Below are positions 1 through 64,000 of a stretch of 64,000 bases of DNA, piece by piece. The notes under the pieces were generated by a model. The model saw only the letters and a program-made list of their open reading frames with translations, had not been told where the DNA came from and searched no databases. Within the stretch, counting starts at the first letter, position 1; each line of letters starts with the position of its first letter. The DNA is taken from the IMG/VR virus record IMGVR_UViG_3300014203_000016, positions 1 through 64,000 of that record; one strand, 5' to 3'. The stretch comes from a virus. Its lineage: Duplodnaviria > Caudoviricetes. The position numbers were made by a program, and so were the translations under genes.

Positions 1-3000
1 GTGGCGAAAATGACCGTATCCAGGTTTCCGTTCTTAAACGTTAACCCTTTGGTTGAGGTCAAATCAACCTTGTAAACGACATTATTTTCGATTTCGGTGA
101 TTTTATTTTGGGCAGTCGTCAGCGCCGTTTGTGCGTCGCCCAAAGCCTGGGTGTTGTTGGAGACGGCCAAGTCGATGCTTTCGATTTTGTCCTCCATCGT
201 CCATTGCATCAGCGGGTTTTGCGCATCATAGACGATAAGTTTGCCAGACATGCGGACTTGGCCGCTGACCGGGTCGACATCGAACATGATTTGTTCCTGG
301 TCCTTCGAGATGATGCGAAAACCAGCACTGGCATCCATCTCGATGCGGTTGACCGTGGTTTCGACTGTGATGCCAGTTTCGCCGTCGATATTGACGGAAG
401 TGCCGTTGCTGTTGGTGGAGCTCAGTTTGAAGGCCCCTCCGACGATTTCCAGACCTTTCGAGTTCAGCATGGCATAGCCATTTATGGAGCGGGCTTTGAT
501 GCCGACATCGGTGATGTCGATAATGTCGCCCTGTCCGAAGACAGAACCGCCGCCGATGTGGATGTGGTCGGCGCCGATGTAGCCGGTCTTAACCGAACCC
601 CCATCAATGACAGTGGTCGCAGTCGAGCGCCAGACGCCCGCTTGGGTTTGGCCTGTCGTCAGCAGTTCCACCTGCAGACAGTCAAAGTAGACGCCGACGT
701 TGGTGGACTGAACGCCCAAGACGACCGACAAGCGATTGACGCCGGCGGGTACCGTGAAGATGTAGGAACGGCGCACTTGGCGGTCGGCTGCCGTAATCGT
801 TAAACCACTCGAATAGGTGAAGCTCTGGTTTTCGTAGGCAACACCCAAACTGATGGGTATTGCGTTTGCGGAATAGGTGCGCGCGTAGGTGCTGAACGCA
901 TAGGTCTCTCCGGGCGTCACTGGAATGGCATAATAGTCGACCCGTGTGGATAGGCGGATGCGGTTGGAAACGCTGGGGCCTTCCAAGTAGAGCGACTTGG
1001 TTCCGTCCGAAGCCCAAGTGGTTTGGATTTGGCCGTAATTCTTACCGGCAACCAGTACCCCAATCGGACCGGCAGGAATTTGTTCAAAGGAATCGAAACC
1101 ATCCTGCATCAAGTTGGCTTGGAAACCAATCGCCAGCATGTCAGCGGTGATGATATGCGCGGACAAGTGGTTGGCCTCAATCGCACCGGCCGCAATCAGC
1201 CCAGAAGTAATCGTGCCCGAAGCAATTTCGTTGGCAGTAATTGTTCCTGCCTTCAATTTGTCTGCGGTGATTTCTCCGGCCAAGATGTGCGTCGCCAGGA
1301 TTTGATTGGCGCCGATGAGTGTAGCCGTAATCGTGCCTGCCAACATATGGTCGGCAATGACAGCGCCCGCTTTGATGGTTCGGCTTGAAATGGCGTCGTC
1401 TTGGATTTTGGTTTCACTGATAGCGTTCGGTTTGATACCGGCATTGTAGACACCGGTATGGTCGTAGAGACGCGTTTCCCCGTCCGGGCCGAAGACAATC
1501 AATCCGTAGTCCGCAGGCGTTTCTGGGCTGCTCCATTCGGAAATGTCACCCAATTGCACGCGTTGGCGGCGGATATCCTGCACGTCGGCATCGTCGTAGA
1601 TTTTGATGGTTTTGTCGTTGATGGTCAGGTGGCCATCCGGGCTGGACAGGTTGATGACGGAAGTATCAATCGTACCCGCCATCAATTTGCCGACCGCCAG
1701 TTCCTTGATGGCAGCCGAATCAATAACGGCATCCCCAAAGAGGGCGCTGTTGGTGATGCTGCTGCCGGCGACCAAGTTCAAGGTCGAAACCATATCGGCT
1801 TGAATCGTACCGGCGAGGATACTGTTGGCGGACAAGTTGCCGAAGTAGCCGTTGGCGATGTTCGCTTCGACCGCACTCAGCACCAAAGCTTCCATATTAT
1901 CTGCCGACAGGTTGACGACATCCAAGTTCTCGATGCCGGAGACAGTCGTTGCCGTCAACTTTTCGACATAGAGTTCGAAAAATTCGCCGTTGTAACCGGT
2001 CAAGTAGCCGCCCACCGGCATCGTAATGCCCGGTGTCGTCAGCATGCCGGAAAGATTGGCGGCCCGTGCATTCAACACATCCGCACTCAAGGCGTTGGTG
2101 ATGGTGGTGTTGCGGGTGACTTCCAAATCCGTCACCTTGATGACCGGCACATCAATTTTGTTCAGCAAGGTTGCCGAAGCGTTGATGGCCGGGATGACCG
2201 CGTTCTTCATCCGGTCGAGTTGGAGATTCCCGGTCAGTTTCGTGGCCGATAGGCTCTGGATGGATTCGTCGATGATTTTGTCAACGACCGTCCCGTCGAT
2301 GACGTTGTGGCGGTTGATGGCTTCGATGACGTACTGCATCATGTTCAAGGCCGGAATATTGACCGGAATCCCCGTCCCGCCGTCCGGCGTCTCGATTTTC
2401 TCAGAGCTGATTTTCAAGTTCGAAAGCGGGTCGTTGATGAGGGCGATGATGGCCGCGATGTCGTACCCGGACAGTTTGGTCGGCGACAGCGTGCCGTCAG
2501 CGATAGCCGAGCCGGGGATGGAACCGTCGTACCAATTGATGAGCTTGGAATCAAGGGCGTAGCCGTCGATATCGATGGACAAGTCTTCGTAAAGGGTAAT
2601 TCGGCCGTTCGGGATGTCCCGGTAAAGCGCCGTGCCTTCCTGGAAGAGCATCGGTTCGTCGGTCTGCCAATTGGCCAAGTAGCTCGGCCAGTTGTAGTCC
2701 GGGCTTCTGCCTTCCAAGGTTGTGCCTTCGGAAGACCCGTTGTAGAGATAATCCAAACCGAACAACAAGCCGGCTGCTTGCACATAATTGTAAGTATCTT
2801 GTGTAGGCGCGTTTGAAAACCCCATCACTTTCATTCCGTTTTCGCGGATGAGTTTGATGGACATGAAGGCCGTTTGTTGCAACTCGGTGCCGACATAGGC
2901 GCGGAAGTTGTAGGCGAAATCATTCAGCAGAATGGTTGTATCCTGCGGGAACGTCAGCTTTTCGCCGCCCGGGTTATAGGAAGCGACTGCCGTGTTCGAG

Positions 3001-3566
3001 AACAGCCGTTTCCAGTTCATGCCCTGGACGATAACAGACAAGCCTGCTTCGGTTATCGAAGATAGAATTGCCTGTTCTTCGGAGCGCAACGGGGTCGTTT
3101 TGTCGCCGAAGTTGGTTAGGTAAATACCGGTAATGCCTTTTTGTTTCCAGGCGCCGATGGCACTTTGGATGACCGAGAGGGTGGCCAGTGCATTGATTTG
3201 CCCGTAGACTGGAATGCGTTCCGCTTGGACTTTAGCAATGATAGCCTCTGTCGCACCAGCGGCTTCGGTCAGAAGGACGGTCTGGTACTTGCTCAGAATC
3301 GAAACGATGTAACTTTCTTCCGAACCGAGACTACCCGAGAAATAGCCGACGGAAGGAACCCGCATCGGCCGGATGCTTTCGAGGGTCTGAATACGTTCCG
3401 ACAATGAACGGTTCGCTTGCGGAACGATGCCGATGGCTTCTTCGATGTGGACGATGGCGTCTTGTAAATCATTGACGTGTTGGGCTACAACATAATCGCC
3501 ATTCGGGTCGCCGTCGTAGCTTGCGTCGTACTTTGTGGTAAATGTGCTGTATTCTTCAGGGAACAA
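1..3566 (-). CDS. Large tail fibre / host-specificity protein, >1188 aa, truncated at the window edge (absent from the ORF track)
   Basis: Hand translation gives an open frame from TTG at 3566 (SD AAGGAAGGGG upstream) through position 1, starting MFPEEYSTFTTKYD. It contains a TIM-barrel GH-like segment, 10-aa ITAxxIxAG repeats and a CBM-like jelly-roll segment (GETYAFSTYAR...YFDCLQVE). Confidence 0.85.
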   Translation of the reverse strand, partial: MFPEEYSTFTTKYDASYDGDPNGDYVVAQHVNDLQDAIVHIEEAIGIVPQANRSLSERIQTLESIRPMRVPSVGYFSGSLGSEESYIVSILSKYQTVLLTEAAGATEAIIAKVQAERIPVYGQINALATLSVIQSAIGAWKQKGITGIYLTNFGDKTTPLRSEEQAILSSITEAGLSVIVQGMNWKRLFSNTAVASYNPGGEKLTFPQDTTILLNDFAYNFRAYVGTELQQTAFMSIKLIRENGMKVMGFSNAPTQDTYNYVQAAGLLFGLDYLYNGSSEGTTLEGRSPDYNWPSYLANWQTDEPMLFQEGTALYRDIPNGRITLYEDLSIDIDGYALDSKLINWYDGSIPGSAIADGTLSPTKLSGYDIAAIIALINDPLSNLKISSEKIETPDGGTGIPVNIPALNMMQYVIEAINRHNVIDGTVVDKIIDESIQSLSATKLTGNLQLDRMKNAVIPAINASATLLNKIDVPVIKVTDLEVTRNTTITNALSADVLNARAANLSGMLTTPGITMPVGGYLTGYNGEFFELYVEKLTATTVSGIENLDVVNLSADNMEALVLSAVEANIANGYFGNLSANSILAGTIQADMVSTLNLVAGSSITNSALFGDAVIDSAAIKELAVGKLMAGTIDTSVINLSSPDGHLTINDKTIKIYDDADVQDIRRQRVQLGDISEWSSPETPADYGLIVFGPDGETRLYDHTGVYNAGIKPNAISETKIQDDAISSRTIKAGAVIADHMLAGTITATLIGANQILATHILAGEITADKLKAGTITANEIASGTITSGLIAAGAIEANHLSAHIITADMLAIGFQANLMQDGFDSFEQIPAGPIGVLVAGKNYGQIQTTWASDGTKSLYLEGPSVSNRIRLSTRVDYYAIPVTPGETYAFSTYARTYSANAIPISLGVAYENQSFTYSSGLTITAADRQVRRSYIFTVPAGVNRLSVVLGVQSTNVGVYFDCLQVELLTTGQTQAGVWRSTATTVIDGGSVKTGYIGADHIHIGGGSVFGQGDIIDITDVGIKARSINGYAMLNSKGLEIVGGAFKLSSTNSNGTSVNIDGETGITVETTVNRIEMDASAGFRIISKDQEQIMFDVDPVSGQVRMSGKLIVYDAQNPLMQWTMEDKIESIDLAVSNNTQALGDAQTALTTAQNKITEIENNVVYKVDLTSTKGLTFKNGNLDTVIFA
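1125..1424 (-). repeat. Ten tandem 10-aa repeats in the tail fibre
   Basis: AISETKIQDD AISSRTIKAG AVIADHMLAG TITATLIGAN QILATHILAG EITADKLKAG TITANEIASG TITSGLIAAG AIEANHLSAH IITADMLAIG. Confidence 0.85.
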
Positions 3567-3590
3567 TCTTTTCCCCCCCTTCCTTGTTTA

Positions 3591-3785
3591 TCAATAAGGC
3601 GAATCTTTCGGAATGATGCCCATCAGATTGTCGTAGGGCACCCATTTCTTGGCCACTTCATCGTAGGTTTCGAGGATAAAGTATTCCAGTTCCGGGCTGT
3701 CCCGATACGCCCAAGAGACGGCGGTCGTGTCCGTCTCTGGGTCATACAGGTGGGTCAATCCATACAAGATAGTGTCTCCGTTCAT
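3591..3785 (-). CDS. Small hypothetical tail protein (64 aa)
   Basis: ATG at 3785 with SD AGGAGG; MNGDTILYGLTHLYDPETD; fits between the flanking genes. Confidence 0.7.
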   Translation of the reverse strand: MNGDTILYGLTHLYDPETDTTAVSWAYRDSPELEYFILETYDEVAKKWVPYDNLMGIIPKDSPY

Positions 3786-3798
3786 AGTGTCCCTCCTT

Positions 3799-6700
3799 TT
3801 AACTAGTGTATTCGATAATCGGATACACGCCGTAAGCCAAATACTTGTCGAGGCAGTCACGGATTTCTTCTTCTTCGAACAAACCGCCGTTGGCGCGCAG
3901 GATTTTTTCCGGCAGACGGATGACCGTCACGCCATTTTGGTAATAAGCCAAGCCATCGAAACTGCCGATGTCCCAGAATGCGGAGGTGTAGCCAATCCGT
4001 TGTTCGATGGTTTCCTGGCGGATGCTTTCTTTCAACCCGCCTCCGGGCGCACGCGCATCGAGAATGACCGCTTGGGTGACGGCCGTGTTCTCGCGGACCT
4101 GCAATTTCGCCAACAGCAAAGCTTCCGGTTGAGAGGCTTTGGTCAGCAACCATTGGTCTTCGCCGAACACATGGCGCAGGCAGTGTTCGTTGCTTCGCTC
4201 TTTCGTGTAATAGACAGAACGGTTCGGCAGCAGGTAAAGGAAGACGACTTTGCCCAACAGCTTTTCGCTGGCGGTTTCGGTCAGTTTGACGATGCCGGCT
4301 TGCACTTCCCTTTGCGTGAAAGTGTGCCCGGCGGTCGGATTTAAATCCAGATGCAAGAAGGTTTGCGCTTCTTCATCGTAGTAGCCTTTGTATTCGACGG
4401 TGTTTTCTTCTGCCAAGTAGGACACGTATACTTCGTCCTTGAAGGAAAGCCGCTTGTCCAGTTTGATTTCACCGGTGAAACGATTGGCGTCAGCGTAGGC
4501 GATGGTTTCCTCTTGGTAGTAGGAATAGTCTACGAAGACATTTTCGCTGACAGGGGCCGAAAAATGCACCGTGCCACTTTCGAAATCAATCACGTATTCC
4601 TTCGGATGCACAAAGCTCGAATTGGAACGGCTCCCCAAGGTGACGCGCGGCGCCGGCTGGATGGCCCAGTTCGTATGCTTGGAAGCAAAAGTATGACGGT
4701 CTCCCGTTGTCGTCACTTCCTTCACCATCCGACTGTTGGCGTATTTGCGTTTGGTGATGCGGAAATTGTCGTGGCTGTAGCTGGCCAGCATCGCACCGGC
4801 ATAAACCGATTCGAAGCGGACGATGCCTTCGTCATAATCGACGACATAACCGCTGTTGAGCAAAATTTCGTTGCCGTCGGACAGTTCGTCTTGGTAGACC
4901 GCAACCGGCGCTTCTTTGTTCCAAAGAATATGGCGCGCGCCCCAAAGCAGGCCGGTCGCATCCAATTGGGTTAGCGGTTCTTTGACGACAATTTCCTCTT
5001 CGATGATGAGCGGCGTGCGTTGCACACGGATGGTGTGTTCGTCGATGTACTCGGCCTGTTCCGCATCCACCAAACGTTGGCCCCGGACCGGATAGAACGT
5101 CTGGCGGTCGTATTCCGGCAAGCGATAGTTGTGCTGACCGGACAGGAAGGTGTCGTAGAAATCCGCCCTTCCAGCTTCCGCCAAGGAGACGCTGTCTTTG
5201 GCCGTGATGGTATTCTTCTGGAAAGAGCCGTTCTGTACGCGCAAGTACCAGCGGTCGCGTTCGTCGCGCGAAGCCGGTTCGAGCACACGGATTTGGTTTT
5301 CCGCTTTCAGTTTGACCGCATAGCCGGATTTCCCGGTCTGCAACGTCGTCGCCTTGTTCAAGATGCGGACTTGCGTGGTCGAGGTGTACCCGTCCGACCA
5401 AAGGTCTTCGTGGTTGATGACCCATTCCCCGCGTGGCGTGAAGAAGAACTGCTGGATGCGCGGGTCGTATAAGGACAGTTCCAAGTAATCGTTCCAATCG
5501 TTGTTCGGCAACAGCGACAGTTCGTAATAGACGCGTTCCTTGTTCGACCATTCGGTGCCGTATTTTAGGCCCGGCACCAGGCCAATCAGATTGCCGAGCA
5601 CTTTGTTACCTTCGGATTGTTTGGCGATGAAACGGGTATTCTTTTGGTTGCCGTATTCCTTTTGGAAGAGAGCATAAGTCGGGTTCCATTTGTAGACGAA
5701 TGATTTCACGACCAAGGTCGCTTCAGCCACGGTGTCTACTTTCAGCAGTTCGTCGACATTGTCCACGTTGTCCAATAAGGCCAACGCGTAGTTTTTGCCT
5801 TTTGGTGCAATCGCATAAGCGTAAAAGGTTTCCTCGCCGGAGTTGGCCGGCGTCATGCGAATCATCCCGTCCATGCGCAGACGCAGGTCGTCGAAATAGA
5901 GGGTCGTGGTGGCTGGCGCGGTGGTTGCCCCCATGCGGATGAACAAGTTGGACGTGTCTGCCAGTTCAAAAACGAGTGGCACATTCGTCCAGTTGGTTGT
6001 CCCCAGTAGTGGATTCGTTTGGGCGACCAAGGTGCCGTCGCCGTAATGGATGGAATAGCCCCCGCCGTTGGCCGCTTCCGTGCGGATATAGACTTCCGCC
6101 GTATAGGTGCCGGCCGGCAAGGTGCCCAAATCCTGTTCCCAGAAAGCTTGTGTATCGGTTGTGCGGATTTTCAAGGAGCGTTTGCCTTCTTTGTAGAGTG
6201 CGACCGTTTGCTCGGCTTGGGCACTGGCGCCGCTGAAGACAACAAAGTCGTAGCCCGGCAAAGCATTTTCAGCCGTCATGGTCCATAAATTGGTTCCCTC
6301 TTCGGCCGGGTCTTCCATGTCGGCATTGACCAAGGAAACGGATTCGTTGGCAAGGATGCGGGTTTGGAAGTGCGCCTGTTGGAATTGACGGTAAGCTTCC
6401 GGCAAATACGGACGGAAACGGTCGGCTGTGGTTTCGGCCAGGATTTTCTTAGCGACGATTTGGGTTTCGTCCTCATCGTTGCGGTCATCGACGTAAAGCG
6501 CGTTACCGGAAGCATCGGTGTATTCGACGGCGAACAGGTTCTCGCGGTGGTGCACTTGCTCCTTGAAAACCGGACTGATGAAGGAACGATTTTCGCAGAC
6601 GTACAACAGCCAGTTCGTCAGGAATTTCAGGCTGGTTTCCTGGTTGTACAGCACATCCAGCATCAAGCCCATGTTCGATACGAACAGTTTGCCGATGGAG

Positions 6701-8166
6701 CCGGTGTCTTTCTTCAGGAAGGAAGGCCCGCCGTTCTGGTGGCGGATATAGGTCGTCCAATCCTCCTCGAAGTTTTCCTGTCCGGCGCTTTCGATGACTG
6801 GCCGGACGGCGGTTCCTATCAAGGAAACATCCTGGATGTCGAAGAAACGGTCTTTCATGACGGCATCGGTCGTCAACACGCGCGTCCCATTGGCAGTCAA
6901 GGTGCTGGAAAAAGCGATGTTGGCGATGAAGGTTTGGATGCCGTCCTGGTTAATCGGACTCAAGACGTTCGCGCCGGTTCCGCAGTTGTCGAACAGCAAC
7001 GTGCCACCGGTATCGAGAAAGGTGCGCATGGCATCCGCCGCCCGGGTGAAATCCTTTTGACCATAGCCGGAAACAATCAGGATATCGTAATCAAGGTAGT
7101 GTTCGCGGGGCATTTCCAAATCGGCCAACCAGTAAGTCGAGTCGCTTTTTTCGTTGTAGCCGCTCAGGTTGTGCGGATTTTCGAATCTCAGGTAGTTCGG
7201 CATCAACGGGTTGTTGTGCACCAGTTTTTTTAAAGCGGTGGTCACTTTGACGGCATTGTAGACCGTTTCGTTGATGTAGATGAGGCCAATCCGGACAGTC
7301 GTCGGGTTGCGGTCGGATAGGCGCGTTTGCACGGCCGCTTCGACTTGGTACGAAAAGCGGTAGGGCTCGCGTTCCTGCGGGCCGACCAGTACGCTGTCAC
7401 TCGAATAATCCAAAATCCGGATGCTGTAACCCGTATCGGTTGTGTGGTCAATCGTGTAATATTTCCCGATGACCGCTTCGTCTCCCAGGTATTCCTGGAA
7501 CAAAGGCGTCGGGTTAAGGATTTCTGTGCGAGTTTGGTTCTGTGCCGATTGGAAAGCCGGATAGTGCATTTCGTAACCGGCAGTGCCGTTCTGGAAATTG
7601 GTGTACAAGACGATGCGGTACGTGAAGCTGTCGTTGCCTTCCTTGACCAGCATGATTTTGTAGGCGTCTTCGTTTGTCAGCGCCGTTCCGTTGCTGGCCG
7701 TGATGCGGATTTTGTCGCCGAGATAAATGAAGGCGTAACCGTCTTCGGCTCCGTACAATTCGAAGCGTTTGCCGGTAGTTGCTCTGCTTGTAGAAAGTGG
7801 CACAGCCAGCAAAGCATTGCGCGCATCGAAGAGGAAGCGACTCGTTGCTTGATAATACAACGGCTTCGGATTTTCGCCTATGGAGTATTCGTCGGTCACC
7901 AAAATGTCGGGACGGGAAATTTCAAGCATCCCGGCTTCGGTCTCCAAACGGCCGTCAGTGCCGGCAAAGGCATGGAAGCTTTCCGCTTGGCCGGGCAGGA
8001 TGTTGTTCTCTTGGATGGCGTTGCTGTAATCATAAAGCAATAAGTTCTTTTCAGGGGAAGGGGTGTCTGTATGCACATAGGCCAAATTGGCCGCATTTTC
8101 CGGTACATGTTTCCCAATCCTCAGACTGTATCCATTTTCAGGATTTGTGTGTGGGAGAGTCGCCAA
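3799..8166 (-). CDS. Large baseplate/tail protein with a CBM4/9-like domain (1455 aa)
   Basis: Long ORF in the tail module. CBM-like segment EGKRSLKI...GTYTAEVYIR...LYFDDLRL. Repeated YxxDxxxGxVxF motifs near the C-terminus. Confidence 0.75.
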   Translation of the reverse strand: MATLPHTNPENGYSLRIGKHVPENAANLAYVHTDTPSPEKNLLLYDYSNAIQENNILPGQAESFHAFAGTDGRLETEAGMLEISRPDILVTDEYSIGENPKPLYYQATSRFLFDARNALLAVPLSTSRATTGKRFELYGAEDGYAFIYLGDKIRITASNGTALTNEDAYKIMLVKEGNDSFTYRIVLYTNFQNGTAGYEMHYPAFQSAQNQTRTEILNPTPLFQEYLGDEAVIGKYYTIDHTTDTGYSIRILDYSSDSVLVGPQEREPYRFSYQVEAAVQTRLSDRNPTTVRIGLIYINETVYNAVKVTTALKKLVHNNPLMPNYLRFENPHNLSGYNEKSDSTYWLADLEMPREHYLDYDILIVSGYGQKDFTRAADAMRTFLDTGGTLLFDNCGTGANVLSPINQDGIQTFIANIAFSSTLTANGTRVLTTDAVMKDRFFDIQDVSLIGTAVRPVIESAGQENFEEDWTTYIRHQNGGPSFLKKDTGSIGKLFVSNMGLMLDVLYNQETSLKFLTNWLLYVCENRSFISPVFKEQVHHRENLFAVEYTDASGNALYVDDRNDEDETQIVAKKILAETTADRFRPYLPEAYRQFQQAHFQTRILANESVSLVNADMEDPAEEGTNLWTMTAENALPGYDFVVFSGASAQAEQTVALYKEGKRSLKIRTTDTQAFWEQDLGTLPAGTYTAEVYIRTEAANGGGYSIHYGDGTLVAQTNPLLGTTNWTNVPLVFELADTSNLFIRMGATTAPATTTLYFDDLRLRMDGMIRMTPANSGEETFYAYAIAPKGKNYALALLDNVDNVDELLKVDTVAEATLVVKSFVYKWNPTYALFQKEYGNQKNTRFIAKQSEGNKVLGNLIGLVPGLKYGTEWSNKERVYYELSLLPNNDWNDYLELSLYDPRIQQFFFTPRGEWVINHEDLWSDGYTSTTQVRILNKATTLQTGKSGYAVKLKAENQIRVLEPASRDERDRWYLRVQNGSFQKNTITAKDSVSLAEAGRADFYDTFLSGQHNYRLPEYDRQTFYPVRGQRLVDAEQAEYIDEHTIRVQRTPLIIEEEIVVKEPLTQLDATGLLWGARHILWNKEAPVAVYQDELSDGNEILLNSGYVVDYDEGIVRFESVYAGAMLASYSHDNFRITKRKYANSRMVKEVTTTGDRHTFASKHTNWAIQPAPRVTLGSRSNSSFVHPKEYVIDFESGTVHFSAPVSENVFVDYSYYQEETIAYADANRFTGEIKLDKRLSFKDEVYVSYLAEENTVEYKGYYDEEAQTFLHLDLNPTAGHTFTQREVQAGIVKLTETASEKLLGKVVFLYLLPNRSVYYTKERSNEHCLRHVFGEDQWLLTKASQPEALLLAKLQVRENTAVTQAVILDARAPGGGLKESIRQETIEQRIGYTSAFWDIGSFDGLAYYQNGVTVIRLPEKILRANGGLFEEEEIRDCLDKYLAYGVYPIIEYTS

Positions 8167-9888
8167 TTAGAATACCTCCTGTGCGCGCAAAGCGGTCGCG
8201 ATAGCCTGCATGCGCGTTTCGTTTGTTTGTTCTATCAATAGTTGTTCCAAATCGGTTTGTCCCAGGATTCCATCGCCGTCAAAATCGCAGAACAGGATGG
8301 GGTGGCTCGCCGGGACGCCTTTTTCATAGTGGCGGGCGAAATACTCAAAGACGATGCTAGCAGACAATGAAACCATGCCGGTTGCATTCCCCTTTTCCGT
8401 ATAGGCGGAGTCGCTTGGTCTTAATACCAAGGGGACTTGCGCGCCGATTTTGTCTTTGCGGTCATAGGCGACGACATAGATTTTTTGGGCGCCGGCCGCA
8501 TCCGCTTTTCGAATAAGCGGCGCCTGGAAACGGAAGTAACAGCGGCCGGCCGCATTTCGTGCCTTCAAGGTGTCTTTGTTGATAACCGGCAGGAAACGTC
8601 CGAAAGCGTCGGTCTCTTTGCCTTGTGCGTCTAGGATGAAGACATCGATATAAGGGGATAGCACCTCATTTCCGTCTTGGTCGATGACTTCGACGAGGAA
8701 ATCAGCCGAATCCAAACCGTTGGCAATCAGGTAACTGCTGGACAGATTTAGCCGGAAGGCTTGTCCACGCTGTTCTTCTTGCGAGATGTAGAGGAAGCCG
8801 GTATGCTGCGGATTGACGATGGGGTTCAATTCGATTTCTTTGGCCAACTTCTGGTTCGAGAAACGGTTGCCTTCTTGCGTAATCGCAACCGCTTTGTTCT
8901 GGTGATTCTCCAGACGCACGATATAGCTGTCGGAAGCGGTGTTTTCATTGGCTTCCACCGTATAGCTGTGCGCCAAGCGGTAGGTCGCCGTCATTTCTTT
9001 GCCGTAGAAGTAATCCTTTTCCAAAGCCGAAAGTGTCAAAGAGACAACGTTCTGCTCGACAGTGACAGGTTCGCCGATGATAGCGTCTTCGCAACGGACC
9101 ATGACATGATAGGTGTCGTCCAATCCTGCATAAGCCAGATAGAGGGCGTCTTCTCCCCGATAGAGGAACGTTTCCGTATTGGTCTCGCCGTAGATGCCGG
9201 TTTCTTCGTCGAAGAAGTACTGGCGTTGCAGCGGGCCGGATTCGTCACTCACGAGAATCGGTGAATGGTCGCGCGGGGCCAAGGTCGCTTCCAGAAATGG
9301 TTTCTTGGCGTAGTGGACCGCTTCCGTATAGTCGGCGGAGAAGAGTAATCCACTGCCGGCCATCAAGGCGACTTCATCGTTTTCCGGCGTGTCCGAAACG
9401 ACGTAGAACGTTTCTTCGGTTAAACGGTTTTCCACGAGCAGGCGCATGTAGCCGTCGATGGTCAGTTCGATTTCACTGACGCTGTTGTAGAACAAATCGC
9501 TGGCGTAAATTTCTAAAGAGCAATAGGTGCCGGCGAAGTAGGGTTCGACCGCCAAGGAAATAATGCCGAAGTCTTCGGTCAGATTGCTGGATTCAACTGC
9601 CACATCGACAATGATGTCTCCGATGGCGAACAAGCGATGGTTGTCGCCCAGCCATGTCCAAAGCAGAATGACTTCTCCCGGAAAAGCTTCCATCGGCAAG
9701 GTCAGTCTTTTTGTCATATCGGTTGCATGCGTTTGGAGAACGAAAGCACTGTCCTTGTACCAGAGCGAGAAGGCGCCGGTAGAAAGCAAATGCGCCGTTG
9801 TCGGCTTCGCAGTTGCCTCTATTTTCAAGACGAGGCTTCCGCTTTGTCGGTTAATGTTGTTTTTTTGAGGTATGGTTACAGTAGGCAT
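8167..9888 (-). CDS. Tail/baseplate structural protein (573 aa) with an Ig-like segment and a C-terminal EF-hand-like loop
   Basis: ORF with SD; DSADFLVEVIDQDGNEV (Ig-like); DFDGDGILGQTD near the C-terminus. Confidence 0.7.
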   Translation of the reverse strand: MPTVTIPQKNNINRQSGSLVLKIEATAKPTTAHLLSTGAFSLWYKDSAFVLQTHATDMTKRLTLPMEAFPGEVILLWTWLGDNHRLFAIGDIIVDVAVESSNLTEDFGIISLAVEPYFAGTYCSLEIYASDLFYNSVSEIELTIDGYMRLLVENRLTEETFYVVSDTPENDEVALMAGSGLLFSADYTEAVHYAKKPFLEATLAPRDHSPILVSDESGPLQRQYFFDEETGIYGETNTETFLYRGEDALYLAYAGLDDTYHVMVRCEDAIIGEPVTVEQNVVSLTLSALEKDYFYGKEMTATYRLAHSYTVEANENTASDSYIVRLENHQNKAVAITQEGNRFSNQKLAKEIELNPIVNPQHTGFLYISQEEQRGQAFRLNLSSSYLIANGLDSADFLVEVIDQDGNEVLSPYIDVFILDAQGKETDAFGRFLPVINKDTLKARNAAGRCYFRFQAPLIRKADAAGAQKIYVVAYDRKDKIGAQVPLVLRPSDSAYTEKGNATGMVSLSASIVFEYFARHYEKGVPASHPILFCDFDGDGILGQTDLEQLLIEQTNETRMQAIATALRAQEVF

Positions 9889-9934
9889 CTCGTTTCCCCT
9901 TTTTCTTCGAATTTTTACTTATTTTTCTTCTATC

Positions 9935-9946
9935 TAGTTGTAACCA
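9935..9946 (-). promoter_or_regulatory. Candidate phage late-promoter motif TGGTTACAACTA (copy 1)
   Basis: Exact 12-mer also at 22063-22074. Both copies lie between a terminator and the next SD. Confidence 0.4.
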
Positions 9947-9967
9947 ATAGATTAATCGGAAGCAAGA

Positions 9968-9995
9968 CAAAAAGAACCCCCTTTTCGGGAGGCTC
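9968..9995 (-). terminator. Intrinsic terminator
   Basis: GAGCCTCC-CGAAAA-GGGGGTTC followed by TTTTT, just after the stop at 10002. Confidence 0.7.
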
Positions 9996-10001
9996 TCATC
10001 T

Positions 10002-13000
10002 TTAGACTAAGGATAATCCTTTTTCGTTGTAAGTGACATCGGCGATTACAGGGACCGCTTCTTCCCCGTAGAGATGGGTCAGTGGTTCGCTGTACAAGTA
10101 ATACTCCTGGTCGTTCAAGTAATAGAAGCCGGTCTGGACCATCGGGTACCAGTTGCGTTTCGGGTCTTCCCCGTTCAAACTGGCCAACAGGTAGGTTTCC
10201 CCTTCGGTTTCCTTGATGGTGGTCTGCACCCACAAGTCATTGTCTTCGACGACATACTGGACATTCTTCAACGCCAAGGCATTGTACCCGACAAAGGCCG
10301 TCTTCACCGGCAAGGCAATTTGTTTGTCCGCGGCAACGCCGACGGTATCGCTGATTTCGACAATCGTTTCCGAACGCCACAGCTTGTCGTAAGCCGTGCG
10401 TTCCTTGTAGTCGCTTGTGTAGATGATTTTGATGGTGTCGATGAGGTTGGCAGTGAACGTCACTGTGTAGTTTTGCCCTGCGGTCGGTTCACTGGCGGAC
10501 ACTTGGCTCGGAGACCAATCGATGGTGTTGCCGTCCAGGATGTAGTCGCCGGATTCGACACCCCCGTTGTTCTGGTAAGGCATATATAAAATACCGGTCA
10601 CATCATTGCGGATGCTGGTGACAGCCGACACGTTGCTGTAAGGGATAGCTTCCATGCCGTTGGCGATGCCCCCGCGCGTCAGCGAAACGGCCATCGGCGG
10701 TGAGGTCGCCATTGTGACTGTCAGACCTGGTTCGTCATCGCTGTGGAACAAGAGAATATCTTCCGGCAAATGCACGCGGTCTTTTGTCCGGTAGACCGAA
10801 TGCGGAATGATTTCCGCCACATACGGATGTTCGCCTTCATAGATGACGCGGGCATCGACGACCGGCAAGGTGAAACTTCCAGGAATCAGGACGCTCTCCC
10901 CCGGAAGGAAGGTGGTCTTTTCGGCGTTCAGTTGCACCAAATCGGCGACCGAAACATTTTTCAGCAAGGCGATTTCGTTTGCCGACATTTCGGTATCGCC
11001 GACGATGTAGGTGCTTTCCGCGCGGGCCTGGTAGCTCGCGAGCTGGATGCGCACATAGGCCGCGTTCGTGTTGTTCTGGTTCAGGATGCCGTTGTAGATG
11101 ACCTCTTCGGAAACCCAATCGACACTCTTGTACGTGCCACTGTCCGGGATGTAGGCGACGATGCTGTCATTGAGGATGCCGGTTCCGTTCCAAAGCGAAC
11201 TTTCCGTCAGCACGCCTTCGTTCGACTTGAAGTAAAGCGAAATCAATTCGTTTTCGGAATGGTTTGGCAAGTTGATGACAAAGCCCATCGACAGTTTGCC
11301 TTGGTAGAGTTTGACGTTCGGATTGACGGCTTGCAGTTCCGCGACGGTCTCATCGACCATCTCGGCCAATTCGTCCCACGTCAGCGCAAATGGCAGTTGG
11401 AATGTTTCCTGTTTCCAGCCATTGCTTAACCGGAAGCGGTAGGTCTTGCCAGGCAACAGGTTAGGCGTGAAGTCGGTCGCCAAATCGCGTTCCGTTTCGA
11501 GGGGATAATTGACGGTACCCCCGTCGTAGTTGTAGTGCCAATAGAGGCCGTTTGCTGGCACTTCGTTGGCGCTGGCGGAAGGATGGGTAACCGTCACTTT
11601 GGAGCGCAAGGACCATTCGGGTGCGCTCGTTGCTTGATAAGTAACGGTTTCTTCCAAGGTTTCGCCCAAGCCGATATGTACGCCCGCATAGCGCGGATTG
11701 TAGGCAAGCTTCAAACGGCAGAGGCTGCTTTGCAGCGAGAGGCCGTTCTCCGGCAAACTCTGAGAAAGGGATGGCCAATCGAAAAGCGCATGCGGAATCG
11801 TCCGCAACAATCGTTTCCCCAAATCGGCTTCTGTCGTGGCCAAGGTGCTGTTGTCCAACCCGCATAAGGTGTCTTTGTAGACGCCGGCAGCACTAGGGGA
11901 TTCATAATGCAGGCGCGCCTTCAAGTCGACATAATCCACGACAGGCGATTGTCGGCCGGTGCCCCTGCGCAAATCGATGCGCAAGTAAATCGTTTCCGAA
12001 AAGTTTTCGCTGTCAATCGAAATCAGCTTGTCCTTGGCGTCTTCGGGACGAGTAATGGTGGCCAATGGCGTCATCCCGGCCAGGGCCGCTTCTTTGGTTG
12101 GATACAATTCATAGATAATGCCGGTGTCGTTTTTGTTGGTCGGATAAGAAATTTGGTTCTCCCAAGCGGACCAGCCAATGGCTTTCGTGTTGGAGAATCC
12201 AACTTGTGACGAATTGATGGGCCCGGCCAACAGATAGGAATGCGTGCGCGAAACCGAAAAATCATTGCCGGCTTCACCCAAAGATGCGCGGCCATAAGGC
12301 GTGCCGTAAGGCAACAAGACATTACTGCGGTCAACCAAGTAGACGGCCGTTTCCGGTTGCCAATAGGTGGCGCTCAAGACTTCGGTCGGACTCGGGATGG
12401 TTTCCAACGTATCCCCAGGGATAGAGGTACTTCGCAATTCTAACGTGCCGGTTTCAGTCTGGGTTTCTTTCCATTCCAAGCGTTTCGTTTTGGCGAAGAC
12501 GACGCCGGCATCGCTGGCGATGTTGTTCAAGTTCAAAGCCGCATACCAATAGCCATCGGCGGCATATTTGGAGATGTCATCACTGGAAAGCACAACCGTA
12601 TCGATGGCCGGGGTCGCCAGGCTGTCGCTGGTCGTCAGATGCAACCGGGCTTCTATGAAAGTCTGGTCGGTCACAGAGGCGGAATCGCCTTCGTATTTCT
12701 GTGTGTAGCTGTTGTGGGTTAACGCAACCGGAACGAAAGCTCCCCAGTTGTAGGTTTCCCCATTTGCATCAACCGGAATCCGGCTCGTGGCGGTGCGGAT
12801 GTCCGCTCCAATGGCAGTGACGGCAACCGTCACCCCGTAGAGTTTGACCGGCAAAGCATTCGTTGTCGTAACCGTCAGCAAGTAATTCCCGTAAGGAACC
12901 GCAAAGGCCAGCGTGCCAGTAACCGCCGTATTCAACGTTTGCTCCTGGACAACGTTCGTTTCCAGATTTAAAAGCGACACCGAGAGCGCGCCCCTTCCCG

Positions 13001-13298
13001 CTCCGGATAAACAGGAGATTTCGAAAGAGCTTCCGCAGGCCAACAGTTTTGCACTGGCGCCAAGGATATTTGTGTTTGCGGTCGTGCCGGAAACCGTCCA
13101 TTGCAGGCTGTCCGTGAACACCCATTCTGGATTGGTCGCTTCGTAGGTCAGCGTCGGCAGATTTGCAGCCAGTGCCACATGGACGGAACCAGTGAAAGGT
13201 TCGCCGGCGTCGATGACTGCTGTTTTGTATTCACCATCAAAGGTATTCGTTTTGCCGAAATAGGAGGACCCGAATAAATGTTTTCCAAATTGAGCCAT
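10002..13298 (-). CDS. Tail/baseplate protein with two LysM-like domains (1098 aa)
   Basis: Segments TFQLPFALTWDELA...LQAVNP...GFVINLP and TYIVGDTEMSANEIA...LVQLNA...GESVLIP match the LysM pattern. Confidence 0.75.
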   Translation of the reverse strand: MAQFGKHLFGSSYFGKTNTFDGEYKTAVIDAGEPFTGSVHVALAANLPTLTYEATNPEWVFTDSLQWTVSGTTANTNILGASAKLLACGSSFEISCLSGAGRGALSVSLLNLETNVVQEQTLNTAVTGTLAFAVPYGNYLLTVTTTNALPVKLYGVTVAVTAIGADIRTATSRIPVDANGETYNWGAFVPVALTHNSYTQKYEGDSASVTDQTFIEARLHLTTSDSLATPAIDTVVLSSDDISKYAADGYWYAALNLNNIASDAGVVFAKTKRLEWKETQTETGTLELRSTSIPGDTLETIPSPTEVLSATYWQPETAVYLVDRSNVLLPYGTPYGRASLGEAGNDFSVSRTHSYLLAGPINSSQVGFSNTKAIGWSAWENQISYPTNKNDTGIIYELYPTKEAALAGMTPLATITRPEDAKDKLISIDSENFSETIYLRIDLRRGTGRQSPVVDYVDLKARLHYESPSAAGVYKDTLCGLDNSTLATTEADLGKRLLRTIPHALFDWPSLSQSLPENGLSLQSSLCRLKLAYNPRYAGVHIGLGETLEETVTYQATSAPEWSLRSKVTVTHPSASANEVPANGLYWHYNYDGGTVNYPLETERDLATDFTPNLLPGKTYRFRLSNGWKQETFQLPFALTWDELAEMVDETVAELQAVNPNVKLYQGKLSMGFVINLPNHSENELISLYFKSNEGVLTESSLWNGTGILNDSIVAYIPDSGTYKSVDWVSEEVIYNGILNQNNTNAAYVRIQLASYQARAESTYIVGDTEMSANEIALLKNVSVADLVQLNAEKTTFLPGESVLIPGSFTLPVVDARVIYEGEHPYVAEIIPHSVYRTKDRVHLPEDILLFHSDDEPGLTVTMATSPPMAVSLTRGGIANGMEAIPYSNVSAVTSIRNDVTGILYMPYQNNGGVESGDYILDGNTIDWSPSQVSASEPTAGQNYTVTFTANLIDTIKIIYTSDYKERTAYDKLWRSETIVEISDTVGVAADKQIALPVKTAFVGYNALALKNVQYVVEDNDLWVQTTIKETEGETYLLASLNGEDPKRNWYPMVQTGFYYLNDQEYYLYSEPLTHLYGEEAVPVIADVTYNEKGLSLV

Positions 13299-13313
13299 TT
13301 AGTGGCCCCCTTT

Positions 13314-15299
13314 CTAATTGTCGTAGTAATGAACTTGAATACCAATGTGTGGAGCCAGAATCATGTAAGCTTCGTCGCTGTAGGTCGGACTATCATACAG
13401 ACTATCTCCGTAGTATTTTACAATTCCGATGCCTTGCATCGTTCCGTCTACCATGTTTTGAAACATGCGTTTTGAGTTTTCGTTGGATATCCATTCCGTT
13501 TCTCCTCGGTCGAATTGCACATTTGCAAAAGGCGATTGGCTCCAACGCGTGGCTTTGACTCCATTCGAAAAATACATTTCAAATTGGTCAGCAGATTGGG
13601 TGTCCGTCCGGCTGTATCGACGATGATTGTACAGGTAAAGCGGTTTAGCCGAAGAAAAGCCGTGGGCATTTAATGCCGTTGTCCCACTCGCTCTTTTCAA
13701 ATCAAAAGTTACTTTTTGAATACTTTTGTTCGCCATCTGAGAACGAATGGTGGCTAAGTCGAAGAAGAAGAAACTGGCGTGATTGCCCCAAAGCTGACCT
13801 GCATGAGCCGCGTAGGTGCCGCCGCCCCTGTACCAGTTCCAAGAAGTTGTTCCCCAATAATCGTCTCGCCACTCGCCTTGGTAAATATATGGATTGTAAT
13901 TATGCGGAACCCAATGCGAAGGAACATAGTCGAAGCTCCAATTTTCCCAATAACGGTTGTAATCTGTTTCGAAAACATTGTAATAATTGTTTGTGTAGTA
14001 AGCACTTTTTAAAACCCGTGGCAATGTCCGCGGGCGAACATGTCCATCGTTCGTGCCGCCGGCATTGCCTGCGCGTACCGTGATTTCGTGATAACAATCC
14101 GGCAAGAGTCCGCTTAAGACAACGCGCCTTTCGGCAGTGGCATCGATTCTTTGCCAGTAATTGATACCAGCACTATCGTTTTCTCCGGCCTTTGCTTGTT
14201 CATAATTGGCATTCCAAACTTCATACCATTCCGCCCTTGCTACTGCTGGCCAAGTGATAGTGGCCGTGTTCCAGGTAGTTGTTGCGGATGGATTGGGCCT
14301 GTCGGGCTTTTCTGGAATGAAAGAGAGATATAAAGGCGTACTGATTGCCCAATCACTCTGCGTTTGACCGTCGAATCCGCCATAAGTTTGCCCATTTAGG
14401 TCGATAGCACGTACGCGGAATTGATAAGTCCCTGTCAGTTTCGGTGTTGTCCATGTATAAGAAGTACCTGTTTGTTTGATTAGCGGGACATAACTTCCGC
14501 CATTTATGCTGTATTCCATTTCGTACGTCCGAACCCCTTGTGGAACAAATGTTCCGGAAGGGTATTTTCCTTGAATAGGACTAGTCAGCGCGACATTGCC
14601 TCGCTTATCAATGGTGCTTAACATTGCCGAGAACCATACATCCTTCAATTCTGCACCCGTAAACCAATTGTTCCAATCCAAAAGAATAGGCGTTGGATTC
14701 GGGTCAATGCCAGTCAAAACATCTGTTCGGGAAAAACTCCCGGCGGTCATTGCAATCTGATAAGAAGCAATGTCTTCAGAGGCTGATTCTGTTAATGAGA
14801 AAACAGCTGCAGCCTGTCCAAGCGCACTTGTGTCAAGCGTCCATGTCAAAGCTAATTGCTCTCCGCTATTCAAAATAGTTGCTTTTGGAGGCGTGACCCA
14901 ATAGAAGTCTGGCTTATCCAAAGTGATGCTCAAGAGGCCGGCTTCCGGCGGGATGCGCTGAATGTCATCCAAGAAAGCCTGTATGCGTTGCAAGTCACTG
15001 ACGCCGAGGCTGTCGCTAACGTCTGCAAGAAAGGCTTCATACATCACGCCACGTTCTTTGACGATGGACAGCAGTCGAAACGATTCGACCAGAACATCCC
15101 AATCATCTCGGCTTGGCACAATTGTTCCGTTGAAAAGCTTTTCTGCTTTGGCTATCATTACCGTTTCTGCCACATCGTCGCCTTTGCCGAGATAGTCATT
15201 CAAAACGGCAATTAAATTGACCTTGATTTCATCCAGCAACACAGTTCGAGAAACAACATCTCCTGATTGAACCGTATCATACCATTGTTCTAAAGCCAT
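13314..15299 (-). CDS. FN3-containing tail fibre / receptor-binding protein (661 aa)
   Basis: FN3-like motifs (YQFRVRAID; ATITWPAVARAEWYEV; LSGLLPDCYHEITVRAGNAGG). Aromatic-rich C-terminal domain. Lower GC than its flanks. Confidence 0.7.
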   Translation of the reverse strand: MALEQWYDTVQSGDVVSRTVLLDEIKVNLIAVLNDYLGKGDDVAETVMIAKAEKLFNGTIVPSRDDWDVLVESFRLLSIVKERGVMYEAFLADVSDSLGVSDLQRIQAFLDDIQRIPPEAGLLSITLDKPDFYWVTPPKATILNSGEQLALTWTLDTSALGQAAAVFSLTESASEDIASYQIAMTAGSFSRTDVLTGIDPNPTPILLDWNNWFTGAELKDVWFSAMLSTIDKRGNVALTSPIQGKYPSGTFVPQGVRTYEMEYSINGGSYVPLIKQTGTSYTWTTPKLTGTYQFRVRAIDLNGQTYGGFDGQTQSDWAISTPLYLSFIPEKPDRPNPSATTTWNTATITWPAVARAEWYEVWNANYEQAKAGENDSAGINYWQRIDATAERRVVLSGLLPDCYHEITVRAGNAGGTNDGHVRPRTLPRVLKSAYYTNNYYNVFETDYNRYWENWSFDYVPSHWVPHNYNPYIYQGEWRDDYWGTTSWNWYRGGGTYAAHAGQLWGNHASFFFFDLATIRSQMANKSIQKVTFDLKRASGTTALNAHGFSSAKPLYLYNHRRYSRTDTQSADQFEMYFSNGVKATRWSQSPFANVQFDRGETEWISNENSKRMFQNMVDGTMQGIGIVKYYGDSLYDSPTYSDEAYMILAPHIGIQVHYYDN

Positions 15300-15320
15300 A
15301 AATACACCTCTCCTTTCTTA

Positions 15321-16400
15321 TTATCTATCAAGGACCGCAGGGTGAATCGGCTCAATGATGATGGAATCAATACTGACGGACAAGGCCGCTCCAGTTGCTA
15401 ATTTTGTGAAGGTCAAATGCGCAGGCTTGGTTGTTTCGTTTTGCTCAAAAACAAAGTAAAATTGCTTGTAGTTGCCTATTGGTAGTCCTCCGCCAAGAAT
15501 GTCTTGTGTTGCATTTCCCAACTGAAAGCGCAAGCCATATCCGGAAACCATCGTGCTTGCTTTCAAGCGAACGATACAGATGTATTTTCCGAAAAGCAAA
15601 TCCGTACGTTCGGTTGCGCTCAAGGAAAATAGTTGTGTTGCCGAAGTATTGCTTCCCGAAACTAAAGCTTTGCCAGCAGAAGCAGCTGTATCGACAAGTA
15701 GGCTTGTCCCGTTTAAAATTGGCAATTCGTCCGCGCGCCAATCTCCACCCGTGCGGGAACGCAAGGCTTTTTTGAAAATAACCGCTCCATTAATCGTACC
15801 GCCTGCAGATTTCGAAAGTGAATCCGCTAATGCATCACTAATAAGCGAGACGTTGGTTTTGGAAACGCTCAAATCTGCCCCAGTAATACCTGTCGCGCTA
15901 GTCAAGTCGACATTATTTTTTTGCAGAACTCCTTCGATTTCGTTCACTAAATTGATTTTTCCCGGTTGTCCTGTTAAACCCGTGTGTTCATGGCTGCTTA
16001 GGGTCGGTCTGCCAGGGGTGTAGCTCCAACCGGCACCGCCGTAACGTTCATCGAATAACCCATTTTCAATCCGGCTAATCCGGGCCGTCACTGTTGAGCT
16101 TTCTATGACGCTCGGAATTGTTGCGAGACTTGTGCCCGACGGAACCATTGGGGTAGCACCTATCGCACGCTCCAATGCCATTACACCATCTAGCGCGGCA
16201 TTGATATATTCCGCCATTACATAGTCCGGCAGAGCCTCTCCTTCTCCTACATTAACAAACCCTCGCATGTTTTTGTTGTAGCGGTACGGATTGTTGGGCG
16301 TTTCGCTCCTGGAATCCAGGAAGTTTGGATAGTTGGTCAAGTTTAAATCTTGGTAATTTTCTTTGTTGCCGATAGCATCGTCTTCAGAACGGAAAGCCAT
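15321..16400 (-). CDS. Tail fibre/appendage protein (359 aa)
   Basis: N-terminal DYVMAEYINAALDGVMALERAIG motif shared with the 1-3566 protein; HEHTG collar-like motif; jelly-roll-like C-terminus. Confidence 0.65.
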   Translation of the reverse strand: MAFRSEDDAIGNKENYQDLNLTNYPNFLDSRSETPNNPYRYNKNMRGFVNVGEGEALPDYVMAEYINAALDGVMALERAIGATPMVPSGTSLATIPSVIESSTVTARISRIENGLFDERYGGAGWSYTPGRPTLSSHEHTGLTGQPGKINLVNEIEGVLQKNNVDLTSATGITGADLSVSKTNVSLISDALADSLSKSAGGTINGAVIFKKALRSRTGGDWRADELPILNGTSLLVDTAASAGKALVSGSNTSATQLFSLSATERTDLLFGKYICIVRLKASTMVSGYGLRFQLGNATQDILGGGLPIGNYKQFYFVFEQNETTKPAHLTFTKLATGAALSVSIDSIIIEPIHPAVLDR

Positions 16401-16423
16401 TCAAAATTCCTCCTCTTTTGTTG

Positions 16424-18079
16424 TTATTGGTTAAATGCATTTTCGTAGACTTTCGCAGCGCGGTCCAGATTTAAAGAGATAGCGCCATCCTTCACAACAA
16501 TGTCATTCACAAGCCAAGCGCCTTCTTCCCATTCGGTAGTCGTGTCGACGGTTTGCATGAATTCACCATAGCCTAATCCAAATCCGGTCACTGCATCGAA
16601 AGAAACGTCGGTTTTGGCAATGGAGGTCAATGGTTTCCCGTTTATGATGCTGGATTTGCTGATAAGAAAATCATCAGAATCGTTGAAGACATAACTGTGT
16701 TCCGTTCCAAGCGTATCTTCCCAAACAACTTTTAATTCAGGCACTCGATTGCTTTTGCTGTCGTCGGTAGTGGTTAAGCGCATGCCGACTCGCATGACCG
16801 GGTCCTTTTGGTTGTGCAAGAATTCGTTTGATTTTCCGAAATGAACGGCATTCCTTGCGGACAGGGATTCTTCTGTGGAAGAAATAAAGGTGTCACTATC
16901 CCCAAAGTTTGTTCGCAAAGTGTAATCAAAATCCTGACTAGCGATAACGCGATAGTTTTGGTCGAAGGTTTCGGCCGCTTCTACCGTATAACTGAATGGT
17001 TGTTCTGCGTATTCTTCTTGTAAGATTTTTCCTTTGGCGTAAATTTTATATTGGAAGGCGATTTCCGGATAAATATTTTCCGATTGTTCATAATAGCCCA
17101 TTAGTCCTACATACGCTTTGAATGCGCGGGTGCTTGCTTGTTCCACTGGCGCACTCACTAGTAAGTCGTTGCCGTATCCGATACCAGAACGAAATTCTTC
17201 TGTTTGAAAAAGGCTTGTATCGACATCCCAAATGTGCGGCAGATAGTGGATGCCTAAATTTTCCTGTTCCAAGGAGAACCAGTAGGCTTCGCCGAAGTTC
17301 ATCGTGTCCCAGGTGAATTTCAAGGTGTCGTTGATTTGTTTGGCGTAGCCCATCATCTTTTTGCTTGGCGTGCCATCGGCTAAAATCAGCTCTCCGGCGA
17401 AGGCTTTGTCTTGGAAAGGAATGACCTGGACTTCTTCGCGCGTAAGCCCCAAGTCGCGGGACAGGCCATTGCGGATGCCGACCGTAGTGACATCCCCTGG
17501 ATTTTCGAATACGTCCAAAATGCGGGCTTTCAGTTGCAGATTGCGCTCTCCTGGCAAGCGGTGGATGCCGAGCAACAGGGCAAATTCGTCAAAGGCATTC
17601 CAGACATGATGCAACAGCGTTTCGTATTGGGGCGCGCTGTTGACGATGACGGCTTGGAACGGGTTGTTCACGTCTGCAATTTGGTCCAAGTCCACCCGCA
17701 GATACAGATATCCACTCGGTCGGTCGACGTAGAATTTCGGCAAAGCAGCTTGGCGATGATAGAAATCCCTCAAATTGCGCGAGGAAAACACCATTTGCAT
17801 GTAGCCGTCGTGGTGCTCAAGGTTTACGTAATCAATCGTTTCCATATCCAAAATCGTCGGACTGGACAAGGGTATTTTGTAGAGCAAATCTATCATGTCC
17901 GTATGGGCCGTTTCGATGTAGAAGTTTTCAACAACCTCATCCATTTCCTGCTTGAACTCGTTCAGGCTGATGCCGAAGACATCCAAGAATTGGGCGCCGA
18001 TGGAATCCGCATCTTTAGCCATCTGCATCCAGCTTGGGAATTTGGCCATCATGTTTTCAGTAAAGCGTGTGATTGCCAT
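16424..18079 (-). CDS. Baseplate wedge-like protein (551 aa)
   Basis: Position after the J-like gene; DEFALLLGIHRLPGE motif typical of wedge subunits. Confidence 0.6.
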   Translation of the reverse strand: MAITRFTENMMAKFPSWMQMAKDADSIGAQFLDVFGISLNEFKQEMDEVVENFYIETAHTDMIDLLYKIPLSSPTILDMETIDYVNLEHHDGYMQMVFSSRNLRDFYHRQAALPKFYVDRPSGYLYLRVDLDQIADVNNPFQAVIVNSAPQYETLLHHVWNAFDEFALLLGIHRLPGERNLQLKARILDVFENPGDVTTVGIRNGLSRDLGLTREEVQVIPFQDKAFAGELILADGTPSKKMMGYAKQINDTLKFTWDTMNFGEAYWFSLEQENLGIHYLPHIWDVDTSLFQTEEFRSGIGYGNDLLVSAPVEQASTRAFKAYVGLMGYYEQSENIYPEIAFQYKIYAKGKILQEEYAEQPFSYTVEAAETFDQNYRVIASQDFDYTLRTNFGDSDTFISSTEESLSARNAVHFGKSNEFLHNQKDPVMRVGMRLTTTDDSKSNRVPELKVVWEDTLGTEHSYVFNDSDDFLISKSSIINGKPLTSIAKTDVSFDAVTGFGLGYGEFMQTVDTTTEWEEGAWLVNDIVVKDGAISLNLDRAAKVYENAFNQ

Positions 18080-18089
18080 GTCTGTCCTC

Positions 18090-18890
18090 CTAAGCTACCG
18101 TGACCGTGCCGGAGATGAATCGTTCATCGTTGGCCGGAAAGGTATTTGTTATAGTTTTAGCTAAACCATTTACTTTCAAATCCGCAATGGCCAAATCGAG
18201 GATGTGCACATTCGTTGCCATTGCCAAGCGGATGATTTCGTTTACGTAAAGGACTTCATCCTTCTTCAAGTCGTTCAGGTAGTTGACGATGCGGTAGCGG
18301 ACGCTGTTGCGCACGGCTTGTTTTTCCATGACGGAAATGCGGTTGTCGAACTGCAGGATAAGCGAGAGGTCGACGGGTTTTTCGGCCGGTTGACGGACTT
18401 CGAAATAGATGCCTTCCGCGACCATTTCGCCCACTGCAGCTTCAACACGGTCCAGCAAGCGGATTTGATTCACACCTGCTTGCGGATAGACGTAGAGAAT
18501 GAAAGAACCCGTACCGGCGCCGTATGGGCGATAGTCGATAGAGGCAACGCCGGCAACGGCCAAGGCCGCTTCTTCGATGGCAACCCGGTTGCCTTTGGTG
18601 TGGCGGTAAATGCTGTTGGCGGTGCGCAGTTTCAGTTCATTGTCGGTTTCCGCCGGGTTCCGGTCGGTGTCGACCAAGTCGGCAATCAGTTCGGTGTACA
18701 TGCCGTGCGAGGTGGACAAGTAGGCTTCCTGCTTCATCATGTCCAATTCGTAGTAGAGGCTGTAAATTTCGTCGATGATGCTGTCAACAATGGCTACTGC
18801 GATAGAGCCGTCTTCGGTGATGTTGACCCCGGTCTTGTTTGCCAGATTCGCCAAAATGGCTTGGCGTATTTCCGTTTTTGTTTTTTCCAT
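18090..18890 (-). CDS. Baseplate J-like wedge protein (266 aa)
   Basis: AETDNELKLR...GNRVAIEEAALAVAGV...GTGSFILYV resembles baseplate J family motifs. Confidence 0.8.
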   Translation of the reverse strand: MEKTKTEIRQAILANLANKTGVNITEDGSIAVAIVDSIIDEIYSLYYELDMMKQEAYLSTSHGMYTELIADLVDTDRNPAETDNELKLRTANSIYRHTKGNRVAIEEAALAVAGVASIDYRPYGAGTGSFILYVYPQAGVNQIRLLDRVEAAVGEMVAEGIYFEVRQPAEKPVDLSLILQFDNRISVMEKQAVRNSVRYRIVNYLNDLKKDEVLYVNEIIRLAMATNVHILDLAIADLKVNGLAKTITNTFPANDERFISGTVTVA

Positions 18891-18914
18891 TGGTTCACAC
18901 CTTCATTCTATAAG

Positions 18915-19433
18915 TTAGTCGTTCTCGTATACATTGGTGACGCCCAGCGTCAAATCCAGGATGAGCGCATAGCGGACTAGATTGTTCCGTCTGCTCAATT
19001 GCAGGTCGAACAAAATTTGGTGTGGCCCTACCGGCACCGCTTCAATGCGCAAGTCTTCTTCGACAAAGGCTTTGTCGTAGGTCAAGGCGCGCAGTATCAT
19101 CGCCTTGCCGGCATTCGCCGTGCGCGGGCTGTTTGCTTGGCCGATTAAATCGGACAAATCTGCGCCGACTTGTTTGTAGAAATACCAGTCCGGATTGTCC
19201 GTCTGCAATCGGCTTTTGATGAGTTGCAATTCACTGGCTTCGCCGCGGACATAGTTCAGGTCGCGCACGGGCAAACCCCCGCCAGAAGGGTCGGTTGTTG
19301 TTTCCGGAAGATAGCCGAAATCGCCCCTCATGCCGCCTTCTTTGCGGTAATAGAGCAGATGGCCATTGTTGTCGGTGGCTTGTTGCCCCAAAATCAAATC
19401 GCCTCTTGCGCTCAATGCAATATCTAGGTTCAT
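18915..19433 (-). CDS. Baseplate gp25-like / sheath initiator protein (172 aa)
   Basis: LQLIKSRLQTDNPDWYFYKQVGADLSDLIG...ILRALT pattern; position before the J-like gene. Confidence 0.75.
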   Translation of the reverse strand: MNLDIALSARGDLILGQQATDNNGHLLYYRKEGGMRGDFGYLPETTTDPSGGGLPVRDLNYVRGEASELQLIKSRLQTDNPDWYFYKQVGADLSDLIGQANSPRTANAGKAMILRALTYDKAFVEEDLRIEAVPVGPHQILFDLQLSRRNNLVRYALILDLTLGVTNVYEND

Positions 19434-19894
19434 TTCCGTTCCTCCAATCCATAAGTTTCGATGCCGGTTGCGCTGGCGGAATCCAAAAAGCTTTTGCGCA
19501 ACCCTTTCTTGTAAGGGAAGCTGGCATAGGTGCCTTCCCCCAAGACTTCGCCGTTCAGGTTTGTGCCGTTGGCGCCGGAACGGATATCCAATTCTCGGCC
19601 GATGATTTGCACGCGGTCGCTGAACAGTTGGCTTGTATTGTTTGTATTGATACGCATGCCAGTTCCGTAGGCGGTGAACGCTTCAATCGTGCCATCATCT
19701 TTGATGCGGATGAACGACCCGTTGACGGGATGCTTCAAGCCGACTTCGTCTTCCTGGAACGTGCGGTTCTGCTCTTCATTCTTTTCGTAAGAGACCGGCT
19801 TCAGCCCGGCTTCAATTTCTTCGGCAATCTGCTTCCATTTCGGCAAGGAGAAGATGCTATCTCCGTCCGGATAGATTTTCTTTTCAAACGCCAT
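19430..19894 (-). CDS. Putative baseplate spike beta-strand (C-terminal-like) protein (154 aa)
   Basis: EVGLKHPVNGSFIRIKDDGTIEAF resembles gpV/gp5 beta-repeat segments. Confidence 0.5.
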   Translation of the reverse strand: MAFEKKIYPDGDSIFSLPKWKQIAEEIEAGLKPVSYEKNEEQNRTFQEDEVGLKHPVNGSFIRIKDDGTIEAFTAYGTGMRINTNNTSQLFSDRVQIIGRELDIRSGANGTNLNGEVLGEGTYASFPYKKGLRKSFLDSASATGIETYGLEERK

Positions 19895-19906
19895 GCTTTC
19901 TCCTCC

Positions 19907-20260
19907 TTAAAACAAATCCGTCGAGAACGGCAAATCCTGTCCGTTCGGAATCGTCAATTCTCTGGTACTTTTGTTTCGTTTGTAGACGGTGCTGATGTAC
20001 ATGTTGTTTACGCTTTGGTTCCGGTAAGCCAGTTCGACACGGTCGCCTGGTTTGAGGGATTGCGTGAAAACGCCATCTCCATCCTTCGGGAACGCCAAAC
20101 CTTTCTTTTCCTTGCGCGCACCGTCGTTGTCGATATAGAAAACGTCGCAGGTGCGCGATTCGTAATAGACGGCGGCCACATAACCGATGACCGTGTTTTT
20201 CAGCTTTTGGATTTCAGGGTCTACAATCGCTTTTTTTATCTTTTCCAAGGTTGGGTTCAT
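19907..20260 (-). CDS. Putative spike OB-fold (N-terminal-like) protein (about 117 aa)
   Basis: Start probably ATG 20260, overlapping the upstream TGA (ATGA). GYVAAV...CDV...LKPGDRVELAY resembles the gp5/gpV OB-fold. Confidence 0.5.
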   Translation of the reverse strand: MNPTLEKIKKAIVDPEIQKLKNTVIGYVAAVYYESRTCDVFYIDNDGARKEKKGLAFPKDGDGVFTQSLKPGDRVELAYRNQSVNNMYISTVYKRNKSTRELTIPNGQDLPFSTDLF

Positions 20261-20877
20261 TTGCTCCACGGCCCTTCATAATAGCCTGCTTCATAGGTGT
20301 AAGGCGGTTTTTCGGCTAAGTCCAAATGGACATAACCTTCCCCGGCAAGGAAATCCCCGCCGGGCAGGATGGTCGGGATGCCCGCTAGATAGGCCGCATT
20401 CATGATGCGAGTGGCTTGTTCAGCTGTCGCTTGGATGTCCAAGGCGATGCCGACGCTGTGCGCCTGGACACCGATATCCCAATGGGAACGGAAGCCGTTG
20501 ATGACAACGAGTTCGCCTTTCCCGTAATAATGCAACAGAATCGGCACGACCCGGCGCATCTCTTCGGTGTAAAAATTCAAGCTGTTGTTCCGGTCGACAT
20601 GCGTGATTCTCCGGCTCGTCAACGGGCCGTACTGACGGTAGTTAGTAGTGACCGCTTCGTCCTGCAAGGCATTCAGGTAGCCCTTGCGCCCGACTTCCGG
20701 CGGGATGTATTTGTCTTGGTAGAATTTCCCGCGCGGGGCATAGGTGACCGTTTGGGCAGCCGGACTTTCGCTATGGCTGGAATTGGCCTGGGCCGGGGCA
20801 GCCCAAAGCATATCAAACTCATATTCCGGTATCTGTTCCCCATTGACCGTCATTTGAGGGGTCTCTTCAATAGCCAT
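20257..20877 (-). CDS. Peptidase M15-like zinc peptidase (206 aa)
   Basis: INGFRS...AHSVGIALDI...YVHLD gives the H, D, H zinc ligands of the M15 fold. Confidence 0.75.
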   Translation of the reverse strand: MAIEETPQMTVNGEQIPEYEFDMLWAAPAQANSSHSESPAAQTVTYAPRGKFYQDKYIPPEVGRKGYLNALQDEAVTTNYRQYGPLTSRRITHVDRNNSLNFYTEEMRRVVPILLHYYGKGELVVINGFRSHWDIGVQAHSVGIALDIQATAEQATRIMNAAYLAGIPTILPGGDFLAGEGYVHLDLAEKPPYTYEAGYYEGPWSK

Positions 20878-20895
20878 TCTTCTTCCTCCAATCTA

Positions 20896-22032
20896 TTAGA
20901 ATTTGACATAATCTCTTGGGTTCGTGCGGACATCATTGATTTTCACTTCGAAATGCAGATGCACGCCGAAGGAATTCCCGGTGTTTCCGATGACGCCGAT
21001 GCTCTGTCCTTGCGCCACTTTGTTTCCGGCCGATACCGCCATCGATGCCAGATGGGCATACAGCGTTTTGATATTTTTTCCGCCAATACTGCCGTGGTCG
21101 AGGACGATATAGTTCCCGTAGCTTTCGTGCCAACTGGCGGAAACGACAGTACCGGAAGCGGCGGCCAGTGCGCCACCCGTTGTTGCGATGTCGATGCCGA
21201 GGTGGTTGTCTGCAACACCATTCAGGGTCCGAGGGCCGTATTCGGAGGAAACCGAACCGCCACTGCAAGGCCGCACCAAGCCGGAACTCGAAGAAGCACT
21301 GGATGAAAAAGTGGCATCCTTGAACTGGTCGTAATATTTCTGAGCCGAAGCTTGGCGCACACTCATGGCGGCGGCCGGTTCCGGAGCGGGGTCTTCCATC
21401 GCCCAGCAGAAGACGAAGGTGGCGCCCTTGATGTCGGTGATGGCTTTGAAGGAACTCCAGATGTCGTTTCCGACGCTCAATCCGTAGTTGCGCATTTCCA
21501 CGCCGATTTGGGTCACATAGTAAGGTTGCTCCATTTCCGAACAAAGGAATTTCAGTTGCCCTTCCACGCTGGAAAGTTCATAGCCGTTGGCCGGCAACCA
21601 AGCTTCAATCGCTGTCCGGCGCGAGAACGACCACTGGAACAAACCAAACCCGATGTTGTTGCCGTACTCGACAATCATCGGGTCCCACGTGCCTGCCGAT
21701 TCGCGTTCGATGTTTCCCATGATGCCGGCTGTCAATTCTTTCGAAAAGCCGTAACTCGTGAAAAAAGTCCACGCCTGCTCCTGAACCGTATCGCCGGACG
21801 CAGTGCCCGTTCCAGCTGCCCCGGAAGCCGTGTTGGTGGCACTGGCCGCCTTCTTTTTGTCGACATCCTCTTTCCATTGCGCTTCGGCTATCATCGCAAT
21901 CTGTTTTTCTTTGGATATGTACAATTCATTGAATTTTTTTTGGTTGTCCTGCAAATCTTTGGCATCCAAAACTTCTTCTTTGTATTCGTTGAATTTCTTG
22001 CTGACGAAATCCGTCACGCTTGTCCACGACAT
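20896..22032 (-). CDS. Virion peptidoglycan hydrolase: phage tail lysozyme domain plus M23 peptidase (378 aa)
   Basis: Start ATG 22032 with SD. AGIMGNIERES...GFGLFQWS (tail lysozyme); HLGID and HLH (M23). Confidence 0.9.
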   Translation of the reverse strand: MSWTSVTDFVSKKFNEYKEEVLDAKDLQDNQKKFNELYISKEKQIAMIAEAQWKEDVDKKKAASATNTASGAAGTGTASGDTVQEQAWTFFTSYGFSKELTAGIMGNIERESAGTWDPMIVEYGNNIGFGLFQWSFSRRTAIEAWLPANGYELSSVEGQLKFLCSEMEQPYYVTQIGVEMRNYGLSVGNDIWSSFKAITDIKGATFVFCWAMEDPAPEPAAAMSVRQASAQKYYDQFKDATFSSSASSSSGLVRPCSGGSVSSEYGPRTLNGVADNHLGIDIATTGGALAAASGTVVSASWHESYGNYIVLDHGSIGGKNIKTLYAHLASMAVSAGNKVAQGQSIGVIGNTGNSFGVHLHFEVKINDVRTNPRDYVKF

Positions 22033-22062
22033 AGGGTCACCTTCCTTGTTTATTCTCTCGTT

Positions 22063-22074
22063 TAGTTGTAACCA
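22063..22074 (-). promoter_or_regulatory. Candidate phage late-promoter motif TGGTTACAACTA (copy 2)
   Basis: Identical to 9935-9946; lies between the terminator and the SD of the hydrolase gene. Confidence 0.4.
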
Positions 22075-22084
22075 TAGACGCACC

Positions 22085-22117
22085 AAAAAACAAGAGGAAC
22101 CCGTTAGGGTCCCTCTT
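22085..22117 (-). terminator. Intrinsic terminator
   Basis: AAGAGGGACCC-TAAC-GGGTTCCTCTT followed by GTTTTTT, after the stop at 22125. Confidence 0.85.
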
Positions 22118-22124
22118 TCGGTTC

Positions 22125-25100
22125 TTATTCGGTTTCGGCTTTTTCGGCAGCCTCGGTCGCTTGCGCTTCGGCTTGAGCATCCGTCAAATCATCTGCCAGG
22201 TTTTCACCTTCCATTTGATTCAACAGCTTCGGCACGAAGACCCACCAAGAGTCGTTGCCTTCATCGGCATCTCCGAATTCGGCGTCGTAGATACGGTCAG
22301 CCAAACTCGGGTCATCGCCCCACACACCTCCCCGATGCCCGTTCATTCCGGAAACCCAAGCGCTACCTTTGTACTGTAACGGCACGACTTTGACGCATTC
22401 CGAATTCTGTTTCCTTCGGGTCCACATCTCTATCAGTCCGGAAGTTAGCACTTCAAGCGCCACATCGGCAATGACCGTCCAGAACAAGGCGGAACTGGCT
22501 ACCGTCAAGAAGAGTTTCCCGCCGGTCTTCAGGATTTTGCTCGCCCCTTTGCCTACCGTTCCGGCGGTGTCGACCATCCGGGCCAGATTGCCGGTGTTGC
22601 GGACAACTTTCCATTCATCCTTCAAGGTATCGAGTTCATCCGAGTGTGTAAACAGTTGGTCCCACATTTCGAAATCGTCGAAGTTCTTAATCGAACGTTT
22701 GGCGACTTTCGTTTCGTCGAAGGCTTCCGTCACAAAGTTGGAATATTTCGAATACTTCAATTGTCGCTTGTTCGCTTTATATGTCTTGCGTGCATCCCGC
22801 AGGCTGTTCTTCGTCTTCTTGATGTCGGCGATGATGTCATCGATGTCCGAATCCAAGAGACTATTCGGGTCGAACGCTTCATGGTTGGCTTTTTCGTAAC
22901 GTGAGACCAACTCCAACAAGGAAGGGCTGTTCGTCAGTTCCCCCATCTTCCGGTAGTAGTTGATGTAGCCTTTTTTCAGGATGCCGCCCACGTACTTGTC
23001 CGCATACGGTTGGAACTTCACGGCCAAGGAGCCGAGTTCACTGTAGATATAGGACAGGACGTGTCCGCCGAACAAGTAGGAATTGCCCAGATTGATGGCG
23101 GATGCGGCCGCACGGAAGGATACGGTTTTGCCGACGGTGAAGATTTTGTCAGGCAAGAACAACAGCTCGGCATCGAAGTTGACGACGTAGGCATCCGGTT
23201 CGATGACCGTGATGAAGCCCGTATCCAAACTCATGCTCTGGTGCACCGCTTTGACCATGTGGACGCCCTGCATGTCCAGGACGGTATCTGACAAGTAACA
23301 ACTGTCGTATGGCTTGACGGTCGGGTCTCCCAAAACCGTGTAGCTGCCTTTGTACATGTCCTTCATGTAATCGCGCACGGTGGCCATGCCGTATTTCTCG
23401 GCTTGGGCTTCGACTGTCCAGTAGTTCTTTCCGAAGAATTGGCCGATGTTGCCATCCGTCCCGAAACGGGCAACCAGATTGGCTTCGACCATTGCGGTTT
23501 TTTGTCTGTCCAATTGGATGTCATTATCCGCCTGCATCGGTCCGGCGACGTGACCATCATAGGTGACAATGACGTTGTTATATACCCCTTCTTCCGAAGA
23601 GATGATGTCATTGGCGACGATATTGTAATCGGAAGTGTAGATGTGCGCCTGCATGAAGGTCTTTTTGTGCTCGCCGATGATTTCCTTGCGCCATTTCCCG
23701 GTGGCGGCATCATGCGTGTAGCGACTGTTGTATTTGTAGGTGACCGGCCAGTGCGGTTTGCCGAAGAAGAGCGAGGAGCGCATCTCGAAAGGCATGACGG
23801 CCGCGATGTAGTCGGTCGAACAAAGCGCGAACGTCTGGATGATGTCCCACGGTGTACTGCCGTACAGCTTGACGAGGATGTTGTCTTCGTCATACTTACT
23901 GGTCAGGTTTCCGCTTGGCAAGCCCCCGAACAAGCCCTGAATGGCCCCGACCGTCGTGCCGTCAGGCTTCATCCATTGTTCCTTCGTGAACTGACCGTTT
24001 TGGGAATAGACGTTCTGCATCGATTCGCCGTAACTGGAACTGAACGGATTGACCGTGCCGGAAGGCGCTTCGATGGTGGAACCGAAGTGGGCGATGCCCA
24101 ACGGATTTTCCTTGAAGAATTGGCCGTCGCTGGTCGCGTTAATCCAGTTCTTCATCCAGTTGCCTTTGGATGTCAACAGCTTGCCGATGTAATCGGAAGG
24201 CTCGATGATTTTCATGAACTCTTTGTTTTTGTCGTTCTCGCTACCGGAAATGACATTGGACAGTTCCAAGCCATCGCCTTGGGCGGTGATTTCAACCACG
24301 TCCCCGGCGGAGACTTCGGTGATGACCCCGTTGAAGACGACCGGCAAGTAGCGGGCATCGGAACCGTAACCCATGCGCAAATGGATGCGCGCGCCGGTTT
24401 CCAGCATCATCGTTTTGAAAATCAGTTGGCGTTCCTTCAACAAATCCTCGGTTGGGGTATCGAAGACATATTGCTCCCAGAATTGGGAAGAGAAGAAGCT
24501 CGGCAAAATCAAATCCGGATACTCCATGTCTTTGCGTTTCGAGGTCAACCCGCCGTACATGTTGGACATGGCAATGACGGCTGTGTCTCCAGCAATCTTG
24601 CGCGATTTGTAGACATCGATGCTCTGCAATGCGTTGAAGCCGTAGAAATTATCCCAGGTGCGGAAGTTGTCGTACCATTTGCCCTCGTCCACGATTTGCA
24701 TCGAGAAGGTCGGGAAGGCGCGCAGCATCCGGCCGGTCTGGTCGTATTGATACATATCGACGAACATGCCTTTCAGCTTCTGTTCCGGCGTCCAATTCTC
24801 GACATTGTTGTGGATTTGTTCTACGTCTTTCGCGTAGTTGGCATCCATCTGCTCTTGCTTGCCTTCCGTGATGACGCCTGTTTCCACGTATTCGCCTTCA
24901 GCCGGGTCGTAGCTTTGGGCGTAGGAAGATTTGGTCGCATTGTAGAAATCATAAATTTCGCGGATGATGGTGCTGTTGCGGCCCATATATAAACCGGGCG
25001 CAATGTCTTCGGTCGCCATCGCCCGTTCCCGTTCGCGCGTCGTCATGACGGCCTGGAAATAGATGGAACTGTCCGGGGTAATCGGGCCGTTCTGGAAACC

Positions 25101-28100
25101 ATCCTTCAGGTCAACGGAGGCAATCAGTTTATCCGTCAGCTTCGTGTCTTTTTTGATGTCAAGAATTTTCGGCAAGGTCGCACCCGAATTGGCCACGACT
25201 GCCCAATCCAAACGGCGGGCGAAGATTTCCCGGAAACCGGAAACTTCGGCCTTCTTGAAGACTTTGGCGATTTGGTTCACGGTTGTTTTCACATTGTAGA
25301 ACCAATCCCAAATCAGACGTTGGGCTTCCGAAGCGTCCTTGGCTTCGGTCAAACGGGCGCCCATCAAGCCGGCTTTTGTCGGCAACATTTGGTTCTTATT
25401 TGTGTCGTAGACAAAGGCTTCCCCGTTTCCGAATTGCTGCCAACCGGATTCGGTTTGGATGATGGCTTTCATATAGGAGAAGATGCGGTGGAAAGGCATC
25501 GGTTTTTCGTCCGAGAAAGCATCGAGAAGGGCTTCGGCACCACCGAAATAGCCGCCGTCCGCAAACGCATCCGGAACCTTGCCGTTCTCGAGTAATTTGC
25601 CCGCGCCTATCGTTCCGGTCATCATCGCGTATATCTTTTGGTAATAATCTTCCGCATTGGCCCAAACCAAGCGGCCCAAAGCGAAGTCCATTTCGTACTG
25701 CGAACTCAAGGAAGCATTGGTCGCAACCAGTTCTTTTTGCTTCAAAGACTCCTCTTCGTTCTCTGCATACTCGATATTGCAATCGGCGAAAGCGGTCATG
25801 ATGCAGTCGGCCAAATACCACCAGACTTTGACATCATTCAACGGCGAACCGAGCTGGGCTTTCCACTTGTCGTAGTCGTCGCGGTCGCGGTCTTTTCCGT
25901 GCCACGATTGCCACGTCAGGAAGCTCGGCGGGTTCTTGTAGCTGCCGGAAGAAAGATATTCGATGATTTCGGCGTTTTCGTATTCTCCCGGCTGGACCGG
26001 TTTCAGCGTGACAGCCGTTACGCTTTCGGACGCATCCTTGGTTTCATCCGAGAAGCCGTCATCCCAAAACAAGGTTGGGTCGATGTATTCCGTTTCGGCG
26101 GCCTCAGCTTCAAAGCGGGTCTGGTCGGTCGACGACATCTTCAACGGGTTCTTTTCTGCTAGATTAGATTCTGCCACATAGCCAGAAGCGTCTTCCCAAC
26201 GGAAAAGCATACCTTTGCTATCATCCACCACGTCTTTTAGGTATTTGCGATATGTGTCCTTTGTGGAGATGTAGAAATCCGGGTCCAAAAAGACTTGGTC
26301 GCTTCGGTTTTCCCATTCCTTCATGCGGGCATTGATATGAGGTAAAACCGCATTCAATTCTGATACTTTTGGCATGTCCAAATCCGGATACAATTCCATC
26401 TGACGCATTCGTTCGTGCACATATACAGAATCAATACTTGGGTCGTATTTGTCATAAGCACGGTCCCGCAGGCTGTCTGTTATGTCTCCGCCCGTATATC
26501 CATATAGAGATTCTTGGCGACGCTGTGTCTTATCGAACGCGGATAGCGTTATTGTTACAATTTTCCGGTCAGGGAATCCGGCAACAGTATTGTACTGCAC
26601 CGCTTGTGGTAAAACATTGGTAATCCCAAACAAGTTTACCAATGGATTGTCGATGCCGAGAAAGCCACTAACCAAACCTTCCCTGTATTCTTTGGCGAAA
26701 CGTCCGACCTTTCGAAACATCGCTTCGGTTGCTTGGACACCAGCATCGGTTGTCTCAAAAGTGATTTGCAATTGGGGGTCTTGTGAGCCAAAATATTGCA
26801 TTGTTGGCGTTGTCGCAGATTGAATTTGCACCGTAGAAAAATTATTTTCCAACTCGACACTCATATCCAACGGAATCAAATCGGGTATAAATACTTTATC
26901 CATCTTCATGTTTTCTTCTGTGCGATTGATTTCGGCTGCTAACCCATTGTAAATGCTCGTATAGTTCGCCACTTTATTTTCGAATGCATTCGCCAATTCG
27001 GCAATCTTCTTCAATTTGGTCAAGTATTGGCCGGCGCCAGCATCCGTTGCAGGGATTAAGAAAAGTTCGGAATCCGGGTCGTCGCCATTCGTGTCTCCGC
27101 CATATGCTTTTGCTTTTGTATCTTTAAATGTCTTTTTGTTTTCTTCGGCCTCAAGGTAAAGCTGGAAAAAACCAGGTGCGTTAGAATCCATCACTACGTC
27201 GACAATATCCGTGCGGTTGTTTTTGCGCAACTTTTCAAAGAAAGGCCCAACATCGTTCGAGAAACTATACAGTGTAAAGAAGGCGTTAGCCGGAGTCTTC
27301 ACGGCATCGGCAAAGATTCCCATCAGGAAGAAAGGCATGTCGACGGACCGGCCGTCTTTCGTCGCGCTTTCTCCATACATCTTGACGGCGAATTCCCGTC
27401 CGATTTTGTTTTCTGTGTTGTTTTCAATACTGACGCCGCCACCAGCCATAATAGGAATTTCATAAGCGTGGTCGTATTTTTCAAGTGCGTCGTATTTTTC
27501 CAAGATTCCTCCGCGTTGTAACTCTAAAAGGAAGCGGTGGTATTGTTTCAAAACGGCTTGTGCGCGCAAAGCATCTTGATACTTGCGTCCATCTTCCGTA
27601 TCATCGGCCAATAAATCCTGTTCGAATTCGTAAGGCGTTTGCTTGCTTCGGAATTCATGAATATTATCCTTACGAGCTTTCAGTTGCTCTTCGTTCACGA
27701 TTGAGAAAGAGAAGCTGTTATCTAATCGGTCAATTTTTGGCAAATAGGTACGCCAAGGCTCATGCAAAAATGGTTCATGTAGGCTTCTTTGATAATGCCA
27801 ACGCAGTAGTGGATAATTGATTTTTTGAGCCAAGCTTACTTGTCCCATCAAATACGGACCGCAATCAAATTCTTCAACGACCAAAGTAACCTTCATTGCT
27901 CCAGGAAAACCAGGTACTGTTGCTGCCTGCATGCTGCGCAAAGCAACGTTGTGGATGCCAAGAACGCTATTGATGTATTCATTATCGATTGGCAAAAACG
28001 GTGCTTTTTTGAATTGAGCCAACAATGGGCGCAAGCCATCCATGTAATAATAGACAGTTTCGTTCTCTCCGGTTACGTAACCAATCGTTTTTGTTCCGTT

Positions 28101-29207
28101 GACGCTTTCCAAGTCGTGGTAATACAAGTCCATACTGAGAATATTCCGGACATTCCCGACTTGTTTTTGCAACGAGCTTTTTGCACGCATAGTAGACACT
28201 TTTTGATTTTGGAACTGCTTATCCAAACGAATCGATAGCGGCGGGATGGTAATGAAGACATCTCCGATACGCACACGGTTCTGATAGTCCCAGGGCAATT
28301 CTTCTCCCATGTCTGCGGTAGGTGCATAAATCGTTCCATTTGAGATGCGGTCATCTACCGGTGGGACAAAGGCTAGGTCGTTGTTCAAATAGCCGACCTG
28401 TGAAACATCTTCTCGAATATGTCCTTTATCTTGGTAATCACTTTTGTATTCTTTCACGGCTTGTTCTATTTCTGCATCTATTGGCAAACGGTCTGGCGTG
28501 ATACCGTCACTAGGCGATTTGACAATTTCTTCCATCGGCGGAACGCTCAATCCTAATTCGGCGCCCCAATCCGCAATCCGGATGCCGTCATTTTTAGAAG
28601 CATATTCATAACCTGTAAATTCAGCCAAAGGAACCATAATAGAACCCGTATAGTCTTTTTGTGTTTGGATATAATTCGAATACATAGGTTTCAACAATTC
28701 TTTATTAATGTTGATTGCCTTAAAGTATCCATCTTTTGCAGCCTGCGCTGCTTCTTCCCAGGTTGTGTAGTCCGTTGCGTAAACGACGCCTAAAAGTCGC
28801 CCGAAGTAATCGGCTGTCGGCTTCATCGTTGCGACATCATATTGCAGACTGACCGCAATAATGCGCTTCGATTCCAACAGAGTATCATTCAGATGTTTGG
28901 CTTCGATTGCGGCTTCATTGAGGATGTCCATGTCGACGCCATAGCACTTCGCGCGGTTCCAGTTGCGCCATTTATCCCCGACACTTTCGAAAGTATCCAC
29001 GCCCAAATAGCGTAATCTGACATGTTGGTCGCCGATGATGGATTGTTCCCCGATTTTTTCCGGGACGGGGTAATTGCCTTCCGGCCAAGCGTAACCGATG
29101 ACGTACCCATCAAGGGTATCGCCGTCGATGGCGTAGGAGCTTTGAGAGTCGAAGAATAGCCAGAATTTATGTTCACTTTCAACTACGGTGTTTTCTACAA
29201 TCGGCAT
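22125..29207 (-). CDS. Giant baseplate hub-like protein with an N-terminal thermonuclease (SNase) domain and an internal lytic transglycosylase-like motif (2360 aa)
   Basis: IDGDTL...RLRYLGVDTFE...DYFGRLLGVVY...NINKELLK (SNase). KAIIQTESGW...GLMG (SLT-like). C-terminal YKGSYTVLGDPTVKPYD...VKAVHQSMSLDTGFITVI is hub-like. Confidence 0.75.
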   Translation of the reverse strand: MPIVENTVVESEHKFWLFFDSQSSYAIDGDTLDGYVIGYAWPEGNYPVPEKIGEQSIIGDQHVRLRYLGVDTFESVGDKWRNWNRAKCYGVDMDILNEAAIEAKHLNDTLLESKRIIAVSLQYDVATMKPTADYFGRLLGVVYATDYTTWEEAAQAAKDGYFKAININKELLKPMYSNYIQTQKDYTGSIMVPLAEFTGYEYASKNDGIRIADWGAELGLSVPPMEEIVKSPSDGITPDRLPIDAEIEQAVKEYKSDYQDKGHIREDVSQVGYLNNDLAFVPPVDDRISNGTIYAPTADMGEELPWDYQNRVRIGDVFITIPPLSIRLDKQFQNQKVSTMRAKSSLQKQVGNVRNILSMDLYYHDLESVNGTKTIGYVTGENETVYYYMDGLRPLLAQFKKAPFLPIDNEYINSVLGIHNVALRSMQAATVPGFPGAMKVTLVVEEFDCGPYLMGQVSLAQKINYPLLRWHYQRSLHEPFLHEPWRTYLPKIDRLDNSFSFSIVNEEQLKARKDNIHEFRSKQTPYEFEQDLLADDTEDGRKYQDALRAQAVLKQYHRFLLELQRGGILEKYDALEKYDHAYEIPIMAGGGVSIENNTENKIGREFAVKMYGESATKDGRSVDMPFFLMGIFADAVKTPANAFFTLYSFSNDVGPFFEKLRKNNRTDIVDVVMDSNAPGFFQLYLEAEENKKTFKDTKAKAYGGDTNGDDPDSELFLIPATDAGAGQYLTKLKKIAELANAFENKVANYTSIYNGLAAEINRTEENMKMDKVFIPDLIPLDMSVELENNFSTVQIQSATTPTMQYFGSQDPQLQITFETTDAGVQATEAMFRKVGRFAKEYREGLVSGFLGIDNPLVNLFGITNVLPQAVQYNTVAGFPDRKIVTITLSAFDKTQRRQESLYGYTGGDITDSLRDRAYDKYDPSIDSVYVHERMRQMELYPDLDMPKVSELNAVLPHINARMKEWENRSDQVFLDPDFYISTKDTYRKYLKDVVDDSKGMLFRWEDASGYVAESNLAEKNPLKMSSTDQTRFEAEAAETEYIDPTLFWDDGFSDETKDASESVTAVTLKPVQPGEYENAEIIEYLSSGSYKNPPSFLTWQSWHGKDRDRDDYDKWKAQLGSPLNDVKVWWYLADCIMTAFADCNIEYAENEEESLKQKELVATNASLSSQYEMDFALGRLVWANAEDYYQKIYAMMTGTIGAGKLLENGKVPDAFADGGYFGGAEALLDAFSDEKPMPFHRIFSYMKAIIQTESGWQQFGNGEAFVYDTNKNQMLPTKAGLMGARLTEAKDASEAQRLIWDWFYNVKTTVNQIAKVFKKAEVSGFREIFARRLDWAVVANSGATLPKILDIKKDTKLTDKLIASVDLKDGFQNGPITPDSSIYFQAVMTTRERERAMATEDIAPGLYMGRNSTIIREIYDFYNATKSSYAQSYDPAEGEYVETGVITEGKQEQMDANYAKDVEQIHNNVENWTPEQKLKGMFVDMYQYDQTGRMLRAFPTFSMQIVDEGKWYDNFRTWDNFYGFNALQSIDVYKSRKIAGDTAVIAMSNMYGGLTSKRKDMEYPDLILPSFFSSQFWEQYVFDTPTEDLLKERQLIFKTMMLETGARIHLRMGYGSDARYLPVVFNGVITEVSAGDVVEITAQGDGLELSNVISGSENDKNKEFMKIIEPSDYIGKLLTSKGNWMKNWINATSDGQFFKENPLGIAHFGSTIEAPSGTVNPFSSSYGESMQNVYSQNGQFTKEQWMKPDGTTVGAIQGLFGGLPSGNLTSKYDEDNILVKLYGSTPWDIIQTFALCSTDYIAAVMPFEMRSSLFFGKPHWPVTYKYNSRYTHDAATGKWRKEIIGEHKKTFMQAHIYTSDYNIVANDIISSEEGVYNNVIVTYDGHVAGPMQADNDIQLDRQKTAMVEANLVARFGTDGNIGQFFGKNYWTVEAQAEKYGMATVRDYMKDMYKGSYTVLGDPTVKPYDSCYLSDTVLDMQGVHMVKAVHQSMSLDTGFITVIEPDAYVVNFDAELLFLPDKIFTVGKTVSFRAAASAINLGNSYLFGGHVLSYIYSELGSLAVKFQPYADKYVGGILKKGYINYYRKMGELTNSPSLLELVSRYEKANHEAFDPNSLLDSDIDDIIADIKKTKNSLRDARKTYKANKRQLKYSKYSNFVTEAFDETKVAKRSIKNFDDFEMWDQLFTHSDELDTLKDEWKVVRNTGNLARMVDTAGTVGKGASKILKTGGKLFLTVASSALFWTVIADVALEVLTSGLIEMWTRRKQNSECVKVVPLQYKGSAWVSGMNGHRGGVWGDDPSLADRIYDAEFGDADEGNDSWWVFVPKLLNQMEGENLADDLTDAQAEAQATEAAEKAETE

Positions 29208-29210
29208 CTT

Positions 29211-29633
29211 TTATCCTCCATTCTCTATACGGGCATTTTCTTGCAGGGCTTGCGTAAAAAAGCGAGTCCCTGTATTGAAAAGGACGATTTCCTCTTGGAC
29301 GGCGATGGCCGAAGAAGTGAAGTTTTGATTGATATATTTGCGGGTTTGCAACGAAACGTCTGCATAAGCCGGCTTGTTATTCAAAAAGCGCACGAGCAAA
29401 TTGCGGTTTGCTTTCTCTCTTGTTTGGCGCATGTCATAACGGAATGGATATTGCAAAACCCTTTCGTCCATCTCGGCTATCAATTCGATTAAAAGAGGAC
29501 CCGCGGGAACATGTCCCCCGGGGCCAATAGTCGTTTCGATAATCAGGGACGAAGGGGCTTCCAATGTCACTATCCACGCGCTCTTTTCGGATTTCTTCGT
29601 AAGTGTCAGAATCAGCGTATCAGTCGTGTTCAT
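29211..29633 (-). CDS. Hypothetical protein (140 aa)
   Basis: SD AGGAGG; tightly packed between two giant genes; no family recognised. Confidence 0.65.
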   Translation of the reverse strand: MNTTDTLILTLTKKSEKSAWIVTLEAPSSLIIETTIGPGGHVPAGPLLIELIAEMDERVLQYPFRYDMRQTREKANRNLLVRFLNNKPAYADVSLQTRKYINQNFTSSAIAVQEEIVLFNTGTRFFTQALQENARIENGG

Positions 29634-29648
29634 GGAGTCCTCCTTGGT

Positions 29649-32600
29649 TTAGAATCCCAGCAAGCTGTTCATCGTTTTCTCGTAGAAGCTTCGGTCCAAA
29701 GCCTGGGTGTTGTCGGTGATGTTCACGTTCATATTCATCGGCACACCGGTCATGGACGAAACTTGTTGGTTAATGATACCGGATATGGTCTCCTGGTCAA
29801 CGTTGCCGTTGCCGGATACATTCAACCGGATATTCTCTCCTCTAGGTGTAACCCTTGCCGTCGGACTCGTCAAGAGTGCAGCCGGATTAACCTCTACGGG
29901 TGTCGCTTCTTGCTGGGCTTCGTTGCCTTCGGGTGTCGGCCCGCCTTTGATGGCAGAACCGACCAACCACATGGCGGCAAAACCGGCTCCGGCGGCCGCC
30001 GGGGCGCTACCCAACATCTTGCCGGCTTGGTTGCGCAAACCATCGAACATGTTGCCTGCCGTCACGTTGTCTTTCAGGTTGCGGGTTGTTTGGAAAATGT
30101 CGCTCATCCGGCTGAACTGTTGGTCGGCCGCATCGCTGAAACCGTTCTGCCCGCCGTTGGCTTTCTTGCGCATATGCATCAGGTTCTGGACGATGGTTTC
30201 GTTCTCCATCTTGCGGGATGCGTAATAGTTTTTGGCTACTTCGGCATCCTCACCCACACCCGAGAGCTGGGAAACATAATGCTCGACATTGTCCGTACCC
30301 AGAATGGTGTTCGGTCTATCCCGCAAGGCTTCGTACAGGTTGCCGCTGGAGTCTCCGCTCGAACGCCCAAAGTTGAAGGCGTCGTTGCGTAAGGAACCAC
30401 GGTGGGCGGTCGCCTCATTCGCTTGGGCAAAAGAAGTGAATCCGGTGCGGAAGAGGTCTTCTTTGCCTTTCGGAATGGCATCGATGGCTTGCATCTGCTC
30501 CATCAAGCCATCCACGCCGCTGACGCTCAGGTTTTTGATGGCACCCGGAATGGCGCTCTGGGTATCCATGAAGGAACTGGCTTTGCCCATCAGGTAGTCG
30601 ATTTTCTCGCCACCCTTGAGTCCGTCCAGGAAGTCCATGTCGATGCCCATGTTTTCCACGTTGGCTTTTTTCGCATCGATAAAGTTTTGGACAAACAGAT
30701 TGCCGACTTCATCGTAGCTGTTCATGATGTGGTTGTATTCGTCCGCTCCGATTTGCTTCTGTTTCAAGGCTTGGCTGTAGACATAATGCATCATGTCGCG
30801 GGAAGCCACCATCGCGTTGTCGGACATACCGATACCGGCTCCGGCTTGGCGTTTGGCGACGATGTTCAAGGTTTCGTCCAGCTCGCTGGTGCGTTCCTGG
30901 AAGAAGTTTTTCGCTTCCCCGTCGCTCATTTCGCTGATTTTCTGGAAACTGGAGAAGTTGCCCGGTTCCAATACTGTCGCTTTCGCTGTTTTTTGGAACC
31001 AATCGCGCTCGCGGGCCAATGCCCGTTGTACAGCGCGCGGGTCTTCTGCGCCTCGGTAGGCATCCAACACCGCATACAAGGTATCGCCATCGTAATCGGC
31101 ACCCATCGCTTTGGCGGCTTGGCGGGAAACCAACAAGCTATTGTCGGATTTGCTGTCGCTCGTCAAGTTGCTGTCGATGCGCATGCTCAGGAAGTTCAGG
31201 GAACCTTCCGACTGGGTCGGCTGACGGTTAATCATGCCGATGACATCGAAGGTGTCGTCCTTCTCGCGCGTACCCGTCATCCGGCGCAGGATTTCGTCGT
31301 GCATTTCATCCGGGTTTATCATTTCCGGGTTCATGCCGTTGGCGATAAAGATTTCCCGTTCAATGCCTTTGATGGAATGGGAAGCCATCTCGCGGGACAT
31401 GAACGCTTCGGATTCCCGGCGGGTGCCATTGGAAAGGAAGGAGCCATCCAACTGTTCCGCATACGCCCCGAATTGGTTGTAGGTTGCCGCTTTCGCGCTG
31501 AAACCATTGACGGAGCGCATCGTGCCGGTCCCTTTCAGGAAGCCGGATTTGCTACTCGTCGACAAGTACTGGCTCGAGTCGGCGGTCAATTCCGCCATTG
31601 CCGTATTGGCGCGTTTGCGGTAGCCGTCGCCATCGCGGATGATGGCTTTCTGGATATCGTCGCGCGACAAATCTTGCGAAGAATAGTCGCGGTTGTTGTG
31701 GGCATAGACCGAACTGTAGACCGATTCGAAATCTTTCTGGATTTTACGCGGGTTCACGCCCTCGTATTCAGAGAAGCCTTCTTCGATATTGCCGATGATG
31801 GGCACGTAGGTTTTCGCGAACAAATCTCCGGACATCGGGTTGTGCCGGCCTTCCATTTGCGTCTGCAGGAAGGCTTGGCTGTTGTTGCGTTTCAGGAAAC
31901 TGCCCAACTCTTCGTTCTCGATGCCCAATTCTTTGTTGTTCAAAAGAATCGTCATTGGGTCAGCCATGGTGTTGTAGTCGTCCATCTTGCTGCGGTTCTT
32001 GCCTCTGCCGATATCCTTCAATAAGGTGGCATCGAAGACATAATGGCCGTCGACCTTGCGGATGTTGGCATCGGCGGAGCCGGCCACGCTTCCGGTCATG
32101 TCGAACAATACGTTGTTCTCCGCTTTGATGGCGGAGATATCGTTTGCGCCCAGAGATTGCCGCACGCGCGTTCCATAATCGGCATGCGCCGATTGGGTGG
32201 CGCCTTCGGACAGATGGCTGAACTGTTGGTAGATAGGATTGCTTTCCCCATTCAGTTTGCTTTTCAGGATGTTCATCTCACGGATGGAGATGCGGGCGGT
32301 GGTCGATTGGCCGGCATAGTCGAAGACGTTGTGCCAGCGGGCTTGCGTGTAGACGTTGCCTTCATCGAAGCCGAAGTCGGCGCGCGATTGGCCCAAGAAG
32401 GTCTTGTACTGGTCGCGGGCGTAGGTTCCGGTCAATTCTTTGATGTTGGCTGCATCGCCGTACAGCAAGCGTTGGCCGTCAGCGTCGAAGGAAATGGTTT
32501 TGTCCAAGCCCATCGTCGCTAAATGCGGTTGGAAGATGTTCTTGAAGGCTTCGGCCTGAATCGTTTCGCGACTCAAATCCTGCGTCGAAAAGGCTTTGCC

Positions 32601-35600
32601 TTCATTGCCAAGCCATTTCTGGACCGCCGGCAATTCCGCTTGCCCGCCGGTACTCACACGCTCCAAATCTTCGAGCATGTTCTGGAAATCGGTTTCGATG
32701 TTGGTCGCCAACATCCCGCCCCACGGGTTCCTTCCGGTATTGATTTGTTCCTGGACGGCATCGATGCGCGGACCGCTACCGGCATTGAAGATGCGGTCAA
32801 AAATGTCGTCGGCAGAGGTGCGCATGGTCGTACGCGTTCCTTGCAAGCCATCAATCAGTTTAGTGCCGTCGTGTCCCTTTTGGACTTGTTCCAGAATCAG
32901 GTGTGTGCCCTTTTCGGTCTTCGAGATGCCCAGGATTTTTGAGTCTTTGTAGACGCGGTATTTCTGCTCAGCCGCGATGTTCTTGCTGGCTTCATCCCCG
33001 CCGGCACGCATCGATTCCTCCACGATGTCGCCGACCTTCAACAAGCCTTCGTCGGTGATAAGCCCCATCTTGGCCATCTCGTCGTAGCCGATAGGCTGTT
33101 TGAATTTCAGGCTGCCATTCTTGAAGATGGCGTCATTGTTTTCTTTGGCCAACCGCTCCTGCATGCTCTCGCTCAATTGGATGCCGGTCTTCAAGCGGAT
33201 GTTCATTTCGTCCTTGACTTCCATCGCTTGCGCCAAACTTTCGCGGACAATCATCTGCCCATCGTAGTTGGAATGCAAGCCGGACTGCATGATTTTCTTT
33301 TTCGCCTGCAAATCTTCGACGGCGGCACGGATGGTGCGCGGGTCTTGCCCGGAAGCACCCTTGGCTTCCATCTCCAGGATTTCCTTGTCGATTTGTTTGA
33401 TTGCCAAGTCCACTTTGTTCTGCACTTCGCTGTCGTTCATGTAAGCCGAACGGATGCCGATGCCCCGGACGCCGGATTCTTTGCCGATGGCCATGTCGTA
33501 AGCGGCCATTTGCGCCGTGTCGGAACTGTTCAGGCGCCGGCTGATTTGCTCCGGACTTAAACCGGATTGTGCCAGGTAATTCTCTAAACCACTTTGTTCC
33601 ATTGTGTGGTAGTTTTGCGTCTTCAGGATTTGGTCACGGGTCGCCGGATTGTGCGTGCCCAATGGGGTCAGATTGCGTTGGTCTTTTACGTAGACTTTAC
33701 CGGACATGAACTGTTGGGTATTGGTTCCCTGAGTGGTTACCTGGATGCCATCCTTGCCCTTACCGTACGCTTTGTTCCACTCGAAGGGTAACTGCAACAA
33801 GACTTTGTTGCGCACGTTAAACGCTTCTTTTCGGGGTTTCCAGCCACTGTTGATAAAGTTGACATCTTGCTTGTCGTTGTCGCGTTGCCATCTCTTGAAC
33901 TCGTCCGCATAACCGCCGCCCATGCGTCCCAATAAGGTATCCCCGTAATCCGAGATGTCCATTGTGAAACCGGAAGCAAGGTTCTTGTTCCGCGAAGCCG
34001 CCGCCCAAGCCGTATCCGAGTTGCCGTCACCGGGGAAGCGACTGGATACTTGACCGTTGGTCATCTTGTGGCGATAGCTAGCCAAACGTCCGTCAACAAT
34101 GTCATTCATTGACACCTTCTGGCCTTGGCGTTTGGCGTCTTCGGCTTTCTTGTTGATTTGGCTCGGCAACCATTTCAGTTCATCGAAAGCCCGTTCGACG
34201 GTGCTTGAATAGCTCATTTCCGGTGCGCTATGCCCGAAGTCGGTGCCGATTTTGGCTTTGTATTGGTTCATCAAACGCGTGCCGTTGATGTTGACCGAAC
34301 CGGACTTGTCGAACAGCGGAATCGAAACGCGGTTCACTTTTGAACTGAAACGTTTTTCGTCGACGGTCATGTTGTTCATGAAAGGCGCATTGCCGGCTTC
34401 GGTAAAGAACAACACCATGTCGTCGCTTTCTTTGATGTAGTCCAAGCTGACGCCAAAGCCATTGGCCTCGAAAGCGGCCACGGTCTCTTTGATGCGGGCA
34501 TGGTAATCGACGCCGGAAGTGTTTTTCTTTCCGCCTTGGTTGAAGCTGAAAATGTCCGTGGTTGCGCGGACCTGATTGTCGAAATAAGCGCCGACATCTT
34601 CGGCGGTCTTCAAGCGGGTTGCCACGCTTCCGCTCAGATTGTCGAGGTCGAAACTGCGGAAGTTGCCACGGGTCGTTTCTGAAGACAATTGTTCCTTCGA
34701 TTGCGCCAAAGCTTCTTGGTGCCAGGATTGGAAACTTTCATGCTTGTTCGAGCTGAGGTTGCTGATGTAGTCCGCTCGTCCAGATTGGCCGTTGCTGGTT
34801 GCGCCTTTGATGTTGAACCCCGGCACACTGCTGACGACACGGTCGGAGGAAGTCGCGATTTCCTGAATGCGGTTGGTCAGACGCTTGATGGTGTTCTGGG
34901 AAACATTCCCGTTGGTTCGAATTTCCTTGCGGGCCTGTTCATAGATTTCTAGACGGGTTTTGTCGTCCATCGTGCCCCCGATTTGTTTCAGCATGTTGTC
35001 GAAATCCAACAAGGTCATGCTGGCGTTCTTGTTCGCGCCCGTGCGCAACACTTGCCCAATCCGTCCCTGCAGCATCTTGTTGTCCGACACGTTCAGGTAG
35101 GTGGTCTTATCGTCGAGCGTCTTCATCGGGATGACCTTCATGCCGTCGTATGTATAACTCATCTGGTTGTCCGGCAATTCCTGCTTGTAGCGGGTTGCGA
35201 AGTTCGAGATGTACAGGTTCTGGGACATGCCGGCTACGCTTGGTCGGTCGCCGGGTTGCGGAATCTGCTTGGCGTTTTCGATGACATTGTTCCACATGCC
35301 TTGTTCTTCGCGCAGGATGCCCTTCAATCCCACCGTCTTCTCTATTTTTTCGTAACTGCGGTAGTATTGCGAATCGGTTTCTTCGCTTGCGTTGTAGGCA
35401 TCTTGAACGTTTTTGATGGCCAACTTCTCGATGTTTCCGTTGAAGCCGCTATTCTGCAGGTTGGTGACTTCCGCATCGTACTTGTCCAGTATTTCATAGG
35501 ATTTGTTCAAGCGTTTCACGATGGTATCTTTGTCGTTGTATTTCATGCGGGGGTCGAACAATTCATCGTAGTAACGACGGTAACTGTCGCTCTTGATGTA

Positions 35601-37064
35601 GGACTGACGACTGGCGCTGACTTCCTCTGCCGGCGTCAGGTTCTCGTTGAAAAGATTCGTCAGTTCGGATTGGCTTTCCCGGAAAATGGTTTTGATGGTA
35701 TTGCTGTCCACATCCCGCAAGGTCATGCCGTAGTGGTCGACGCCATTGATGGCTTTCTTACCGGCGCTTCCCAAGAATTCGTATTGGTGACCCGCCACAA
35801 TCGAAGCTTCCTGGAAACGGTAGTTCTGCACGAAGCGGTCTTCCTTTTCGTCCCAACGCATCGTCACATCATACTGCCCGCGATTGCGGTTGAAGGCACT
35901 GTCATAATAACCGCCCGTCCCTTTTTCGGAAACGAACAGTTGGTTCTTTTGGATGGCTTTGCTCTGGCTTTCGCCCAAAGCGCCGGCTTTCACCAACCGC
36001 AATTCGTCATTGAAGACGAATCCGTTCATGGCCGTATCGTCACCGGCATAATGAGCCAGTCCGCCCGAAACGTTTTTTGGCGCCACGGCATTGAAAATGG
36101 TGGAAAGTTGGTTGTTCTTCGTGTCGGCCTTGGTCTGGTTATACACCTTTTCCGCCAATACCAACGTATCGATATGCGGTTGGGTTATCAGTTGCATGGC
36201 TCTTTTTCCAGCTGCGGACGTTTGCGGGCCCATCCATTCAGCGGTGTTGCCTTGGTCGAACTTCTGGACATTATGCCCGACGAAAACCGGGTTTTTTTCT
36301 CCAAACATGTTGATGGCTTCAATGCCTTGTTCTTTTGTGTTCGTATATTTCAAGTCAGACTGAATCGCAAGTCCTTTACGGGCGCGCGCAATGTTTTCGG
36401 CCGTGCCCAAAGCAATGCCCTTGTAGCTCGGCTTGTTCGCCGATTGCCCGGTCATGACGGCGAATTCTTTTCCGCCGATGATTTGTTTACCGAAGTAACT
36501 TTCGTTATCCGCAACCGTCAAGTCGGCCACAGAACGGCGCAAGCCCTCATCCATCCGGTAGAAGGAAGAAGGGTCGCGTTCCAATTGGTCCAACGCGCCG
36601 GATAGTTTCGCGTGCGTGTTGCCGCTGATTTGCATCGCCAATACAACGGCTTCTTCTTTGGCGCTCACACTGGCCCCATCATAATGGTGTTTGTGCAGAG
36701 AGATTTGGGTGACATCGAAGAAGTCATCCGCCGTTTGTTTGCCGAAGAGGTTGCGGTTAGAGGTTCCCAACGTTTCCGTATCCCAAACCACGACATCGCG
36801 GTCATTCGAGGAGAGCAGGTCATCCAACGCCCGTTTGGTTTCCGACAAGTCATTGGAGAGACCGGGCGTTGCATAGATGCCGATATCACCCATCTTGTTT
36901 GGGCCATCTGGCATCATTTCTTTGGCCGCTTGCATCCCTGCCGCCTGGCGCGCGTCGCTGTCGCCGTAATCCTGCCCGAAACTGTAGGGACTGGTGTAAA
37001 CGTTGACGGCATCGCCATATTGTACTTGGGTAATCCCTAACGCTTTGTTGAACGTGTCTACCAC
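29649..37064 (-). CDS. Putative virion single-chain two-barrel RNA polymerase fused to an N-terminal DEDDh exonuclease (2471 aa)
   Basis: GTG start with SD GAGGAGG. Exo motifs WDTET, GHNVQKFD, AHYAGDD. Beta-like NYDGQMIVRESL, GTKLIDGLQGTR, IDAV...GRNPWGGML. Beta-prime-like KSGFLKG, NRQPT, GADYDGD. Confidence 0.85.
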   Translation of the reverse strand: MVDTFNKALGITQVQYGDAVNVYTSPYSFGQDYGDSDARQAAGMQAAKEMMPDGPNKMGDIGIYATPGLSNDLSETKRALDDLLSSNDRDVVVWDTETLGTSNRNLFGKQTADDFFDVTQISLHKHHYDGASVSAKEEAVVLAMQISGNTHAKLSGALDQLERDPSSFYRMDEGLRRSVADLTVADNESYFGKQIIGGKEFAVMTGQSANKPSYKGIALGTAENIARARKGLAIQSDLKYTNTKEQGIEAINMFGEKNPVFVGHNVQKFDQGNTAEWMGPQTSAAGKRAMQLITQPHIDTLVLAEKVYNQTKADTKNNQLSTIFNAVAPKNVSGGLAHYAGDDTAMNGFVFNDELRLVKAGALGESQSKAIQKNQLFVSEKGTGGYYDSAFNRNRGQYDVTMRWDEKEDRFVQNYRFQEASIVAGHQYEFLGSAGKKAINGVDHYGMTLRDVDSNTIKTIFRESQSELTNLFNENLTPAEEVSASRQSYIKSDSYRRYYDELFDPRMKYNDKDTIVKRLNKSYEILDKYDAEVTNLQNSGFNGNIEKLAIKNVQDAYNASEETDSQYYRSYEKIEKTVGLKGILREEQGMWNNVIENAKQIPQPGDRPSVAGMSQNLYISNFATRYKQELPDNQMSYTYDGMKVIPMKTLDDKTTYLNVSDNKMLQGRIGQVLRTGANKNASMTLLDFDNMLKQIGGTMDDKTRLEIYEQARKEIRTNGNVSQNTIKRLTNRIQEIATSSDRVVSSVPGFNIKGATSNGQSGRADYISNLSSNKHESFQSWHQEALAQSKEQLSSETTRGNFRSFDLDNLSGSVATRLKTAEDVGAYFDNQVRATTDIFSFNQGGKKNTSGVDYHARIKETVAAFEANGFGVSLDYIKESDDMVLFFTEAGNAPFMNNMTVDEKRFSSKVNRVSIPLFDKSGSVNINGTRLMNQYKAKIGTDFGHSAPEMSYSSTVERAFDELKWLPSQINKKAEDAKRQGQKVSMNDIVDGRLASYRHKMTNGQVSSRFPGDGNSDTAWAAASRNKNLASGFTMDISDYGDTLLGRMGGGYADEFKRWQRDNDKQDVNFINSGWKPRKEAFNVRNKVLLQLPFEWNKAYGKGKDGIQVTTQGTNTQQFMSGKVYVKDQRNLTPLGTHNPATRDQILKTQNYHTMEQSGLENYLAQSGLSPEQISRRLNSSDTAQMAAYDMAIGKESGVRGIGIRSAYMNDSEVQNKVDLAIKQIDKEILEMEAKGASGQDPRTIRAAVEDLQAKKKIMQSGLHSNYDGQMIVRESLAQAMEVKDEMNIRLKTGIQLSESMQERLAKENNDAIFKNGSLKFKQPIGYDEMAKMGLITDEGLLKVGDIVEESMRAGGDEASKNIAAEQKYRVYKDSKILGISKTEKGTHLILEQVQKGHDGTKLIDGLQGTRTTMRTSADDIFDRIFNAGSGPRIDAVQEQINTGRNPWGGMLATNIETDFQNMLEDLERVSTGGQAELPAVQKWLGNEGKAFSTQDLSRETIQAEAFKNIFQPHLATMGLDKTISFDADGQRLLYGDAANIKELTGTYARDQYKTFLGQSRADFGFDEGNVYTQARWHNVFDYAGQSTTARISIREMNILKSKLNGESNPIYQQFSHLSEGATQSAHADYGTRVRQSLGANDISAIKAENNVLFDMTGSVAGSADANIRKVDGHYVFDATLLKDIGRGKNRSKMDDYNTMADPMTILLNNKELGIENEELGSFLKRNNSQAFLQTQMEGRHNPMSGDLFAKTYVPIIGNIEEGFSEYEGVNPRKIQKDFESVYSSVYAHNNRDYSSQDLSRDDIQKAIIRDGDGYRKRANTAMAELTADSSQYLSTSSKSGFLKGTGTMRSVNGFSAKAATYNQFGAYAEQLDGSFLSNGTRRESEAFMSREMASHSIKGIEREIFIANGMNPEMINPDEMHDEILRRMTGTREKDDTFDVIGMINRQPTQSEGSLNFLSMRIDSNLTSDSKSDNSLLVSRQAAKAMGADYDGDTLYAVLDAYRGAEDPRAVQRALARERDWFQKTAKATVLEPGNFSSFQKISEMSDGEAKNFFQERTSELDETLNIVAKRQAGAGIGMSDNAMVASRDMMHYVYSQALKQKQIGADEYNHIMNSYDEVGNLFVQNFIDAKKANVENMGIDMDFLDGLKGGEKIDYLMGKASSFMDTQSAIPGAIKNLSVSGVDGLMEQMQAIDAIPKGKEDLFRTGFTSFAQANEATAHRGSLRNDAFNFGRSSGDSSGNLYEALRDRPNTILGTDNVEHYVSQLSGVGEDAEVAKNYYASRKMENETIVQNLMHMRKKANGGQNGFSDAADQQFSRMSDIFQTTRNLKDNVTAGNMFDGLRNQAGKMLGSAPAAAGAGFAAMWLVGSAIKGGPTPEGNEAQQEATPVEVNPAALLTSPTARVTPRGENIRLNVSGNGNVDQETISGIINQQVSSMTGVPMNMNVNITDNTQALDRSFYEKTMNSLLGF

Positions 37065-37096
37065 TCTGTTTCCTCCTCAAGAGCCCCTGTGCGGGG

Positions 37097-39158
37097 CTAC
37101 ATGTAGTTTGTGTAATTTTGCATGCCGGCTTTGATTTCTTCCGAACGGTCTTTTTGGATATTCAAACTGGTACTGAACGAATCTTCTGTTGCAGAACCTA
37201 CCTTCATGCCGATGCGAACATCTTTCAATCCGGCTCCGCGCAAAGCCTTCTCTAAATCTCCCGTATTAATCATGGTAGAAAAAAGGCTTTGTCGAATAGG
37301 AATAGCCTCGACTCCGGATTGGTCGGCGAGTTTTTCGTCATCGCCCCAATAGTTAGCTTCGGTCAATTCGATGCCCTCATTGCGCATCACTTTCAGCTTG
37401 ATGCTGTCCAAGGATGTGCCGGGGTTCCAGCCTTCCCACTTGGCACCGGGCAGATTGTATTTATCGAAATACTTATTCAGGTCTTCCGGTTCGTCTACTT
37501 TCAAGCCGAATTGCTGTTGGTAAATGCGCTTCTGGTTTTCCGGCACCAATTCCAATATCCGTTGCCGTTCACGCGGAGAAGCTTTGGCGAAAGCAGTGAA
37601 ATATTCCTTATCTTTCTTCGGCAAGGCCCGGTATGTCTTGCTGTAGTTGTAAGTATCCGATGCTCCGAACAACGTCGATTCGAATTCGTCTTTGTAACGA
37701 AGCGCCAAAGCGGCATAAGGGCCCACTTCGCCGGTCGGTCGGTCGCTGTCGATTTCATTCAACTGCAACTTGATGTCGGCCAATTCGGTGTCGATGTTCT
37801 CGCTGTTGGCGTCTTCGCTATCTTTCTTGATGTTAAGCCATTTTTTCTTGTTGTTCAAGTAGGCTTTCAAGTTTTTATTATCTTTTCCGCGCGTCGTATT
37901 CGTGTCGAAATACGCGTCCAAATCCATGCCTTCATATTTCTTGGCATCATCTTTGGCTTTCTCGTACAAACCCTTGTATTTGATGTATTTGATTTTGTCG
38001 AAGTACTCGTCGACTTCGCGCTCGCGTTCGCGGCGTTCCGGAATCCAAATCTCTTTTCCGCCCGGCGTCAGTTCTCGTCCGGTATCAATCACCGTCCGTA
38101 CACCGGAAACCAATCCGAAGACAATCCCGGTGCCCATTCCTTTGTTCCATTTGTTCTTCTTACCGGCCAGCAAGCCGATTCCCAATCCATTCAGGAAGGA
38201 AAGCCCCGGATTTAAGGCGGCCGTACTGTCAAACATCGGCATCAACCAGTCGCTAATCGGATTCTTCCAGTCACGCCAAGATTTGCTGTACAGTTCATCC
38301 GCATACGCTTCCGTCGCTGATTTCACTGGTAGGAATTTGTCGGCGATGATATTCACAACCGGTACCATCGGCAACAAATCATGAACCATCCATTCCGTCA
38401 ATTTGCCGGTGGTCAGTTGTCCCTCGGAGAACAAAGCTTCGGTCGCGATGGAGGATTCGTCATCCTTCAAGGTCACCGTTCCACCGTATTCTTCCGTGCG
38501 TTTCGACAAGTAGTAGTTCAGGTTGTCGTGCGCACCCAAACCTTCCATACCGAAGCGCGAACCTTTGGCCGCGTGCGGCGTATACACAACCACACGCATC
38601 GTGTCCATCATGTCATCGCGGACGCGTTTCAGCGGGTCTCCGTCGATGGAAACCTGCAGTTTCTGCCCCGGTTTGATGAATTGGCCAATCATCGCTTTGT
38701 TTTCTTCGTCATCCGTCTTGACGTTTACCCCTGCTAATTTAAACGGGTTATTCGCATATTCTTCCGTCAGGAAGGTGTTCTGGTCAAGGACTTGGGTGAC
38801 CGTGACGGTCTCTTTTTCGTTGTCCATATTCTGGAAGCGTTCCGCATAGAAGTTTTTCTTCTTCATGCGCGAAGAAACTTGGTCGCGGATGGTCGCGTAC
38901 TCGTCCTGTTGGCGTTCATCCAAATAACCGTTTTGGTTCAGGAGTGCGACTTCTTTTTTGGCCGCCCGGTACTGGTCTGAGTAAGGGGCTACGTCAGCCA
39001 AAATGCGGTAGCGGTCCAATGCAGAGTAATTGCCCTGTGCGTCTTTGCGTACCCCGTATAATTTTTCATATGCATCTCCAGGCAAGCGCTGTTCACCCTT
39101 GGCGACTTTCGCATAGGGGTCGCCGTGCAAGAAATCCTGGAAGTAACCGGCGCCGGGT
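37097..39158 (-). CDS. Exon 2 of the tape-measure-like giant protein (spliced product 2170 aa)
   Basis: After removing 39159-40162 the frame reads ...NTMPTW-L-PGAGYFQDFLHGDPYAK, in frame with the 677-aa ORF. No SD precedes that ORF's TTG. Confidence 0.85.
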
Positions 39159-40162
39159 CGTTTATCTTCGCAATAATTCGCTAAATTATTACCGTTCTTT
39201 TATGAACTGCTGCATGTTTCCATGCAGACGAGACTATATCTTCACCGCTCTAATTGAGCAGGCTCTCTGTTTCCATTTAATCCCTATGCTTTTGCAATTC
39301 TTCCTGATTACGGAAGACGGGAGCCGCTTGGCTGTACTCTACTCGGTTTGCCTTATCAAAATAAGACCTTCCCTTTTGATAGTCGTTGAACTTAACAACT
39401 TAGTTCTTTTAAGAGTTTGTCTCTCCACTGGATAGCTTCTTCCAGCTTCTTGAAGCTTTTCCGGTACTTCTTTTTGTTTCTTGAAATACCAACTTCGTAA
39501 AGACCATCTCTTTTGTCGTAGGATATATTTCTTAGTCCGGTCGTTTGGTTGTCGTACCGCTTATTGATGTTTTGAGTAGAACGATTTGCCCAGATGCAAT
39601 TTTCTTTGGAATATCCTGCATCGTTATCTATTCTTTCTATGCTTTGCATTGGAGGAGCTTCTCCCATATCTTGAAAGAAATTTTCGAACAACATCCATTC
39701 TTCTGAAATGCCAATCCCTCTTCCTCCGTAGTTGAAATAGCTTTCGCTTTTCGGATTGAGGCATCGTTGTTTCATTCCTACCCAAACATTATAAGTCCTT
39801 GTGTTTGCTTTTCCATGGCTTGTTATGTTGTTGAGAAAAATTTCTTTAGCAACACAACCACAAGAAGTGGTTTTTCCTAAACGAACCGAGGAGCCATTGA
39901 TTATTTTTTGACTCCCACATTTGCATTGGAATAACCAAAACGCCCCGCCCTTCCCCATGTGGGAAAAATTAATTGCGGTGAGTTTTCCAAACTGCTTTCC
40001 TACCATATCTTTTACTCGATAATCCATCATTATCACTCCTTCATAAGGAATATGATACCATAGACTACCGGGGAGAACTAGAGTTATTAAGCTGCTGATT
40101 GCCCTCGCCTTTACGTTAGGGGTTTCCAGCAATTAAGAAAGTTTATACTGACCAATAAGTCT
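39159..40162 (-). ncRNA. Group I self-splicing intron (1004 nt, IA-like) carrying an HNH endonuclease gene
   Basis: P1 exon CUGGCU pairs with GGUCAG, with U-G at the splice site. P element AAUUGCUGGAAA, Q AAUCAGCAG, R GUUCAACGACUA, S AAGAUAUAGUC (P7 GACUA/UAGUC). P9 CUGCAUG-GAAA-CAUGCAG. Terminal G at 39159. Confidence 0.93.
39392..40030 (-). CDS. Intron-encoded HNH homing endonuclease with a C-terminal AP2-like domain (212 aa)
   Basis: ATG 40030 with SD AAGGAG. WLFQCKCG...TTSCGC, YGGRGI, SIERIDNDAGYSKENCIWA...QNINKR. Lies in the P6a loop; lower GC than the exons. Confidence 0.9.
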   Translation of the reverse strand: MMDYRVKDMVGKQFGKLTAINFSHMGKGGAFWLFQCKCGSQKIINGSSVRLGKTTSCGCVAKEIFLNNITSHGKANTRTYNVWVGMKQRCLNPKSESYFNYGGRGIGISEEWMLFENFFQDMGEAPPMQSIERIDNDAGYSKENCIWANRSTQNINKRYDNQTTGLRNISYDKRDGLYEVGISRNKKKYRKSFKKLEEAIQWRDKLLKELSC

Positions 40163-43100
40163 AGCCAGGTCGGCATCGTATTCCGAATCGGATTGTAGTA
40201 ATCCTTGTTCGGGTCACGTGGCAAGTAACGCCGTCCGATTTCCGACAGGTCTCCGCCCAAACCACCGAGTTCATTTTCCCAGAACTTGTCGTTGTAATTG
40301 CTGAATCGGTCGGAGGATTCCAAGGTGGTGCCCCGGCCCGATTCCTCGAAGCCGAAAGCGGTCTTGGAAAGGAAACCGTACATACCGGCAAACTCGCCTG
40401 CGTTGTAGGTGATGTCCCGCATAACGCCGTTCGGATTGAACAGGCTCGCTTGATTAACGGCGCCATTCAGTCGCAACAGGACATTCGGGTCAGCCATCGT
40501 GCCGGCTTGGGATACTTGGTCACTCCGGTTGATGGTCTTGCCGTCTGTTAAGCGCGCATTCATCTGCCCCAATAAATATTGGGCAGAAGCACTGCCACTT
40601 CTGCCGACAGTACCGACTCCTGCGACGTTGCCTTCCCCATAGGTTTCCGTCAAAGCGGCAAGCTGGTCTTCCGGTACGGGCGTAACGGAACCGCCTCCGC
40701 CACCATTGCCGACTGCTGAGAAGATGCGTCCCAGGAATCCGCCCGGCATCGTGCCACCCGGCAGTTGTGGGATAACACCCGTGCTGTTCATCAAGCCGAT
40801 GGCCATCCGGTCACGTTCGGCGTTAAAGGTCATTTCATCGGCAATCAAAGCTTCTTCGTTCAGTTGGCCGTTTTCGTCCGTGAAGTTCACGTCGAAGACA
40901 TCGGAAGAAAGCGTCATGCTGCCGTTCGGCCCCATGTTGACGACGCCACCGGCATTCATGTTGATGTAAGCTGCACTCAAGCGTTCGTTATAGGAAGAAA
41001 GATAGGCTTCGTGTGATTCTTTCAGGTGACGGTTTGTCCGTTGCGGTTTGAGCACCCCGGACACGACTGTATCGATAGCCGGTCCGACCAATGGCACGTT
41101 CTGCAGTTCGGCAAAGCCACCGGTGACGGCATACGGACGGCTTTCTGCATGCTTGTCTTCGTAATGATAAGGGTCGGTGATGAAGTGTTTGATGGGTGCG
41201 AACGGATGCGTCAGTGTCGGCATCCAGTTATTGGCCCAGTATTCGTTCTCGGAACCGTACATGTTGTCAGAGAATTGGTAATCCGATTTCGCTTTCCGGT
41301 ACCAGTTGGCTTCGTAGCGGTCGATTTTGTTCCCCATCCAAGGCGAGTTGGAACCGATGTCCCAGAAACGGCCTTTGCGGATTGGGTCTTCGCCGGAGGT
41401 ATAGTATTTCTCTACATCTTCGGCTGTCCGGAAATCGGAGAACAGGCCGAAGGTAGCGAAGTTGAAGGCTTTGACCGGCGCAATCGCGCCAATCTGCTCG
41501 CCCCACGGCATGATTTTCTGCATGTCCCGGCCCCAGTTGTTGATGCCGGCGAATTCTTTCACGCGGTTTACGTCTTCGTGCATGTTGACGTACGTGTCGG
41601 CAGCCGCATCACTGGTCGCATCGCCGGTCATGCCGTCGAAGTAGACAGCTGTCTGGAAGGCGGCGTACGGCAAAACAATCCGGCGGGCCCATTGGTTGAA
41701 GAGAATTGATTGCGGGCTGTCTTTCAGGTGGTTCGGCAATCCCAATCCCAACTTCTGCAACGGCGTGTCCAAACGGTTGGCCAAGTGCCAAGGGATGACC
41801 GAAGCATCTGTGATGTTTCCGTGTCGGCCTGCGAACAGAGTCCCGCCTTGCTTGGACCAGTTAAAGATGCCTTCCGCCAGTCCAGCGGCATTGTTGAAGT
41901 CTTCATGATTGAAAGGCTGTTCTTCCCCTGCCTTTGACAGCGAGGCATTGATGGATTCCTGCAGTGTCGTATGTTTCTTGATGGGGGTGCGTTTGTTTGC
42001 CCCCAACAAATCGTCGCGTTTCTCGCCTGCGCCGGTGCCGTACCAAGGGTCTGTTTTGGCCAATGAATATTCCAGGTTGGACAGATTCTCTGGATTGTTT
42101 TTGTAGAAAGTCAGCCATTCGAGTTGGTTGTCATCGATATCCTTGACGCTGTTGCCTTTGGTTTTTGAATTGAAATAATCCATTTGCCCCAAGGCGCGCA
42201 GTTCGCCGATTTCCGCGCGGACATCATTCGGGAAGATGCCGGGGGTCGACAAGATGCTTTTGTTCAGGTCGATGCCTTTTTCGTCGGCCAACGCGATGCC
42301 GTATTCCTCAATCAGTTTGCGCAAATCATCGGAGGCTTTGACGCCGACCGTTTCGTTTTCCATGACATTGCCCATCTTGTCCGGCACATAAACATTCCGG
42401 CTCTTCAAGTAACGGGTGCGGTCCAGGAAGCCTTGCTGGTCGGGCATATAATCGCCAAAGAATTGCTGGCTGATTTCTCTTTCGAGATTGTTGCGAATGC
42501 GTTTTTGGGTCGTATCCAGCATCGTTTCCGGTTCGGAACGCAAACGAAAGCTTTCGCTGATGTTTTGGGCAATGCCCATCAGTCCGTCATCGGTCTTGAT
42601 ATCATAGAGGTCCATGTTTTTCAGGCTCATATTGGACTGGCGGTTAATCAGGTCGCCCAATACATCATAGACAGCTTCCTTGCTGTTCGGCGAAAGGTTC
42701 TTCGTCCGTCCGAACAGGTTGGCATAGGCCTGCTCAACGACATCTTCGGAACTGGACCAGCCTTGGTCGCTGCGTTTATAGATTTCCCCGACGATGTTTT
42801 CGGCATACAGCGGGTCATCGAATTTCGTGACTGCCCGTTTGATTTTACCGAAAACCGTTTCGCTTTCTTGCCCCAAGCCAAACAGCTGTTTGATGGCTCC
42901 CGGCTTATCGAAGTTTTCGATGTTGGTGCGGTCGGAAATGACATCGGCGTAATGCTTGTACATACCGCTCCGCAAGCTGACGCTGTCATAGTTTTCCCCT
43001 ACTAAATACTCGCCGCTCTTTTCGCGGAAAGCTCGGTAGGCATCGGCATCGGTCAGCCCGGACATCTCCTTGGAAATGCCGGTGTCGAAGATGTCGCCAT

Positions 43101-44613
43101 CCACATGCATGTAGGATTGGTTCAGTATCTTGGCGTAGGAAGTGGTGTTGCGGGATTCATCCACCCGGCGCAGGTTGTACTTGTCCTGGTCCATGAATGT
43201 GAAGAAGTCTTTGCCGTCTTCGTAGATTTCGAAGATGGTGGAATTGCGTTCTTTTGCCAATGTCCGTTTCGGCAGGAAATCGAGCGGGTTCATGTTCAGG
43301 AACGGGATTTGCCAGTTCTGTTGGAAATAATCGCCCATCTCGTTCGTCAGTTTGCCCATGCCCTGGACGTTGATGACCTCTCCGCTTTTGTTGTCGAGGA
43401 ACAGTTGGTTGGAGAAGACGTGCTGTTCTAAATCGGTGCGGTCCAAGCCCATTCTTTCGCCGGCCTGGATGTATTGCCGCGCGAACGGTTGGCTCTTTGT
43501 TTTCGAATTCAAACCGAGCGTATCTGCAGAAGAACTCGTCCGCAAAGGGGTGGAATAGCGGTCTTCAATCGTCCGGCCCTTGTTGTCTATCGAGCTTTTG
43601 ACCAAAAAAAGTTTGCCGTTGCGTTCTTCGGCGACGCCATCGCGGGCTTGTGCCATCGTGATTTGGGAATAGCCGTTTTCGGTCATCAGTTTCGTAAAGC
43701 TGTCGCTGTTCTTTTCGGCATGGGTCTTGCGTACCGATTCGAACAAGCCGATATCATACAACTGTTTATGCTGAGCATAGACATTGTCTTTGCTTGTGAC
43801 GGCCCCGCCGGCTTTTTTGGCTACGTATTTTGCCTCATCGACTTGTGCTTGCGTCTTGGTATAGCTTTCGAGCGACAAGTCCATCATGTTTCTGACGAAG
43901 GCTTTTTGGCTTTCTTCGTCGCGCGGATGGATGCCGAGATTGATGTTGCGTTTCGGATTGTAGTTGTATTCATCGAACAGTTTTTTGATGTTGACGTTGT
44001 ATTCATCAAAGATTTCCTTGCCGTTGGCATCGGTTGTCTTCCGCAACCCTTTGGCCGGGTCTTTCATGAGCCATTCGGCATTGTTCTCGAACATGCGGAT
44101 GACGTTGTCGAAGTTTTCCCCGAAGGCATCGCGGTAGGGGCCATCGGCACGGTTGGCGGCATTGCGCATGTTGATGATGGACGCGTCGCGTTTTGCCTTG
44201 CGGTGATTGCCCTTGTTGCGGTCGCCCAAGCGTTGTTGGCTTTGGTAGACATCGTCCAAGGCGTTGATTTCCAGACGCTTGCTCAGGTCTTTGTTGTAGG
44301 TGGCCAAGTTCCGGTTCAATTGGGCTTTGCGGCTGTCCGGATGCAAATAGGCGCGGGCAATGTTGCGCGGGCTAGCCTGTCCATATGTTTCCACGACAGC
44401 GCTGGAAAGGCTCTTCATTTCCCCGATTGTTCCCCGGAAACTGGCATTATTCGTTGCGCGGGATAAGTTCACCTTCCCTGATTTTAAAACGCCTGAGACC
44501 CCTTTAATCAGCTGATTTCGGTTTTTGTAGGCGGCATACCCAATCCCAAGACCGGCTGCCACTTGCAGGAAAGAAGGGCCTCTTCTCCCTTCTTCTTCTG
44601 TCCTATTTGCCAT
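40163..44613 (-). CDS. Exon 1 of the tape-measure-like giant protein
   Basis: The 1500-aa ORF follows the tail chaperones, the usual TMP position. Its last 16 codons are intron sequence. Confidence 0.75.
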
Positions 44614-44631
44614 AACGCACCTTCTTCTTTT

Positions 44632-45132
44632 TTATTCTTCGTTAAAGGTTAATGAAACACCTTCGAATTGTTGCAGCATCCAAGCCGCCTTTGTGTACAG
44701 TTCCAATTGGCGGGGCAAACTCATGCGTTCCAGTTCGTCCAGCGTGTATTCTGGGAAGCAACGCTTGGCGACGAGCGGAATCTGCAAGAGAAAGTTTGTG
44801 GCTAATTCTTCTGATTTTTGCGAAATGATGGTTTTCACGTCCGACGAACCATCTTCTTTCGGGGTGATTAACGATTCCTCCCGGACAAGCTGGCCTATCG
44901 TTGCCGTATAGCCTGCATAAATGCCTTCGTCCCAGTCTGCGATTTCCGGGTCCAATACGCACAGGCGGCAAATCATTTCATCCATTTCGAGCGTATCCTG
45001 GGCTTTATTTTTAATGTCCTGATATTCCAAATAGGTCAACAGTCGGTAAATAAATTCATTTCCGCTGATTTCAGTGTAATAAACATAACCATACGCATCT
45101 TTCCATTCAAGCAACAGTTGTTCCGGTGTCAT
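44632..45132 (-). CDS. Tail assembly chaperone-like protein 2 (166 aa)
   Basis: WKDAYGYVY...FIYRLL...ICRLCVLDP parallels the upstream chaperone. Confidence 0.7.
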   Translation of the reverse strand: MTPEQLLLEWKDAYGYVYYTEISGNEFIYRLLTYLEYQDIKNKAQDTLEMDEMICRLCVLDPEIADWDEGIYAGYTATIGQLVREESLITPKEDGSSDVKTIISQKSEELATNFLLQIPLVAKRCFPEYTLDELERMSLPRQLELYTKAAWMLQQFEGVSLTFNEE

Positions 45133-45153
45133 TGTTTTTCCTCTTTCCCATAT

Positions 45154-45190
45154 AAAAAGAGACGAGGCATTTCGCCCCGCCTCTCTTTTT
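45154..45190 (-). terminator. Intrinsic terminator between the two chaperone genes
   Basis: AAAAAGAGAGGCGGGGC-GAAAT-GCCTCGTCTCTTTTT hairpin with a U-tract. Confidence 0.7.
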
Positions 45191-45198
45191 TTCTATTT

Positions 45199-45642
45199 TT
45201 ATAACTTCATTGTCATCGGACGCAAGAATCCGGAACGTTCCATAATCAATTGGGACAACGTTGTCGGGATGCCGGCTTTGCCGAAAGTGATGCGGTGCAA
45301 AGCGTAATCTTCCGGCCACAAGACACAAGCGCGGCAGATGGATTCTTCCATGTAGTATTCGTCTTTCGCGCCTTCAATGCGTTGAATGTCGCGGAATTCT
45401 TTGCGTCGGATAGGTCTCCATAAAAAGATGGTGTCATCGAAATCGGACATGTAGATTTCGCCGTCATAGCGAGATTTCCAGTCTTCCAGTTGGTCATAGC
45501 TCGGACCGAACGGGAAGATTTCATCCGTTCCTTCGTGCGCCATTTCTTCTTCTTCGGTTTCGAATGCTTCTACTTCTTCCACCACTTCTTCTTCCAAAGT
45601 CGCGATTTGTCCTTCTTCTACTAATTCTTTTTTCTTTGCCAT
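45199..45642 (-). CDS. Tail assembly chaperone-like protein 1 (147 aa)
   Basis: Acidic N-terminus; WKSRYDGEIY...FLWRPIRRKEF...ICRACVLWP; position after the tube genes. Confidence 0.75.
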   Translation of the reverse strand: MAKKKELVEEGQIATLEEEVVEEVEAFETEEEEMAHEGTDEIFPFGPSYDQLEDWKSRYDGEIYMSDFDDTIFLWRPIRRKEFRDIQRIEGAKDEYYMEESICRACVLWPEDYALHRITFGKAGIPTTLSQLIMERSGFLRPMTMKL

Positions 45643-45670
45643 GGGTAAGGTTCCCTCTTTCTATTGTTGG

Positions 45671-46486
45671 TTATTTGAGTTCTTGCGCACCACCTTGCAG
45701 TTGTGAGTAAGAAGGGATAACGATGTCTTCAAAATCATAGCGGAAATTGTTCGATAGGCTGGCTTCGGTGATGTCCCCATCCAAATCGCGTGCGGTAAAA
45801 CTGTAGGTTGTTTGGATAACCGAACCATCATTGCCGATGGCTTGTTGTTCCCCGGTAATGTGCACGCCGATGATGCTACGGTACGTTTGGTAAAAACTGG
45901 TGCCATCGTGGATGTTTTTCATGCAACGGTCGAAGTCGGAGTAATTGGCGTCCGGACTGTAATCAATCAGGATGTTGAAGCCGTGTTCGCGCAGGGCATT
46001 GGTCTTCGTGCCTTGCTTGGAATAGAAATACGTGTCGTTTTCTTTTCCCAAATCCTGGTGAATCATCCCGTTTTCGGTAGGTGCGCCCCAGAAGGAACGT
46101 TTTAGGTCAGTGATGTAGTCTTCATACTTACGGTCCTTCACAAGCAAAAGGCGTTCAATCGTTTTTTCGGTATTGTACGTGGCCATTTCGCTCGTTACGA
46201 CTTCTGCGGAAGTATCGCTGTCTTCTCGATACCCCTCTACATCTGATGCTAATCTATCCAAAATGGTTTGTAAATAGCCATTTTCGGTAAAGTTCAATGT
46301 AAAGACGCCCCCAACGATGCGTTGCCCGCGGGCTACCCGGTCGAAAGTGTAAGAATGGAAGCCGTAAATCGGGGCAACCTGTTCGCTCAAGGAATATTGG
46401 ATATTGGCCAACTGCTCGATGTAGATACCGCCGAAGTAAACGCGGACGTTCGAACCGGAGAAATATTCTTTTTTTATGTTATCCAT
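45671..46486 (-). CDS. Tail tube paralogue 3 / tube initiator-like (271 aa)
   Basis: YFSGSNVRV...IQYSLSEQVAPIYG...RGQRIVGGVFT aligns with the tube motifs. Confidence 0.7.
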   Translation of the reverse strand: MDNIKKEYFSGSNVRVYFGGIYIEQLANIQYSLSEQVAPIYGFHSYTFDRVARGQRIVGGVFTLNFTENGYLQTILDRLASDVEGYREDSDTSAEVVTSEMATYNTEKTIERLLLVKDRKYEDYITDLKRSFWGAPTENGMIHQDLGKENDTYFYSKQGTKTNALREHGFNILIDYSPDANYSDFDRCMKNIHDGTSFYQTYRSIIGVHITGEQQAIGNDGSVIQTTYSFTARDLDGDITEASLSNNFRYDFEDIVIPSYSQLQGGAQELK

Positions 46487-46506
46487 GTAGGAGTCTTCCC
46501 CCTTTC

Positions 46507-47244
46507 TTAAGTGTTTTCAGCAAAGTCCGGCTTCATCAACATAATATCTTCTGCCAAATATTGCATGGTATTTTCGGTAATCATATCTTCGATGGACATA
46601 ACTTGTCCTTCGGAAGTAATATGCACACCGTAGATAAGCAGGAAGGCGCTCTGCCCATATTCGTTCGTGAAGGATATCTCCAAATCGAAAGGGGGCAATT
46701 CGTCGGCCAGCATCGGTTTGTTTAGGCAATCTGCGTTGTATTTAGCATAAGCACTATGCATGGCCGCAAGCAAGACATGTCGGTCAAAAACAGTAAAAAT
46801 AATCGAACCGGCAATCGTACGCTGCCCACGAACAAAACCTGCAGGCTTGGCACTGCCTAAATTGTAGACGGGCGACATCGGCCGAAAAATGCTATAGGTG
46901 ACCGTTTGCGCTGTACCGATAACGATAGGTTGTCCGCCCTTGAAGGCGATTGACACGGTCGTATCGGCACCAGAAAATGACGTGTACGTTCCGGAAAGCT
47001 CCTTGTTCTGCTGAAAGACGACGTGCTCACCCTTTTCATTCGAGATGCTTGACCGGATGCCGTTCCAGAAGTCCGATTCGGAAACGCGGGTTTGGACTTC
47101 CGCCAGAATGTCTGCAGAAGAGCCCGTCTCCAAAATGTTTGCGAGTACGGTTTCGATATTCGGGCTGTCATAAAGTGACGTATACAATTGGTCAATCAGG
47201 GCAGGGTTGGTCGCATCAAATAATTGGTCCAAGATTTCACTCAT
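46507..47244 (-). CDS. Tail tube paralogue 2 (245 aa)
   Basis: YTSFSGAD...RGQRTIAGSIIFTVFDR...DELPPFDLEISFTNEYG is very similar to the tube. Confidence 0.75.
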   Translation of the reverse strand: MSEILDQLFDATNPALIDQLYTSLYDSPNIETVLANILETGSSADILAEVQTRVSESDFWNGIRSSISNEKGEHVVFQQNKELSGTYTSFSGADTTVSIAFKGGQPIVIGTAQTVTYSIFRPMSPVYNLGSAKPAGFVRGQRTIAGSIIFTVFDRHVLLAAMHSAYAKYNADCLNKPMLADELPPFDLEISFTNEYGQSAFLLIYGVHITSEGQVMSIEDMITENTMQYLAEDIMLMKPDFAENT

Positions 47245-47262
47245 TTATTATTTCCTCCTAAC

Positions 47263-47288
47263 AAAAAAGGGAGCCACAGCGGGCCCCC
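47263..47288 (-). terminator. Intrinsic terminator after the tube gene
   Basis: GGGGGCC-loop-GGCTCCC followed by TTTTTT. Confidence 0.7.
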
Positions 47289-47315
47289 GATTCTATCCCT
47301 TTTTAAAAAGGTTTA

Positions 47316-47939
47316 TTAGTATGTGATAGTTGCGTTAGTTTGACCTTTAGTATGTTCTCGAGAGCCCATATCGTTAATGCCACGCGCAACAAACGTACAA
47401 GATTTTTGGGTAGTGATGTCGTCGATAGACATGCCCATACCCTCATTCAGAATCTCTACGCCGTAGATGCTCATAGTAGAAGCAAATCCGTATTCGTTCA
47501 AGAAACTGATAGTGATGTCAAAAGGCGGAATTTCATCAGAATATGTTGGTGTAGCGCCTTTTGTCCACTGTGCGAAATTCGCGTCCATCGATATATTGCT
47601 ATCGAGGTGAGCTGGTCTCGGCGCATCAGATTCTCCACCTTTGTAAGCAGAGTCATTGAATTGCTGACGGTAGACGATAGAACCGTCTTTGATAGCCTGC
47701 AAGGCATCGCGGTCCAAAACGGTGAAGACTAAAGAGCCTGCAATTCCGCGTTTGCCGCGAGAGAAAGAACGCGGGTTTGGGTTACCCATAGTGAAGATGG
47801 GTGCTTTTTCTCTGGTTACGCTGTATGTAATACTTTGTAATTCACCAACGACCATATTGCCGAAAGAAGCTTTGATGTCGGCTCCGGAGAATGAGGTATA
47901 CGTTTTAGTATACTCCGTAGTTGCAAAATTGTTTGCCAT
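47316..47939 (-). CDS. Major tail tube protein (207 aa)
   Basis: YTSFSGADI...RGKRGIAGSLVFTVLDR...DEIPPFDITISFLNEYG; directly follows the sheath; high-expression codon style. Confidence 0.85.
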   Translation of the reverse strand: MANNFATTEYTKTYTSFSGADIKASFGNMVVGELQSITYSVTREKAPIFTMGNPNPRSFSRGKRGIAGSLVFTVLDRDALQAIKDGSIVYRQQFNDSAYKGGESDAPRPAHLDSNISMDANFAQWTKGATPTYSDEIPPFDITISFLNEYGFASTMSIYGVEILNEGMGMSIDDITTQKSCTFVARGINDMGSREHTKGQTNATITY

Positions 47940-48022
47940 GCTGAATTCCTCCTATTTTTCTTAAACTGTTTTAATAAACGGCCAGCCGGGAATAGCCCCC
48001 GGCCAACCAATTATGTTAATGC

Positions 48023-49555
48023 TTAGAAGCTGTCAGGTGTAGACAAGCCGATAGTTACATCGATTGCACGCAATTCGAATTGTGGCAAGATAGTCATGTT
48101 TACAGTAGCTGCATCCAACGAGTTACCCAAAGTGATAGAGTAGCGTGCGTCTTGGATGATTCCTTTGTCGATAGCATCTTTGATAACTGCCTTGATGGAA
48201 GTATTCATTGAGTTATAGACAGGGAATTCGTTCGGCATACCGATGAAAGCGTCGCAAGATTCGCGGATGGCTTTGACCATATGGTTTGTGATACGCAAGG
48301 TAGACAAACGGGTGAAGTCGGATTTAATAACTTCATCTCCAACATACAAATCTGGTGCGGTTGTTACGCCGTCGACTACGATGATGCGGTTGTTCTTCGT
48401 ACGGAAGGTTACGTATTTGTTTCCAACCAATGCGTTCAATTGACGCAAGGAGAAGTTGTAGCGCAAGCCGTGAGCGGCAGGCAAGGTTTGGTTTGTTGAT
48501 GCAATTTGTGGTTGCAGTCCGTTCACCAAGCAAGCGTATTGTGTAACGCCGGATACCCATTGTGCGCGTAAGCTTCCTGGTACAGTGATGGCAACTTGTG
48601 GGCCAACAACAACTTGCAGATATTTAGAAATCTGGTTATTGCGGACAACCAATGCATCTACGTGTGCTTTGATGGCAGCCAAGGTTGTGTTTGCAGGAGC
48701 AGAAGTTGTTGCGTATGCGATGCAGTTTCCTACTTCTAAGCTTTGACGCTCAGCATAAGCAGCCAACATAACAGCCGGATTACCAACACCTTGAACGACA
48801 GCTGTGATAGCAGTCAAAGCCAAAGCGGTTAAGACGGCAGCGCCAGTGAAAGTAACAGCTGCGGTTGATTTCGCAACGACTTTGCCGGCAATCAATTCGA
48901 AAGTAATTCTTGCATCCGAACCAACAACGCTTAATGCTTGTGCCATTTCAATATTTAACAATGGGATAAGTTCCCCAATTGTTTTAGTCGCATCGATAGT
49001 TACGACCGCTGGTTCAGTGCCTGCAATTGTTGCAGTCAAAGTAACAGGAACGGTAACGGTCAAAGTAGCAGGAGCTGCAGTAGCAGTGAAAGTATTGAAT
49101 ACTTCTACGCCGGCCACGTCATTGATGTTAGAAACACCTTCGAAGTCGCCTGCGACAAGAGCAGGAACAACGTCGTCTGCGTATAGACCAGACAAAACAA
49201 CGTGAGAGATGCTCAAGTCAGCCATCAGGTTGAATAATTTGTCTTGCAGATTTACGAATTTTGCTTTCAAGTCAACACCAGCAAGAGCCAACAAGTAAAT
49301 GTTGCTTACGCCAGCTTCTTTAGCGGCTTTCCATTCAGCAGCAATCGGGTTCAATTCTCCCAAGTAGAAAAATCCACCGAAGTTGGCTTTCAGTTCTTCT
49401 TCTGTGGAAATGTAGACAGGCTCTTCAGGCAAAGTAAGATTTGTTTTTGCCTCTGCGATAATCAATAGGCTGTTTCCGGTTTTGTCAGATGAAACCAACA
49501 ATTGACCGTCTTTAACCGTCATGTTTACGCCAGGTAAATTAGGATAATTAGACAT
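48023..49555 (-). CDS. Tail sheath protein (510 aa)
   Basis: Starts YPNLPGVNMTVKDG. C-terminal LNALVGNKYVTF...DGVT...LSTLRI...PQFELRAIDVTI is typical of contractile sheaths. Confidence 0.9.
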   Translation of the reverse strand: MSNYPNLPGVNMTVKDGQLLVSSDKTGNSLLIIAEAKTNLTLPEEPVYISTEEELKANFGGFFYLGELNPIAAEWKAAKEAGVSNIYLLALAGVDLKAKFVNLQDKLFNLMADLSISHVVLSGLYADDVVPALVAGDFEGVSNINDVAGVEVFNTFTATAAPATLTVTVPVTLTATIAGTEPAVVTIDATKTIGELIPLLNIEMAQALSVVGSDARITFELIAGKVVAKSTAAVTFTGAAVLTALALTAITAVVQGVGNPAVMLAAYAERQSLEVGNCIAYATTSAPANTTLAAIKAHVDALVVRNNQISKYLQVVVGPQVAITVPGSLRAQWVSGVTQYACLVNGLQPQIASTNQTLPAAHGLRYNFSLRQLNALVGNKYVTFRTKNNRIIVVDGVTTAPDLYVGDEVIKSDFTRLSTLRITNHMVKAIRESCDAFIGMPNEFPVYNSMNTSIKAVIKDAIDKGIIQDARYSITLGNSLDAATVNMTILPQFELRAIDVTIGLSTPDSF

Positions 49556-49613
49556 GAATGTTTTTCCTCCTTGTGTTTTCTAGATGTATTGTTAATAAAA
49601 AGTTAATACCAGA

Positions 49614-50267
49614 TTAGGGAACAGCAATAATGATAGGTTCGTCCGCTTGTTGTGAAGGCAATTTCCCTTCTAGTTCCAACAAGTTTTTTGCAACGTCCAA
49701 ATTAATGGTGACTTGTTGCATTTCCGATTGTTCCGTGCGGAAGAGTTCTTCCAGTTTCACAAGATAGAGGACGCCGCGCGACGATACTTTTTCTTCCGAA
49801 TTTTCTCGGTCATTGCGTTCGTATTCTTTTTGAAACCACATGTTCTGCAACCCACGGCCCATCAAGACGCCTTTGTATTTTTCCATGATTTGTCGGAAAC
49901 TTTTCGTCAGCCTGGAGGCTTCGAAATTGTTTTCGGCATAGATGGTGAATTCCACCATGCAATCCATGACGCGGCCTTTGATTTCGACCAAAACCTCTTC
50001 GCCTGTTAGCGAACTGATTTCAGTAAAGGATTCGCGGTGTCGCGGGGATATTTCCCGGACGTTCTTCCCGACCAAACCGGGTTCGGCTTGTTTCAGGGAA
50101 TAGACGATTTGTGGCATCGGGACATCCCGACCATTGCTGATTGTCGGCTTCATGATTGTGAAGACGCCCCACTCTTCTCCCCATAAGGTTGTCAGCAACA
50201 CATAGACATTGTCGATGAAGTCATCGAAGTCCATGGAGGCCGCGTATTTTAAGCGGTCAGATTCCAT
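49614..50267 (-). CDS. Tail terminator / completion protein (217 aa)
   Basis: Position before the sheath; PQIVYSL...VEFTIYA pattern. Confidence 0.55.
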   Translation of the reverse strand: MESDRLKYAASMDFDDFIDNVYVLLTTLWGEEWGVFTIMKPTISNGRDVPMPQIVYSLKQAEPGLVGKNVREISPRHRESFTEISSLTGEEVLVEIKGRVMDCMVEFTIYAENNFEASRLTKSFRQIMEKYKGVLMGRGLQNMWFQKEYERNDRENSEEKVSSRGVLYLVKLEELFRTEQSEMQQVTINLDVAKNLLELEGKLPSQQADEPIIIAVP

Positions 50268-51760
50268 AAATCAATTTCCCACCCTTCTGTTGAGACCTGA
50301 ATGTTGCTTTTGACTTCTTTTACTTCGTTGTAAAGAGCCAATCGCATTTGAATCAGTCCCCTGCTTTGCACCTGATGGTCTTCGGAGAGACCCACTTCAT
50401 AAGAAGCTATCGTTCCACTTGTTACATATTGAGATAAATACTCCTGCAACACTTTGACCACGGTCGATGATTGGAAGGAATTTTTAGTTCCGCCGATGTA
50501 CTTTTCAAGAATTTCTTTTACGTCGCAAGAGATAACCCCTACCAAGCGCTGATTGTTGAAATTCTCCAACAAAACACCGGTCTTTTCGGCGATATTCTGT
50601 ACATAGGCGCATACGAATTTTTTCCTGATGGATGGTACAATACATATATAACCATTAGCTTGCAGATTCGCAATAAGGGATTTGGAAAGTGTCACATTTA
50701 ATTGACTAAAATAAAGCAAGCTTTTGTTCGACAGGCTGGTGGAAAAAGCGGACTGCATCGAAAGCAACAGATAGTGTAAGCTTCCCGCCCGGATGCTTCC
50801 GTCCGACACGCGTTCTTCTCCGACAACAGCATGCAGATGTTGCATATGCAACGCACTGCGTTCCTCTGTTGAGTAAAGAGCATTCAGTTTGTAGGCGAAC
50901 ACATCTTGTTCCGTTTCCGGGATGAGCGATGTTCGAAAAACAGCCGTGCAAACGATGTCTTGTTCCGCTGTTTTTTGGGCAGCGATACGGGCGGCCATTT
51001 CGGCTATTTTCGGCGCATTATCGATTTGTATGTCTGTGAAGTAGAAAGTTTCTGCCGGCAAGGACATCAAACGTGTACTGCATTCCCCTTCGTAACCAGG
51101 GCCCAATACCCAATTGTAGAAATAGGGCCAATATTGGGCCAGATAACTTTCGGAAGGACGGCTCTCTTTGACGCAAAGCGTGGCATCAGAAGTTCCTTTG
51201 GAAAAGAAATATTCCCCAGGGACATTGAAATGTTCCGCTGTTGCCCCTGTGCGGGTTTCTTTACAGAACACATCTACCAATCCGAAAGAGGCGTCGCTGT
51301 TCACAGCAGAGGCTAAATCGGACAAATACGGGTACTCCGTGAAGAGATAGGTCCGTTTGAAATTCGGGTGCAATTGCGCATCCAAGGTCGTCTTGTGTTC
51401 ATAGAAGGATGTAATGGACAAGCCTTCTTCCGACACGGTCAGGCGGATATCGTTGTCCCGTTCATGCGCACCGACCGATACGAATTGGAAATAGACTTCG
51501 TTGTCGTTCGCAAGCGACAGTCGGCTCGGTTGACCGTTCAGGCGATAGAGCAGAATGTCTTCTGCCGGGATGCCGGAAGCAATCAGGAACTGATAACTGC
51601 GGCTAATTTCGTTGTCCCCTAATAGATAGAGGGCGTTTTTGCCGGAAGAAAGCGTGAAGCCTTGTCCGACCGGGCCGTCTTCCATCATGCCGATGAGGAC
51701 GGTTTTGCCTTTTGGACTTCCGTTTGCTTCTGTGTAATAAGAAAAATCGGTTGTCTTCAC
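50249..51760 (-). CDS. Divergent sheath-like paralogue (503 aa)
   Basis: N-terminal TVLIGMMEDGP...ILLYRLNG and C-terminal QRLVGVISCDVKEILEKYIG...GTIASYEV align by eye with the sheath. Confidence 0.6.
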   Translation of the reverse strand: MKTTDFSYYTEANGSPKGKTVLIGMMEDGPVGQGFTLSSGKNALYLLGDNEISRSYQFLIASGIPAEDILLYRLNGQPSRLSLANDNEVYFQFVSVGAHERDNDIRLTVSEEGLSITSFYEHKTTLDAQLHPNFKRTYLFTEYPYLSDLASAVNSDASFGLVDVFCKETRTGATAEHFNVPGEYFFSKGTSDATLCVKESRPSESYLAQYWPYFYNWVLGPGYEGECSTRLMSLPAETFYFTDIQIDNAPKIAEMAARIAAQKTAEQDIVCTAVFRTSLIPETEQDVFAYKLNALYSTEERSALHMQHLHAVVGEERVSDGSIRAGSLHYLLLSMQSAFSTSLSNKSLLYFSQLNVTLSKSLIANLQANGYICIVPSIRKKFVCAYVQNIAEKTGVLLENFNNQRLVGVISCDVKEILEKYIGGTKNSFQSSTVVKVLQEYLSQYVTSGTIASYEVGLSEDHQVQSRGLIQMRLALYNEVKEVKSNIQVSTEGWEIDLWNLTA

Positions 51761-51763
51761 GCG

Positions 51764-52291
51764 TTATTCCCCCAATCCGGCTATTTGATACAGGACTTGG
51801 CCTGCTTGTTGCACGATTTTGAACCCGCGAATCGTTTTTTTGATGGGCTGGTCTTTGACGTAGACTTTTTGGAAAGTGATTTCGCCATTCAGATAGCGTT
51901 GCGGGTCGATGTGGCTGACTTCGTAGATACCCCCGCCCCGGTATACGGGAACTTGTCCGTTCCATTCGACATCGATAATCAAATCGTATTCTTTGACGAC
52001 GACATCTTTTTTGAAGTAATAGCCACGGGTCGCCACTGCCATATCTCCAAACAATTGCTGGCTGGCGATATAGGGCAAGCTTTCCGGAACACGCATATCG
52101 ATGTCGCGGGTGAGGTGTTTCTGTATGATGGGCACATGGCCCATCCCGAAACAATACGGACAATCTTTGTCCGCCGAAGCGGTTCTCCTGTCATAGCAGG
52201 TGCAAACGGTTTTCTTGTCGCTATGCAGCAACAGCACCGAATGCCCATAGGTTTTGAGGATGTTGTTGAATTCCTGTTCTAGATGATTCAT
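51764..52291 (-). CDS. Head-tail adaptor / neck protein with a Cys cluster (175 aa)
   Basis: CTC...CPYCFGMG motif; position after the head genes. Confidence 0.65.
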   Translation of the reverse strand: MNHLEQEFNNILKTYGHSVLLLHSDKKTVCTCYDRRTASADKDCPYCFGMGHVPIIQKHLTRDIDMRVPESLPYIASQQLFGDMAVATRGYYFKKDVVVKEYDLIIDVEWNGQVPVYRGGGIYEVSHIDPQRYLNGEITFQKVYVKDQPIKKTIRGFKIVQQAGQVLYQIAGLGE

Positions 52292-52294
52292 CCA

Positions 52295-53563
52295 TTAACC
52301 CCCTAGTTCTGCGTAGCTCGAACGGCTCAAGAAGCCAGGGTACGGGGCAATCGTTTCGCCTTTCGTGGCTGTTCCCAAACGTGATGACAACACGGGGCGA
52401 TACATGCCGTCATCGACGGCAACATCTTCTCCGCCTGTCAACACATCCCACCATTTGTCCATTTCCTTTTGGAACAAGCCCATCAGGTCGGTGATTTCGG
52501 CGGATACGCTACTGGAATCAGACACTCGCAGGTCTCCCAATTGGATGCTTTTGTGCATGCCGGAAGAACTTTCGATGACTTGGCCCAACATAGATTGGTA
52601 AGCGGTGCGATACAGGACATATTGGGAAGCGGCATAAGGGGCTGTGTCTTCCCATAAAGTCGGGTCGAAGTCTGTCAGCATGGAGACCAGTTGATACGTC
52701 CCCAACGATTGTTGATGTATCATCGTGGCGATTTCCGCATCCGTATAAGCTTCCCGGAACAATCCCAAAGTCAGCTTGACCGAATCCACACTTGTATAAA
52801 AGAGTTCCCATTGGGTTTGGAAGGGAATCGTTTGGTCTGCACCCAGAGTCAAGGTCGGGTCGGTTGCGGAAGCAATGCCGGCCTTCAGAATCAATTCGTA
52901 AGCAACGCCTGGCGCTAGCTCTGACGCTGGCACGAAGATAATCGTTTGGCCATTGGATGCTTCGGAATCGATAGTCAAAGGGATACGCGTGCTTTCCTTT
53001 AGCCGTCTAAGTAGAGGGCTAATTGCTTGTTCCTGCAAAAAGACTTGCGTTGCCAACGTTTCCGTATTGATTTCCGTACTGAAGGTTACGACAAGGTCTT
53101 CCAGGTCGTCGACCAAATCTCCTGATTCGGGGTAAGAAGCCCATACCGACACATTGCCGAAGAAGTTGTCTGTGACAGGCACAATGACATCCGGAGTGGT
53201 ATCCGGCGGAGCCCCTTCCCCAACCGGCGCCACCGTTGTTGTGTAATAAAAAATATATTCCCTGGAAGACACATCCCCGAATACGGTGACTGGGCCTTCT
53301 GCAAGACTTAGTACTTTAACGGCATACGTCGTGCTTGCATTCAGAAGGGAAGTCGGTTGAATGGTCAAATCCTTTGTGATGGCTTGGTAAGTATACGTTG
53401 CCGGCACCACAACGCCACCACTGGTCACAAGAATCGTGTTGGCGTTTAAAGTAGCCGGGTTCATATTCTCATTGAAACGAATAACAATGGCTGTATCCAG
53501 AAGAACTTCCGTTTGATTGTGAGCAGGATTGATACTATAGATAAGATTAGTTACACTTGCCAT
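52295..53563 (-). CDS. Head completion protein with two Ig-like (Big_5-type) domains (422 aa)
   Basis: INPAHNQTEVLLDTAIVIRFNENMNPATL...QPTSLLNASTTYAV, a second repeat YPESGD...LVVTFSTEI...LAPGVAYEL, and a connector-like C-terminus. Confidence 0.7.
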   Translation of the reverse strand: MASVTNLIYSINPAHNQTEVLLDTAIVIRFNENMNPATLNANTILVTSGGVVVPATYTYQAITKDLTIQPTSLLNASTTYAVKVLSLAEGPVTVFGDVSSREYIFYYTTTVAPVGEGAPPDTTPDVIVPVTDNFFGNVSVWASYPESGDLVDDLEDLVVTFSTEINTETLATQVFLQEQAISPLLRRLKESTRIPLTIDSEASNGQTIIFVPASELAPGVAYELILKAGIASATDPTLTLGADQTIPFQTQWELFYTSVDSVKLTLGLFREAYTDAEIATMIHQQSLGTYQLVSMLTDFDPTLWEDTAPYAASQYVLYRTAYQSMLGQVIESSSGMHKSIQLGDLRVSDSSSVSAEITDLMGLFQKEMDKWWDVLTGGEDVAVDDGMYRPVLSSRLGTATKGETIAPYPGFLSRSSYAELGG

Positions 53564-53588
53564 TTCCTAGCTCCTTTCTCACATGCGA

Positions 53589-54116
53589 TTATTCTCCCAG
53601 AATGGCTTTTTTCAAATTCGCTTTCGTGTCTTTTTCTGGCATTGCAATGCCCTTCGCTTCCACAATTGATTTCAAGATATCGACAGTCAAAGATGTTGCT
53701 TTTAATTCCTCAGCTGTAAAGGTATGAATGGCAAGGATTGCTTCCAAGGCATTTTCTGCTTTCGCTTTGCCTTCTTTGGCAACTTTCGCTTCTGTGGTAG
53801 CTTTCTCAGCTTCACCGTTATCTGCTACTGGTTTGTCTTCTTTTAATTTCTTAATCAGTTCTTTGAATTGCTCAGTAGTCAATTCTTCCGGATTGGTATT
53901 CTCAATCGGCAAGGCTTTCACGCCGTCGAAATTTCCTTCGAGCAAATAAAGTTTGCCTAAGCGAACAGAATTTTGAATTCCGCGCAAATCTTTTTTCTTG
54001 GAGATGCGGATTCCAGTGATGCTAGTTGCGGGTAAAAATTGTTTGCCGGTACCGGCATCGGTCCAGCCCAAGCCATTGTAAAAAGGCGATACTGCTACGA
54101 CTACGTATTCTTCCAT
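53589..54116 (-). CDS. Capsid-adjacent protein with a C-terminal HeH/Rho-N-like motif (175 aa)
   Basis: LTVDILKSIVEAKGI...KANLKKAIL; follows the MCP. Confidence 0.6.
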   Translation of the reverse strand: MEEYVVVAVSPFYNGLGWTDAGTGKQFLPATSITGIRISKKKDLRGIQNSVRLGKLYLLEGNFDGVKALPIENTNPEELTTEQFKELIKKLKEDKPVADNGEAEKATTEAKVAKEGKAKAENALEAILAIHTFTAEELKATSLTVDILKSIVEAKGIAMPEKDTKANLKKAILGE

Positions 54117-54138
54117 GTGTTGAATTCCTCCTTATGAT

Positions 54139-54171
54139 AAAAAAATAGGGACCCTATTATAGGGCCCCTAT
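54139..54171 (-). terminator. Intrinsic terminator after the major capsid gene
   Basis: TAGGGGCCCTAT-A-ATAGGGTCCCTA followed by TTTTTTT. Confidence 0.85.
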
Positions 54172-54204
54172 AGGGTTAGGCGATGTACGAACTAAGTTCT
54201 AGAA

Positions 54205-55317
54205 CTAAATTACGTCGTGAGCCTTAGCCGCTCCACCAGAATAATCGGTAGGAAGAGCCATGTCAGCGAATTTACGTTCAGGAGCTTCGTAAGTCTTAGC
54301 GAATTTGATGTTTTTAGCCACTGCGATTCCTAAACCTCCGTTCAAGATACCAACGCCATAACGTTCTTTCAGCTTCAAGCTTTGGATGTCACGGGTTGGG
54401 TCGTCGAATTGTTCAGTAGAGATATCGTCTTTAACAAGCAATACCCCAACGTTGTTACGGTCTACCAAGTAGAAGTCAAATGTTGGTTCGCCTTCTTGTG
54501 TGAACGGTACGAACGGGCTGAACTGAACAGTCAAACCTAAGCTATTGGTTGTAGCAAAAGCTTTAGGGTCATGACCAGCAGAAGCTTGTCCGAAAGCCGG
54601 CTTGCTAGCTGCTTCCAAGAATTGGTTCTTGGCGAACAATGACCAGCAAAGCGGGTGCATGATGATGTCAGTTGGAGAGAAACCAGCTGCCATGATAGAT
54701 ACAGACATATCTAGCAAGTCATCAGCAGTCAATGTGCCGTTGTAGTTGCCGTCGAAGCCACGTCCAGTTGGGTAACCGTCGTCGCCAGGTGCGAACAAAG
54801 CGCCATCGAAAACGATGTGTCCATGACGAGAGAACTCGCGGAACATGTTTTCTTCTTTCAAACGAGCCAATGCGCGACCAGCCGCTTGCAAGTGTAAACC
54901 AATAACATCCCATTGAGAGTCAGAAATCATTTCGTCTGTGATTGACACTTTAAGACCGTATTTGCGGACTTTCACGTCAACCGTTCCGATTCCATCTTTG
55001 GTGAAGTTCAGGTTTTGTTCTGGGTACTCTTGGCCTTCGCCGACTTCGAATGCGCGGATAGCGCCGAAGTGGATGAATTCCATTGAGCGACCTTCAGACA
55101 AGTTGATACGTTTGAAGAATTGGGAAGCCAGATACTGACCTTCTGCTGCTTCTGTTACGACTTGCTGGATAACTTTGGGCATCAAGATGTTTGCGTCCGC
55201 AGTTGTTAACGCTTCTTTAACAGAGATATTCTTTTTCGCTTCTTCCACGTTCATTTTGCCGTTGAAAGAATCAGAATAGTTGTTTAATTTTTCTTCTAAT
55301 GAAAATTCTTTGTCCAT
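54205..55317 (-). CDS. Major capsid protein (HK97-like, 370 aa)
   Basis: ANILMPKVIQQVV...AFEVGEGQEYPE...VKVRKYGLKVSITDEMISDSQWDVI...AGRALARLKE; high-expression codon style. Confidence 0.92.
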   Translation of the reverse strand: MDKEFSLEEKLNNYSDSFNGKMNVEEAKKNISVKEALTTADANILMPKVIQQVVTEAAEGQYLASQFFKRINLSEGRSMEFIHFGAIRAFEVGEGQEYPEQNLNFTKDGIGTVDVKVRKYGLKVSITDEMISDSQWDVIGLHLQAAGRALARLKEENMFREFSRHGHIVFDGALFAPGDDGYPTGRGFDGNYNGTLTADDLLDMSVSIMAAGFSPTDIIMHPLCWSLFAKNQFLEAASKPAFGQASAGHDPKAFATTNSLGLTVQFSPFVPFTQEGEPTFDFYLVDRNNVGVLLVKDDISTEQFDDPTRDIQSLKLKERYGVGILNGGLGIAVAKNIKFAKTYEAPERKFADMALPTDYSGGAAKAHDVI

Positions 55318-55380
55318 TTATCTTTTTCCTCCTAAAGTTAACTGATTTTGAGAGGGACAAACCCCCTCCCAGGGGTTTGA

Positions 55381-56613
55381 TTATCTCAGTAAAAGAATGC
55401 GAGCAGCTCCGACAGAGCCTTTGTAGTCCCATTCAGTCGGGATGCCTGCAGTTGGGTTAACAACAGAAGCAACAGAAATTTCTACGTTGTTCATGACAGC
55501 ACCAGTGCCAGCATAGATAACAACAGTGTTGTTTGTTACGTCAACGTGAACGTCGCGTACGGGTACTTGGTAACGGATTTTGTCAGTCAAGTCGCCAGTA
55601 GTTGTGGTGTCCAATTCGCCTTTGTCGTAAGTAACCTTGATTTGGTCAAATGCGCGTGGGTCGATTTTGTGTTTCAGTTTAACGATGACCATTGCATCCA
55701 AGACAGTGCCGTTTACAACAGCGTTGTCGCCGGTGATTGTTACGCCTTCGCCTGCACGAACGTTCTCTACAGTAGTAGTATCCGTGAAGGTTGCATCTAC
55801 TGTTTGACGAGCAGAGAAGTAACCATCAGTCAAGAATGGAATACCTGTATTTTGGTTCAAGCCCAAAGATTTCAGGAATTCAGGTCTCCAAGAACCAACA
55901 GTGTAAGGAGAACCATAAGGATAGCCAGCATCGCCTGCTACAGGAGTAGTCGAAAGCTGTTTCATGTATTCTTCAAGAGCAGTGCTCTTCAATCCGGTGT
56001 AATATTGTAGCAAGCCAGATGGCGGCAATTCACGGTTAACGTTCAATACTTGACCGATAACTTGTGTGAAATCGTGTGTGCCTTTTACGTATTGCTTGAA
56101 GTTACCGTCGATACCGGCAACCACGAAGTCACCAGAACGCAATTGGTCTTTCAAGCCATAAGCTGCTCCGAAGTGCATTGCTTTAGCAGTGTCTGATGCA
56201 GTACCGATAGTGTCTACGTGTTCGAACAATGGAACTTCGATGTAGTTACGAGTCAGAACGGTTGGACGGTTACCTTCCATAGCATCACGACGTTGGTCGT
56301 AGACGTTGTGTTGGTTAACACCGATAGCGCGTTCAGAGTTTTCAGCTGCAATTTTAATAGCGGTAGATTTGTGTCCGAATTCACGGTCCATTTCTTCCCC
56401 TACAGCTTCAACGATTTTACCTTTAGCAATCAAAACGGTTTGGTTGCCTTCTGGGCCGTATTCATAAATGAAGTTGCGTGAGTTGTCATGCGTATTTGAA
56501 ACGATGAATCGCTCTGCTGGTGCAGCGCCCTCTGAAACAACAAGGTTAGTGTGGGTTTTGCCTACAACACCTTTGTATAATTCTGGAGCATGTGGATTTC
56601 CGAATAATGCCAT
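55381..56613 (-). CDS. Capsid decoration / cement protein (410 aa)
   Basis: Lies between protease and MCP; strong SD; codon style like the MCP. Confidence 0.6.
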   Translation of the reverse strand: MALFGNPHAPELYKGVVGKTHTNLVVSEGAAPAERFIVSNTHDNSRNFIYEYGPEGNQTVLIAKGKIVEAVGEEMDREFGHKSTAIKIAAENSERAIGVNQHNVYDQRRDAMEGNRPTVLTRNYIEVPLFEHVDTIGTASDTAKAMHFGAAYGLKDQLRSGDFVVAGIDGNFKQYVKGTHDFTQVIGQVLNVNRELPPSGLLQYYTGLKSTALEEYMKQLSTTPVAGDAGYPYGSPYTVGSWRPEFLKSLGLNQNTGIPFLTDGYFSARQTVDATFTDTTTVENVRAGEGVTITGDNAVVNGTVLDAMVIVKLKHKIDPRAFDQIKVTYDKGELDTTTTGDLTDKIRYQVPVRDVHVDVTNNTVVIYAGTGAVMNNVEISVASVVNPTAGIPTEWDYKGSVGAARILLLR

Positions 56614-56647
56614 TGTTAAATTTCCTCCTTGTTTTTGCTTATATTAG

Positions 56648-58039
56648 TTATTTCTTTTGGCTAACTAGTTTGGATAGCATAGAAACTTTTTCAGTTTGGC
56701 TAAGCTCTTTTTTCTCTACAGATTCGTTTGTTGCTAAAGGCGATTTAACCTTTGTTACTTGGCGTCCGGCAGGTGCTTCTACTTCTTTAGGAGTAATGTT
56801 CAGCATGCCTTCTTCTAAGTCTTCCAAACGGTCGCGTAAAGATTCGATTGTTCGGCCACTCAACTTTTCAACGAAAGCCTGTTTCTTGTCTTCTGCGATA
56901 GCCGACCTCTCAGCAATACGTTCAACATAAAGAGTTTTTAATTCTTTTGTCAAACCTTCAACTTGCGCTTGCAGACCCAAACTGGTTGATTTCAATTGAA
57001 CGTTCTCAGTTTTCAAAGCGACTAATTCAGCGCCTTCTTCTGGAACGGGTTGAATTTCCGGTTCTTCTGTTGGAACTTCTGTTTCTACAGGAGTTTCTGT
57101 TTCAGAAGATGGGTCAGAATCGTCAGCAGGCGCTTCGATTGGAGCAACTGGTTCAACAGCTGGTTCTTCAACCGTTACTTCTGGTTCTACAACTGGTGTT
57201 TCCACTGTTGTTTCTGGTTGTAATTCATTGTCCATTTCTTCGTTTTCCTCCTGTTTGCTTATTTCTGCTTCTATTGTCTTAGTAACCTTAGACTCAACAA
57301 CGATTAATCGGGTGGACTTTGGTACACCGAAATATTCGTGTAGAGCAGAAGGGGCAGATTCTTGGGTAAGGGGTTTTTCTTCGTCGCTTTCGCGTGGCAC
57401 ATCCATATAGATGGACGATTGTGTATCTACCACCATGGCTTCGGCATCGGCGGGTACGTTCACCCAGCTCAGTTCGTCGAACCAAAGGTTTCCGGTAATC
57501 CATTCCGCTACGCGACCTTCATACTCTTCACCTTTCATGTGTCCGCAATAACCTTCATTGACAATATCCGTTCCACAGATGGAGCAGATAGCCGCATCGC
57601 TGGTAGCGCCGATGGAAACCGTCAATAAACGGCCGTCCTTCAATGCTTGAATCGCGTTGCTTTCGGTTATTTTTGGAATTACAATCAATCCAGGTCTGCC
57701 GGCGCGGGTATATTCGGCATAGGCTGCTGAGTACACACGTCCCGTGGCTTCTGTGTTCGTGTCATGATTGTAGATGACCGGTTTCGCGTAAGGTTGTAGC
57801 CAAGAATAAACACCACTATGGATAGATGCATCTCCGCGCAACTTATCCGCAGGGTAATGGTTGTAGTTGCGTGTCCGTCCTGCATGAATTGCTTCAATGC
57901 GTGGCATCAGAAATTCACTTTGTTCGGCGTATTCCTTTAATGCCGTAGAGGGATTTCCCACTTTCGACATTTGGATATTGACCGTTTCCATTAATTTCGC
58001 CGGATTCGCTTCTAACTTCCCATATTTTAGAACATTCAT
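56648..58039 (-). CDS. Prohead protease with a C-terminal scaffold region (463 aa)
   Basis: Start ATG 58039 overlaps the portal stop. PVIYNHD, VSIG..CSICG..CGH, ELSWVNVPAD; Pro/Glu-rich linker and coiled-coil tail. Confidence 0.88.
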   Translation of the reverse strand: MNVLKYGKLEANPAKLMETVNIQMSKVGNPSTALKEYAEQSEFLMPRIEAIHAGRTRNYNHYPADKLRGDASIHSGVYSWLQPYAKPVIYNHDTNTEATGRVYSAAYAEYTRAGRPGLIVIPKITESNAIQALKDGRLLTVSIGATSDAAICSICGTDIVNEGYCGHMKGEEYEGRVAEWITGNLWFDELSWVNVPADAEAMVVDTQSSIYMDVPRESDEEKPLTQESAPSALHEYFGVPKSTRLIVVESKVTKTIEAEISKQEENEEMDNELQPETTVETPVVEPEVTVEEPAVEPVAPIEAPADDSDPSSETETPVETEVPTEEPEIQPVPEEGAELVALKTENVQLKSTSLGLQAQVEGLTKELKTLYVERIAERSAIAEDKKQAFVEKLSGRTIESLRDRLEDLEEGMLNITPKEVEAPAGRQVTKVKSPLATNESVEKKELSQTEKVSMLSKLVSQKK

Positions 58040-59892
58040 TCTAAGCCTCCTTCTTCTTCTGTTGAGAGGAATTCTCTGTAACAAGCAAGAACTGATTCTT
58101 CGTATCGATAGAAACGAGAAGCTAATTTTTCACTTGTCTGTTCTTCTTTCGAAAGAGTATTCATCGTGAAAATAATGTTGTTCGTTAAAATCGATACAAA
58201 ATCTTTTTTCTCTTTTTTAGAAGAAAACAGGTCGTCGCTCAAAATAGTTTCAACGATAGACCCAAGTGAACTTGGATTTTGCAAAGATTCTGGAAGATTA
58301 TGTAATGATTTTTCCTTTATGAAGCCCCAATTACTCATCAGGATTGCTTCTTTGGATATCTTTTTCACATTATCTGTAGTTAAGTTAACCCTTTGCCTAG
58401 TGGCCGTCAATAAGCTTTCTTCATTTTCTTTTAAAATTTCTCCATTAAAAGCATCTTTTATCGAATCTTTGCTTGGAGAGGACTTCGTACCGGACTGATT
58501 TGTCGGCATATCTTTGTTTGCGACGGTTCCGGCTGGGTCGATGGCTGTTGCCATTGCAGTTGCGATAGCCGAATCCGCCATTAAGGTGAAGTAGAAACGA
58601 GACAAATCTTCCTTCGGTTCGAGGTTCATGTTTTTGCGCGTTTCGTCGATGTCCTGTACGTTGCTCAAGTACTTCTGGATTTCATGGTTCTCGCGGGCAA
58701 TCTTGGCAGACTGTTCGATTTCTGTGAATTGGAAGGTCACGCGGTCTTCTGCGTTCAAGGTGGGGTCGAACCCGCCTTCGAACAAAATTTCGTTGATAAG
58801 ATTCTGTTGGATTTCCGCAGTGAAGTTTTGTTGGAAGTCTTTGACCAAATCAATCAAGTCGGAAGACTGATTATCGGAAGTCGATTTGTTTGAGGAGTCG
58901 CCGATACCCATGGTGGATTCGGATACGCCCAAACCAGTAAAGACCCGCTGACGGAAGTATTTCAAATAGTTGTAGGCATCTAATGAACCATTGCTGGAAG
59001 AAACCGTTTCAAGCTTGTGCCGTTCCGGGATAACAATGATGCTGTCTAGAGGAGCGTCACGAATCATTTCCGTAACCGTATCGATTTCTTCATCGGTTGC
59101 TTCGTACCCGGGCTCTACGCGTCCGACCGTGTAGGTCTGCAACGGGAAGATATTCCGGTAAACCAAGCGGGCGATGTTTTCTTCTATCTGACGGAGAATC
59201 AATACGTCATCAATGACATTGTTGATATGTGGCACACCATAAGGCCGTCCGGTTGGACGATGGTATGTCATCAAAGCGAAGTCTTCCGGCGGGAATTCCA
59301 AACCGGAACCCGTGCCACCAGTTACGCTGTAGCCGTCGATGTTACCAAATTCATCCCGTTTGACTTGGAAGTTTTCCGGAGAGACCGGGAATAATCCACT
59401 GATGGGTTCGCCTCCATAGTAGCCGGCCGCTTGCAGTCCACCTAAGTTTTCCTGCCCGCGTGTTTTAACCATTGGGGCATTTGCGTAAAGGATGTAGTTC
59501 ACACCCAGTTCTCGCAACAGTTCTTCGGTAGAGATTTCGGTCGATTCCTCTATCAGTTTGAATCGGGTTTGGACATATTCCAAGGCATCCTGATTCAGAC
59601 TGACGAAATTCCAACCGGATTTGAACATCAAGCCGGTGATTTTATCTACCGACCTTCTAATGTAGGAATCGCTGTGGTACGCTTTTCCGATTTCGGCCAT
59701 GTCCACTGGTGAATCTTCGAACTGACCGGCGGCACCCGTACCGATTCTCGGAGTGACGATGCGCACACGTGTTGATTTCGGGTCTCTCGTTGCGGAACTG
59801 CCCGCCCCTGCTTCATGGAGGGAACGACGTTTTTCATCAATAGAGAAAGTCTTCATGCTTTTTCTTGTCCCGAAAAGGTCCCTGATTTTCAT
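58036..59892 (-). CDS. Portal protein (618 aa)
   Basis: Position between terminase and protease; GLFPVSPENFQVKRDEFG, PYGVPHI, GLGVSESTMG. Confidence 0.88.
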   Translation of the reverse strand: MKIRDLFGTRKSMKTFSIDEKRRSLHEAGAGSSATRDPKSTRVRIVTPRIGTGAAGQFEDSPVDMAEIGKAYHSDSYIRRSVDKITGLMFKSGWNFVSLNQDALEYVQTRFKLIEESTEISTEELLRELGVNYILYANAPMVKTRGQENLGGLQAAGYYGGEPISGLFPVSPENFQVKRDEFGNIDGYSVTGGTGSGLEFPPEDFALMTYHRPTGRPYGVPHINNVIDDVLILRQIEENIARLVYRNIFPLQTYTVGRVEPGYEATDEEIDTVTEMIRDAPLDSIIVIPERHKLETVSSSNGSLDAYNYLKYFRQRVFTGLGVSESTMGIGDSSNKSTSDNQSSDLIDLVKDFQQNFTAEIQQNLINEILFEGGFDPTLNAEDRVTFQFTEIEQSAKIARENHEIQKYLSNVQDIDETRKNMNLEPKEDLSRFYFTLMADSAIATAMATAIDPAGTVANKDMPTNQSGTKSSPSKDSIKDAFNGEILKENEESLLTATRQRVNLTTDNVKKISKEAILMSNWGFIKEKSLHNLPESLQNPSSLGSIVETILSDDLFSSKKEKKDFVSILTNNIIFTMNTLSKEEQTSEKLASRFYRYEESVLACYREFLSTEEEGGLE

Positions 59893-59916
59893 AATTCACA
59901 CCCATTCTGTTCTGTG

Positions 59917-61284
59917 TTATTCCGCCAAGAAATTAGCCGTTGCGCCGGCGGAAGGTATGCCTTTTAGTGCGGTCTGCTTTTTGATGGCTTGCATCAACTG
60001 GTACCCTTGTCTGGCGTCTTCTTTCTTCAGCGTTTCCTCAATCTTCTTCATGCGCAACAATGACGTTGCCCGTGTCACGGTATATATTTCTTTTGTTTTC
60101 TGTTTTTTCTGGGCATTGTTTTCTTCCAAACCAATGGCCGCTTCGTTCAGCAAGGCATTCATCCTTGCGCTTTGTGTTTCTTGATAACTATTCATCGCAT
60201 GCAACGCCGGCAAAGTCGTTGATTGGAAGACAGCATTGTGCACCGCCAACTCGTCAATAATCTTTTTTTGGTTGTCTGGGGAGTAAATGCCGCGCAGACT
60301 TGTTTTCATGTGATGCTTTTCGTCATTTCGAACATCCACCGATAACGTAAGCATTAGCCCAAAATTAGTCAAGTTCTCTTCCCAAATTTTATTGTCTTCT
60401 GTCAAAAACAAGAGCGAATCGAGCACTTCTTGGCCATCTTGGTACCTTTCGTGTTCCATGCTTTCTTCCAAGAAGGCAAAGGTGCCTTGGAAATCACGCG
60501 TTTTCGACCGAACCAGCGTCAATGAATCCGTCAGTTGGGCGTTTTGGTTCGCATAAAGAGACTGCTGTTTCGTGGTTGCATGCAGCAAATCCTTTTTGGC
60601 CGTCACCAGTTCCGGATTGTAGAGAATGGCATTCTTGTAGACCGCATAGGAGCCGTCTTTCGCATTGCTTGCTGTCAGGGAACGTTTGTGCCACTCCTGT
60701 TCGTTTTGCAAAAGCTCCTCTTGCCAACCTTTTTCTTCAAAAAGGATGCCGGGGATATCCAAAGCCGGCACGCAAATGCGTTGCAGGTAATCTTCTACCA
60801 ACAGATAATCTTTGCTGAGTTCGAAATAGTCGGCATACAGCTCTAAACGGATGTTTCCTTCGACTCCTTCGATTTGGTCTTCGATGATTTCCACCAAAAA
60901 TTCCCCGGCCGGCGTCGCAATCGCACCCAAAGCCATTTTGTAATCCAAGAAAGTCAGCTCCCCTGGTGGTAAACCAAGGGTTTCTTTGGCTTTTGCGATG
61001 TCCAAGCGGAACTTTTCTTCTATAGAGAAGCTGATTTTCTTGAATTCCGCTTCCAGCTCGGCAAGTCTTTCCAGTAAAACCGCTTTTGATTCCTCGAAAG
61101 TCACGATTGTATTTGTGACCAAGCCGGTGCCAATCTGGTTTCCGGGTTTGGAAAGCTGTAGATTTTCCGTTATGGCCGCTCCAACGTCGGTTATCCATCC
61201 GGTTTTTTGGCGTTCATCGCGTTCAAAAGACGGTTTGTACTCCAATGTTCCCGCTAAGGCATTTTCTTCTAACATTTCAGACAT
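59917..61284 (-). CDS. Hypothetical helical protein between terminase and portal (455 aa)
   Basis: Start ATG 61284 with SD AAGGAGG; no family recognised. Confidence 0.7.
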   Translation of the reverse strand: MSEMLEENALAGTLEYKPSFERDERQKTGWITDVGAAITENLQLSKPGNQIGTGLVTNTIVTFEESKAVLLERLAELEAEFKKISFSIEEKFRLDIAKAKETLGLPPGELTFLDYKMALGAIATPAGEFLVEIIEDQIEGVEGNIRLELYADYFELSKDYLLVEDYLQRICVPALDIPGILFEEKGWQEELLQNEQEWHKRSLTASNAKDGSYAVYKNAILYNPELVTAKKDLLHATTKQQSLYANQNAQLTDSLTLVRSKTRDFQGTFAFLEESMEHERYQDGQEVLDSLLFLTEDNKIWEENLTNFGLMLTLSVDVRNDEKHHMKTSLRGIYSPDNQKKIIDELAVHNAVFQSTTLPALHAMNSYQETQSARMNALLNEAAIGLEENNAQKKQKTKEIYTVTRATSLLRMKKIEETLKKEDARQGYQLMQAIKKQTALKGIPSAGATANFLAE

Positions 61285-61305
61285 GCTGGTTCCTCCTTCT
61301 TTAAG

Positions 61306-61334
61306 AAAAAGCCCCTCGGTATGCACCAAGAGGT
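61306..61334 (-). terminator. Possible intrinsic terminator after terL
   Basis: CCTC(TT)GGT-GCAT-ACCGAGG followed by GGCTTTTT. Confidence 0.45.
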
Positions 61335-61356
61335 CTTGTTCTGTTTTCTTGTTTCG

Positions 61357-62652
61357 TTACAAACCGCGTCTTTTGATTGGTTTCCGGCTCGATACTTGCC
61401 CGCGACGGCCCCAGCCGAGGCCATCGTTCGCGCTTTTCCTGCCGGCATAGCCGATATTGACCTTCCGTAAAGGCGGACTGCCCGGTTCATCCCATTCCTC
61501 AACGACGCTTCGTTTGTCCAAGCGCTGTTTGATGAGGTTGTTCAAGGGGTCTACGCGCATGACTCTCGTCACATGCGCGTTGCGGGCCGTTTCGGTTTGG
61601 TAAATCGTGTTGACCAAGTCCGGGTATTCCTCGATAAAAGCATAAAGCGCAAATATCATGGCATCCAATGCGTGTTCGTCTTCACTGGTGTAAACCGGTT
61701 CTTGCGTTTTCCCGGATACGCGCACGACTTGGTAGTTCGTCATCTGGCGGTGAATCACTTCGGATATCTCTTTGTTCGGAATCCGCAACTGTCCGCGTTC
61801 CAGTAACAGCGTGGTCTGGTTGACCAGGAACGGTTTCAGCGGCTTGCGTTCGAAGATGCGGGAAATCGGGTCGCGGACTTCCGTGGAAGAACCATAGAAT
61901 ACCCCTTTTACCTTTTCGCCCAACGCTTTACGCAAGATTTCGATTTGATATTCACCCGCACCCCGGTCAGGGTAGATGGCAAACGGTTTGTATTTCTCAT
62001 CCAGTTCCATTACCGTTTTCACGGTCAAATCGTAATGCATATCCGATTTCGGAATCTCGATATGGTTGATGACTTTGAAACGTCCGAATCCGGGTTCTTC
62101 GATGCCCAATTCTGGGCGCACCCGGCGTTCGTCGAATGGGTCGTATTGCATGACGACGATGTTCGATTGGTTCCCGAACTTATCAAAGTCGATACCGATA
62201 GCGACTGGACTGTCCGTATTGCTTCTTTCTTCGAACAGGTAAGGGCGCGAGGAAGCTTCATCGATGTATTCCTTGTTGAATACCCCGATAGTCTCGGTTC
62301 CAAACTCAGCCAGTACTTCGTGCTCATAAGCGACTTCCGAGAATTGCTGATGCAGTTCCCGTTCCATCGATGCAGACCACTCCGGGTTGGCCATGGACGG
62401 GATGTGGAACTCTTTCCAACCCTCGGCATCTTCGCGGACGTACTTCTTCGAATCGTACACATAACCCAATTGCTTGGTGTTGACCGGTGGCACCGCGCCG
62501 TCGTTGTTGAATTTCATTTCGACGCAGGCATTGTAGAACATCCCGCGCCGTCCGGTCGGGGTGGATGCCATCATGACACCGATACGTTTCGGTGCTTCCA
62601 GGGTGATGGCGTAAATCGTTTGGAAATCCTGGTCGGTCATATAATCGACTTC
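61357..62652 (-). CDS. terL: Terminase large subunit, 3' exon (rest of the ATPase plus nuclease domain)
   Basis: Begins EVDYM, completing Walker B. ASTPTG coupling motif; IGIDF and HALDA nuclease acidic motifs. Confidence 0.92.
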   Translation of the reverse strand, partial: EVDYMTDQDFQTIYAITLEAPKRIGVMMASTPTGRRGMFYNACVEMKFNNDGAVPPVNTKQLGYVYDSKKYVREDAEGWKEFHIPSMANPEWSASMERELHQQFSEVAYEHEVLAEFGTETIGVFNKEYIDEASSRPYLFEERSNTDSPVAIGIDFDKFGNQSNIVVMQYDPFDERRVRPELGIEEPGFGRFKVINHIEIPKSDMHYDLTVKTVMELDEKYKPFAIYPDRGAGEYQIEILRKALGEKVKGVFYGSSTEVRDPISRIFERKPLKPFLVNQTTLLLERGQLRIPNKEISEVIHRQMTNYQVVRVSGKTQEPVYTSEDEHALDAMIFALYAFIEEYPDLVNTIYQTETARNAHVTRVMRVDPLNNLIKQRLDKRSVVEEWDEPGSPPLRKVNIGYAGRKSANDGLGWGRRGQVSSRKPIKRRGL

Positions 62653-62716
62653 CGTCACCTTGCGGTAATCGCTACTTACCTCCCCGATTTCTCGGGGGAC
62701 GAGACCATATCATTAT

Positions 62717-62923
62717 TTAGTCGGTTTCCGGTTCGGGTTCTTCTACGTAATCGGCATGTTTGTGCTTCACCAGATGCATCTTTGTTCCTTCCAATTCCGG
62801 TCTGTGAACCAGATAGCCTTGTTTTGTGTCTAAACATAGAGGGAACTGCTCTCCTTGGTGGCCAAAATACCATAATCGTGTATCGTCTCCGTATCCTTTT
62901 AGCGTTGTTTTGATTTCTATCAT
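62717..62923 (-). CDS. Intron-encoded hypothetical protein in the P8 loop (68 aa)
   Basis: SD AGGAGG; stop codon within the 3' strand of P8; no nuclease motif seen. Confidence 0.55.
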   Translation of the reverse strand: MIEIKTTLKGYGDDTRLWYFGHQGEQFPLCLDTKQGYLVHRPELEGTKMHLVKHKHADYVEEPEPETD

Positions 62924-63036
62924 GCTAATCCTCCTAAATATTGTGCGCTTCGAATTAAGGGGGTTTCACCCGCCCGCTTGGGCCCTACTCCTGTTGCCGC
63001 ATCTCACGGCCGCCATAGGATGGTCGTTGAACGTTC

Positions 63037-63411
63037 CTAATTGGTTTGTTGTGCAAAGTGGTCTTTGAGAATCGTCTCAGCTACCGCTTGTGTCATCGCA
63101 CAGGGAAACAACTCCTGCACCGGGTAGCGTTGGCTTAAAGCTTCTTTCTCGATGGCGATAAGGCTGTCTGACATCAGCAGGCCGTCTGCATAGAGCTGAA
63201 TGAAGACATGCTGTTCCGTTTCGCTGGCAATTTTGTCGCAGAATAGGGTGTATTCCGTTTCCGTTTCGCCGTAGTAATACCACTCTTGCCCAATGAGGCT
63301 TCGCTTATGATTGCCTTGAGGAGAAGGAATCAACTTCTCTCTTTCTACATTGCGTAAAGTGGATTGGTTGGATTCTTCCATAAAAAACAATTCTCTTTCT
63401 TCCTGTTCCAT
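63037..63411 (-). CDS. Intron-encoded hypothetical protein overlapping the ribozyme core (124 aa)
   Basis: SD AAGGAG; reads through the Q element (codons GNHKRS); stop within the 3' strand of P6a. Confidence 0.55.
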   Translation of the reverse strand: MEQEERELFFMEESNQSTLRNVEREKLIPSPQGNHKRSLIGQEWYYYGETETEYTLFCDKIASETEQHVFIQLYADGLLMSDSLIAIEKEALSQRYPVQELFPCAMTQAVAETILKDHFAQQTN

Positions 63412-63490
63412 GTTTTATCTTCTCCTTTTAGGTTTCCATGAGTTCACACAATTCTTCGATTCATCTCACGATGAAAAGGGACAAAGTTTT

Positions 63491-64000
63491 ATCCATATAA
63501 AGCCAATCGGCCTTTTGTCCACGTAAGCTTGCGCCGCCCGACCCGCTTTTTGTTCCTGCGGTGAAGAGCTTGATAACAGAGCCGTTGTGGAATTTGATGT
63601 AATAGGGGTTTTTCGTTGTACTCTTGATGGAATTCCGTAGAATTTCGTTTGCTTCGATGAAGGTGTTCAGCTGGTCATAAATCAGCTTCGCTTGGCTGTC
63701 GTACGGGGTCGCTACGACGCAGGTTGCACCGCCTTGGGCCAATGCGCCACCGTTGGCTGTAAAGGCCACCCAGAGCATGTGTGCGCACATTGTCCATGTG
63801 TTGTGGACCAGGATGTCTTCGACAACCAAATTGTGCACTTCCGGGACAAAGACATCATAGGTCTGCTGGTCGCCCATCGGGATAATCGCGGTGACTTCTT
63901 CCCAATAGATATCCGAACGGGCCAAATCGTAGAGGAACGGGTACTGCAGGTTATCCGCATAACGGGCCGCTTTTTCTTCGGATAAGCCGATGTTGGGCCG
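63491..64000 (-). CDS. terL: Terminase large subunit, 5' exon (truncated; includes the intein C-terminus)
   Basis: Open frame from 64000. After the intein it reads TWTMCAH...VVATPYDSQA...LRGQKADWLYMD. Confidence 0.9.
63800..64000 (-). mobile_element. Intein, C-terminal part, inserted in terL
   Basis: SDIYWEEV...TYDVFVPEVHNLVVEDILVHN followed by Thr: blocks F and G with the terminal His-Asn and a +1 nucleophile. Confidence 0.92.

Follow-up and report, generated by a model that had tools for sequence, protein, structure and literature searches.

A gene trio in the tail module of a jumbo contractile-tailed phage corresponds to the giant virion proteins of relatives of Bacillus phage 0305phi8-36, and the middle protein is predicted to hold a complete single-chain two-barrel RNA polymerase fused to a proofreading-type exonuclease, suggesting that this phage probably carries its own transcription enzyme in its tail. 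The trio lies on the minus strand of the window, a 64,000-nt stretch of the viral record IMGVR_UViG_3300014203_000016, and consists of gpA (2170 aa after removal of a 1004-nt group I intron), gpB (2471 aa), and gpC (2360 aa), encoded between two tail-chaperone genes and the baseplate genes. A first-pass annotation had described three giant virion proteins, the first spliced, carrying a degenerate staphylococcal nuclease (SNase) fold, an exonuclease plus RNA polymerase, and an intact SNase plus SLT-like motif, each with hydrophobic helices near a terminus. On reexamination this observation was confirmed, although the SLT-like motif and some of the hydrophobic segments proved weaker than described.

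To establish the gene structure, we examined the ORFs at 40111-44613, 37097-39130, 29649-37064, and 22125-29207. Joining 44613..40163 (gpA exon 1, 1483 codons plus 2 nt) to 39158..37097 (exon 2, 686 aa plus stop) gives one open frame of 2170 aa, and an intronless ortholog of 2161 aa (P0012) reads straight across the junction, with TMPGWLPGADYF against TMPTWL|PGAGYF here. The intervening 1004 nt (39159..40162) were identified as a group I intron: Rfam RF00028 matched at 39210-39509 (E 2.7e-6, 37.3 bits, below the gathering score of 50), the 5′ exon ends in U and the intron ends in G (...UGGCU| and ...AAACG|), and the removal of the intron restores the frame, so that splicing is inferred from sequence. 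The intron carries an HNH homing endonuclease ORF at about 39392-40030 (PHROG 374, E 2.5e-67). A homologous endonuclease ORF splits the gene at the same place in phage KLEB27-3 and in a metagenomic relative (L003) and is absent in L004, L006, and 0305phi8-36.

Upstream of gpA lie two tail assembly chaperone-like genes, at 45199..45642 and 44632..45132 on the minus strand, which are counterparts of gp143 (tblastn E 8e-19, collinear; PHROG 29362) and gp144 (tblastn E 1.6e-13; PHROG 29368) of 0305phi8-36, their role being taken from Hardies 2007 (PMC2147016). A synteny survey, which had been proposed as a test, showed that the trio is collinear in every related phage or element examined: the region from sheath to baseplate is collinear with KLEB27-3, 0305phi8-36, L003, an Enterococcus casseliflavus element, and the BwK1 plasmid region. 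Importantly, gp145, gp146, and gp147 of 0305phi8-36 are annotated as identified in virions by mass spectrometry. Exon 2 of gpA matches gp145 (tblastn E 6e-99), an ortholog of gpA matches gp145 at E 4e-102, and gpC matches gp147 and its relatives by tblastn, whereas gpB shares only its position and C-terminal module with gp146. The counterparts of gpB in WH1 and KLEB27-3 are annotated as (virion) structural proteins.

To characterize gpA, we predicted the structure of exon 2 with AF2 (pLDDT 80.5, pTM 0.72). Exon-2 residues 113-247 (38417..38821, minus strand) adopt a predicted SNase fold: all top Foldseek hits are SNase or Tudor-SN (SND1) proteins (prob 1.0, TM 0.61-0.66), and a wide VIA structural alignment search gave 1sta_A at Z 9.2 (rmsd 3.2, 109 of 137 residues) and Tudor-SN at Z 9.2. 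The catalytic residues are lost, as the sequence reads DQNT, KLAGVNVKT, and MRVVVY where SNase has DGDT, RLLLVDTPE, and YGRGLAY, and these replacements recur in the consensus of the 45-sequence family alignment. The Gly-rich stretch of gpA, proposed earlier as a hydrophobic helix, does not reach a transmembrane-like hydropathy score.

The gpB gene (29649..37064, minus strand) belongs to a family of 43 cluster representatives, nearly all 2000-2600 aa, and encodes an exonuclease, a region of unknown fold, a two-barrel RNA polymerase, and a conserved C-terminal module. The DEDDh 3′-5′ exonuclease domain (about residues 85-350; 36015..36812) was recognized by searching the family profile against PDB sequences, which returned DEDDh enzymes at E 1.3e-7 (9l8b_A), 1.8e-5 (exonuclease I), and 9e-5 (PolC exonuclease), while Pfam RNase_T scored only E 0.01, below its cut-off. 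The ExoI DxE, ExoII D, and ExoIII Hx4D motifs occur in order, with D95, E97, D270, and H338 kept in 31 of the 31 family members that have the domain and D343 in 30 of 31. The domain is missing from five of the 36 aligned gpB relatives, and its motifs were not found in WH1 or Edson.

The polymerase module of gpB (about residues 1200-2270; 30255..33467) was modeled with AF2 at pLDDT 84.8 and pTM 0.80. The Foldseek top 50 are all RNA polymerase largest subunits, and the top 18 of the wide VIA search are all RNA polymerases. Escherichia coli beta′ aligned at Z 11.9, and the single-chain enzymes QDE-1 (Z 10.8), P74-26 gp62 (Z 10.3), P23-45 gp96 (Z 9.5), and RDR2 aligned from model residue 1 to about 1076, which covers both barrels; no beta-subunit chain was listed because beta′ chains fill the list. 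The beta′-type barrel reads NRQPTQS...GADYDGD, resembling the beta′ barrel motif, and its catalytic DYDGD (D1990, D1992, and D1994) lies at 31083..31097. D1990, D1992, G1993, D1994, R1947, and P1949 are invariant in 36 of 36 diverged relatives, as is K1402 of the second, beta-type barrel, and R1411 is kept in 35 of 36; both of these basic residues lie on predicted strands. The family profile hits phiKZ and AR9 beta′ at the same segment (E 1e-3 to 1e-2). In agreement with this, Pfam RNA_pol_Rpb1_2 finds its only match in the complete genomes of KLEB27-3, WH1, and Edson inside the giant tail gene.

The C-terminal module of gpB (about residues 2350-2471; 29652..30017), which is preceded by a moderately hydrophobic segment (2350-2372), is the most conserved part of the family and the only part shared with 0305phi8-36 gp146, BwK1, and WH1/Edson. 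The resemblance to gp146 is limited to the last 57 residues or so (pairwise E 0.008). The gp146 protein and its BwK1 counterpart lack DxDGD and NRxPT. We also found a complementary distribution of polymerases: 0305phi8-36, whose gp146 lacks DxDGD, has a separate YonO/RdRP-type polymerase (orf99, E 1.1e-20), while KLEB27-3, WH1, and Edson have the tail-embedded motif and no such gene. Pfam RdRP (PF05183) likewise found nothing in the contig that holds the window, but this contig is a fragment of about 36% of the genome, so a second polymerase cannot be excluded.

The third gene (22125..29207, minus strand) encodes gpC, the predicted giant baseplate hub protein corresponding to gp147. It matches PHROG 20474 at E 9.5e-194 over residues 1474-2313; the gp27 homology of gp147 comes from Hardies 2007, and our own family profile found no gp27 chain in the PDB. 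At the N terminus (about residues 20-175; 28683..29150), we found a putative SNase domain with the motifs IDGDT, RYLGVDTFE, and YFGRLLG, which were compared with the Ca-binding and catalytic residues of SNase (D21, D40, T41, E43, R35, and R87 equivalents). Of 30 ESM Atlas neighbors, 28 are SNase clusters (score 0.92), and homologs carry PF00565 or are named thermonuclease; however, Pfam SNase scored only E 0.085 (13.8 bits against a cut-off of 21), and the family profile found no SNase chain in the PDB. The SNase residues are lost in several close gpC homologs. The SLT-like ES...GLMG...YN motif proposed earlier is present at 25248..25490, but it has no support from Pfam (no hit at E up to 10) or from the family profile against PDB sequences, and the Glu of E1253-S1254 is replaced by R, Q, S, or T in several homologs and is not kept in distant ones. 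A moderately hydrophobic segment occurs at residues 2232-2250. Ahead of gpC lies a 140-aa ORF (29211..29633, minus strand) that, according to the consensus of a family alignment, is fused to the N terminus of the hub protein in many homologs, including L003; here it lies in frame with gpC, separated by TAA, with GGAGGA ahead of the gpC ATG.

Taken together, we propose with moderate confidence that the three genes are the conserved tail-internal and tail-tip module of a jumbo myovirus related to 0305phi8-36. In this view, gpA is a virion protein carrying a noncatalytic SNase-type OB fold followed by long helices; gpB sits in the tape measure position, keeps the C-terminal module that defines that position in the lineage, and carries two apparently active enzymes as cargo; and gpC is the enlarged gp27-type hub with an SNase domain whose catalytic residues are intact in this phage. 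gpB would be assembled into the tail through its C-terminal module, leave with or ahead of the DNA at infection, and then act as a virion RNA polymerase that transcribes the first genes of the entering genome, as gp96 does in Thermus phage P23-45, while the exonuclease and the hub nuclease would process nucleic-acid ends or substrates met on the way in. Our analyses establish the gene structure, the folds at the level of models, profiles, and motifs, the conservation of catalytic residues, and the synteny, whereas the presence of these proteins in the virion of this phage, their ejection across the envelope, templated RNA synthesis, and the timing of transcription are inferred. The earlier interpretation of a tail-delivered machine that crosses the wall and membrane and begins transcription and nucleic-acid processing is therefore only partly supported: the conserved trio, the homology of the two outer proteins to verified virion proteins, the claimed nucleic-acid enzyme folds (that of gpC from motifs and homologs), and the comparison with P23-45 hold, but that each protein carries a nucleic-acid enzyme is not a functional rule, as the SNase fold of gpA is catalytically dead in the whole family, the SNase residues of gpC are not always kept, and the polymerase and exonuclease are absent from the positional counterparts in 0305phi8-36 and BwK1. 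The enzymes look like exchangeable cargo on conserved structural scaffolds rather than one obligate three-part machine, and nuclease activity is not essential to the scaffold. It should also be considered that gpA lies directly after the chaperones and gpB is largely globular, unlike a classical tape measure, so that either may set tail length, and that a folded polymerase of over 100 kDa should not fit a tail-tube lumen.

Other readings of the same data appear less likely. It is possible, though we hold this only tentatively, that gpB is delivered but that its polymerase works mainly as a motor or end-processing device, pulling the genome of more than 200 kb into the cell or making primers or short RNAs while the exonuclease resects the entering DNA end. 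The structural and conservation evidence applies equally here, and fusion to a DEDDh exonuclease is not needed for ordinary transcription; Hardies 2007 raised polymerase-mediated injection for this lineage but thought it too slow to be used alone on a genome of this length. However, the characterized tail-fused precedent, P23-45 gp96, transcribes pre-early genes, and nothing in the sequence separates a motor role from a transcription role. A further reading, which we consider improbable, is that exonuclease and polymerase work as one entry device: after tail contraction the DEDDh domain would resect the 3′ strand of the leading genome end and expose single-stranded template, on which the clamp-poor two-barrel polymerase could start without host factors, with transcription helping to draw the genome into the cell, while lineage members without this cargo (0305phi8-36) would use a stand-alone YonO-type enzyme instead.

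We consider it unlikely that gpB is a nonvirion RNA polymerase that happens to be encoded in the tail operon, with its C-terminal similarity a relic of the gene it fused with. In the records we could read there is no direct virion evidence for any DxDGD-bearing member, the structural protein labels in KLEB27-3 and WH1 come without stated evidence, and the protein is mostly globular; yet the C-terminal 110 residues or so are kept in 36 of 36 members and in the polymerase-less counterparts, one of which (gp146) was found in virions, the gene always sits between the same two virion genes, and late-operon expression suits a packaged enzyme better than an early one. Equally unlikely is that the enzyme folds are mostly exapted, inactive scaffolds in a purely structural trio of tail-lumen proteins and a hub. 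The dead SNase fold of gpA, the loss of SNase residues in several close gpC relatives, and the counterparts that do without the polymerase motif are compatible with this, but the metal-binding aspartates, the NRxPT motif, and K1402 are invariant across members that share only 16-40% identity, and this pattern, together with the conservation of R1411 and of the exonuclease residues, is what selection on catalysis would produce.

A virion RNA polymerase built into a tail protein has so far been shown experimentally for one group of Thermus siphoviruses. Here, a contractile-tailed jumbo-phage lineage of Firmicutes carries a different, apparently independent polymerase fused to a proofreading-type exonuclease, a fusion for which we found no report in a contractile-tailed lineage, and sister phages have the same scaffold without the enzyme. 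KLEB27-3, WH1, and Edson against 0305phi8-36 thus provide a natural comparison set for asking how a large folded enzyme is stored in and released from a tail, whether these phages start infection independently of the host polymerase, and what a DEDDh domain adds to a two-barrel polymerase. The result also revises the meaning of the tape measure label used for this gene position since 2007.

Among known systems, the concept of polyvalent proteins of phages and conjugative elements (Iyer et al. 2017, PMC5512222) fits, as these are very large multidomain proteins that combine enzymes acting on nucleic acids and on the cell wall and are proposed to be delivered with the DNA. A word search of that paper found no mention of tape measure, SNase, or DEDDh, none of its RNA polymerase passages that we saw concerns a two-barrel enzyme, and the only link found here is a weak ESM Atlas neighbor with LPD38 (score 0.78, below the useful range). 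The single-chain two-barrel RNA polymerases (the QDE-1/RDR family, YonO, P23-45 gp64/P74-26 gp62, and the crAss-like phage polymerases, proteins of which appear among the BFVD matches) share both barrels in one chain, but gpB has no significant sequence match to any of them, PF05183 found nothing in KLEB27-3, WH1, or Edson, and none of these enzymes is described with a DEDDh domain in the papers we read.

The tape-measure-fused gp96 of P23-45 (Chaban et al. 2024, PMC10770324) is likewise a single-chain two-barrel polymerase with DxDGD inside a giant tail-module protein, and its solved structure 8h2m_A aligns with the gpB model over 272 residues at 16% identity, although no sequence-level homology was detected. 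P23-45 is a siphovirus whose polymerase is N-terminal to a long tape-measure region with a metallopeptidase domain, whereas here the tail is contractile, the polymerase fills the C-terminal half just before a short conserved anchor, a DEDDh exonuclease is fused at the N terminus, and a second giant protein, gpA, precedes it. Closest of all are gp145, gp146, and gp147 of Bacillus thuringiensis phage 0305phi8-36 and the BtI1/BwK1 elements (Thomas 2007; Hardies 2007, PMC2147016), in which the same three giant genes lie in the same order after a two-gene tail chaperone, gp147 is an enlarged gp27-type hub with exchangeable enzymatic domains, and an SNase domain on the BtI1 hub homolog was already noted in 2007. 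The phage studied here differs in the polymerase and exonuclease carried by gpB, which the counterparts in 0305phi8-36 and BwK1 lack, 0305phi8-36 instead having the separate YonO-like orf99, and in the group I intron that splits the gpA gene.

To place the three giant genes in their genomic setting, we examined the 81.8-kb viral contig from which the window derives, which is estimated to represent about 36% of a genome. The genes of interest are all on the minus strand, and in the direction of transcription they are arranged as two tail-sheath genes, three tail-tube paralogues, two small chaperone-like genes, the three giant genes (gpA, gpB, and gpC), a lysozyme/M23 peptidase gene, and baseplate wedge genes. 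The three consecutive tail-tube paralogues (45671-47939, minus strand) match a PHROG labeled "major head protein", a label that comes from a mis-annotation of the tail-tube genes gp140 and gp141 of Bacillus phage 0305phi8-36. A megablast search against phage records gave no match. However, tblastn placed the region next to the jumbo Bacillus myoviruses 0305phi8-36, vB_BauM_KLEB27-3, vB_BceM_WH1, and Edson, and to Moorella phage MTATph1. A gene-by-gene comparison showed full collinearity with KLEB27-3, 0305phi8-36, and a metagenomic relative (L003), and the region is also collinear with an Enterococcus casseliflavus element (L006) and with the BwK1 region of plasmid CP000904 (L007).

Direct searches with the whole proteins were of little help in identifying their domains. 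Pfam, PHROGs, and NCBIfam returned no family for gpA or gpB and only the PHROG hub family for gpC, and phmmer searches against PDB sequences returned nothing for gpB or gpC. A profile of the polymerase region of gpB built from four sequences also found nothing, and only the 36-sequence family profile and the structure model gave answers. Moreover, a scan of the viral and genome contig collections with the polymerase-region alignment found no relatives; the sequence patterns matched, but tblastn confirmed none of them.

The 1500-aa and 677-aa ORFs at the gpA locus are, as inferred from sequence, two exons of one gene. An uninterrupted orthologue of 2161 aa, found in locus L004, reads NTMPGWLPGADYFTDFLHGDPY across the point where the window reads NTMPTWL and then PGAGYFQDFLHGDPY, and joining 44613..40163 to 39158..37097 gives a single open frame of 2170 aa. 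The 1004 nt in between (39159-40162, minus strand) end in G and follow a U, match the Rfam group I intron model (E 2.7e-6, below the gathering score), and carry an HNH endonuclease gene. Homologous HNH endonuclease ORFs split the gene at the same place in KLEB27-3 (L001:14013-14648) and in the metagenomic relative (L003:7072-7716), with 67% and 53% identity, respectively, while other gpA family members carry inteins instead (PF14528, PF14890). This giant tail gene looks like a repeated target of mobile elements. The orthologue matches 0305phi8-36 gp145, a virion protein verified by mass spectrometry, at E 4e-102.

To examine the fold of gpA, we built an AF2 model of exon 2 (pLDDT 80.5), which shows a beta-rich domain at residues 113-247 followed by long helices. 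Foldseek returned only staphylococcal nuclease (SNase) and Tudor-SN at the top of its list, and an independent VIA-align search of 48,161 chains put SNase first (Z 9.2). The catalytic residues are replaced, both here and in the family consensus, and the description of this domain as a degenerate SNase fold in the first-pass annotation is thus correct. We also asked whether the SNase-type domains of gpA and gpC are recent paralogues. An hhalign comparison of the two family profiles put them opposite each other, but with a probability of 2% and an E value of 0.023, and no paralogy is shown. For the central conserved region of gpA, the ESM Atlas gave only weak neighbors (LPD38, score 0.78), which we regard as a lead rather than a finding.

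To define the gpB family, we ran a full HMMER search of 1.84 billion cluster representatives with a profile of the polymerase region, which found only 43 relatives, nearly all of them 2000-2600 aa long. In an alignment of 36 of these, D95, E97, D270, and H338 of the predicted DEDDh exonuclease domain are present in all 31 members that have this N-terminal domain, and D343 is present in 30. Strict regular expressions for the DEDDh and SNase patterns undercount, and the counts reported here are based on alignments. The family profile matches solved DEDDh exonucleases at E 1.3e-7 to 9e-5. In the predicted polymerase region, R1947, P1949, D1990, D1992, G1993, D1994, and K1402 are invariant and R1411 is kept in 35 of 36 members. 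The segment NRQPTQSEGS...GADYDGD resembles the beta' motif NRAPT...NADFDGD of Escherichia coli, and the profile aligns exactly this segment to the beta' homologues of phiKZ, AR9, and ASFV (E 1e-3 to 3e-2).

An AF2 model of gpB residues 1200-2330 is confident (pLDDT 84.8, pTM 0.80). Its 50 best Foldseek matches in the PDB are all RNA polymerase largest subunits, and VIA-align gives a Z score of 11.9 with E. coli beta' over about 390 residues. In the wide search, which does not depend on Foldseek, the top 18 chains are all RNA polymerases and include single-chain enzymes aligned over both halves of the model: QDE-1 (Z 10.8), P74-26 gp62 (Z 10.3), P23-45 gp96 (Z 9.5), and RDR2 (Z 8.8). We regard the two-barrel polymerase as established at the level of fold and catalytic residues. 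Among viral predicted structures in BFVD, the best match after an unnamed entry (A0A7R7G2L5_2, E 1e-29) is a "minor tail protein" of an uncultured siphovirus, Siphoviridae sp. ctnpt50 (E 8e-15), followed at about E 1e-8 by uncharacterized proteins of Acinetobacter phage vB_AbaM_ME3 and Microcystis phage MaMV-DC. Polymerase modules inside large tail or unannotated proteins may therefore be more widespread than reported.

Comparison across the lineage indicates that the polymerase is cargo rather than scaffold. The last 110 residues or so of gpB are the most conserved part of the family and are the only part shared with 0305phi8-36 gp146 and with the BwK1 counterpart, neither of which has DxDGD or NRxPT. 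By contrast, WH1 gp095 (annotated as a "virion structural protein"), Edson 0920, KLEB27-3 gp034, and the Enterococcus protein do have DxDGD. In gp146 (L002:17624-25237, where L002 is the 0305phi8-36 locus), we noticed DIETTG, a classic ExoI-type motif, in the middle of the protein at residue 1223, and gp146 may carry a different exonuclease cargo. Pfam RNA_pol_Rpb1_2 finds its only match in the complete genomes of KLEB27-3, WH1, and Edson inside this giant gene and finds none in 0305phi8-36. Conversely, Pfam RdRP finds the stand-alone YonO-like orf99 in 0305phi8-36 (E 1.1e-20) and nothing in the other three. Four genomes out of four thus have one arrangement or the other, which is a small number but consistent with the two being alternative solutions. 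No YonO/RdRP-type gene was found in the contig holding the window, although this says little given that the contig is only about 36% of the genome. A prediction of binding between the gpB C-terminus and the hub core, made from the window's own sequences, returned a score of 0.00, which counts neither for nor against binding.

gpC belongs to a large family of proteins of 2000-3600 aa (124 hits) that includes 0305phi8-36 gp147, identified by Hardies et al. (PMC2147016) as an enlarged T4 gp27-type hub with exchangeable N- and C-terminal enzymes; the same authors noted an SNase domain on the BtI1 homologue. In the window, the SNase motifs of gpC are intact, its ESM Atlas neighbors are SNase clusters, and several homologues are named thermonuclease or carry PF00565, although Pfam on this sequence stays below its cut-off and several close homologues have lost the catalytic residues. 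The hub family profile, when searched against PDB sequences, found no SNase, SLT, or gp27 chain, and the SLT-like motif proposed in the first-pass annotation has no database support. Other members of the family carry quite different enzymes at the variable ends, namely amidase_2, M23, glucosaminidase, NlpC/P60, LysM, SLT, and in one case a metallo-beta-lactamase-fold domain.

The 140-aa ORF just upstream of gpC (29211-29633, minus strand) corresponds to the N-terminal domain of the hub protein in many homologues and is fused to it in L003. Here it lies in frame with gpC and is separated from it by a single TAA, one codon, and a GGAGGA sequence that provides a good ribosome-binding site before the gpC start, an arrangement that may reflect a gene fission or possibly a read-through product. 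The gene after the hub (20896-22086, minus strand) combines a lysozyme-like region and an M23 peptidase region, with many PHROG lysin and tape-measure hits, whereas in 0305phi8-36 a related peptidase region lies near the C-terminal end of gp147 (tblastn E 3e-9). This is another example of domain shuffling between these tail genes.

Taken together, the observation of three giant genes bearing nucleic-acid enzyme folds holds, and the fold assignments of the first-pass annotation are right apart from the unsupported SLT call. Its interpretation, a tail-delivered machine that crosses the wall and membrane and begins transcription and nucleic-acid processing, is only partly supported: whereas the gene structure, the polymerase fold, the conserved residues, and the collinearity come from the analysis itself, delivery through the tail and early transcription are inferred from position, the conserved C-terminal module, virion data on relatives, and the precedent of Thermus phage P23-45, and enzymatic activity is likewise inferred. 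Full-text literature searches, in a library that is not complete, found no paper describing a polymerase in the tail proteins of 0305phi8-36-like phages, nor a DEDDh-plus-two-barrel polymerase cargo in the "tape measure" position of a contractile-tailed lineage. A word search of the supplements of the 2024 P23-45 paper (PMC10770324) found none of 0305phi8-36, WH1, KLEB27, Moorella, vB_AbaM_ME3, MaMV-DC, or Ma-LMM01. The trio itself is the known gp145/gp146/gp147 module of 0305phi8-36, and the closest experimentally studied case to its predicted polymerase cargo is P23-45 gp96.

Follow-up and report, generated by a model that had tools for sequence, protein, structure and literature searches.

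Location and Conservation of the Giant Gene

The stretch of DNA analysed here (the window, 64 kb from an uncultured jumbo phage) carries, within a late structural operon, a gene that is translated without interruption into a 2471-aa protein (Table 1), an identical copy of which is contained in the protein collection. It lies between a tape-measure-like giant, encoded by a separate gene upstream, and a hub/lysin giant. This tail-module location, claimed in the first-pass annotation, was confirmed in the window and is conserved in distant relatives, with the order tape-measure-like giant, polymerase giant, and hub giant kept in members at about 25% identity. The family comprises about 27 representative clusters of 17–44% identity, nearly all of about 2400–2600 aa, with full-length homologues in KLEB27-3 (gp034), Edson (0920), and WH1 (gp095); in WH1, tblastn found only this protein's C-terminal portion (33% identity). 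GenBank describes the KLEB27-3 and WH1 homologues as "structural protein" or "virion structural protein", which hints at their presence in the virion. A sigma-70-type factor is also encoded by the relatives, in whose genomes no further beta-prime-like or T7-like polymerase came to light.

A hidden single-chain two-barrel RNA polymerase (RNAP), ordered beta-then-beta-prime, had been proposed for this protein from a series of short motifs. A peptide search of the translation located all of them at the assigned residues, each once: NYDGQMIVRESL (aa 1266–1277), GLLKVGDIV (1340–1348), GTKLIDGLQGTR (1400–1411, with K1402 and R1411), IDAV (1434–1437), GRNPWGGMLATNI (1444–1456), KSGFLKGTGTMRSVNGFSAK (1839–1858), FMSREMA (1888–1894), VIGMINRQPTQ (1941–1951), AMGADYDGDTL (1986–1996), GIGMSDN (2077–2083), and NFIDAKK (2127–2133). 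Three copies of D.DGD exist in the six frames of the window, and only the one in the giant gene has an NRxP motif 43 residues upstream.

Table 1. Features of the giant gene and its product, with positions in the window.
Feature	Residues (aa)	Position	Strand	Basis
Whole gene, giant protein	2471 aa	29649..37064	(-)	GTG start, stop codon 29649–29651; ORF list and translation
N-terminal DEDDh (DnaQ/RNase T-type) 3'-5' exonuclease domain	about 80–370	35955..36827	(-)	Profile, AF2 and VIA, Foldseek, conservation
Middle region	371–1199	33468..35954	(-)	AF2 model, conservation
Two-barrel RNAP core, as modelled	1200–2250	30315..33467	(-)	AF2, Foldseek, VIA
Beta-like barrel (DPBB-B)	1265–1460	32685..33272	(-)	Conservation, VIA alignment to beta-like chains
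K1402...R1411 (GTKLIDGLQGTR), candidate basic pair of beta-type barrel		32832..32861	(-)	Conservation, AF2 strands
Beta-prime-like barrel (DPBB-A)	1839–2003	31056..31550	(-)	hhalign, PHROG, PDB profile matches
NRQPTQ (R1947, P1949), counterpart of beta-prime NRAPTLH		31212..31229	(-)	Conservation, hhalign register
D1990-Y-D1992-G-D1994, candidate metal-binding Asp triad		31083..31097	(-)	Conservation, alignment to NADFDGD
Candidate bridge helix, 41 residues	2061–2101	30762..30884	(-)	DSSP of model, conservation
QNFIDAKK (Q2126, I2129, K2132, K2133), candidate trigger-loop start		30666..30689	(-)	Conservation, model helix
Only hydrophobic segment (APAAAGAGFAAMWLVGSAI)	2354–2372	29949..30005	(-)	Kyte-Doolittle
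C-terminal module (GPTPEGNEAQQEAT...LTSPTARVTP...DNT..LD..FYE)	about 100 aa	29652..29948	(-)	Conservation

Sequence Similarity to Known RNA Polymerases

The E. coli motifs with which those of the giant protein had been paralleled do exist and are colinear, both in beta (NFEDS at 811, GDKMAGRHGNK at 1063, VDIVLNPLG... at 1094) and in beta-prime (KQGRF... at 334, NRAPTLH at 424, NADFDGD at 458). Pairwise similarity was weak, with a Smith–Waterman z of 2.6 for the beta-prime part and a non-significant z of 0.7 for the beta-type barrel against E. coli beta; therefore, the motif parallels alone would not carry the assignment. With the family profile, aa 1882–1998 were aligned by hhalign to E. coli beta-prime 361–468, placing NRxP on NRAPTLH and DxDGD on NADFDGD, with R1947 and P1949 in register with R425 and P427. 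PHROG 2987 ("RNA polymerase beta subunit") matched at the beta-prime active-site motif with an E-value of 0.002, and at this same motif the family profile matched AR9 beta-prime (7s01_d, E 0.0021), phiKZ (7ogp_A, 0.009), and Pol IV/V in the PDB. When the complete genomes of KLEB27-3, WH1, and Edson were scanned in six frames, each gave a single PF00623 match, in every case inside the homologous giant gene (E-values of 7e-5, 5.4e-4, and 9.4e-4, respectively). All these matches are below curated thresholds, yet they are register-correct at the beta-prime active site; the window's own protein gave zero matches to Pfam and zero sequence matches to the PDB.

Among 29 sequences, R1947, P1949, D1990, D1992, G1993, and D1994 are nearly invariant, the Asp motif being ADYDGD in KLEB27-3 and ADHDGD in Edson. 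The family alignment also showed nearly invariant K1402, G2079, I2129, K2132, and K2133, with R or K always present at position 1411 and D or E at position 1268 in all aligned members. On the other hand, K1839, formerly likened to a beta-prime residue, is not conserved in the family, so that this parallel is unsupported. The position of beta-prime N458 in NADFDGD, a ribose-recognising residue, corresponds to G1988 and is occupied by varied residues in the family, which would count against an RNAP.

Predicted Fold of the Polymerase Core

The AF2 model of the core, built without templates, reached a pLDDT of 82.6 and a pTM of 0.74. The 50 best Foldseek matches in the PDB were all RNAP beta-prime or beta chains, the best being 7s00_d (E 1.2e-4). 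By VIA, the best match over both barrels was QDE-1 (Z 13.2, 308–376 residues aligned); the non-virion RNAPs P74 gp62 and P23-45 gp64 gave Z 10.7–10.8, RDR2 10.2, and P23-45 gp96 8.2–8.5. Bacterial beta-prime (Z about 10–10.5; Mtb beta-prime, 10.0) was aligned on model residues 440–1045, and beta-like chains (Z 7.4–8.4) on residues 1–393, among them the phiKZ chain 7ogp_C (Z 8.4, 271 aligned) and Xanthomonas beta residues 825–1287 (Z 7.4, 237 aligned). The model thus places aa 1200–1590 on beta-like chains and aa 1640–2245 on beta-prime. The comparison with RNAP beta/beta-prime and QDE-1, suggested in the first-pass annotation, returned two-barrel polymerases and only these, and the fold of the core as modelled resembles that of the catalytic parts of cellular beta and beta-prime joined in this order.

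The predicted DPBB-B contains the acidic residue 1268 (SNYDGQ), LTVG 1342–1345, K1402, located about 130 aa from 1268, R1411, and E1439...R1445...G1449. K1402 and R1411, nine residues apart, are found on adjacent strands of the model (segment residues 203–206 and 212–218), from which we infer the residue assignments of this barrel, with K1402/R1411 as putative equivalents of beta K1065/K1073. DPBB-A includes FMSREMA (1888), NRQPTQ (1946), and ADYDGD (1989). Downstream of it, DSSP detected a helix at model residues 862–902, in a region covered by the alignments to beta-prime and QDE-1, carrying the motif IGxxDN (G2079, D2082, N2083) that is kept across the family; this helix may represent the bridge helix. 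QNFIDAKK lies at the end of the following helix (model residues 908–932) and could be the start of a trigger-loop element. Conservation of catalytic residues, register-correct profiles, and the predicted fold together support the hidden single-chain enzyme originally proposed.

Exonuclease Domain, Middle Region, and C-Terminus

The N-terminal domain is an intact DEDDh 3'-5' exonuclease, whose five catalytic residues (D95, E97, D270, H338, D343) are kept in 20 of the 20 members having it. The family profile matched TREX-like and PolC exonucleases in the PDB (E 1.5e-6), and the AF2 model matched DinG-exo, PolC, ExoI, Pol III epsilon, and RNase T by VIA (Z 15.6 to 14.1), with a Foldseek probability of 1.0 for RNase T. 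The domain is missing from four shorter family members (sequences possibly truncated), and may therefore be accessory. DEDDh domains are typical of DNA polymerases, and we know of no role for them in two-barrel RNAPs; candidate roles here are the trimming of RNA or DNA 3' ends at the entry site or an attack on host nucleic acids.

An AF2 model including the middle region had a pLDDT of about 77 overall, its listed fold matches being exonucleases, and a protein atlas search for this region gave no match. In this region, just upstream of the polymerase core, R1143-E-x3-K1148-x2-N1151-Y1152 is nearly invariant, with K1148 and N1151 present in 24 of 24 sequences. Beyond the core, the hydrophobic segment (19-residue Kyte-Doolittle mean of 1.43, marginal for a membrane helix) is kept as GAGxAAMW, and conservation in the family peaks in the C-terminal module, with many nearly invariant columns versus 17–30% identity elsewhere. 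From this conservation, the C-terminal module is a candidate for assembly or anchoring.

Proposed Role and Alternative Explanations

Our results support that this unannotated tail-gene protein combines a single-chain cellular-type RNAP core with a proofreading-type exonuclease and, since both are encoded among tail genes, it probably travels inside the virion and initiates phage transcription. We assign a probability of about 0.7 to a single-chain two-barrel (double-psi beta-barrel) RNAP embedded in a giant virion protein. Such a protein would be built into the tail or baseplate via its conserved C-terminal 100 residues and the hydrophobic segment, and sheath contraction would expel it together with the tape-measure-like protein. 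The polymerase would then remain near the DNA entry site and transcribe those genes that enter first (pre-early or early) independently of the host RNAP, whereas for later genes the host polymerase would be redirected by the phage sigma factor encoded in complete relatives. Against such a delivery route, a core exceeding 1000 residues, once folded, could get through a tail tube only by unfolding or by adopting an unusual shape.

An active two-barrel polymerase other than an early-gene DNA-dependent RNAP, either primer-making, RNA-templated (QDE-1-like), or DNA-synthesising as archaeal PolD, seems unlikely. Proofreading in DNA polymerases is classically the task of DEDDh exonucleases, the exonuclease domains of PolC, Pol III epsilon, and the B family are among the closest matches here, and in a DNA-synthesising enzyme the fused domain could proofread, acting on the incoming genome end. 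The non-conserved counterpart of N458 also fits this explanation, as does the best whole-core structural match, QDE-1, an enzyme with both RNA- and DNA-templated activity (PMC9508822). However, the counterpart of beta-prime R425 is nearly invariant, the exonuclease may be accessory, as noted above, and the phage single-chain relatives YonO, gp66, gp96, and gp64 are reported to be DNA-dependent RNAPs (PMC10770324 and references therein).

We consider very unlikely a tail structural or ejection protein descended from an RNAP, in which catalysis was lost and the fold kept as a scaffold, despite the location of the gene among purely structural genes, the annotation of its relatives only as structural proteins, and the sub-threshold level of all RNAP-family matches. 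A scaffold would not need catalytic residues, and it is precisely these (Asp triad, R/P, K1402, R/K1411, acidic 1268) that are kept at 17–30% identity, together with the five of the exonuclease.

No second polymerase that could serve for comparison is seen in the contig, which covers about 36% of the genome; this would leave room for an active RNAP made late and unpackaged, a late-gene or replication-associated enzyme merely sharing the tail operon. The conserved order of the three giants and the extremely conserved C-terminal module plus hydrophobic segment, as in ejection proteins, make this highly improbable, and a late-made polymerase would serve earlier stages only if carried over in the particle.

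Finally, chance motifs plus a fold-prediction artefact in a protein unrelated to polymerases, for which the low pairwise z scores (0.7 and 2.6) could be invoked, can hardly be sustained against profile matches from three libraries converging on one site, the exact hhalign register, a template-free model with RNAP subunits as all its 50 best Foldseek matches, and best VIA matches that extend over both barrels in each of four different polymerases of the single-chain type.

Comparison with Known Systems

Virion single-chain RNAPs are a kind already known, with crAss gp66 and P23-45 gp96 as examples; in the literature, no paper was found describing this giant-protein family or its exonuclease–RNAP fusion. 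The best sequence-profile and Foldseek matches were multisubunit RNAP beta/beta-prime chains, especially those of the split enzymes of the jumbo phages AR9 and phiKZ (PDB 7S00/7S01, 7OGP). NRxP and DxDGD, together with the "S..MA" segment before them, follow the order of beta-prime 361–468, and the beta-like part has structural matches in the phiKZ beta-like chain and in bacterial beta 825–1287; in contrast, a single chain replaces four or five subunits, and all matches are below family thresholds.

QDE-1, like RDR2 a eukaryotic RNAi polymerase, also has its metal motif as DYDGD and, within one chain, a beta-like part ahead of a beta-prime-like one, just as in the giant protein. No match was found to PF05183, the QDE-1/RDR2/YonO-like family (PMC2919709, PMC9508822), Foldseek puts multisubunit beta-prime chains first, and the spacing from the acidic to the first basic residue of the beta-type barrel contrasts with the 34 residues of QDE-1 (D709 to K743; PMC2919709). 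By description only, the giant protein can be likened to the beta::beta-prime-like giants of the NCgl1702 type found in mobile elements (about 2200 aa; Iyer et al. 2003, cited in PMC2919709 and PMC7824862), thought to be phage- or mobile-element-derived, whose likeness to RNAP is limited to about 40 residues of the catalytic core, the rest being unique, although neither exonuclease fusion nor tail-module context is reported for NCgl1702 in those two papers.

The virion RNAP gp66 of crAss-like phi14:2 (bioRxiv 10.1101/2020.03.07.982082; PDB 6VR4) is also a large single-chain two-barrel enzyme encoded in a structural gene block and detectable by its Asp motif only. It is virion-packaged, as we infer for the giant protein, but it belongs to a podovirus-like Crassvirales phage and has no fused exonuclease. 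6VR4 is absent among the structural matches listed, similarity being still possible, and large proteins from crAss-type phages that are uncultured occur among the BFVD matches.

In Thermus phage P23-45, gp96 joins a virion RNAP and the tape measure protein in one fusion, and gp64 (P74-26 gp62) is its non-virion paralogue (PMC10770324; PDB 8H2M/8H2N, 8F72, 8F5M). Neither gp96 nor gp64 was matched at the sequence level in sequence and family-profile searches against the PDB. P23-45 is a siphovirus, whereas the phage described here is a contractile-tailed jumbo phage, and its polymerase, instead of being fused to the tape measure, lies mid-protein behind a DEDDh exonuclease that gp96 does not have. 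Nevertheless, in both cases a single-chain two-barrel RNAP, with the beta-like barrel followed by the beta-prime-like one, is hidden in a giant tail-module protein and was first recognisable only by DxDGD, and both phages likely share the use of a virion enzyme for the first genes and of other polymerases later.

A Predicted Two-Barrel Polymerase Core within a Giant Protein

The first-pass annotation had proposed that a giant protein of 2471 residues, the product of a single unbroken ORF, hides a single-chain RNA polymerase (RNAP) in which a beta part precedes a beta-prime part. AlphaFold2 modelling of aa 1200–2250 with the family alignment yielded a core model with pLDDT 82.6 and pTM 0.74. 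Its 50 best Foldseek matches in the PDB were all large subunits (beta-prime and beta) of multisubunit RNAPs, the best being AR9 (7s00_d, E 1.2e-4), and a second structural aligner, VIA, also returned two-barrel enzymes, QDE-1 among them. Since the matches to beta-like chains and to largest subunits cover successive ranges of the model, the order is beta-like and then beta-prime-like, in agreement with the annotation. PolD and phi14:2 gp66 were absent among the structural matches listed, though similarity to them may still exist.

Structural matches of the core model found with VIA (model residue 1 is aa 1200)
Match	Z	Part of the model aligned
QDE-1	13.2	308-376 residues, across the whole model
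P74-26 gp62 / P23-45 gp64	10.7-10.8	whole model
Maize RDR2	10.2	whole model
Bacterial and eukaryotic largest subunits	9.3-10.5	440-1045
P23-45 gp96	8.2-8.5	1-994
phiKZ beta-like chain (7ogp_C)	8.4	1-393
Xanthomonas beta, residues 825-1287	7.4	1-390

In the model, the first barrel comes after a long helical hairpin, and the second barrel is followed by a 41-residue helix carrying IGxxDN and by a second helix ending in ISAKK, which plausibly represent bridge-helix and trigger-loop elements. The acidic residue 1268 and K1402 of the first barrel are about 130 residues apart, whereas the corresponding acidic-to-basic spacing in QDE-1 is 34 (PMC2919709), and this spacer leaves room for a flap-like insertion.

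A search of the BFVD with the core model detected an unnamed 1258-residue entry (E 7.6e-27), which is probably a homologue of the giant protein, in addition to P23-45 gp64 and crAss-type proteins. Matches were also obtained to a “minor tail protein” of an uncultured gut Siphoviridae (E 8.8e-15), to uncharacterised proteins of the Acinetobacter jumbo phage vB_AbaM_ME3 (E 2.7e-8), and to a protein of Microcystis phage MaMV-DC (E 7.7e-7). Judging from these matches, two-barrel polymerases may be hidden in the last three phages too, which suggests that such polymerases in tail modules are commoner than the literature shows.

Sequence Evidence and Conserved Residues

The profile matches to RNAPs, all of them below curated thresholds, meet at one site. 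PHROG 2987 (“RNA polymerase beta subunit”) matched aa 1919–1999 (E 0.002), and the family profile found AR9 beta-prime (E 0.0021), phiKZ (E 0.009), and also plant Pol IV/V in the PDB. Six-frame scans of the complete genomes of the Bacillus phages KLEB27-3, WH1, and Edson with PF00623 gave one match per genome, always within the homologous giant gene and at the site of the Asp loop (E 7e-5, 5.4e-4, and 9.4e-4, respectively), although the contig of the window itself gave none. Alignment with hhalign placed aa 1882–1998 on E. coli beta-prime 361–468, with NRxP over NRAPTLH, DxDGD over NADFDGD, and R1947/P1949 in register with R425/P427; no meaningful alignment of the family to E. coli beta was produced. 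Neither Pfam searches of the giant protein and four relatives nor phmmer searches of the giant protein against PDB sequences gave a real match. PF05183, the profile for the YonO / QDE-1-like RdRP family, found nothing on the giant protein (E up to 1), the contig, or KLEB27-3; this profile scores weakly even on the B. subtilis YonO control, so distant kinship may still exist.

Each of the peptides quoted in the first-pass annotation was found once in the giant protein and was correctly numbered, and the E. coli motifs with which they had been paired are real and colinear (beta 811, 1063, and 1094; beta-prime 334, 424, and 458). Across all six reading frames of the 64-kb window, the D.DGD pattern is limited to three copies. 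Smith–Waterman comparison with E. coli gave z 2.6 for the beta-prime part and a non-significant z 0.7 for the beta part; because this pairwise similarity is weak, the motif parallels are insufficient by themselves. One of them, that of K1839, found no support, as this residue varies across the family.

An exhaustive phmmer search of 1.84 billion representatives with aa 1200–2250 identified 27 clusters, nearly all of 2400–2600 aa and none recognised as a polymerase. Megablast against phages gave no match, and no further loci were found in viral and genome contig collections. In an alignment of 29 sequences (17–44% identity), R1947, P1949, D1990, D1992, G1993, D1994, Y2003, G2079, I2129, K2132, and K2133 are nearly invariant, and both NRYPT and ADxDGD are kept in the KLEB27-3 and Edson homologues. 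Within the columns of the beta-type barrel, K1402 is invariant, position 1411 is always R or K, and position 1268 is always D or E, with LTVG and E...R...G motifs conserved as well; these three positions fall in the part of the core model that aligns to beta-like chains, without significant alignment to beta at the sequence level. PMC2919709 tabulates universal residues of two-barrel polymerases. D1990, D1992, and D1994 correspond to the metal-binding Asp-x-Asp-x-Asp loop of the beta-prime-type barrel, and R1947 and P1949 to the Arg and Pro that precede this loop (Rpb1 R446/P448, in the NRAPTLH of beta-prime); K1402, R/K1411, and D/E1268 are candidate counterparts of the two basic residues and one acidic residue of the beta-type barrel (Rpb2 K979, K987, and D837).

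Genomic Context in the Tail Module

The window comes from an 81.8-kb IMG/VR contig, which is thought by estimate to cover 36% of a genome. Along its minus strand, genes for terminase, portal, major capsid, two sheath and three tube-like proteins and two small genes are followed by a 1500-aa ORF, an HNH gene, a 677-aa ORF, the giant protein, a 140-aa ORF, a 2360-aa hub/lysin giant, an M23 peptidase, and a baseplate-J wedge protein. The gene is thus located within the late structural module, and this order recurs in all three Bacillus phages and in two metagenomic relatives.

Features of the giant protein and its neighbourhood (ORFs on the minus strand)
Feature	Window position	Residues	Observation
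Giant protein	29649-37064	2471 aa
DEDDh exonuclease		about 80-370	D95/E97, D270, H338/D343
Middle region		371-1199
R-E-x-x-x-K-x-x-N-Y	33610-33636	1143-1152	almost invariant
Asp triad	31083-31097	D1990/D1992/D1994
Hydrophobic segment		2354-2372	marginal; the only one
C-terminal 100 residues	29652-29948	2373-2471	GPTPEGNEAQQEAT...LTSPTARVTP...
1500-aa ORF	40111-44613	1500 aa	Edson residues about 346-1329
Interval	39131-40110
HNH endonuclease ORF	39392-40132		PHROG 374, E 2.5e-67
Group I intron match	39210-39509		RF00028, 37.3 bits, E 1.5e-7; below gathering score of 50
677-aa ORF	37097-39130	677 aa	Edson residues about 1340-2012
2360-aa giant	22125-29207	2360 aa	PHROG 20474 “endolysin” at aa 1474-2313, E 9.5e-194; clear hydrophobic segment at aa 2229-2259
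Tube-like paralogues	47316-47939; 46507-47244; 45671-46486		PHROG 9206 “major head protein”

Full-length homologues were detected by tblastn only in three Bacillus jumbo myophages: KLEB27-3 gp034 (“structural protein” in GenBank; 22% identity over 91% of the query), Edson 0920 (“hypothetical”), and WH1 gp095 (“virion structural protein”). A run of three giant genes is common to them, and in the metagenomic relatives (about 25% identity) the tape-measure-like giant is likewise followed by the polymerase giant, the hub giant, and the M23 peptidase, in that order.

Upstream of the giant gene, the 1500-aa and 677-aa ORFs are colinear with one 2025-aa Edson protein, with the HNH endonuclease ORF and the RF00028 match between them; Rfam at its gathering threshold detected nothing in the whole window. 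From the Edson colinearity and the RF00028 match, both ORFs therefore correspond to one tape-measure-like giant split by an intron. Similar splits were observed in KLEB27-3 (gp031/gp032/gp033) and in one metagenomic relative (1436 + 207 + 548 aa). The 2360-aa giant is probably the hub or tail lysin; most of its sequence is homologous to the 2319-aa protein encoded after the polymerase gene in Edson. The three consecutive paralogues matching PHROG 9206 lie directly after the sheath genes, a place occupied in KLEB27-3 by three genes annotated “tail tube protein”; the “major head protein” label looks wrong for them.

Kinship with phage 0305phi8-36, suspected at first, was discarded, as searches of its genome with the family profile and with the Edson homologue were both negative; its YonO-like gp99 (PMC2147016) is the product of a different and unrelated gene.

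Exonuclease and Other Conserved Regions

The N-terminal region of the giant protein contains a DEDDh (DnaQ-like) exonuclease with an RNase H-like fold, detected with the family profile (E 1.5e-6) and matched by VIA to DinG-exo, PolC, ExoI, epsilon, and RNase T (Z 14–15.6, rmsd 2.6–3.8 over 169–192 residues) and by Foldseek to RNase T (probability 1.0). Its Exo I (DxE), Exo II (D), and Exo III (Hx4D) motifs provide five catalytic residues, all of them kept in 20/20 domain-bearing members. Four shorter members (P0006, P0012, P0016, and P0017; 1907–2192 aa) lack the domain in the alignment, which would make it an accessory, unless their sequences were cut short by contig ends.

The middle region gave no match in a protein atlas search, and in the structure searches exonucleases took up the matches listed. 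It harbours, about 120 residues ahead of the first barrel, the RExxxKxxNY motif, whose K1148 and N1151 are invariant in 24/24 sequences and which may be a nucleic-acid-contacting polymerase element, fork-like or hybrid-binding-like. Finally, conservation across the family peaks in the C-terminal 100 residues, far above that of the polymerase core, and these are the only part detected by tblastn in WH1; they may act as a module for assembly or anchoring, or as a processing site. A search for shorter proteins carrying this module found 12 short sequences, most on short contigs; three of them are fragments from the core search, and the set is uninformative on separate use of the module.

Proposed Role

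The analysis shows a polymerase fold in a predicted model, an exonuclease, catalytic residues kept across the family, and a constant place in the tail module. On this basis we favour, with a probability of about 70%, the reading that the giant protein is a single-chain two-barrel polymerase within a virion protein, which would be packaged and ejected for early transcription. A polymerase with another template or product specificity is unlikely, although the best structural match over the core, QDE-1, would suit it. A catalytically dead scaffold, which would suit the structural labels of the homologues, is distinctly improbable beside their conserved catalytic residues, and marginally less probable still is an enzyme that is made and not packaged, an explanation against which the constant tail-module position speaks. 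That the motifs arose by chance, as weak pairwise scores would permit, is barely credible next to the predicted fold.

For a packaged and ejected polymerase, the C-terminal module would anchor the protein in the tail or baseplate, contraction would expel it along with the tape-measure-like protein, and it would transcribe the first-entering genes without help from the host RNAP, a scheme already put forward for P23-45 gp96 (PMC10770324). Later genes would probably depend on the host polymerase, because the relatives possess a gene for a sigma-70-type factor, and no further polymerase of the beta-prime-like or T7-like type was found in them. The exonuclease might cooperate with the polymerase, proofreading or trimming transcripts or readying the incoming genome end as template, or else the enzyme might make primers or DNA, rather than mRNA, at the entry site; we regard these ideas as improbable. 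If the exonuclease did cooperate in this way, this would be the first two-barrel RNAP with a dedicated 3'-5' exonuclease, and on either idea the three giants with their nuclease-bearing neighbours would form an injected nucleic-acid-processing machine instead of a passive tape measure and hub. The favoured reading poses the question of the purpose of a proofreading-type exonuclease on such an enzyme. It would also account for the start of transcription in phages of the KLEB27-3, Edson, and WH1 type, and would give the two-barrel superfamily a very divergent new branch. As the clade includes these three cultured Bacillus phages, the prediction is directly testable at the bench.

Comparison with Known Systems

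To our knowledge, the few lineages in which experiments have demonstrated virion-delivered two-barrel RNAPs are phiKZ-like phages, crAss-like phages, and P23-45. Phage RNAPs that are packaged in virions and ejected include N4 vRNAP, crAss gp66, P23-45 gp96, and phiKZ vRNAP, and with the present prediction a clade of jumbo phages with contractile tails would join them. In a survey of jumbo phages, double-barrel RNAPs were listed only for group 1 and for two members of group 3, 0305phi8-36 and Clostridium phage c-st, whose enzymes are YonO-like (PMC7824862), and our literature search found no published description of the giant-protein family, KLEB27-3, or WH1. Hidden virion two-barrel RNAPs are a known kind, represented by crAss gp66 and P23-45 gp96, and the family described here is a separate one. 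In P23-45 gp96, polymerase and tape measure form one polypeptide, whereas here the tape-measure-like protein is encoded by a separate upstream gene; this lack of fusion, the presence in contractile-tailed jumbo phages, and the N-terminal DEDDh exonuclease make the family distinct.

What the first reader, a model, noticed from the sequence alone, without database searches (positions are those of the whole stretch)
36000..36800. Apparently intact DEDDh 3'-5' exonuclease fused to the N-terminus of the RNA polymerase
Seen: ExoI VVWDTET (D95, E97), ExoII FVGHNVQKFD (D270), HIDTL and ExoIII AHYAGDD (H338, D343), with DnaQ-like spacing. Known: two-barrel RNAPs proofread by active-site cleavage, not with a DEDDh domain. 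I do not recall this fusion being described, but have not searched. Inference: possible roles are proofreading or 3' trimming of transcripts, processing of the ejected genome end, or degrading host nucleic acids or signalling oligonucleotides.
Basis: partly seen in the sequence, partly recalled or inferred. Interest (0 to 1): 0.85.

Follow-up and report, generated by a model that had tools for sequence, protein, structure and literature searches.

The report
Exonuclease fused to phage virion RNA polymerase
A 2,471-residue protein encoded among the tail genes of a large Bacillus-phage-like virus joins an apparently working DNA/RNA end-trimming enzyme (a DnaQ-type 3'-5' exonuclease) to a single-chain version of the cellular RNA polymerase, a combination I found in no paper and whose purpose is still unknown.

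Summary

The fusion is not a chimera. It recurs at the same length and with the same neighbours in about 20 metagenomic clusters and in Bacillus phages KLEB27-3, Edson and WH1. In two of those records it is annotated as a virion structural protein.

ExoI-ExoII spacing is about 175 aa, twice that of DnaQ, because of a conserved insert of about 100 aa. About 750 residues separate the exonuclease from the polymerase core.

The role is inferred, not shown. The likeliest is a built-in 3'-end-trimming module of an injected polymerase; a separately acting injected nuclease is the main rival.

This scan has noted similar fusions on other DNA (at least 35 genomes, unchecked AI notes). The searched literature does not describe the fusion.

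The parts
29649..37064 (-). Whole gene: 2,471-aa exonuclease-RNA polymerase fusion protein (GTG start, stop at 29649-29651)
   Evidence: Single open frame. An identical protein lies on an independent 104-kb ENA contig. Homologues of 2,366-2,608 aa exist.
37072..37078 (-). Shine-Dalgarno sequence GAGGAGG, 7 nt upstream of the GTG start
   Evidence: Read directly from the sequence.
35970..36857 (-). DEDDh (DnaQ/RNase T-type) 3'-5' exonuclease domain, aa 70-365
36765..36794 (-). ExoI motif VVVWDTETLG (D95, E97)
   Evidence: D95, E97 and G100 invariant in 21 of 21.
36303..36623 (-). Conserved insert of about 100 aa inside the exonuclease fold (aa 148-254; helices plus a beta-hairpin; motif RRSxADL)
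   Evidence: Secondary structure of the model. Mean pairwise identity 29%, the highest after the C-terminal module. D181, L182, G231 and L232 are (nearly) invariant.
36249..36284 (-). ExoII motif FVGHNVQKFD (N265, D270)
   Evidence: Invariant in 21 of 21. Aligns to the HNA-NFD motif of the PolC exonuclease 2p1j in the profile search.
36036..36056 (-). ExoIII motif AHYAGDD (H338, D343), which marks the 'h' subtype
   Evidence: Invariant in 21 of 21. Aligns to the H-x4-D motif of PolC and other DEDDh chains.
35625..35969 (-). Beta-rich domain following the exonuclease (aa 366-480), function unknown
   Evidence: Confident strands in the model. Conserved in the family, including Edson.
33708..35624 (-). 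Middle region aa 481-1119, no assignable fold or family
   Evidence: No Pfam match.
32295..33707 (-). RNA polymerase beta-like module (aa 1120-1590)
30165..31514 (-). RNA polymerase beta'-like module with the catalytic barrel (aa 1851-2300)
31083..31097 (-). Metal-binding motif DYDGD (D1990, D1992, D1994)
   Evidence: Invariant in 21 of 21, together with R1947 and P1949 of the upstream NRxPxQ motif.
29949..30017 (-). Hydrophobic segment (about aa 2350-2372, ...GAGFAAMWLVGSAI...), a possible membrane helix
   Evidence: Read from the translation. W2366 is invariant. Membrane insertion is inference only.
29652..29948 (-). Very strongly conserved C-terminal module (aa 2373-2471), function unknown. 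Candidate assembly or ejection signal.
   Evidence: Mean pairwise identity 50%, against 19-29% for most other segments (16% for the N-terminal aa 1-69). It is 100% identical to the nearest relative. This is the only part of the window protein that tblastn matched in WH1 gp095.

Best explanation
**What it is (shown by computation).** The gene encodes one polypeptide with three recognisable parts:
1. An N-terminal, catalytically complete DnaQ/PolC-like DEDDh 3'-5' exonuclease (aa 70-365), carrying a family-specific insert of about 100 aa.
2. A single-chain two-barrel RNA polymerase core in beta-then-beta' order (aa ~1120-2300, DYDGD at 1990-1994).
3. A hydrophobic segment followed by a very conserved C-terminal module.

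The gene sits in a fixed order within the tail module of a contractile-tailed phage related to Bacillus jumbo phages: tape-measure-like giant, then this gene, then a hub-like giant, then a cell-wall hydrolase.

**How it most likely works (inferred).** The protein is built into the tail or virion and is ejected into the cell with or ahead of the DNA. The polymerase then transcribes the first phage genes without host RNA polymerase, as in Thermus phage P23-45 gp96, crAss-like gp66 and N4 vRNAP. The exonuclease is an integral, permanently attached module of this machine. It removes nucleotides from free 3'-OH ends that arise where the polymerase works. The likeliest substrates are 3' ends of nascent, arrested or mis-extended RNA, or of RNA/DNA ends that would otherwise block or mis-prime the polymerase. 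DNA 3' ends at nicks or genome termini are a second possibility.

**My odds.**
- Active exonuclease: 0.9
- Functional RNA polymerase in the same chain: 0.85
- Virion-delivered: 0.7
- Exonuclease works in cis with the polymerase rather than as an independent effector: about 0.45. Within that, RNA 3' ends about 0.25 and DNA 3' ends about 0.2.
For: **Exonuclease identity**
- AF2 model of aa 1-480 has pLDDT 84.6 and pTM 0.78.
- Foldseek probability 1.0 to PARN, RNase T and TREX2.
- The family profile hits DEDDh chains in PDB sequences at E 1e-4 and 3e-4, with ExoII and ExoIII aligned.
- Pfam RNase_T hits 2 of 20 family members, best E 7.8e-6.
- NCBIfam PolC models hit the window's own domain at E 1.4e-3.
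- The nearest named ESM Atlas clusters are phage DnaQ-like exonucleases (a lead only).

**Catalytic competence and selection**
- D95, E97, N265, D270, H338 and D343 are invariant in 21 of 21 members, down to 17% identity. They are also present in Edson (FFDIENIGT, GGQNINTYD, THMALQD).
- The exonuclease domain is more conserved than the polymerase modules (mean pairwise identity 26% against 22%).

**Polymerase**
- AF2 model of aa 1120-2300 has pLDDT 83.9.
- NRxPxQ...ADxDGD is invariant. Pfam Rpb1_2 hits 2 of 20 members. PHROG 'RNA polymerase beta subunit' gives E 0.002.

**Fixed fusion**
- 20 of the 23 exhaustive phmmer hits to aa 1-420 are giants of 2,366-2,608 aa. One is a shorter 1,708-aa member, and the other two are a RelA/SpoT protein and a low-complexity protein that are not relatives. 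No stand-alone relative was found.
- Motif spacing is conserved.
- Polyvalent injected proteins, by contrast, have variable domain make-up (PMC5512222).

**Virion and tail context**
- Sheath and capsid genes lie upstream.
- Gene order is the same in KLEB27-3, Edson and three metagenomic contigs.
- KLEB27-3 gp034 and WH1 gp095 are annotated 'structural protein' and 'virion structural protein'.

**Precedents for injected two-barrel polymerases**
- P23-45 gp96 (PMC10770324).
- crAss-like gp66 (10.1101/2020.03.07.982082).
Against: - There is no biochemical or proteomic measurement for this protein. 'Structural protein' in the GenBank records is an annotation whose basis I could not read, because no paper on KLEB27-3 or WH1 is in the library.
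- Pfam and a single-sequence PDB search find nothing in the window protein itself. The assignments rest on profiles, on relatives and on AF2 models built from only 21-22 sequences.
- The exonuclease is about 750 residues away from the polymerase core in sequence, and I have no model of their relative position.
- In known two-barrel polymerases a backtracked RNA 3' end lies inside a narrow secondary channel (established structural knowledge). An external exonuclease could therefore reach it only after long backtracking or in an unusually open enzyme.
- Fidelity of early transcripts is not an obvious selective need.
- Sequence affinity is, if anything, to DNA-proofreading exonucleases (PolC, epsilon). 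That fits a DNA substrate at least as well as an RNA one.
- Co-delivery of independent enzymes on one injected polypeptide is common in phages (PMC5512222).
Confidence: 0.45

Rival explanations
1. Independent injected effector. The exonuclease is carried into the cell on the same polypeptide as the polymerase but acts on its own. It would degrade host DNA or RNA (for nucleotide supply or host shut-off, as phage T4 DexA does), or linear nucleic-acid components or products of defence systems.
For: Injected multi-enzyme 'polyvalent' proteins are common (PMC5512222). The next giant protein downstream may carry a second nuclease: an SNase-like N-terminus with only a Pfam E of 0.11 (first-reader note e1-5888728). 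The long ~750-aa spacer between exonuclease and polymerase core is compatible with independent action. The nearest feature-space neighbours are stand-alone phage DnaQ-like exonucleases.
Against: The architecture, the length and even the motif spacing are fixed across all 21 or more members. No family member lacks the exonuclease or has swapped it. That is unlike the shuffled domain sets of polyvalent proteins. A few molecules per virion would be a weak way to degrade a host genome (inference). Cyclic signalling nucleotides have no free 3' end for a DEDDh enzyme.
Confidence: 0.28
2. Genome-end processing. The exonuclease resects 3' ends of the incoming linear phage DNA. This could expose complementary strands of terminal repeats for annealing or circularisation, or create long 5' tails that keep host AddAB/RecBCD off the ends.
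For: The enzyme's closest structural and sequence relatives are DNA exonucleases (PolC, epsilon, DinG-exo, ExoI, TREX1). The protein would sit at the site of DNA entry if it is ejected through the tail (inference from gene position). A related jumbo phage, 0305phi8-36, is described as having a fixed end that enters first (PMC2147016).
Against: The genome ends of this phage are unknown; the record is a fragment estimated at 36% complete. 3'-5' resection of the leading end would destroy the very strand that an inward-moving polymerase must read (polarity argument, inference). This model does not explain a permanent fusion to a polymerase.
Confidence: 0.15
3. The two-barrel core is not a transcriptase. 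It would be a DNA polymerase or primase (as archaeal PolD is a two-barrel DNA polymerase), and the DEDDh domain would be its classical proofreader.
For: DnaQ-type exonucleases are typically partners of DNA polymerases. The best hits include PolC and epsilon. PolD shows that a two-barrel catalytic core can polymerise DNA and work with an exonuclease subunit (PMC7281927).
Against: The fold matches are to RNA polymerase beta/beta', Rpb2 and QDE-1. No PolD DP2 chain appears among the listed matches, though absence from a list is weak evidence. The gene lies in the tail module and its homologues are annotated as virion proteins. PolD's exonuclease DP1 is an Mre11-like phosphoesterase, not DEDDh (PMC7281927).
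Confidence: 0.05
4. The exonuclease domain is a catalytically dead structural remnant, or the fusion is an assembly or annotation artefact.
For: Pfam does not recognise the domain in the window protein. The window comes from a metagenome-derived virus record.
Against: All five DEDDh residues plus N265 are invariant in 21 of 21 members, and the domain is among the best-conserved parts of the protein. The same fusion is present in three sequenced isolates and in an independent ENA assembly.
Confidence: 0.03

Closest known systems
Thermus phage P23-45 gp96: virion two-barrel RNA polymerase fused to the tail tape-measure protein (Chaban et al. 2024, PMC10770324)
   Same: A giant protein encoded in the tail module. 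It has a single-chain two-barrel polymerase with a DxDGD motif and hydrophobic/membrane segments, and it is thought to be ejected through the tail to transcribe the first genes.
   Different: gp96 is itself the tape measure of a non-contractile tail, and its polymerase lies at the N-terminus. The paper does not mention an exonuclease ('exonuclease' 0 occurrences). Here a separate tape-measure-like giant gene lies upstream, the tail is contractile, and the N-terminus is a DEDDh exonuclease. No detectable sequence similarity was seen.
crAss-like phage phi14:2 gp66 virion RNA polymerase (Drobysheva et al., 10.1101/2020.03.07.982082) and eukaryotic QDE-1
PolC / Pol III epsilon (DnaQ) proofreading exonucleases of bacterial replicases
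   Different: The partner polymerase there is a Pol-beta-like/PHP family C DNA polymerase, not a two-barrel enzyme. ExoI-ExoII is about 90 aa there against about 175 aa here.
Nidovirus nsp14 ExoN with the nsp12 RNA polymerase (my knowledge; mentioned in PMC8994683, listed)
   Same: A DEDDh exonuclease dedicated to an RNA-synthesising polymerase. This is the only well-known case of exonucleolytic RNA proofreading.
   Different: That polymerase is a right-hand RNA-dependent enzyme on a separate protein. No homology beyond the DEDDh superfamily is implied. A proofreading role here is only a hypothesis.
Staphylococcus aureus DinG: N-terminal DEDDh exonuclease fused to a helicase core (PMC3270479; PDB 8zef)
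   Different: The fusion partner is an SF2 helicase in a cellular repair protein, not a virion polymerase.
Bacillus phage 0305phi8-36 orf99 / SPbeta YonO: non-virion single-subunit two-barrel RNA polymerases (PMC2147016, PMC7824862)
   Same: Phage-encoded single-chain two-barrel polymerases in Bacillus (jumbo) phages.
   Different: These are RdRP/YonO-type proteins (Pfam PF05183) encoded among non-structural genes, with no exonuclease. PF05183 finds nothing in this record, and 0305phi8-36 gave no tblastn match to this protein.

Membership tests
DEDDh (DnaQ/RNase T, Pfam PF00929) 3'-5' exonuclease superfamily | ExoI motif D-x-E on the first beta-strand | tested here: met
   VVWDTET. D95 and E97 are invariant in 21 of 21 and lie on strand 89-100 of the model.
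DEDDh (DnaQ/RNase T, Pfam PF00929) 3'-5' exonuclease superfamily | ExoII motif N-x(3,4)-[FY]-D | tested here: met
   GHNVQKFD. N265 and D270 are invariant. The motif aligns to the PolC exonuclease HNA-NFD.
DEDDh (DnaQ/RNase T, Pfam PF00929) 3'-5' exonuclease superfamily | ExoIII motif H-x4-D (the 'h' subtype, as opposed to Y-x3-D) | tested here: met
   AHYAGDD. H338 and D343 are invariant and align to the H-x4-D of DEDDh chains.
DEDDh (DnaQ/RNase T, Pfam PF00929) 3'-5' exonuclease superfamily | RNase H-like alpha/beta fold of DnaQ type | tested here: met
DEDDh (DnaQ/RNase T, Pfam PF00929) 3'-5' exonuclease superfamily | Match to the curated family model | tested here: inconclusive
   No Pfam hit for the window protein at E <= 1. 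PF00929 hits 2 of 20 relatives, best E 7.8e-6.
DEDDh (DnaQ/RNase T, Pfam PF00929) 3'-5' exonuclease superfamily | Metal-dependent 3'-5' exonuclease activity | not testable with these tools
   Needs an enzyme assay.
Two-barrel (double-psi beta-barrel) RNA polymerases | DxDxD/DxDGD metal-binding motif in the beta'-type barrel, preceded by NRxP | tested here: met
   NRQPTQ...ADYDGD. R1947, P1949, D1990, D1992, G1993 and D1994 are invariant. Pfam Rpb1_2 hits 2 of 20 members. Profile hits AR9 and phiKZ beta'.
Two-barrel (double-psi beta-barrel) RNA polymerases | Second, beta-type barrel module in the same enzyme | tested here: met
Two-barrel (double-psi beta-barrel) RNA polymerases | Template-dependent RNA synthesis | not testable with these tools
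   Needs an enzyme assay.
Virion-packaged (injected) phage RNA polymerases (N4 gp50, crAss-like gp66, P23-45 gp96) | Protein present in the virion | tested here: inconclusive
   Homologues are annotated 'structural protein' (KLEB27-3 gp034) and 'virion structural protein' (WH1 gp095). The underlying data could not be read.
Virion-packaged (injected) phage RNA polymerases (N4 gp50, crAss-like gp66, P23-45 gp96) | Encoded within the structural (late) module rather than among early or replication genes | tested here: met
   The gene lies between a tape-measure-like giant and a hub-like giant, downstream of the sheath and capsid genes, in all six loci examined.
Virion-packaged (injected) phage RNA polymerases (N4 gp50, crAss-like gp66, P23-45 gp96) | Host-RNAP-independent (rifampicin-resistant) early transcription | not testable with these tools
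   Needs infection experiments with KLEB27-3, Edson or WH1.
Polyvalent injected proteins (Iyer et al. 2017) | Variable, shuffled sets of effector domains among relatives | tested here: not met
   The domain order, total length (2,366-2,608 aa) and motif spacing are constant in all full-length relatives.

The most novel reading that the evidence does not exclude
The DEDDh domain is a dedicated exonucleolytic partner of a DNA-dependent two-barrel RNA polymerase. It would trim or proofread RNA 3' ends, or rescue arrested complexes. The enzyme would then replace the Gre/TFIIS-stimulated active-site cleavage used by all known polymerases of this class, and would be a DNA-virus counterpart of the nidovirus ExoN-polymerase pair.
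Probability: 0.2. Interest if true: 0.9.

Novelty: new variant of a known kind. Interest (0 to 1): 0.7.

Why it matters
All known two-barrel RNA polymerases, cellular and viral, correct or rescue transcripts by cleavage in their own active site. A conserved family that permanently attaches a DnaQ-type exonuclease would be a new design for this ancient enzyme class.

It bears on the proposed common origin of transcription and replication enzymes, since PolD is a two-barrel polymerase with an exonuclease subunit. It also adds a third or fourth independent lineage of phages that inject their own transcriptase, here in Bacillus-type jumbo myoviruses whose isolates (KLEB27-3, Edson, WH1) can be grown. 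That makes the question directly testable.

In practical terms, these roughly 2,500-aa genes are currently annotated only as 'structural' or 'hypothetical' proteins. Standard tools miss two enzymes in them.

Tried and rejected
**Searches that found nothing or too little**
- Pfam on the whole protein and on sub-segments found nothing useful.
- Single-sequence phmmer against PDB sequences gave no hit.
- Pattern-based locus searches in IMG/VR and in GTDB genomes found no confirmed relatives and no prophage copies.
- The word-indexed protein search found only 3 relatives. The exhaustive search was needed to find the family.
- Two of its hits are not relatives: P0023 is a RelA/SpoT protein and P0022 is low-complexity.
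- PF05183 (YonO/RdRP type) finds nothing in this 81.8-kb record. That does not show the phage lacks a second polymerase, because the record is only about 36% complete.

**Docking attempt**
- A job to see whether the exonuclease (aa 70-480) packs against the beta'-like module (aa 1800-2340) returned 'no answer'. It says nothing either way.

**Literature**
- Five literature searches found no description of a DEDDh-two-barrel polymerase fusion. Reading of PMC10770324, PMC7824862, PMC5512222, PMC7281927, PMC2147016 and 10.1101/2020.03.07.982082 found none either. Subscription-only papers are not covered.
- No paper on KLEB27-3 or WH1 is in the library.

**Roles I considered and rejected**
- Cyclic-oligonucleotide cleavage, because such molecules have no free 3' end.
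- Creating a single-stranded template at the leading genome end, because 3'-5' polarity removes the strand an inward-moving polymerase must read.

**Side check**
- Rfam at gathering threshold finds no RNA family anywhere in the window.


Full report
**The sequence**

The window is the first 64 kb of an 81.8-kb IMG/VR virus record judged about 36% complete. All long ORFs lie on the minus strand and form the structural module of a contractile-tailed phage. A major capsid protein is at 54205-55317 and two sheath-like proteins are at 50249-51760 and 48023-49555.

The finding lies in ORF 29649-37064(-), a single open frame of 2,471 codons. It starts at GTG 37064, 7 nt after GAGGAGG. All fall within nt 36036-36794, inside the reported 36000-36800.

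**Is it an exonuclease?**

Curated models do not see it. Pfam gives nothing for the protein, and a single-sequence search of PDB sequences is empty.

An exhaustive phmmer search of 1.84 billion representatives with aa 1-420 found 23 proteins. Twenty of them are 2,366-2,608 aa long. One further hit is a shorter, 1,708-aa member. The two remaining short hits are unrelated proteins.

In an alignment of 21 full-length members, 17-90% identical to the window protein, D95, E97, G100, N265, D270, D299, H338 and D343 are invariant.

The evidence that this family is DEDDh:
- A profile of the family hits DEDDh exonuclease chains in the PDB (9l8b E 1e-4; PolC exonuclease 2p1j E 3e-4), with ExoII and ExoIII in register.
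- Pfam RNase_T is hit by 2 of 20 members on their own, best E 7.8e-6.
- NCBIfam PolC models touch the window's own domain at E 1.4e-3.
- An AlphaFold2 model of aa 1-480 built on this alignment is confident: pLDDT 84.6, pTM 0.78.
- Foldseek ranks PARN, RNase T and TREX2 at probability 1.0.

The fold, the motifs and their conservation therefore agree. This is a complete DEDDh domain under purifying selection. Its mean pairwise identity (26%) exceeds that of the polymerase modules (22%).

ExoI-ExoII is 175 aa (167-182 in the family), about twice the distance in epsilon. The cause is a conserved helical/hairpin insert (aa ~148-254, motif RRSxADL), which is itself the best-conserved part of the domain. 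A beta-rich domain (aa 366-480) follows.

**Is the rest an RNA polymerase?**

The alignment shows invariant R1947 and P1949 (NRxPxQ), D1990, D1992, G1993 and D1994 (ADYDGD), and K2132/K2133.

- The profile hits the beta' chains of AR9 and phiKZ polymerases (E 4e-3 to 7e-3).
- Pfam RNA_pol_Rpb1_2 is hit by 2 of 20 members (2.8e-5).
- PHROG 2987, 'RNA polymerase beta subunit', gives E 0.002.
- A model of aa 1120-2300 (pLDDT 83.9) matches beta', Rpb2, A135 and beta chains at Foldseek probability 1.0.

So the polypeptide contains a single-chain two-barrel polymerase in beta-then-beta' order. About 640 residues (481-1119) between the exonuclease region and this core remain unassigned. The protein ends in a hydrophobic segment (~2350-2372) and a C-terminal module with 50% mean pairwise identity, the most conserved part of all.

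**Is the fusion real and constant?**

An identical protein is on an independent 104-kb ENA contig. Three isolate genomes carry homologues:
- Bacillus phage KLEB27-3 gp034 (2,434 aa, 'structural protein')
- Edson 0920 (2,515 aa)
- WH1 gp095 ('virion structural protein')

Edson's N-terminus matches my family HMM at 1e-58 and keeps every catalytic residue.

Gene order is the same in six loci: tube and chaperone-sized genes, a tape-measure-like giant, this gene, a hub-like giant of 2,300-2,600 aa, then a cell-wall hydrolase. No prophage copies turned up in GTDB genomes. An assembly chimera is excluded.

**What it probably does**

*Shown:* the two enzyme folds, the conserved catalytic residues, the constant architecture and the tail-module position.

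*Inferred:* virion delivery. This rests on gene position, on GenBank 'structural protein' labels whose basis I could not read, and on the precedents of P23-45 gp96 (PMC10770324) and crAss-like gp66 (10.1101/2020.03.07.982082).

The role of the exonuclease is open.
- I favour an integral, cis-acting 3'-end-trimming module of the injected polymerase (about 0.45). No relative lacks or swaps the domain, and its spacing and insert are fixed. That differs from the shuffled effector sets of polyvalent injected proteins (PMC5512222).
- An independent host- or defence-directed nuclease (about 0.28) is a serious rival.
- Genome-end resection (about 0.15) is another serious rival.
- A PolD-like DNA polymerase with a proofreader is unlikely (about 0.05).

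Cyclic oligonucleotides lack the free 3'-OH that a DEDDh enzyme needs. And 3'-5' resection of the leading genome end would remove the strand that an inward-moving polymerase reads.

crAss-like gp66 transcribes single-stranded but not double-stranded DNA in vitro. Template preparation at nicks therefore remains conceivable.

A docking job between the exonuclease and the beta'-like module gave no answer.

**Comparison with what is known**

Injected two-barrel polymerases are known (P23-45 gp96, crAss-like gp66). DEDDh exonucleases fused to other nucleic-acid machines are known (PolC, Bacillota DinG). A DEDDh exonuclease serving an RNA polymerase is known only in nidoviruses.

Bacillus jumbo phage 0305phi8-36 has a different, non-virion YonO-type polymerase (PMC2147016, PMC7824862). 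That type is not detected in this record.

I found no paper describing a DEDDh-two-barrel polymerase fusion. GenBank calls these genes 'structural' or 'hypothetical'.

Within this scan, similar fusions have been noted before on other DNA: 59 notes in at least 35 genomes. They include forms of 1,802-3,488 aa and one with the exonuclease between the barrels. Those are unchecked AI notes, and none resembles this sequence closely. If they hold, they suggest the association is widespread.

**Verdict**

This is a new variant of a known kind, an injected phage RNA polymerase, and its function is testable in cultivable Bacillus phages. Interest 0.7.

Noticed in passing
window 37097-44613 (-): ORFs 40111-44613 (1,500 aa), 39392-40132 (246 aa, HNH) and 37097-39130 (677 aa): The tape-measure-like giant gene upstream is split by an insertion that carries an HNH endonuclease gene (PHROG 374, E 2.5e-67). 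The 1,500-aa ORF aligns to residues 14 to about 1500 of an unsplit 2,204-aa homologue (L005), and the 677-aa ORF aligns to residues 1528-2198 of it (57% identity). KLEB27-3 shows the same three-ORF split (gp031, gp032, gp033). Rfam at gathering threshold finds no group I intron, so the nature of the insertion (intron or separate genes) is not settled.
   Followed up: partly
window 28308-29207 (-), N-terminus of the 2,360-aa hub-like protein (22125-29207): There is a sub-threshold Pfam match to staphylococcal nuclease (PF00565, E 0.11, aa 65-174). If real, the tail module carries two nucleases on adjacent giant proteins.
   Followed up: partly
window 29652-29948 (-), aa 2373-2471 of the fusion protein: The C-terminal ~100 residues are far more conserved than either enzyme domain: 50% mean pairwise identity, and 100% to the nearest relative. 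An invariant Trp sits in the hydrophobic segment just before them. No family or fold could be assigned. This may be an assembly or ejection signal.
   Followed up: partly
window 37082-37096 (-), between the 677-aa ORF stop (TAG 37097-37099) and the Shine-Dalgarno sequence of the fusion gene: A short GC-rich hairpin, GCCCC-GCACA-GGGGC followed by TCTT, sits in the 32-nt intergenic gap. It could be a weak terminator or an RNA-stability element. Not analysed.
   Followed up: no
window 22125-29207 (-): The 2,360-aa protein downstream matches PHROG 20474, labelled 'endolysin', at E 9.5e-194 over aa 1474-2313. It has no Pfam domain, and its KLEB27-3 counterpart is annotated 'putative baseplate protein'. 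The 'endolysin' label for this PHROG looks doubtful.
   Followed up: no
window 35625-35969 and 36303-36623 (-): Two family-specific additions to the exonuclease have no assigned function: the ~100-aa insert with the RRSxADL motif and the following beta-rich domain. They could be nucleic-acid-binding or docking elements.
   Followed up: no

Follow-up and report, generated by a model that had tools for sequence, protein, structure and literature searches.

The large terminase (TerL) gene of an uncultured Bacillus-type jumbo phage is interrupted, between the Asp and Glu codons of its Walker B motif, by an intact group IA intron that carries two selected genes of new families. One of these, ORF-A, is interleaved with the ribozyme, and the other, ORF-B, fills loop L8; we put the probability of this overall reading at about 0.9. 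The intron occupies 838 nt (62653..63490) on the minus strand, as does its host gene, of the 64,000-nt stretch of DNA analysed, referred to here as the window. It was identified by an Rfam match (RF00028), by the similarity of its core to the SPbeta bnrdF intron and by covariation.

Nearly every characterised ORF of bacterial or phage group I introns is, to our knowledge, a homing endonuclease, intact or degraded. The novelty here lies in a conserved, non-endonuclease-like gene pair in a phage intron, the extent to which ORF-A is interleaved with P4-P6, and the occurrence of a free-standing twin of the pair. The intron lineage retains two small genes of a novel type under purifying selection across deep divergence, and one of them, ORF-A, uses the P5', P4' and P6 strands of the ribozyme as codons. 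The system is testable with synthetic DNA: the intron and its two ORFs are available, as are natural target alleles without the intron.

The TerL gene and its intein

The window represents bases 1-64000 of an 81.8-kb virus record. Relatives of the phage were found on contigs of 238-247 kb, and near-identical DNA occurred in wastewater, landfill, manure and freshwater metagenomes from 13 studies. The 3' part of TerL exon 1 (63491..64000, minus strand), delimited by continuous homologues, ends in ...GQKADWLYMD and, in the other direction, runs past the window to position 65140 of G000. Exon 2 (61357..62652, minus strand) reads from EVDYMTDQDF... to the stop and matched the PHROG terminase large subunit family phrog_2 (E=1.1e-15). 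The annotated TerL proteins of three Bacillus jumbo phages, vB_BauM_KLEB27-3, vB_BceM_WH1 and Edson, share 55% identity with it, and TerL of 0305phi8-36 shares 30%. Ligated exons read ...GQKADWLYMD/EVDYMTDQDF... (the slash marks the interrupted position, here and in similar strings below), so that the intron splits the Asp-Glu pair of Walker B. The string ADWLYMD/EVDYMTD is unbroken in about 25 intron-less TerL relatives from IMG/VR and GTDB genomes; uninterrupted Walker B motifs were found in relatives L018, L023-L031, L033-L046 and L048-L050, and also in KLEB27-3; the cultured phages WH1 and Edson likewise have no intron here. At the DNA level, the intron-less terL site reads ...TATATGGAT/GAAGT....

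Exon 1 also holds an intein, the C-terminal part of which (63800..64000, minus strand; Pfam Intein_splicing, E=1.4e-5) ends in ...ILVHN and is followed by a +1 Thr codon at 63799-63797. The whole intein is about 405 aa long (63800-64000 of the window and beyond; G000 63461-65140, minus strand; full frame 559 aa) and splits Walker A between K and T (GRRLGK/C...VHN/T). In relatives, the intein matched LAGLIDADG_3 in addition to Intein_splicing. It ends 105 codons (about 310 nt) upstream of the intron and is also present in the intron-less relatives L018, L023, L027-L030 and KLEB27-3, more distant relatives being without it. Since TerL of the window holds both an intein and an intron, a functional terminase needs protein splicing as well as RNA splicing. 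Extra interruptions were observed in TerL exon 2 of relatives (L003:5245-6430, L001:5545-5683 and L016:6046-6080), with a 263-aa LAGLIDADG ORF lying between the exon 2 pieces of L003; exon 2 of the window is uninterrupted.

Boundaries and fold of the intron

A default Rfam scan at the gathering score of 50 gave no intron match. In a permissive scan of 62400-63700, the full Intron_gpI model (positions 1-253) was matched with 46.8 bits (E=1.9e-10), a score that falls below the gathering score because two large insertions, about 340 and 210 nt long, lie in loops. Homologous introns that carry less cargo scored 66-91 bits. By blastn, the segment P6'-J6/7-P7-P7.1 was about 75% identical over 91 nt to the SPbeta/phi3T bnrdF intron, and Staphylococcus phage introns were also matched, which fits subgroup IA with P7.1/P7.2.

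All elements of the fold lie on the minus strand. The 5' splice site follows U63491, at the end of a 5' exon reading ...ATG GAT. In P1 (63479..63494), GGAU/AAA pairs with UUUGUCC, and the U63491.G63482 wobble at the splice site is invariant in 10 introns. P2 (63460..63475) comprises about 6-7 bp with a GUGA tetraloop, and the exon-1 reading frame stops here (UGA, 63463-63461). The stretch 63419..63451 contains the 5' strands of P3 (63451-63445), P4 (63442-63436), P5 (63432-63430) and P5a, the last with the ORF-A SD sequence GGAGAAG (63425-63419). Within 62941..63044 are found the 3' strands of P6a and P6 (63044-63031), J6/7 with the P7 5' strand (63030-63021), P7.1/P7.2 (approximately 63020-62951) and the P3 3' strand (62947-62941). 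The P8 5' strand (62940-62934, within 62930..62940) and L8 are followed by the P8 3' strand (62720-62714), J8/7 (62713-62708), the P7 3' strand (62707-62703), P9 with its GAAA loop (62697-62682), P9.1 (62680-62664) and the terminal G at 62653, directly before GAA GTC of exon 2. Assignments from P3 onwards were made by Rfam match and covariation, with blastn in addition for J6/7 to the P3 3' strand; the P8 5' strand was assigned by covariation.

Ten homologous introns (those of the window, L001, L003, L004, L006, L012, L014, L015, L016 and L019) were aligned with the ORF loops trimmed. RNAalifold recovered P1, P2, P3, P4, P5/P5a, P6/P6a, P7.2, P8, P9 and P9.1, and P7 was added by hand, for a total of 70 pairs. 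Standard pairs occupied 655 of 690 cells (95%) across the ten introns. Changes on both sides were seen in 38 of the 70 pairs, distributed over P2, P3, P4, P5, P6, P7, P7.2, P8, P9 and P9.1, and compensatory pairs made up 6/7 of P2 and 6/8 of P8. GNRA tetraloops cap P2 and P9 in nearly all ten introns. In the window intron about 70 nt separate P7 5' from P3 3', and P7.2 shows compensatory changes; P7.1 is present in the introns of the window, L016 and L019 and is shorter in the others. A preliminary description, made from the letters of the window, had claimed a complete group I core, and the full-length model match together with covariation in ten introns bears this out.

Inside the intron, no sigma-70-like promoter or intrinsic terminator was found. 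A spliced contig joining exon 1 to exon 2 was not found in four public runs, all of which, including two labelled RNA-Seq, behaved as DNA. In one relative (L006:1196-1215), A instead of G precedes the 3' exon (...GUGAAUA/GAAGUU); the terminal G needed for group I splicing is missing, and moving the splice site breaks the frame. This allele could be splicing-defective, could be an assembly error, or could use a cryptic site.

ORF-A is interleaved with the ribozyme core

ORF-A (63037..63411, minus strand) encodes 124 aa and belongs to a new family; its N-terminal part lies in L5a, a linker is encoded by the core, and a beta-rich domain lies in L6a. The frame spans more than one loop. It starts in the expanded L5, runs through the P5', P4' and P6 strands and L6a, and stops at UAG (63039-63037) within the P6a 3' strand, where the preliminary description had placed its end. 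Codons 28-42, approximately, constitute the P5a', P5', P4', P6 and P6a 5' strands. This dual-use segment (63290..63326, minus strand) encodes ..PSPQGNHKRSLIG.. and is made up of the P5a 3' strand (63326-63320) and, at 63316-63290, P5 3', P4 3', P6 5' and P6a 5'. P5a is formed by the SD sequence of ORF-A pairing with CUUCUCC of codons 28-31.

In seven relatives with ORF-A 42-58% identical, 26 nt of this segment (63315-63290) are nearly invariant, with one C/U site, and synonymous sites are saturated outside the 26 nt. With more distant introns included, the 5' and 3' strands of P4 co-vary as CUCAUGG with UCAUAAG, UUCAAGG with UCUUGAG, UUCAGGG with UCCUGAG and UUUAGAA with UUUUAAG. These compensatory RNA changes force amino-acid changes in the protein, residues 35-36 of ORF-A being HK, LE or PE. 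Nei-Gojobori analysis of the L5 and L6 parts of ORF-A gave pS of 0.5-0.9, pN of 0.06-0.45 and dN/dS of about 0.1-0.25, and in the core-encoded codons pS falls to 0.1-0.3.

Eight close relatives of ORF-A were identified, and 42 at the 90% cluster level with a profile, of 99-142 aa. G41, W44, E49, P97 and F102 are invariant, and in many members the C-terminus is ERSTTI, as translated from J6/7-P7 (GAACGUUCAACGACCAUC). The AlphaFold model of ORF-A was of low confidence (pLDDT 60), and a fold search with it gave no fold match.

ORF-B fills loop L8

ORF-B (62717..62923, minus strand) encodes 68 aa. Its position in L8, described earlier, was reproduced with agreeing coordinates: the SD sequence AGGAGG (62935-62930) shares its first bases with the end of the P8 5' strand, and the stop UAA (62719-62717) is part of the P8 3' strand. 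When 1.8 billion representatives were searched exhaustively with a profile, ORF-B fell into a new small-protein family of 18 clusters at 50% identity, the members of which are 59-95 aa long, bar one spurious long hit. Omega was 0.06-0.2, and residues W18, Y19, G36, V39 and H56 are invariant. The C-terminus of many members is DD[IM]V, which J8/7 (GAUGAUAUAGUC) encodes. That the tails of the two ORFs are encoded by J6/7-P7 and J8/7 argues that both families have long been resident in such introns.

The AlphaFold model of ORF-B, likewise of low confidence (pLDDT 59.5), may, at weak scores, resemble an SH3-like beta-barrel, a class of nucleic-acid-binding domain that includes the integrase C-terminal domain and KOW. 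In L014 (617-895), the 92-aa ORF-B of the gene caller requires TAG to be read as Gln, and the conserved part begins after this TAG. The longer product thus probably reflects how the start site was chosen, not recoding.

Selection and family searches

Both ORFs are conserved under purifying selection in at least nine independent metagenomic relatives. Among homologues dN/dS, the measure proposed along with the preliminary description, was about 0.06-0.25 for both, indicating purifying selection, with synonymous sites saturated and no frame broken. In the intron-bearing clade, both ORFs are intact in every sampled member except L015, which is without ORF-A.

HNH, GIY-YIG and LAGLIDADG motifs had been reported absent from the two ORFs, and none was matched in Pfam, PHROGs or NCBIfam. 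The profile searches suggested at that stage likewise returned no decayed homing endonuclease, and revealed the conservation described above. Neither ORF, singly or as a family profile, had a significant match in Pfam, PHROGs, NCBIfam, PADLOC or PDB sequences, and 23 ORF-B and 25 ORF-A members matched no endonuclease family of Pfam up to E=5. The invariant residues are mostly aromatic or structural and spell no known nuclease site. Four weak leads were considered and not adopted: N4_GP8 for ORF-B (E of about 0.06 over 20 residues, in 4/23 members); YafO_toxin (PF13957) for ORF-A (best 15.5 bits against a cut-off of 25, one subclade only); a MerR HTH on the ORF-A of the window (E=0.07); and DUF6501, raised by language-model features (score 0.90, 166 shared features).

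Distribution and recombination of the cassette

In all contexts read (L001-L009, L012, L014, L016 and L019), the gene order is TerL exon 1 with the intein, ORF-A, ORF-B and exon 2, with the interruption at the same codon. Relatives whose TerL is less than about 65% identical (L021-L051) have no such cassette within 6 kb of terL, and the ORF-A/ORF-B pair was not found near terL of cultured Bacillus jumbo phages. When both ORFs were compared by tblastn with 50,697 deposited phage records, and the ORF-B profile with 401 sampled genomes of Bacillota (the phylum of an Alicyclobacillus genome), no match was obtained.

A free-standing pair was found in L018, as an insertion of about 0.9 kb between a conserved upstream gene and terL. 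TerL of this relative has 977 aa, with the intein present and Walker B uninterrupted. Its ORF-A homologue has 142 aa (E=3e-6 database-wide, 2.5e-12 locally) and overlaps by 17 nt with its ORF-B homologue of 64 aa (E=3e-24). In the ORF-A homologue the N-terminal E-x-FF motif is retained and the linker is of equal length, but its sequence is no longer a ribozyme strand. A linker kept in length, with the ribozyme strand lost, suggests from sequence comparison that the L018 pair escaped from an intron, and not the reverse.

The intron at Walker B of L015 (67 bits, Rfam) lacks ORF-A; P5 closes with GAAA and P6 with a 5-nt loop, and ORF-B is still in L8. Two tandem group I introns were observed in this relative (L015:1-670), with an exon of about 17 nt between them (...CGTACGTTTATCTGGAT); the first is without an ORF and the second is that at Walker B.

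Judged by its nearest relatives along its length, the window intron is itself a recombinant (mosaic) of two lineages. The 5' core and ORF-A are nearest the L001 type (87% nt and 58% aa identity, respectively), and the P7-P3' region, ORF-B and the 3' core are nearest the L016/L019 type (93% nt, 84% aa and 83% nt, respectively). The long P7.1 insertion of the window is common only to L016 and L019.

Proposed expression and function of the pair

The arrangement of the ORFs suggests how their expression might be controlled. The SD sequence of ORF-A pairs in P5a with the gene's own codons 28-31, and that of ORF-B abuts P8. With the SD sequences tied into helices and ORF-A running through P5', P4' and P6, translation of ORF-A would require the catalytic core to be opened by the ribosome; the folded core, in turn, would hide the ORF-A SD, so that splicing and ORF expression should be alternatives on one RNA. 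By analogy with the control of I-TevI, ribozyme folding and ORF translation should be mutually exclusive for any given RNA molecule, and expression would take place from unfolded or excised intron RNA.

ORF-A and ORF-B may be inherited together as a nucleic-acid-binding module that serves the element itself. Such a module would promote the spread or retention of the cassette at terL, either as a nuclease of a new type or as a DNA-binding pair that recruits nuclease or recombination. An atypical homing or mobility function serving the cassette at terL is our tentative preference, held in the expectation that it may well prove wrong. The pair occupies the canonical niche of homing endonucleases, it is also found free-standing beside the same target gene, and recombination has taken place between intron lineages. 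However, no nuclease motif or family match was seen in Pfam, PHROGs, NCBIfam, PADLOC or PDB sequences, the invariant residues form no obvious metal-dependent active site, confidence in the structure models is low (pLDDT about 60), and we know of no two-subunit homing endonuclease. The intactness of the ORFs is more like lasting selection for a useful function than the gain and decay cycle of homing endonucleases, and the LAGLIDADG intein about 310 nt upstream could mobilise the intron by co-conversion, with no need for an intron-encoded nuclease. In its specific form, in which the pair is a two-protein homing endonuclease or a nuclease-recruiting DNA-binding pair, of families without kinship to known homing endonucleases, that evolved interleaved with the ribozyme and is able to escape the intron, the proposal is possible and somewhat doubtful. 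Were the pair a new mobility system, the few homing enzymes in use as scaffolds for genome engineering would gain a further family.

That same intein, lying about 105 codons upstream with or without the intron, also lends itself to another reading, in which the ORFs are cargo of benefit to the phage and unrelated to intron mobility: they might, for example, assist or regulate the terminase or packaging, counter host defences or help to take over the host. The intron would then be a phenotypically silent parking place at terL, moved by recombination or by co-conversion with the LAGLIDADG intein. Strong and lasting purifying selection, the lack of decayed copies and the lack of nuclease motifs all agree with cargo. 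So does the location of the pair, always inside or immediately upstream of terL, the latter being the usual position of terminase partners. Yet the pair is absent near terL of more distant relatives and of cultured Bacillus jumbo phages, and from the 401 sampled Bacillota genomes; it is therefore no general part of the packaging machinery. L015 has ORF-B without ORF-A, neither PADLOC nor any named family was matched, and the interleaving of an unrelated gene with the ribozyme core is hard to explain. We consider both the cargo function and the parking-place role of the intron possible, if doubtful; if the ORFs are ordinary cargo, self-splicing introns can be gene carriers in phage genomes. The ORFs may instead be splicing cofactors, small RNA-binding proteins like maturases or chaperones that aid the folding of a heavily loaded ribozyme in vivo; a splicing factor here would be the first described for such an intron in a phage. 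The ORFs have co-evolved with the intron for long enough to read into core strands, its two large loop insertions may hinder folding, the ORF-B model would, if correct, be SH3-like or KOW-like, and some phage TerL and polymerase introns splice in vivo and not in vitro (PMC11878797). The fold matches are weak, however, we know of no bacterial or phage group I intron maturase, and in L018 the pair is intact beside a TerL without an intron at that site, so that this role appears unlikely.

The remaining explanations have less to commend them. The preliminary description had offered a choice between a vehicle for small functional genes and a pair of unrecognisable remnants. The former is favoured by the full-length ORFs, by limited amino-acid change and by the persistence of the pair outside the intron in L018. 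Small size, the lack of recognisable domains and low-confidence models could be expected of decayed homing endonuclease leftovers or chance open frames. However, the frames are conserved at full length down to about 30-45% identity, with saturated synonymous sites, dN/dS well below 1 and conserved SD sequences. Both families consist of small proteins only, and no longer relative of ORF-B emerged from the exhaustive profile search. The remnant reading was rejected on these grounds; comparative sequence data largely refute it, and we regard it as extremely improbable. Only slightly better is the case for a toxin-antitoxin-like addiction module stabilising the intron, in which ORF-A would be a toxin of the YafO/RelE kind and ORF-B the antidote. 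The arrangement as a two-gene operon in which one partner is small has the appropriate form, and five ORF-A members gave weak matches to YafO_toxin (E=0.02-0.06, profile positions 51-93 of 101). These five come from one close subclade and lie under the Pfam cut-off, though, whereas the ORF-A of the window and the family profile had no YafO match; the fold search found no RelE-like structure and PADLOC was negative. A module of this kind seems very unlikely.

Comparison with known systems

A close precedent is the T4 td intron with I-TevI (group IA2; PMC3984707). Like the window intron, it belongs to group IA and interrupts an essential phage gene, its ORF is looped out of the P6 region with ends that overlap core sequence, and the ribosome-binding site of the ORF is sequestered by RNA structure. 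It encodes one GIY-YIG endonuclease, whereas the window intron has two ORFs from two families without an endonuclease motif, and ORF-A differs from the td ORF in running from L5 through the P5', P4' and P6 strands to L6. The SPbeta bnrdF intron with yosQ (HNH) is the nearest nucleotide match to the core and is likewise of IA type with P7.1/P7.2, but differs in host gene and insertion site, and carries one HNH endonuclease instead of the pair.

TerL genes with group I introns have been described (PMC11878797). Those introns of Bastillevirinae resemble the window intron in being self-splicing and of group I, and in interrupting TerL of Bacillus myoviruses, with more than one in some genes; they carry VSR-like or HNH endonucleases or none, whereas the ORF families described here match none of 50,697 phage records. 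ORFs that overlap intron core sequence (PMC3984707, Fig. 2b) and, in fungal mitochondria, multi-ORF introns (PMC11835236) are also known. Organellar group I introns share with the window intron an ORF that doubles as core and the possibility of more than one ORF (PMC3984707, Fig. 2b; PMC11835236), but the ORFs of these fungal mitochondrial introns are LAGLIDADG or GIY-YIG endonucleases/maturases, in contrast to the new phage families. The free-standing pair of L018 recalls free-standing homing endonucleases and collaborative homing (F-CphI/psbA, mobE; PMC3984707), where a cassette is intronic or free-standing beside an intron-less target. Unlike F-CphI/psbA and mobE, the L018 pair has no recognisable nuclease domain and comprises two proteins instead of one.

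Other introns at the same codon

In L021, L022 and L032, a different group I intron with an unrelated frame is present at the same TerL codon. Where delimited (L021:5382-5971 and L032:5387-5970), this intron scored 66-91 bits in Rfam, in host TerL genes 57-63% identical, and holds a 162-aa frame, without relation to ORF-A or ORF-B, that extends from close to P2 as far as J8/7. An 83-aa frame on the L8 side of the L021 intron was considered as a relative of ORF-B and was found to be unrelated by comparison with the ORF-B profile. L032 has a further intron about 500 nt downstream (L032:6467-6812).
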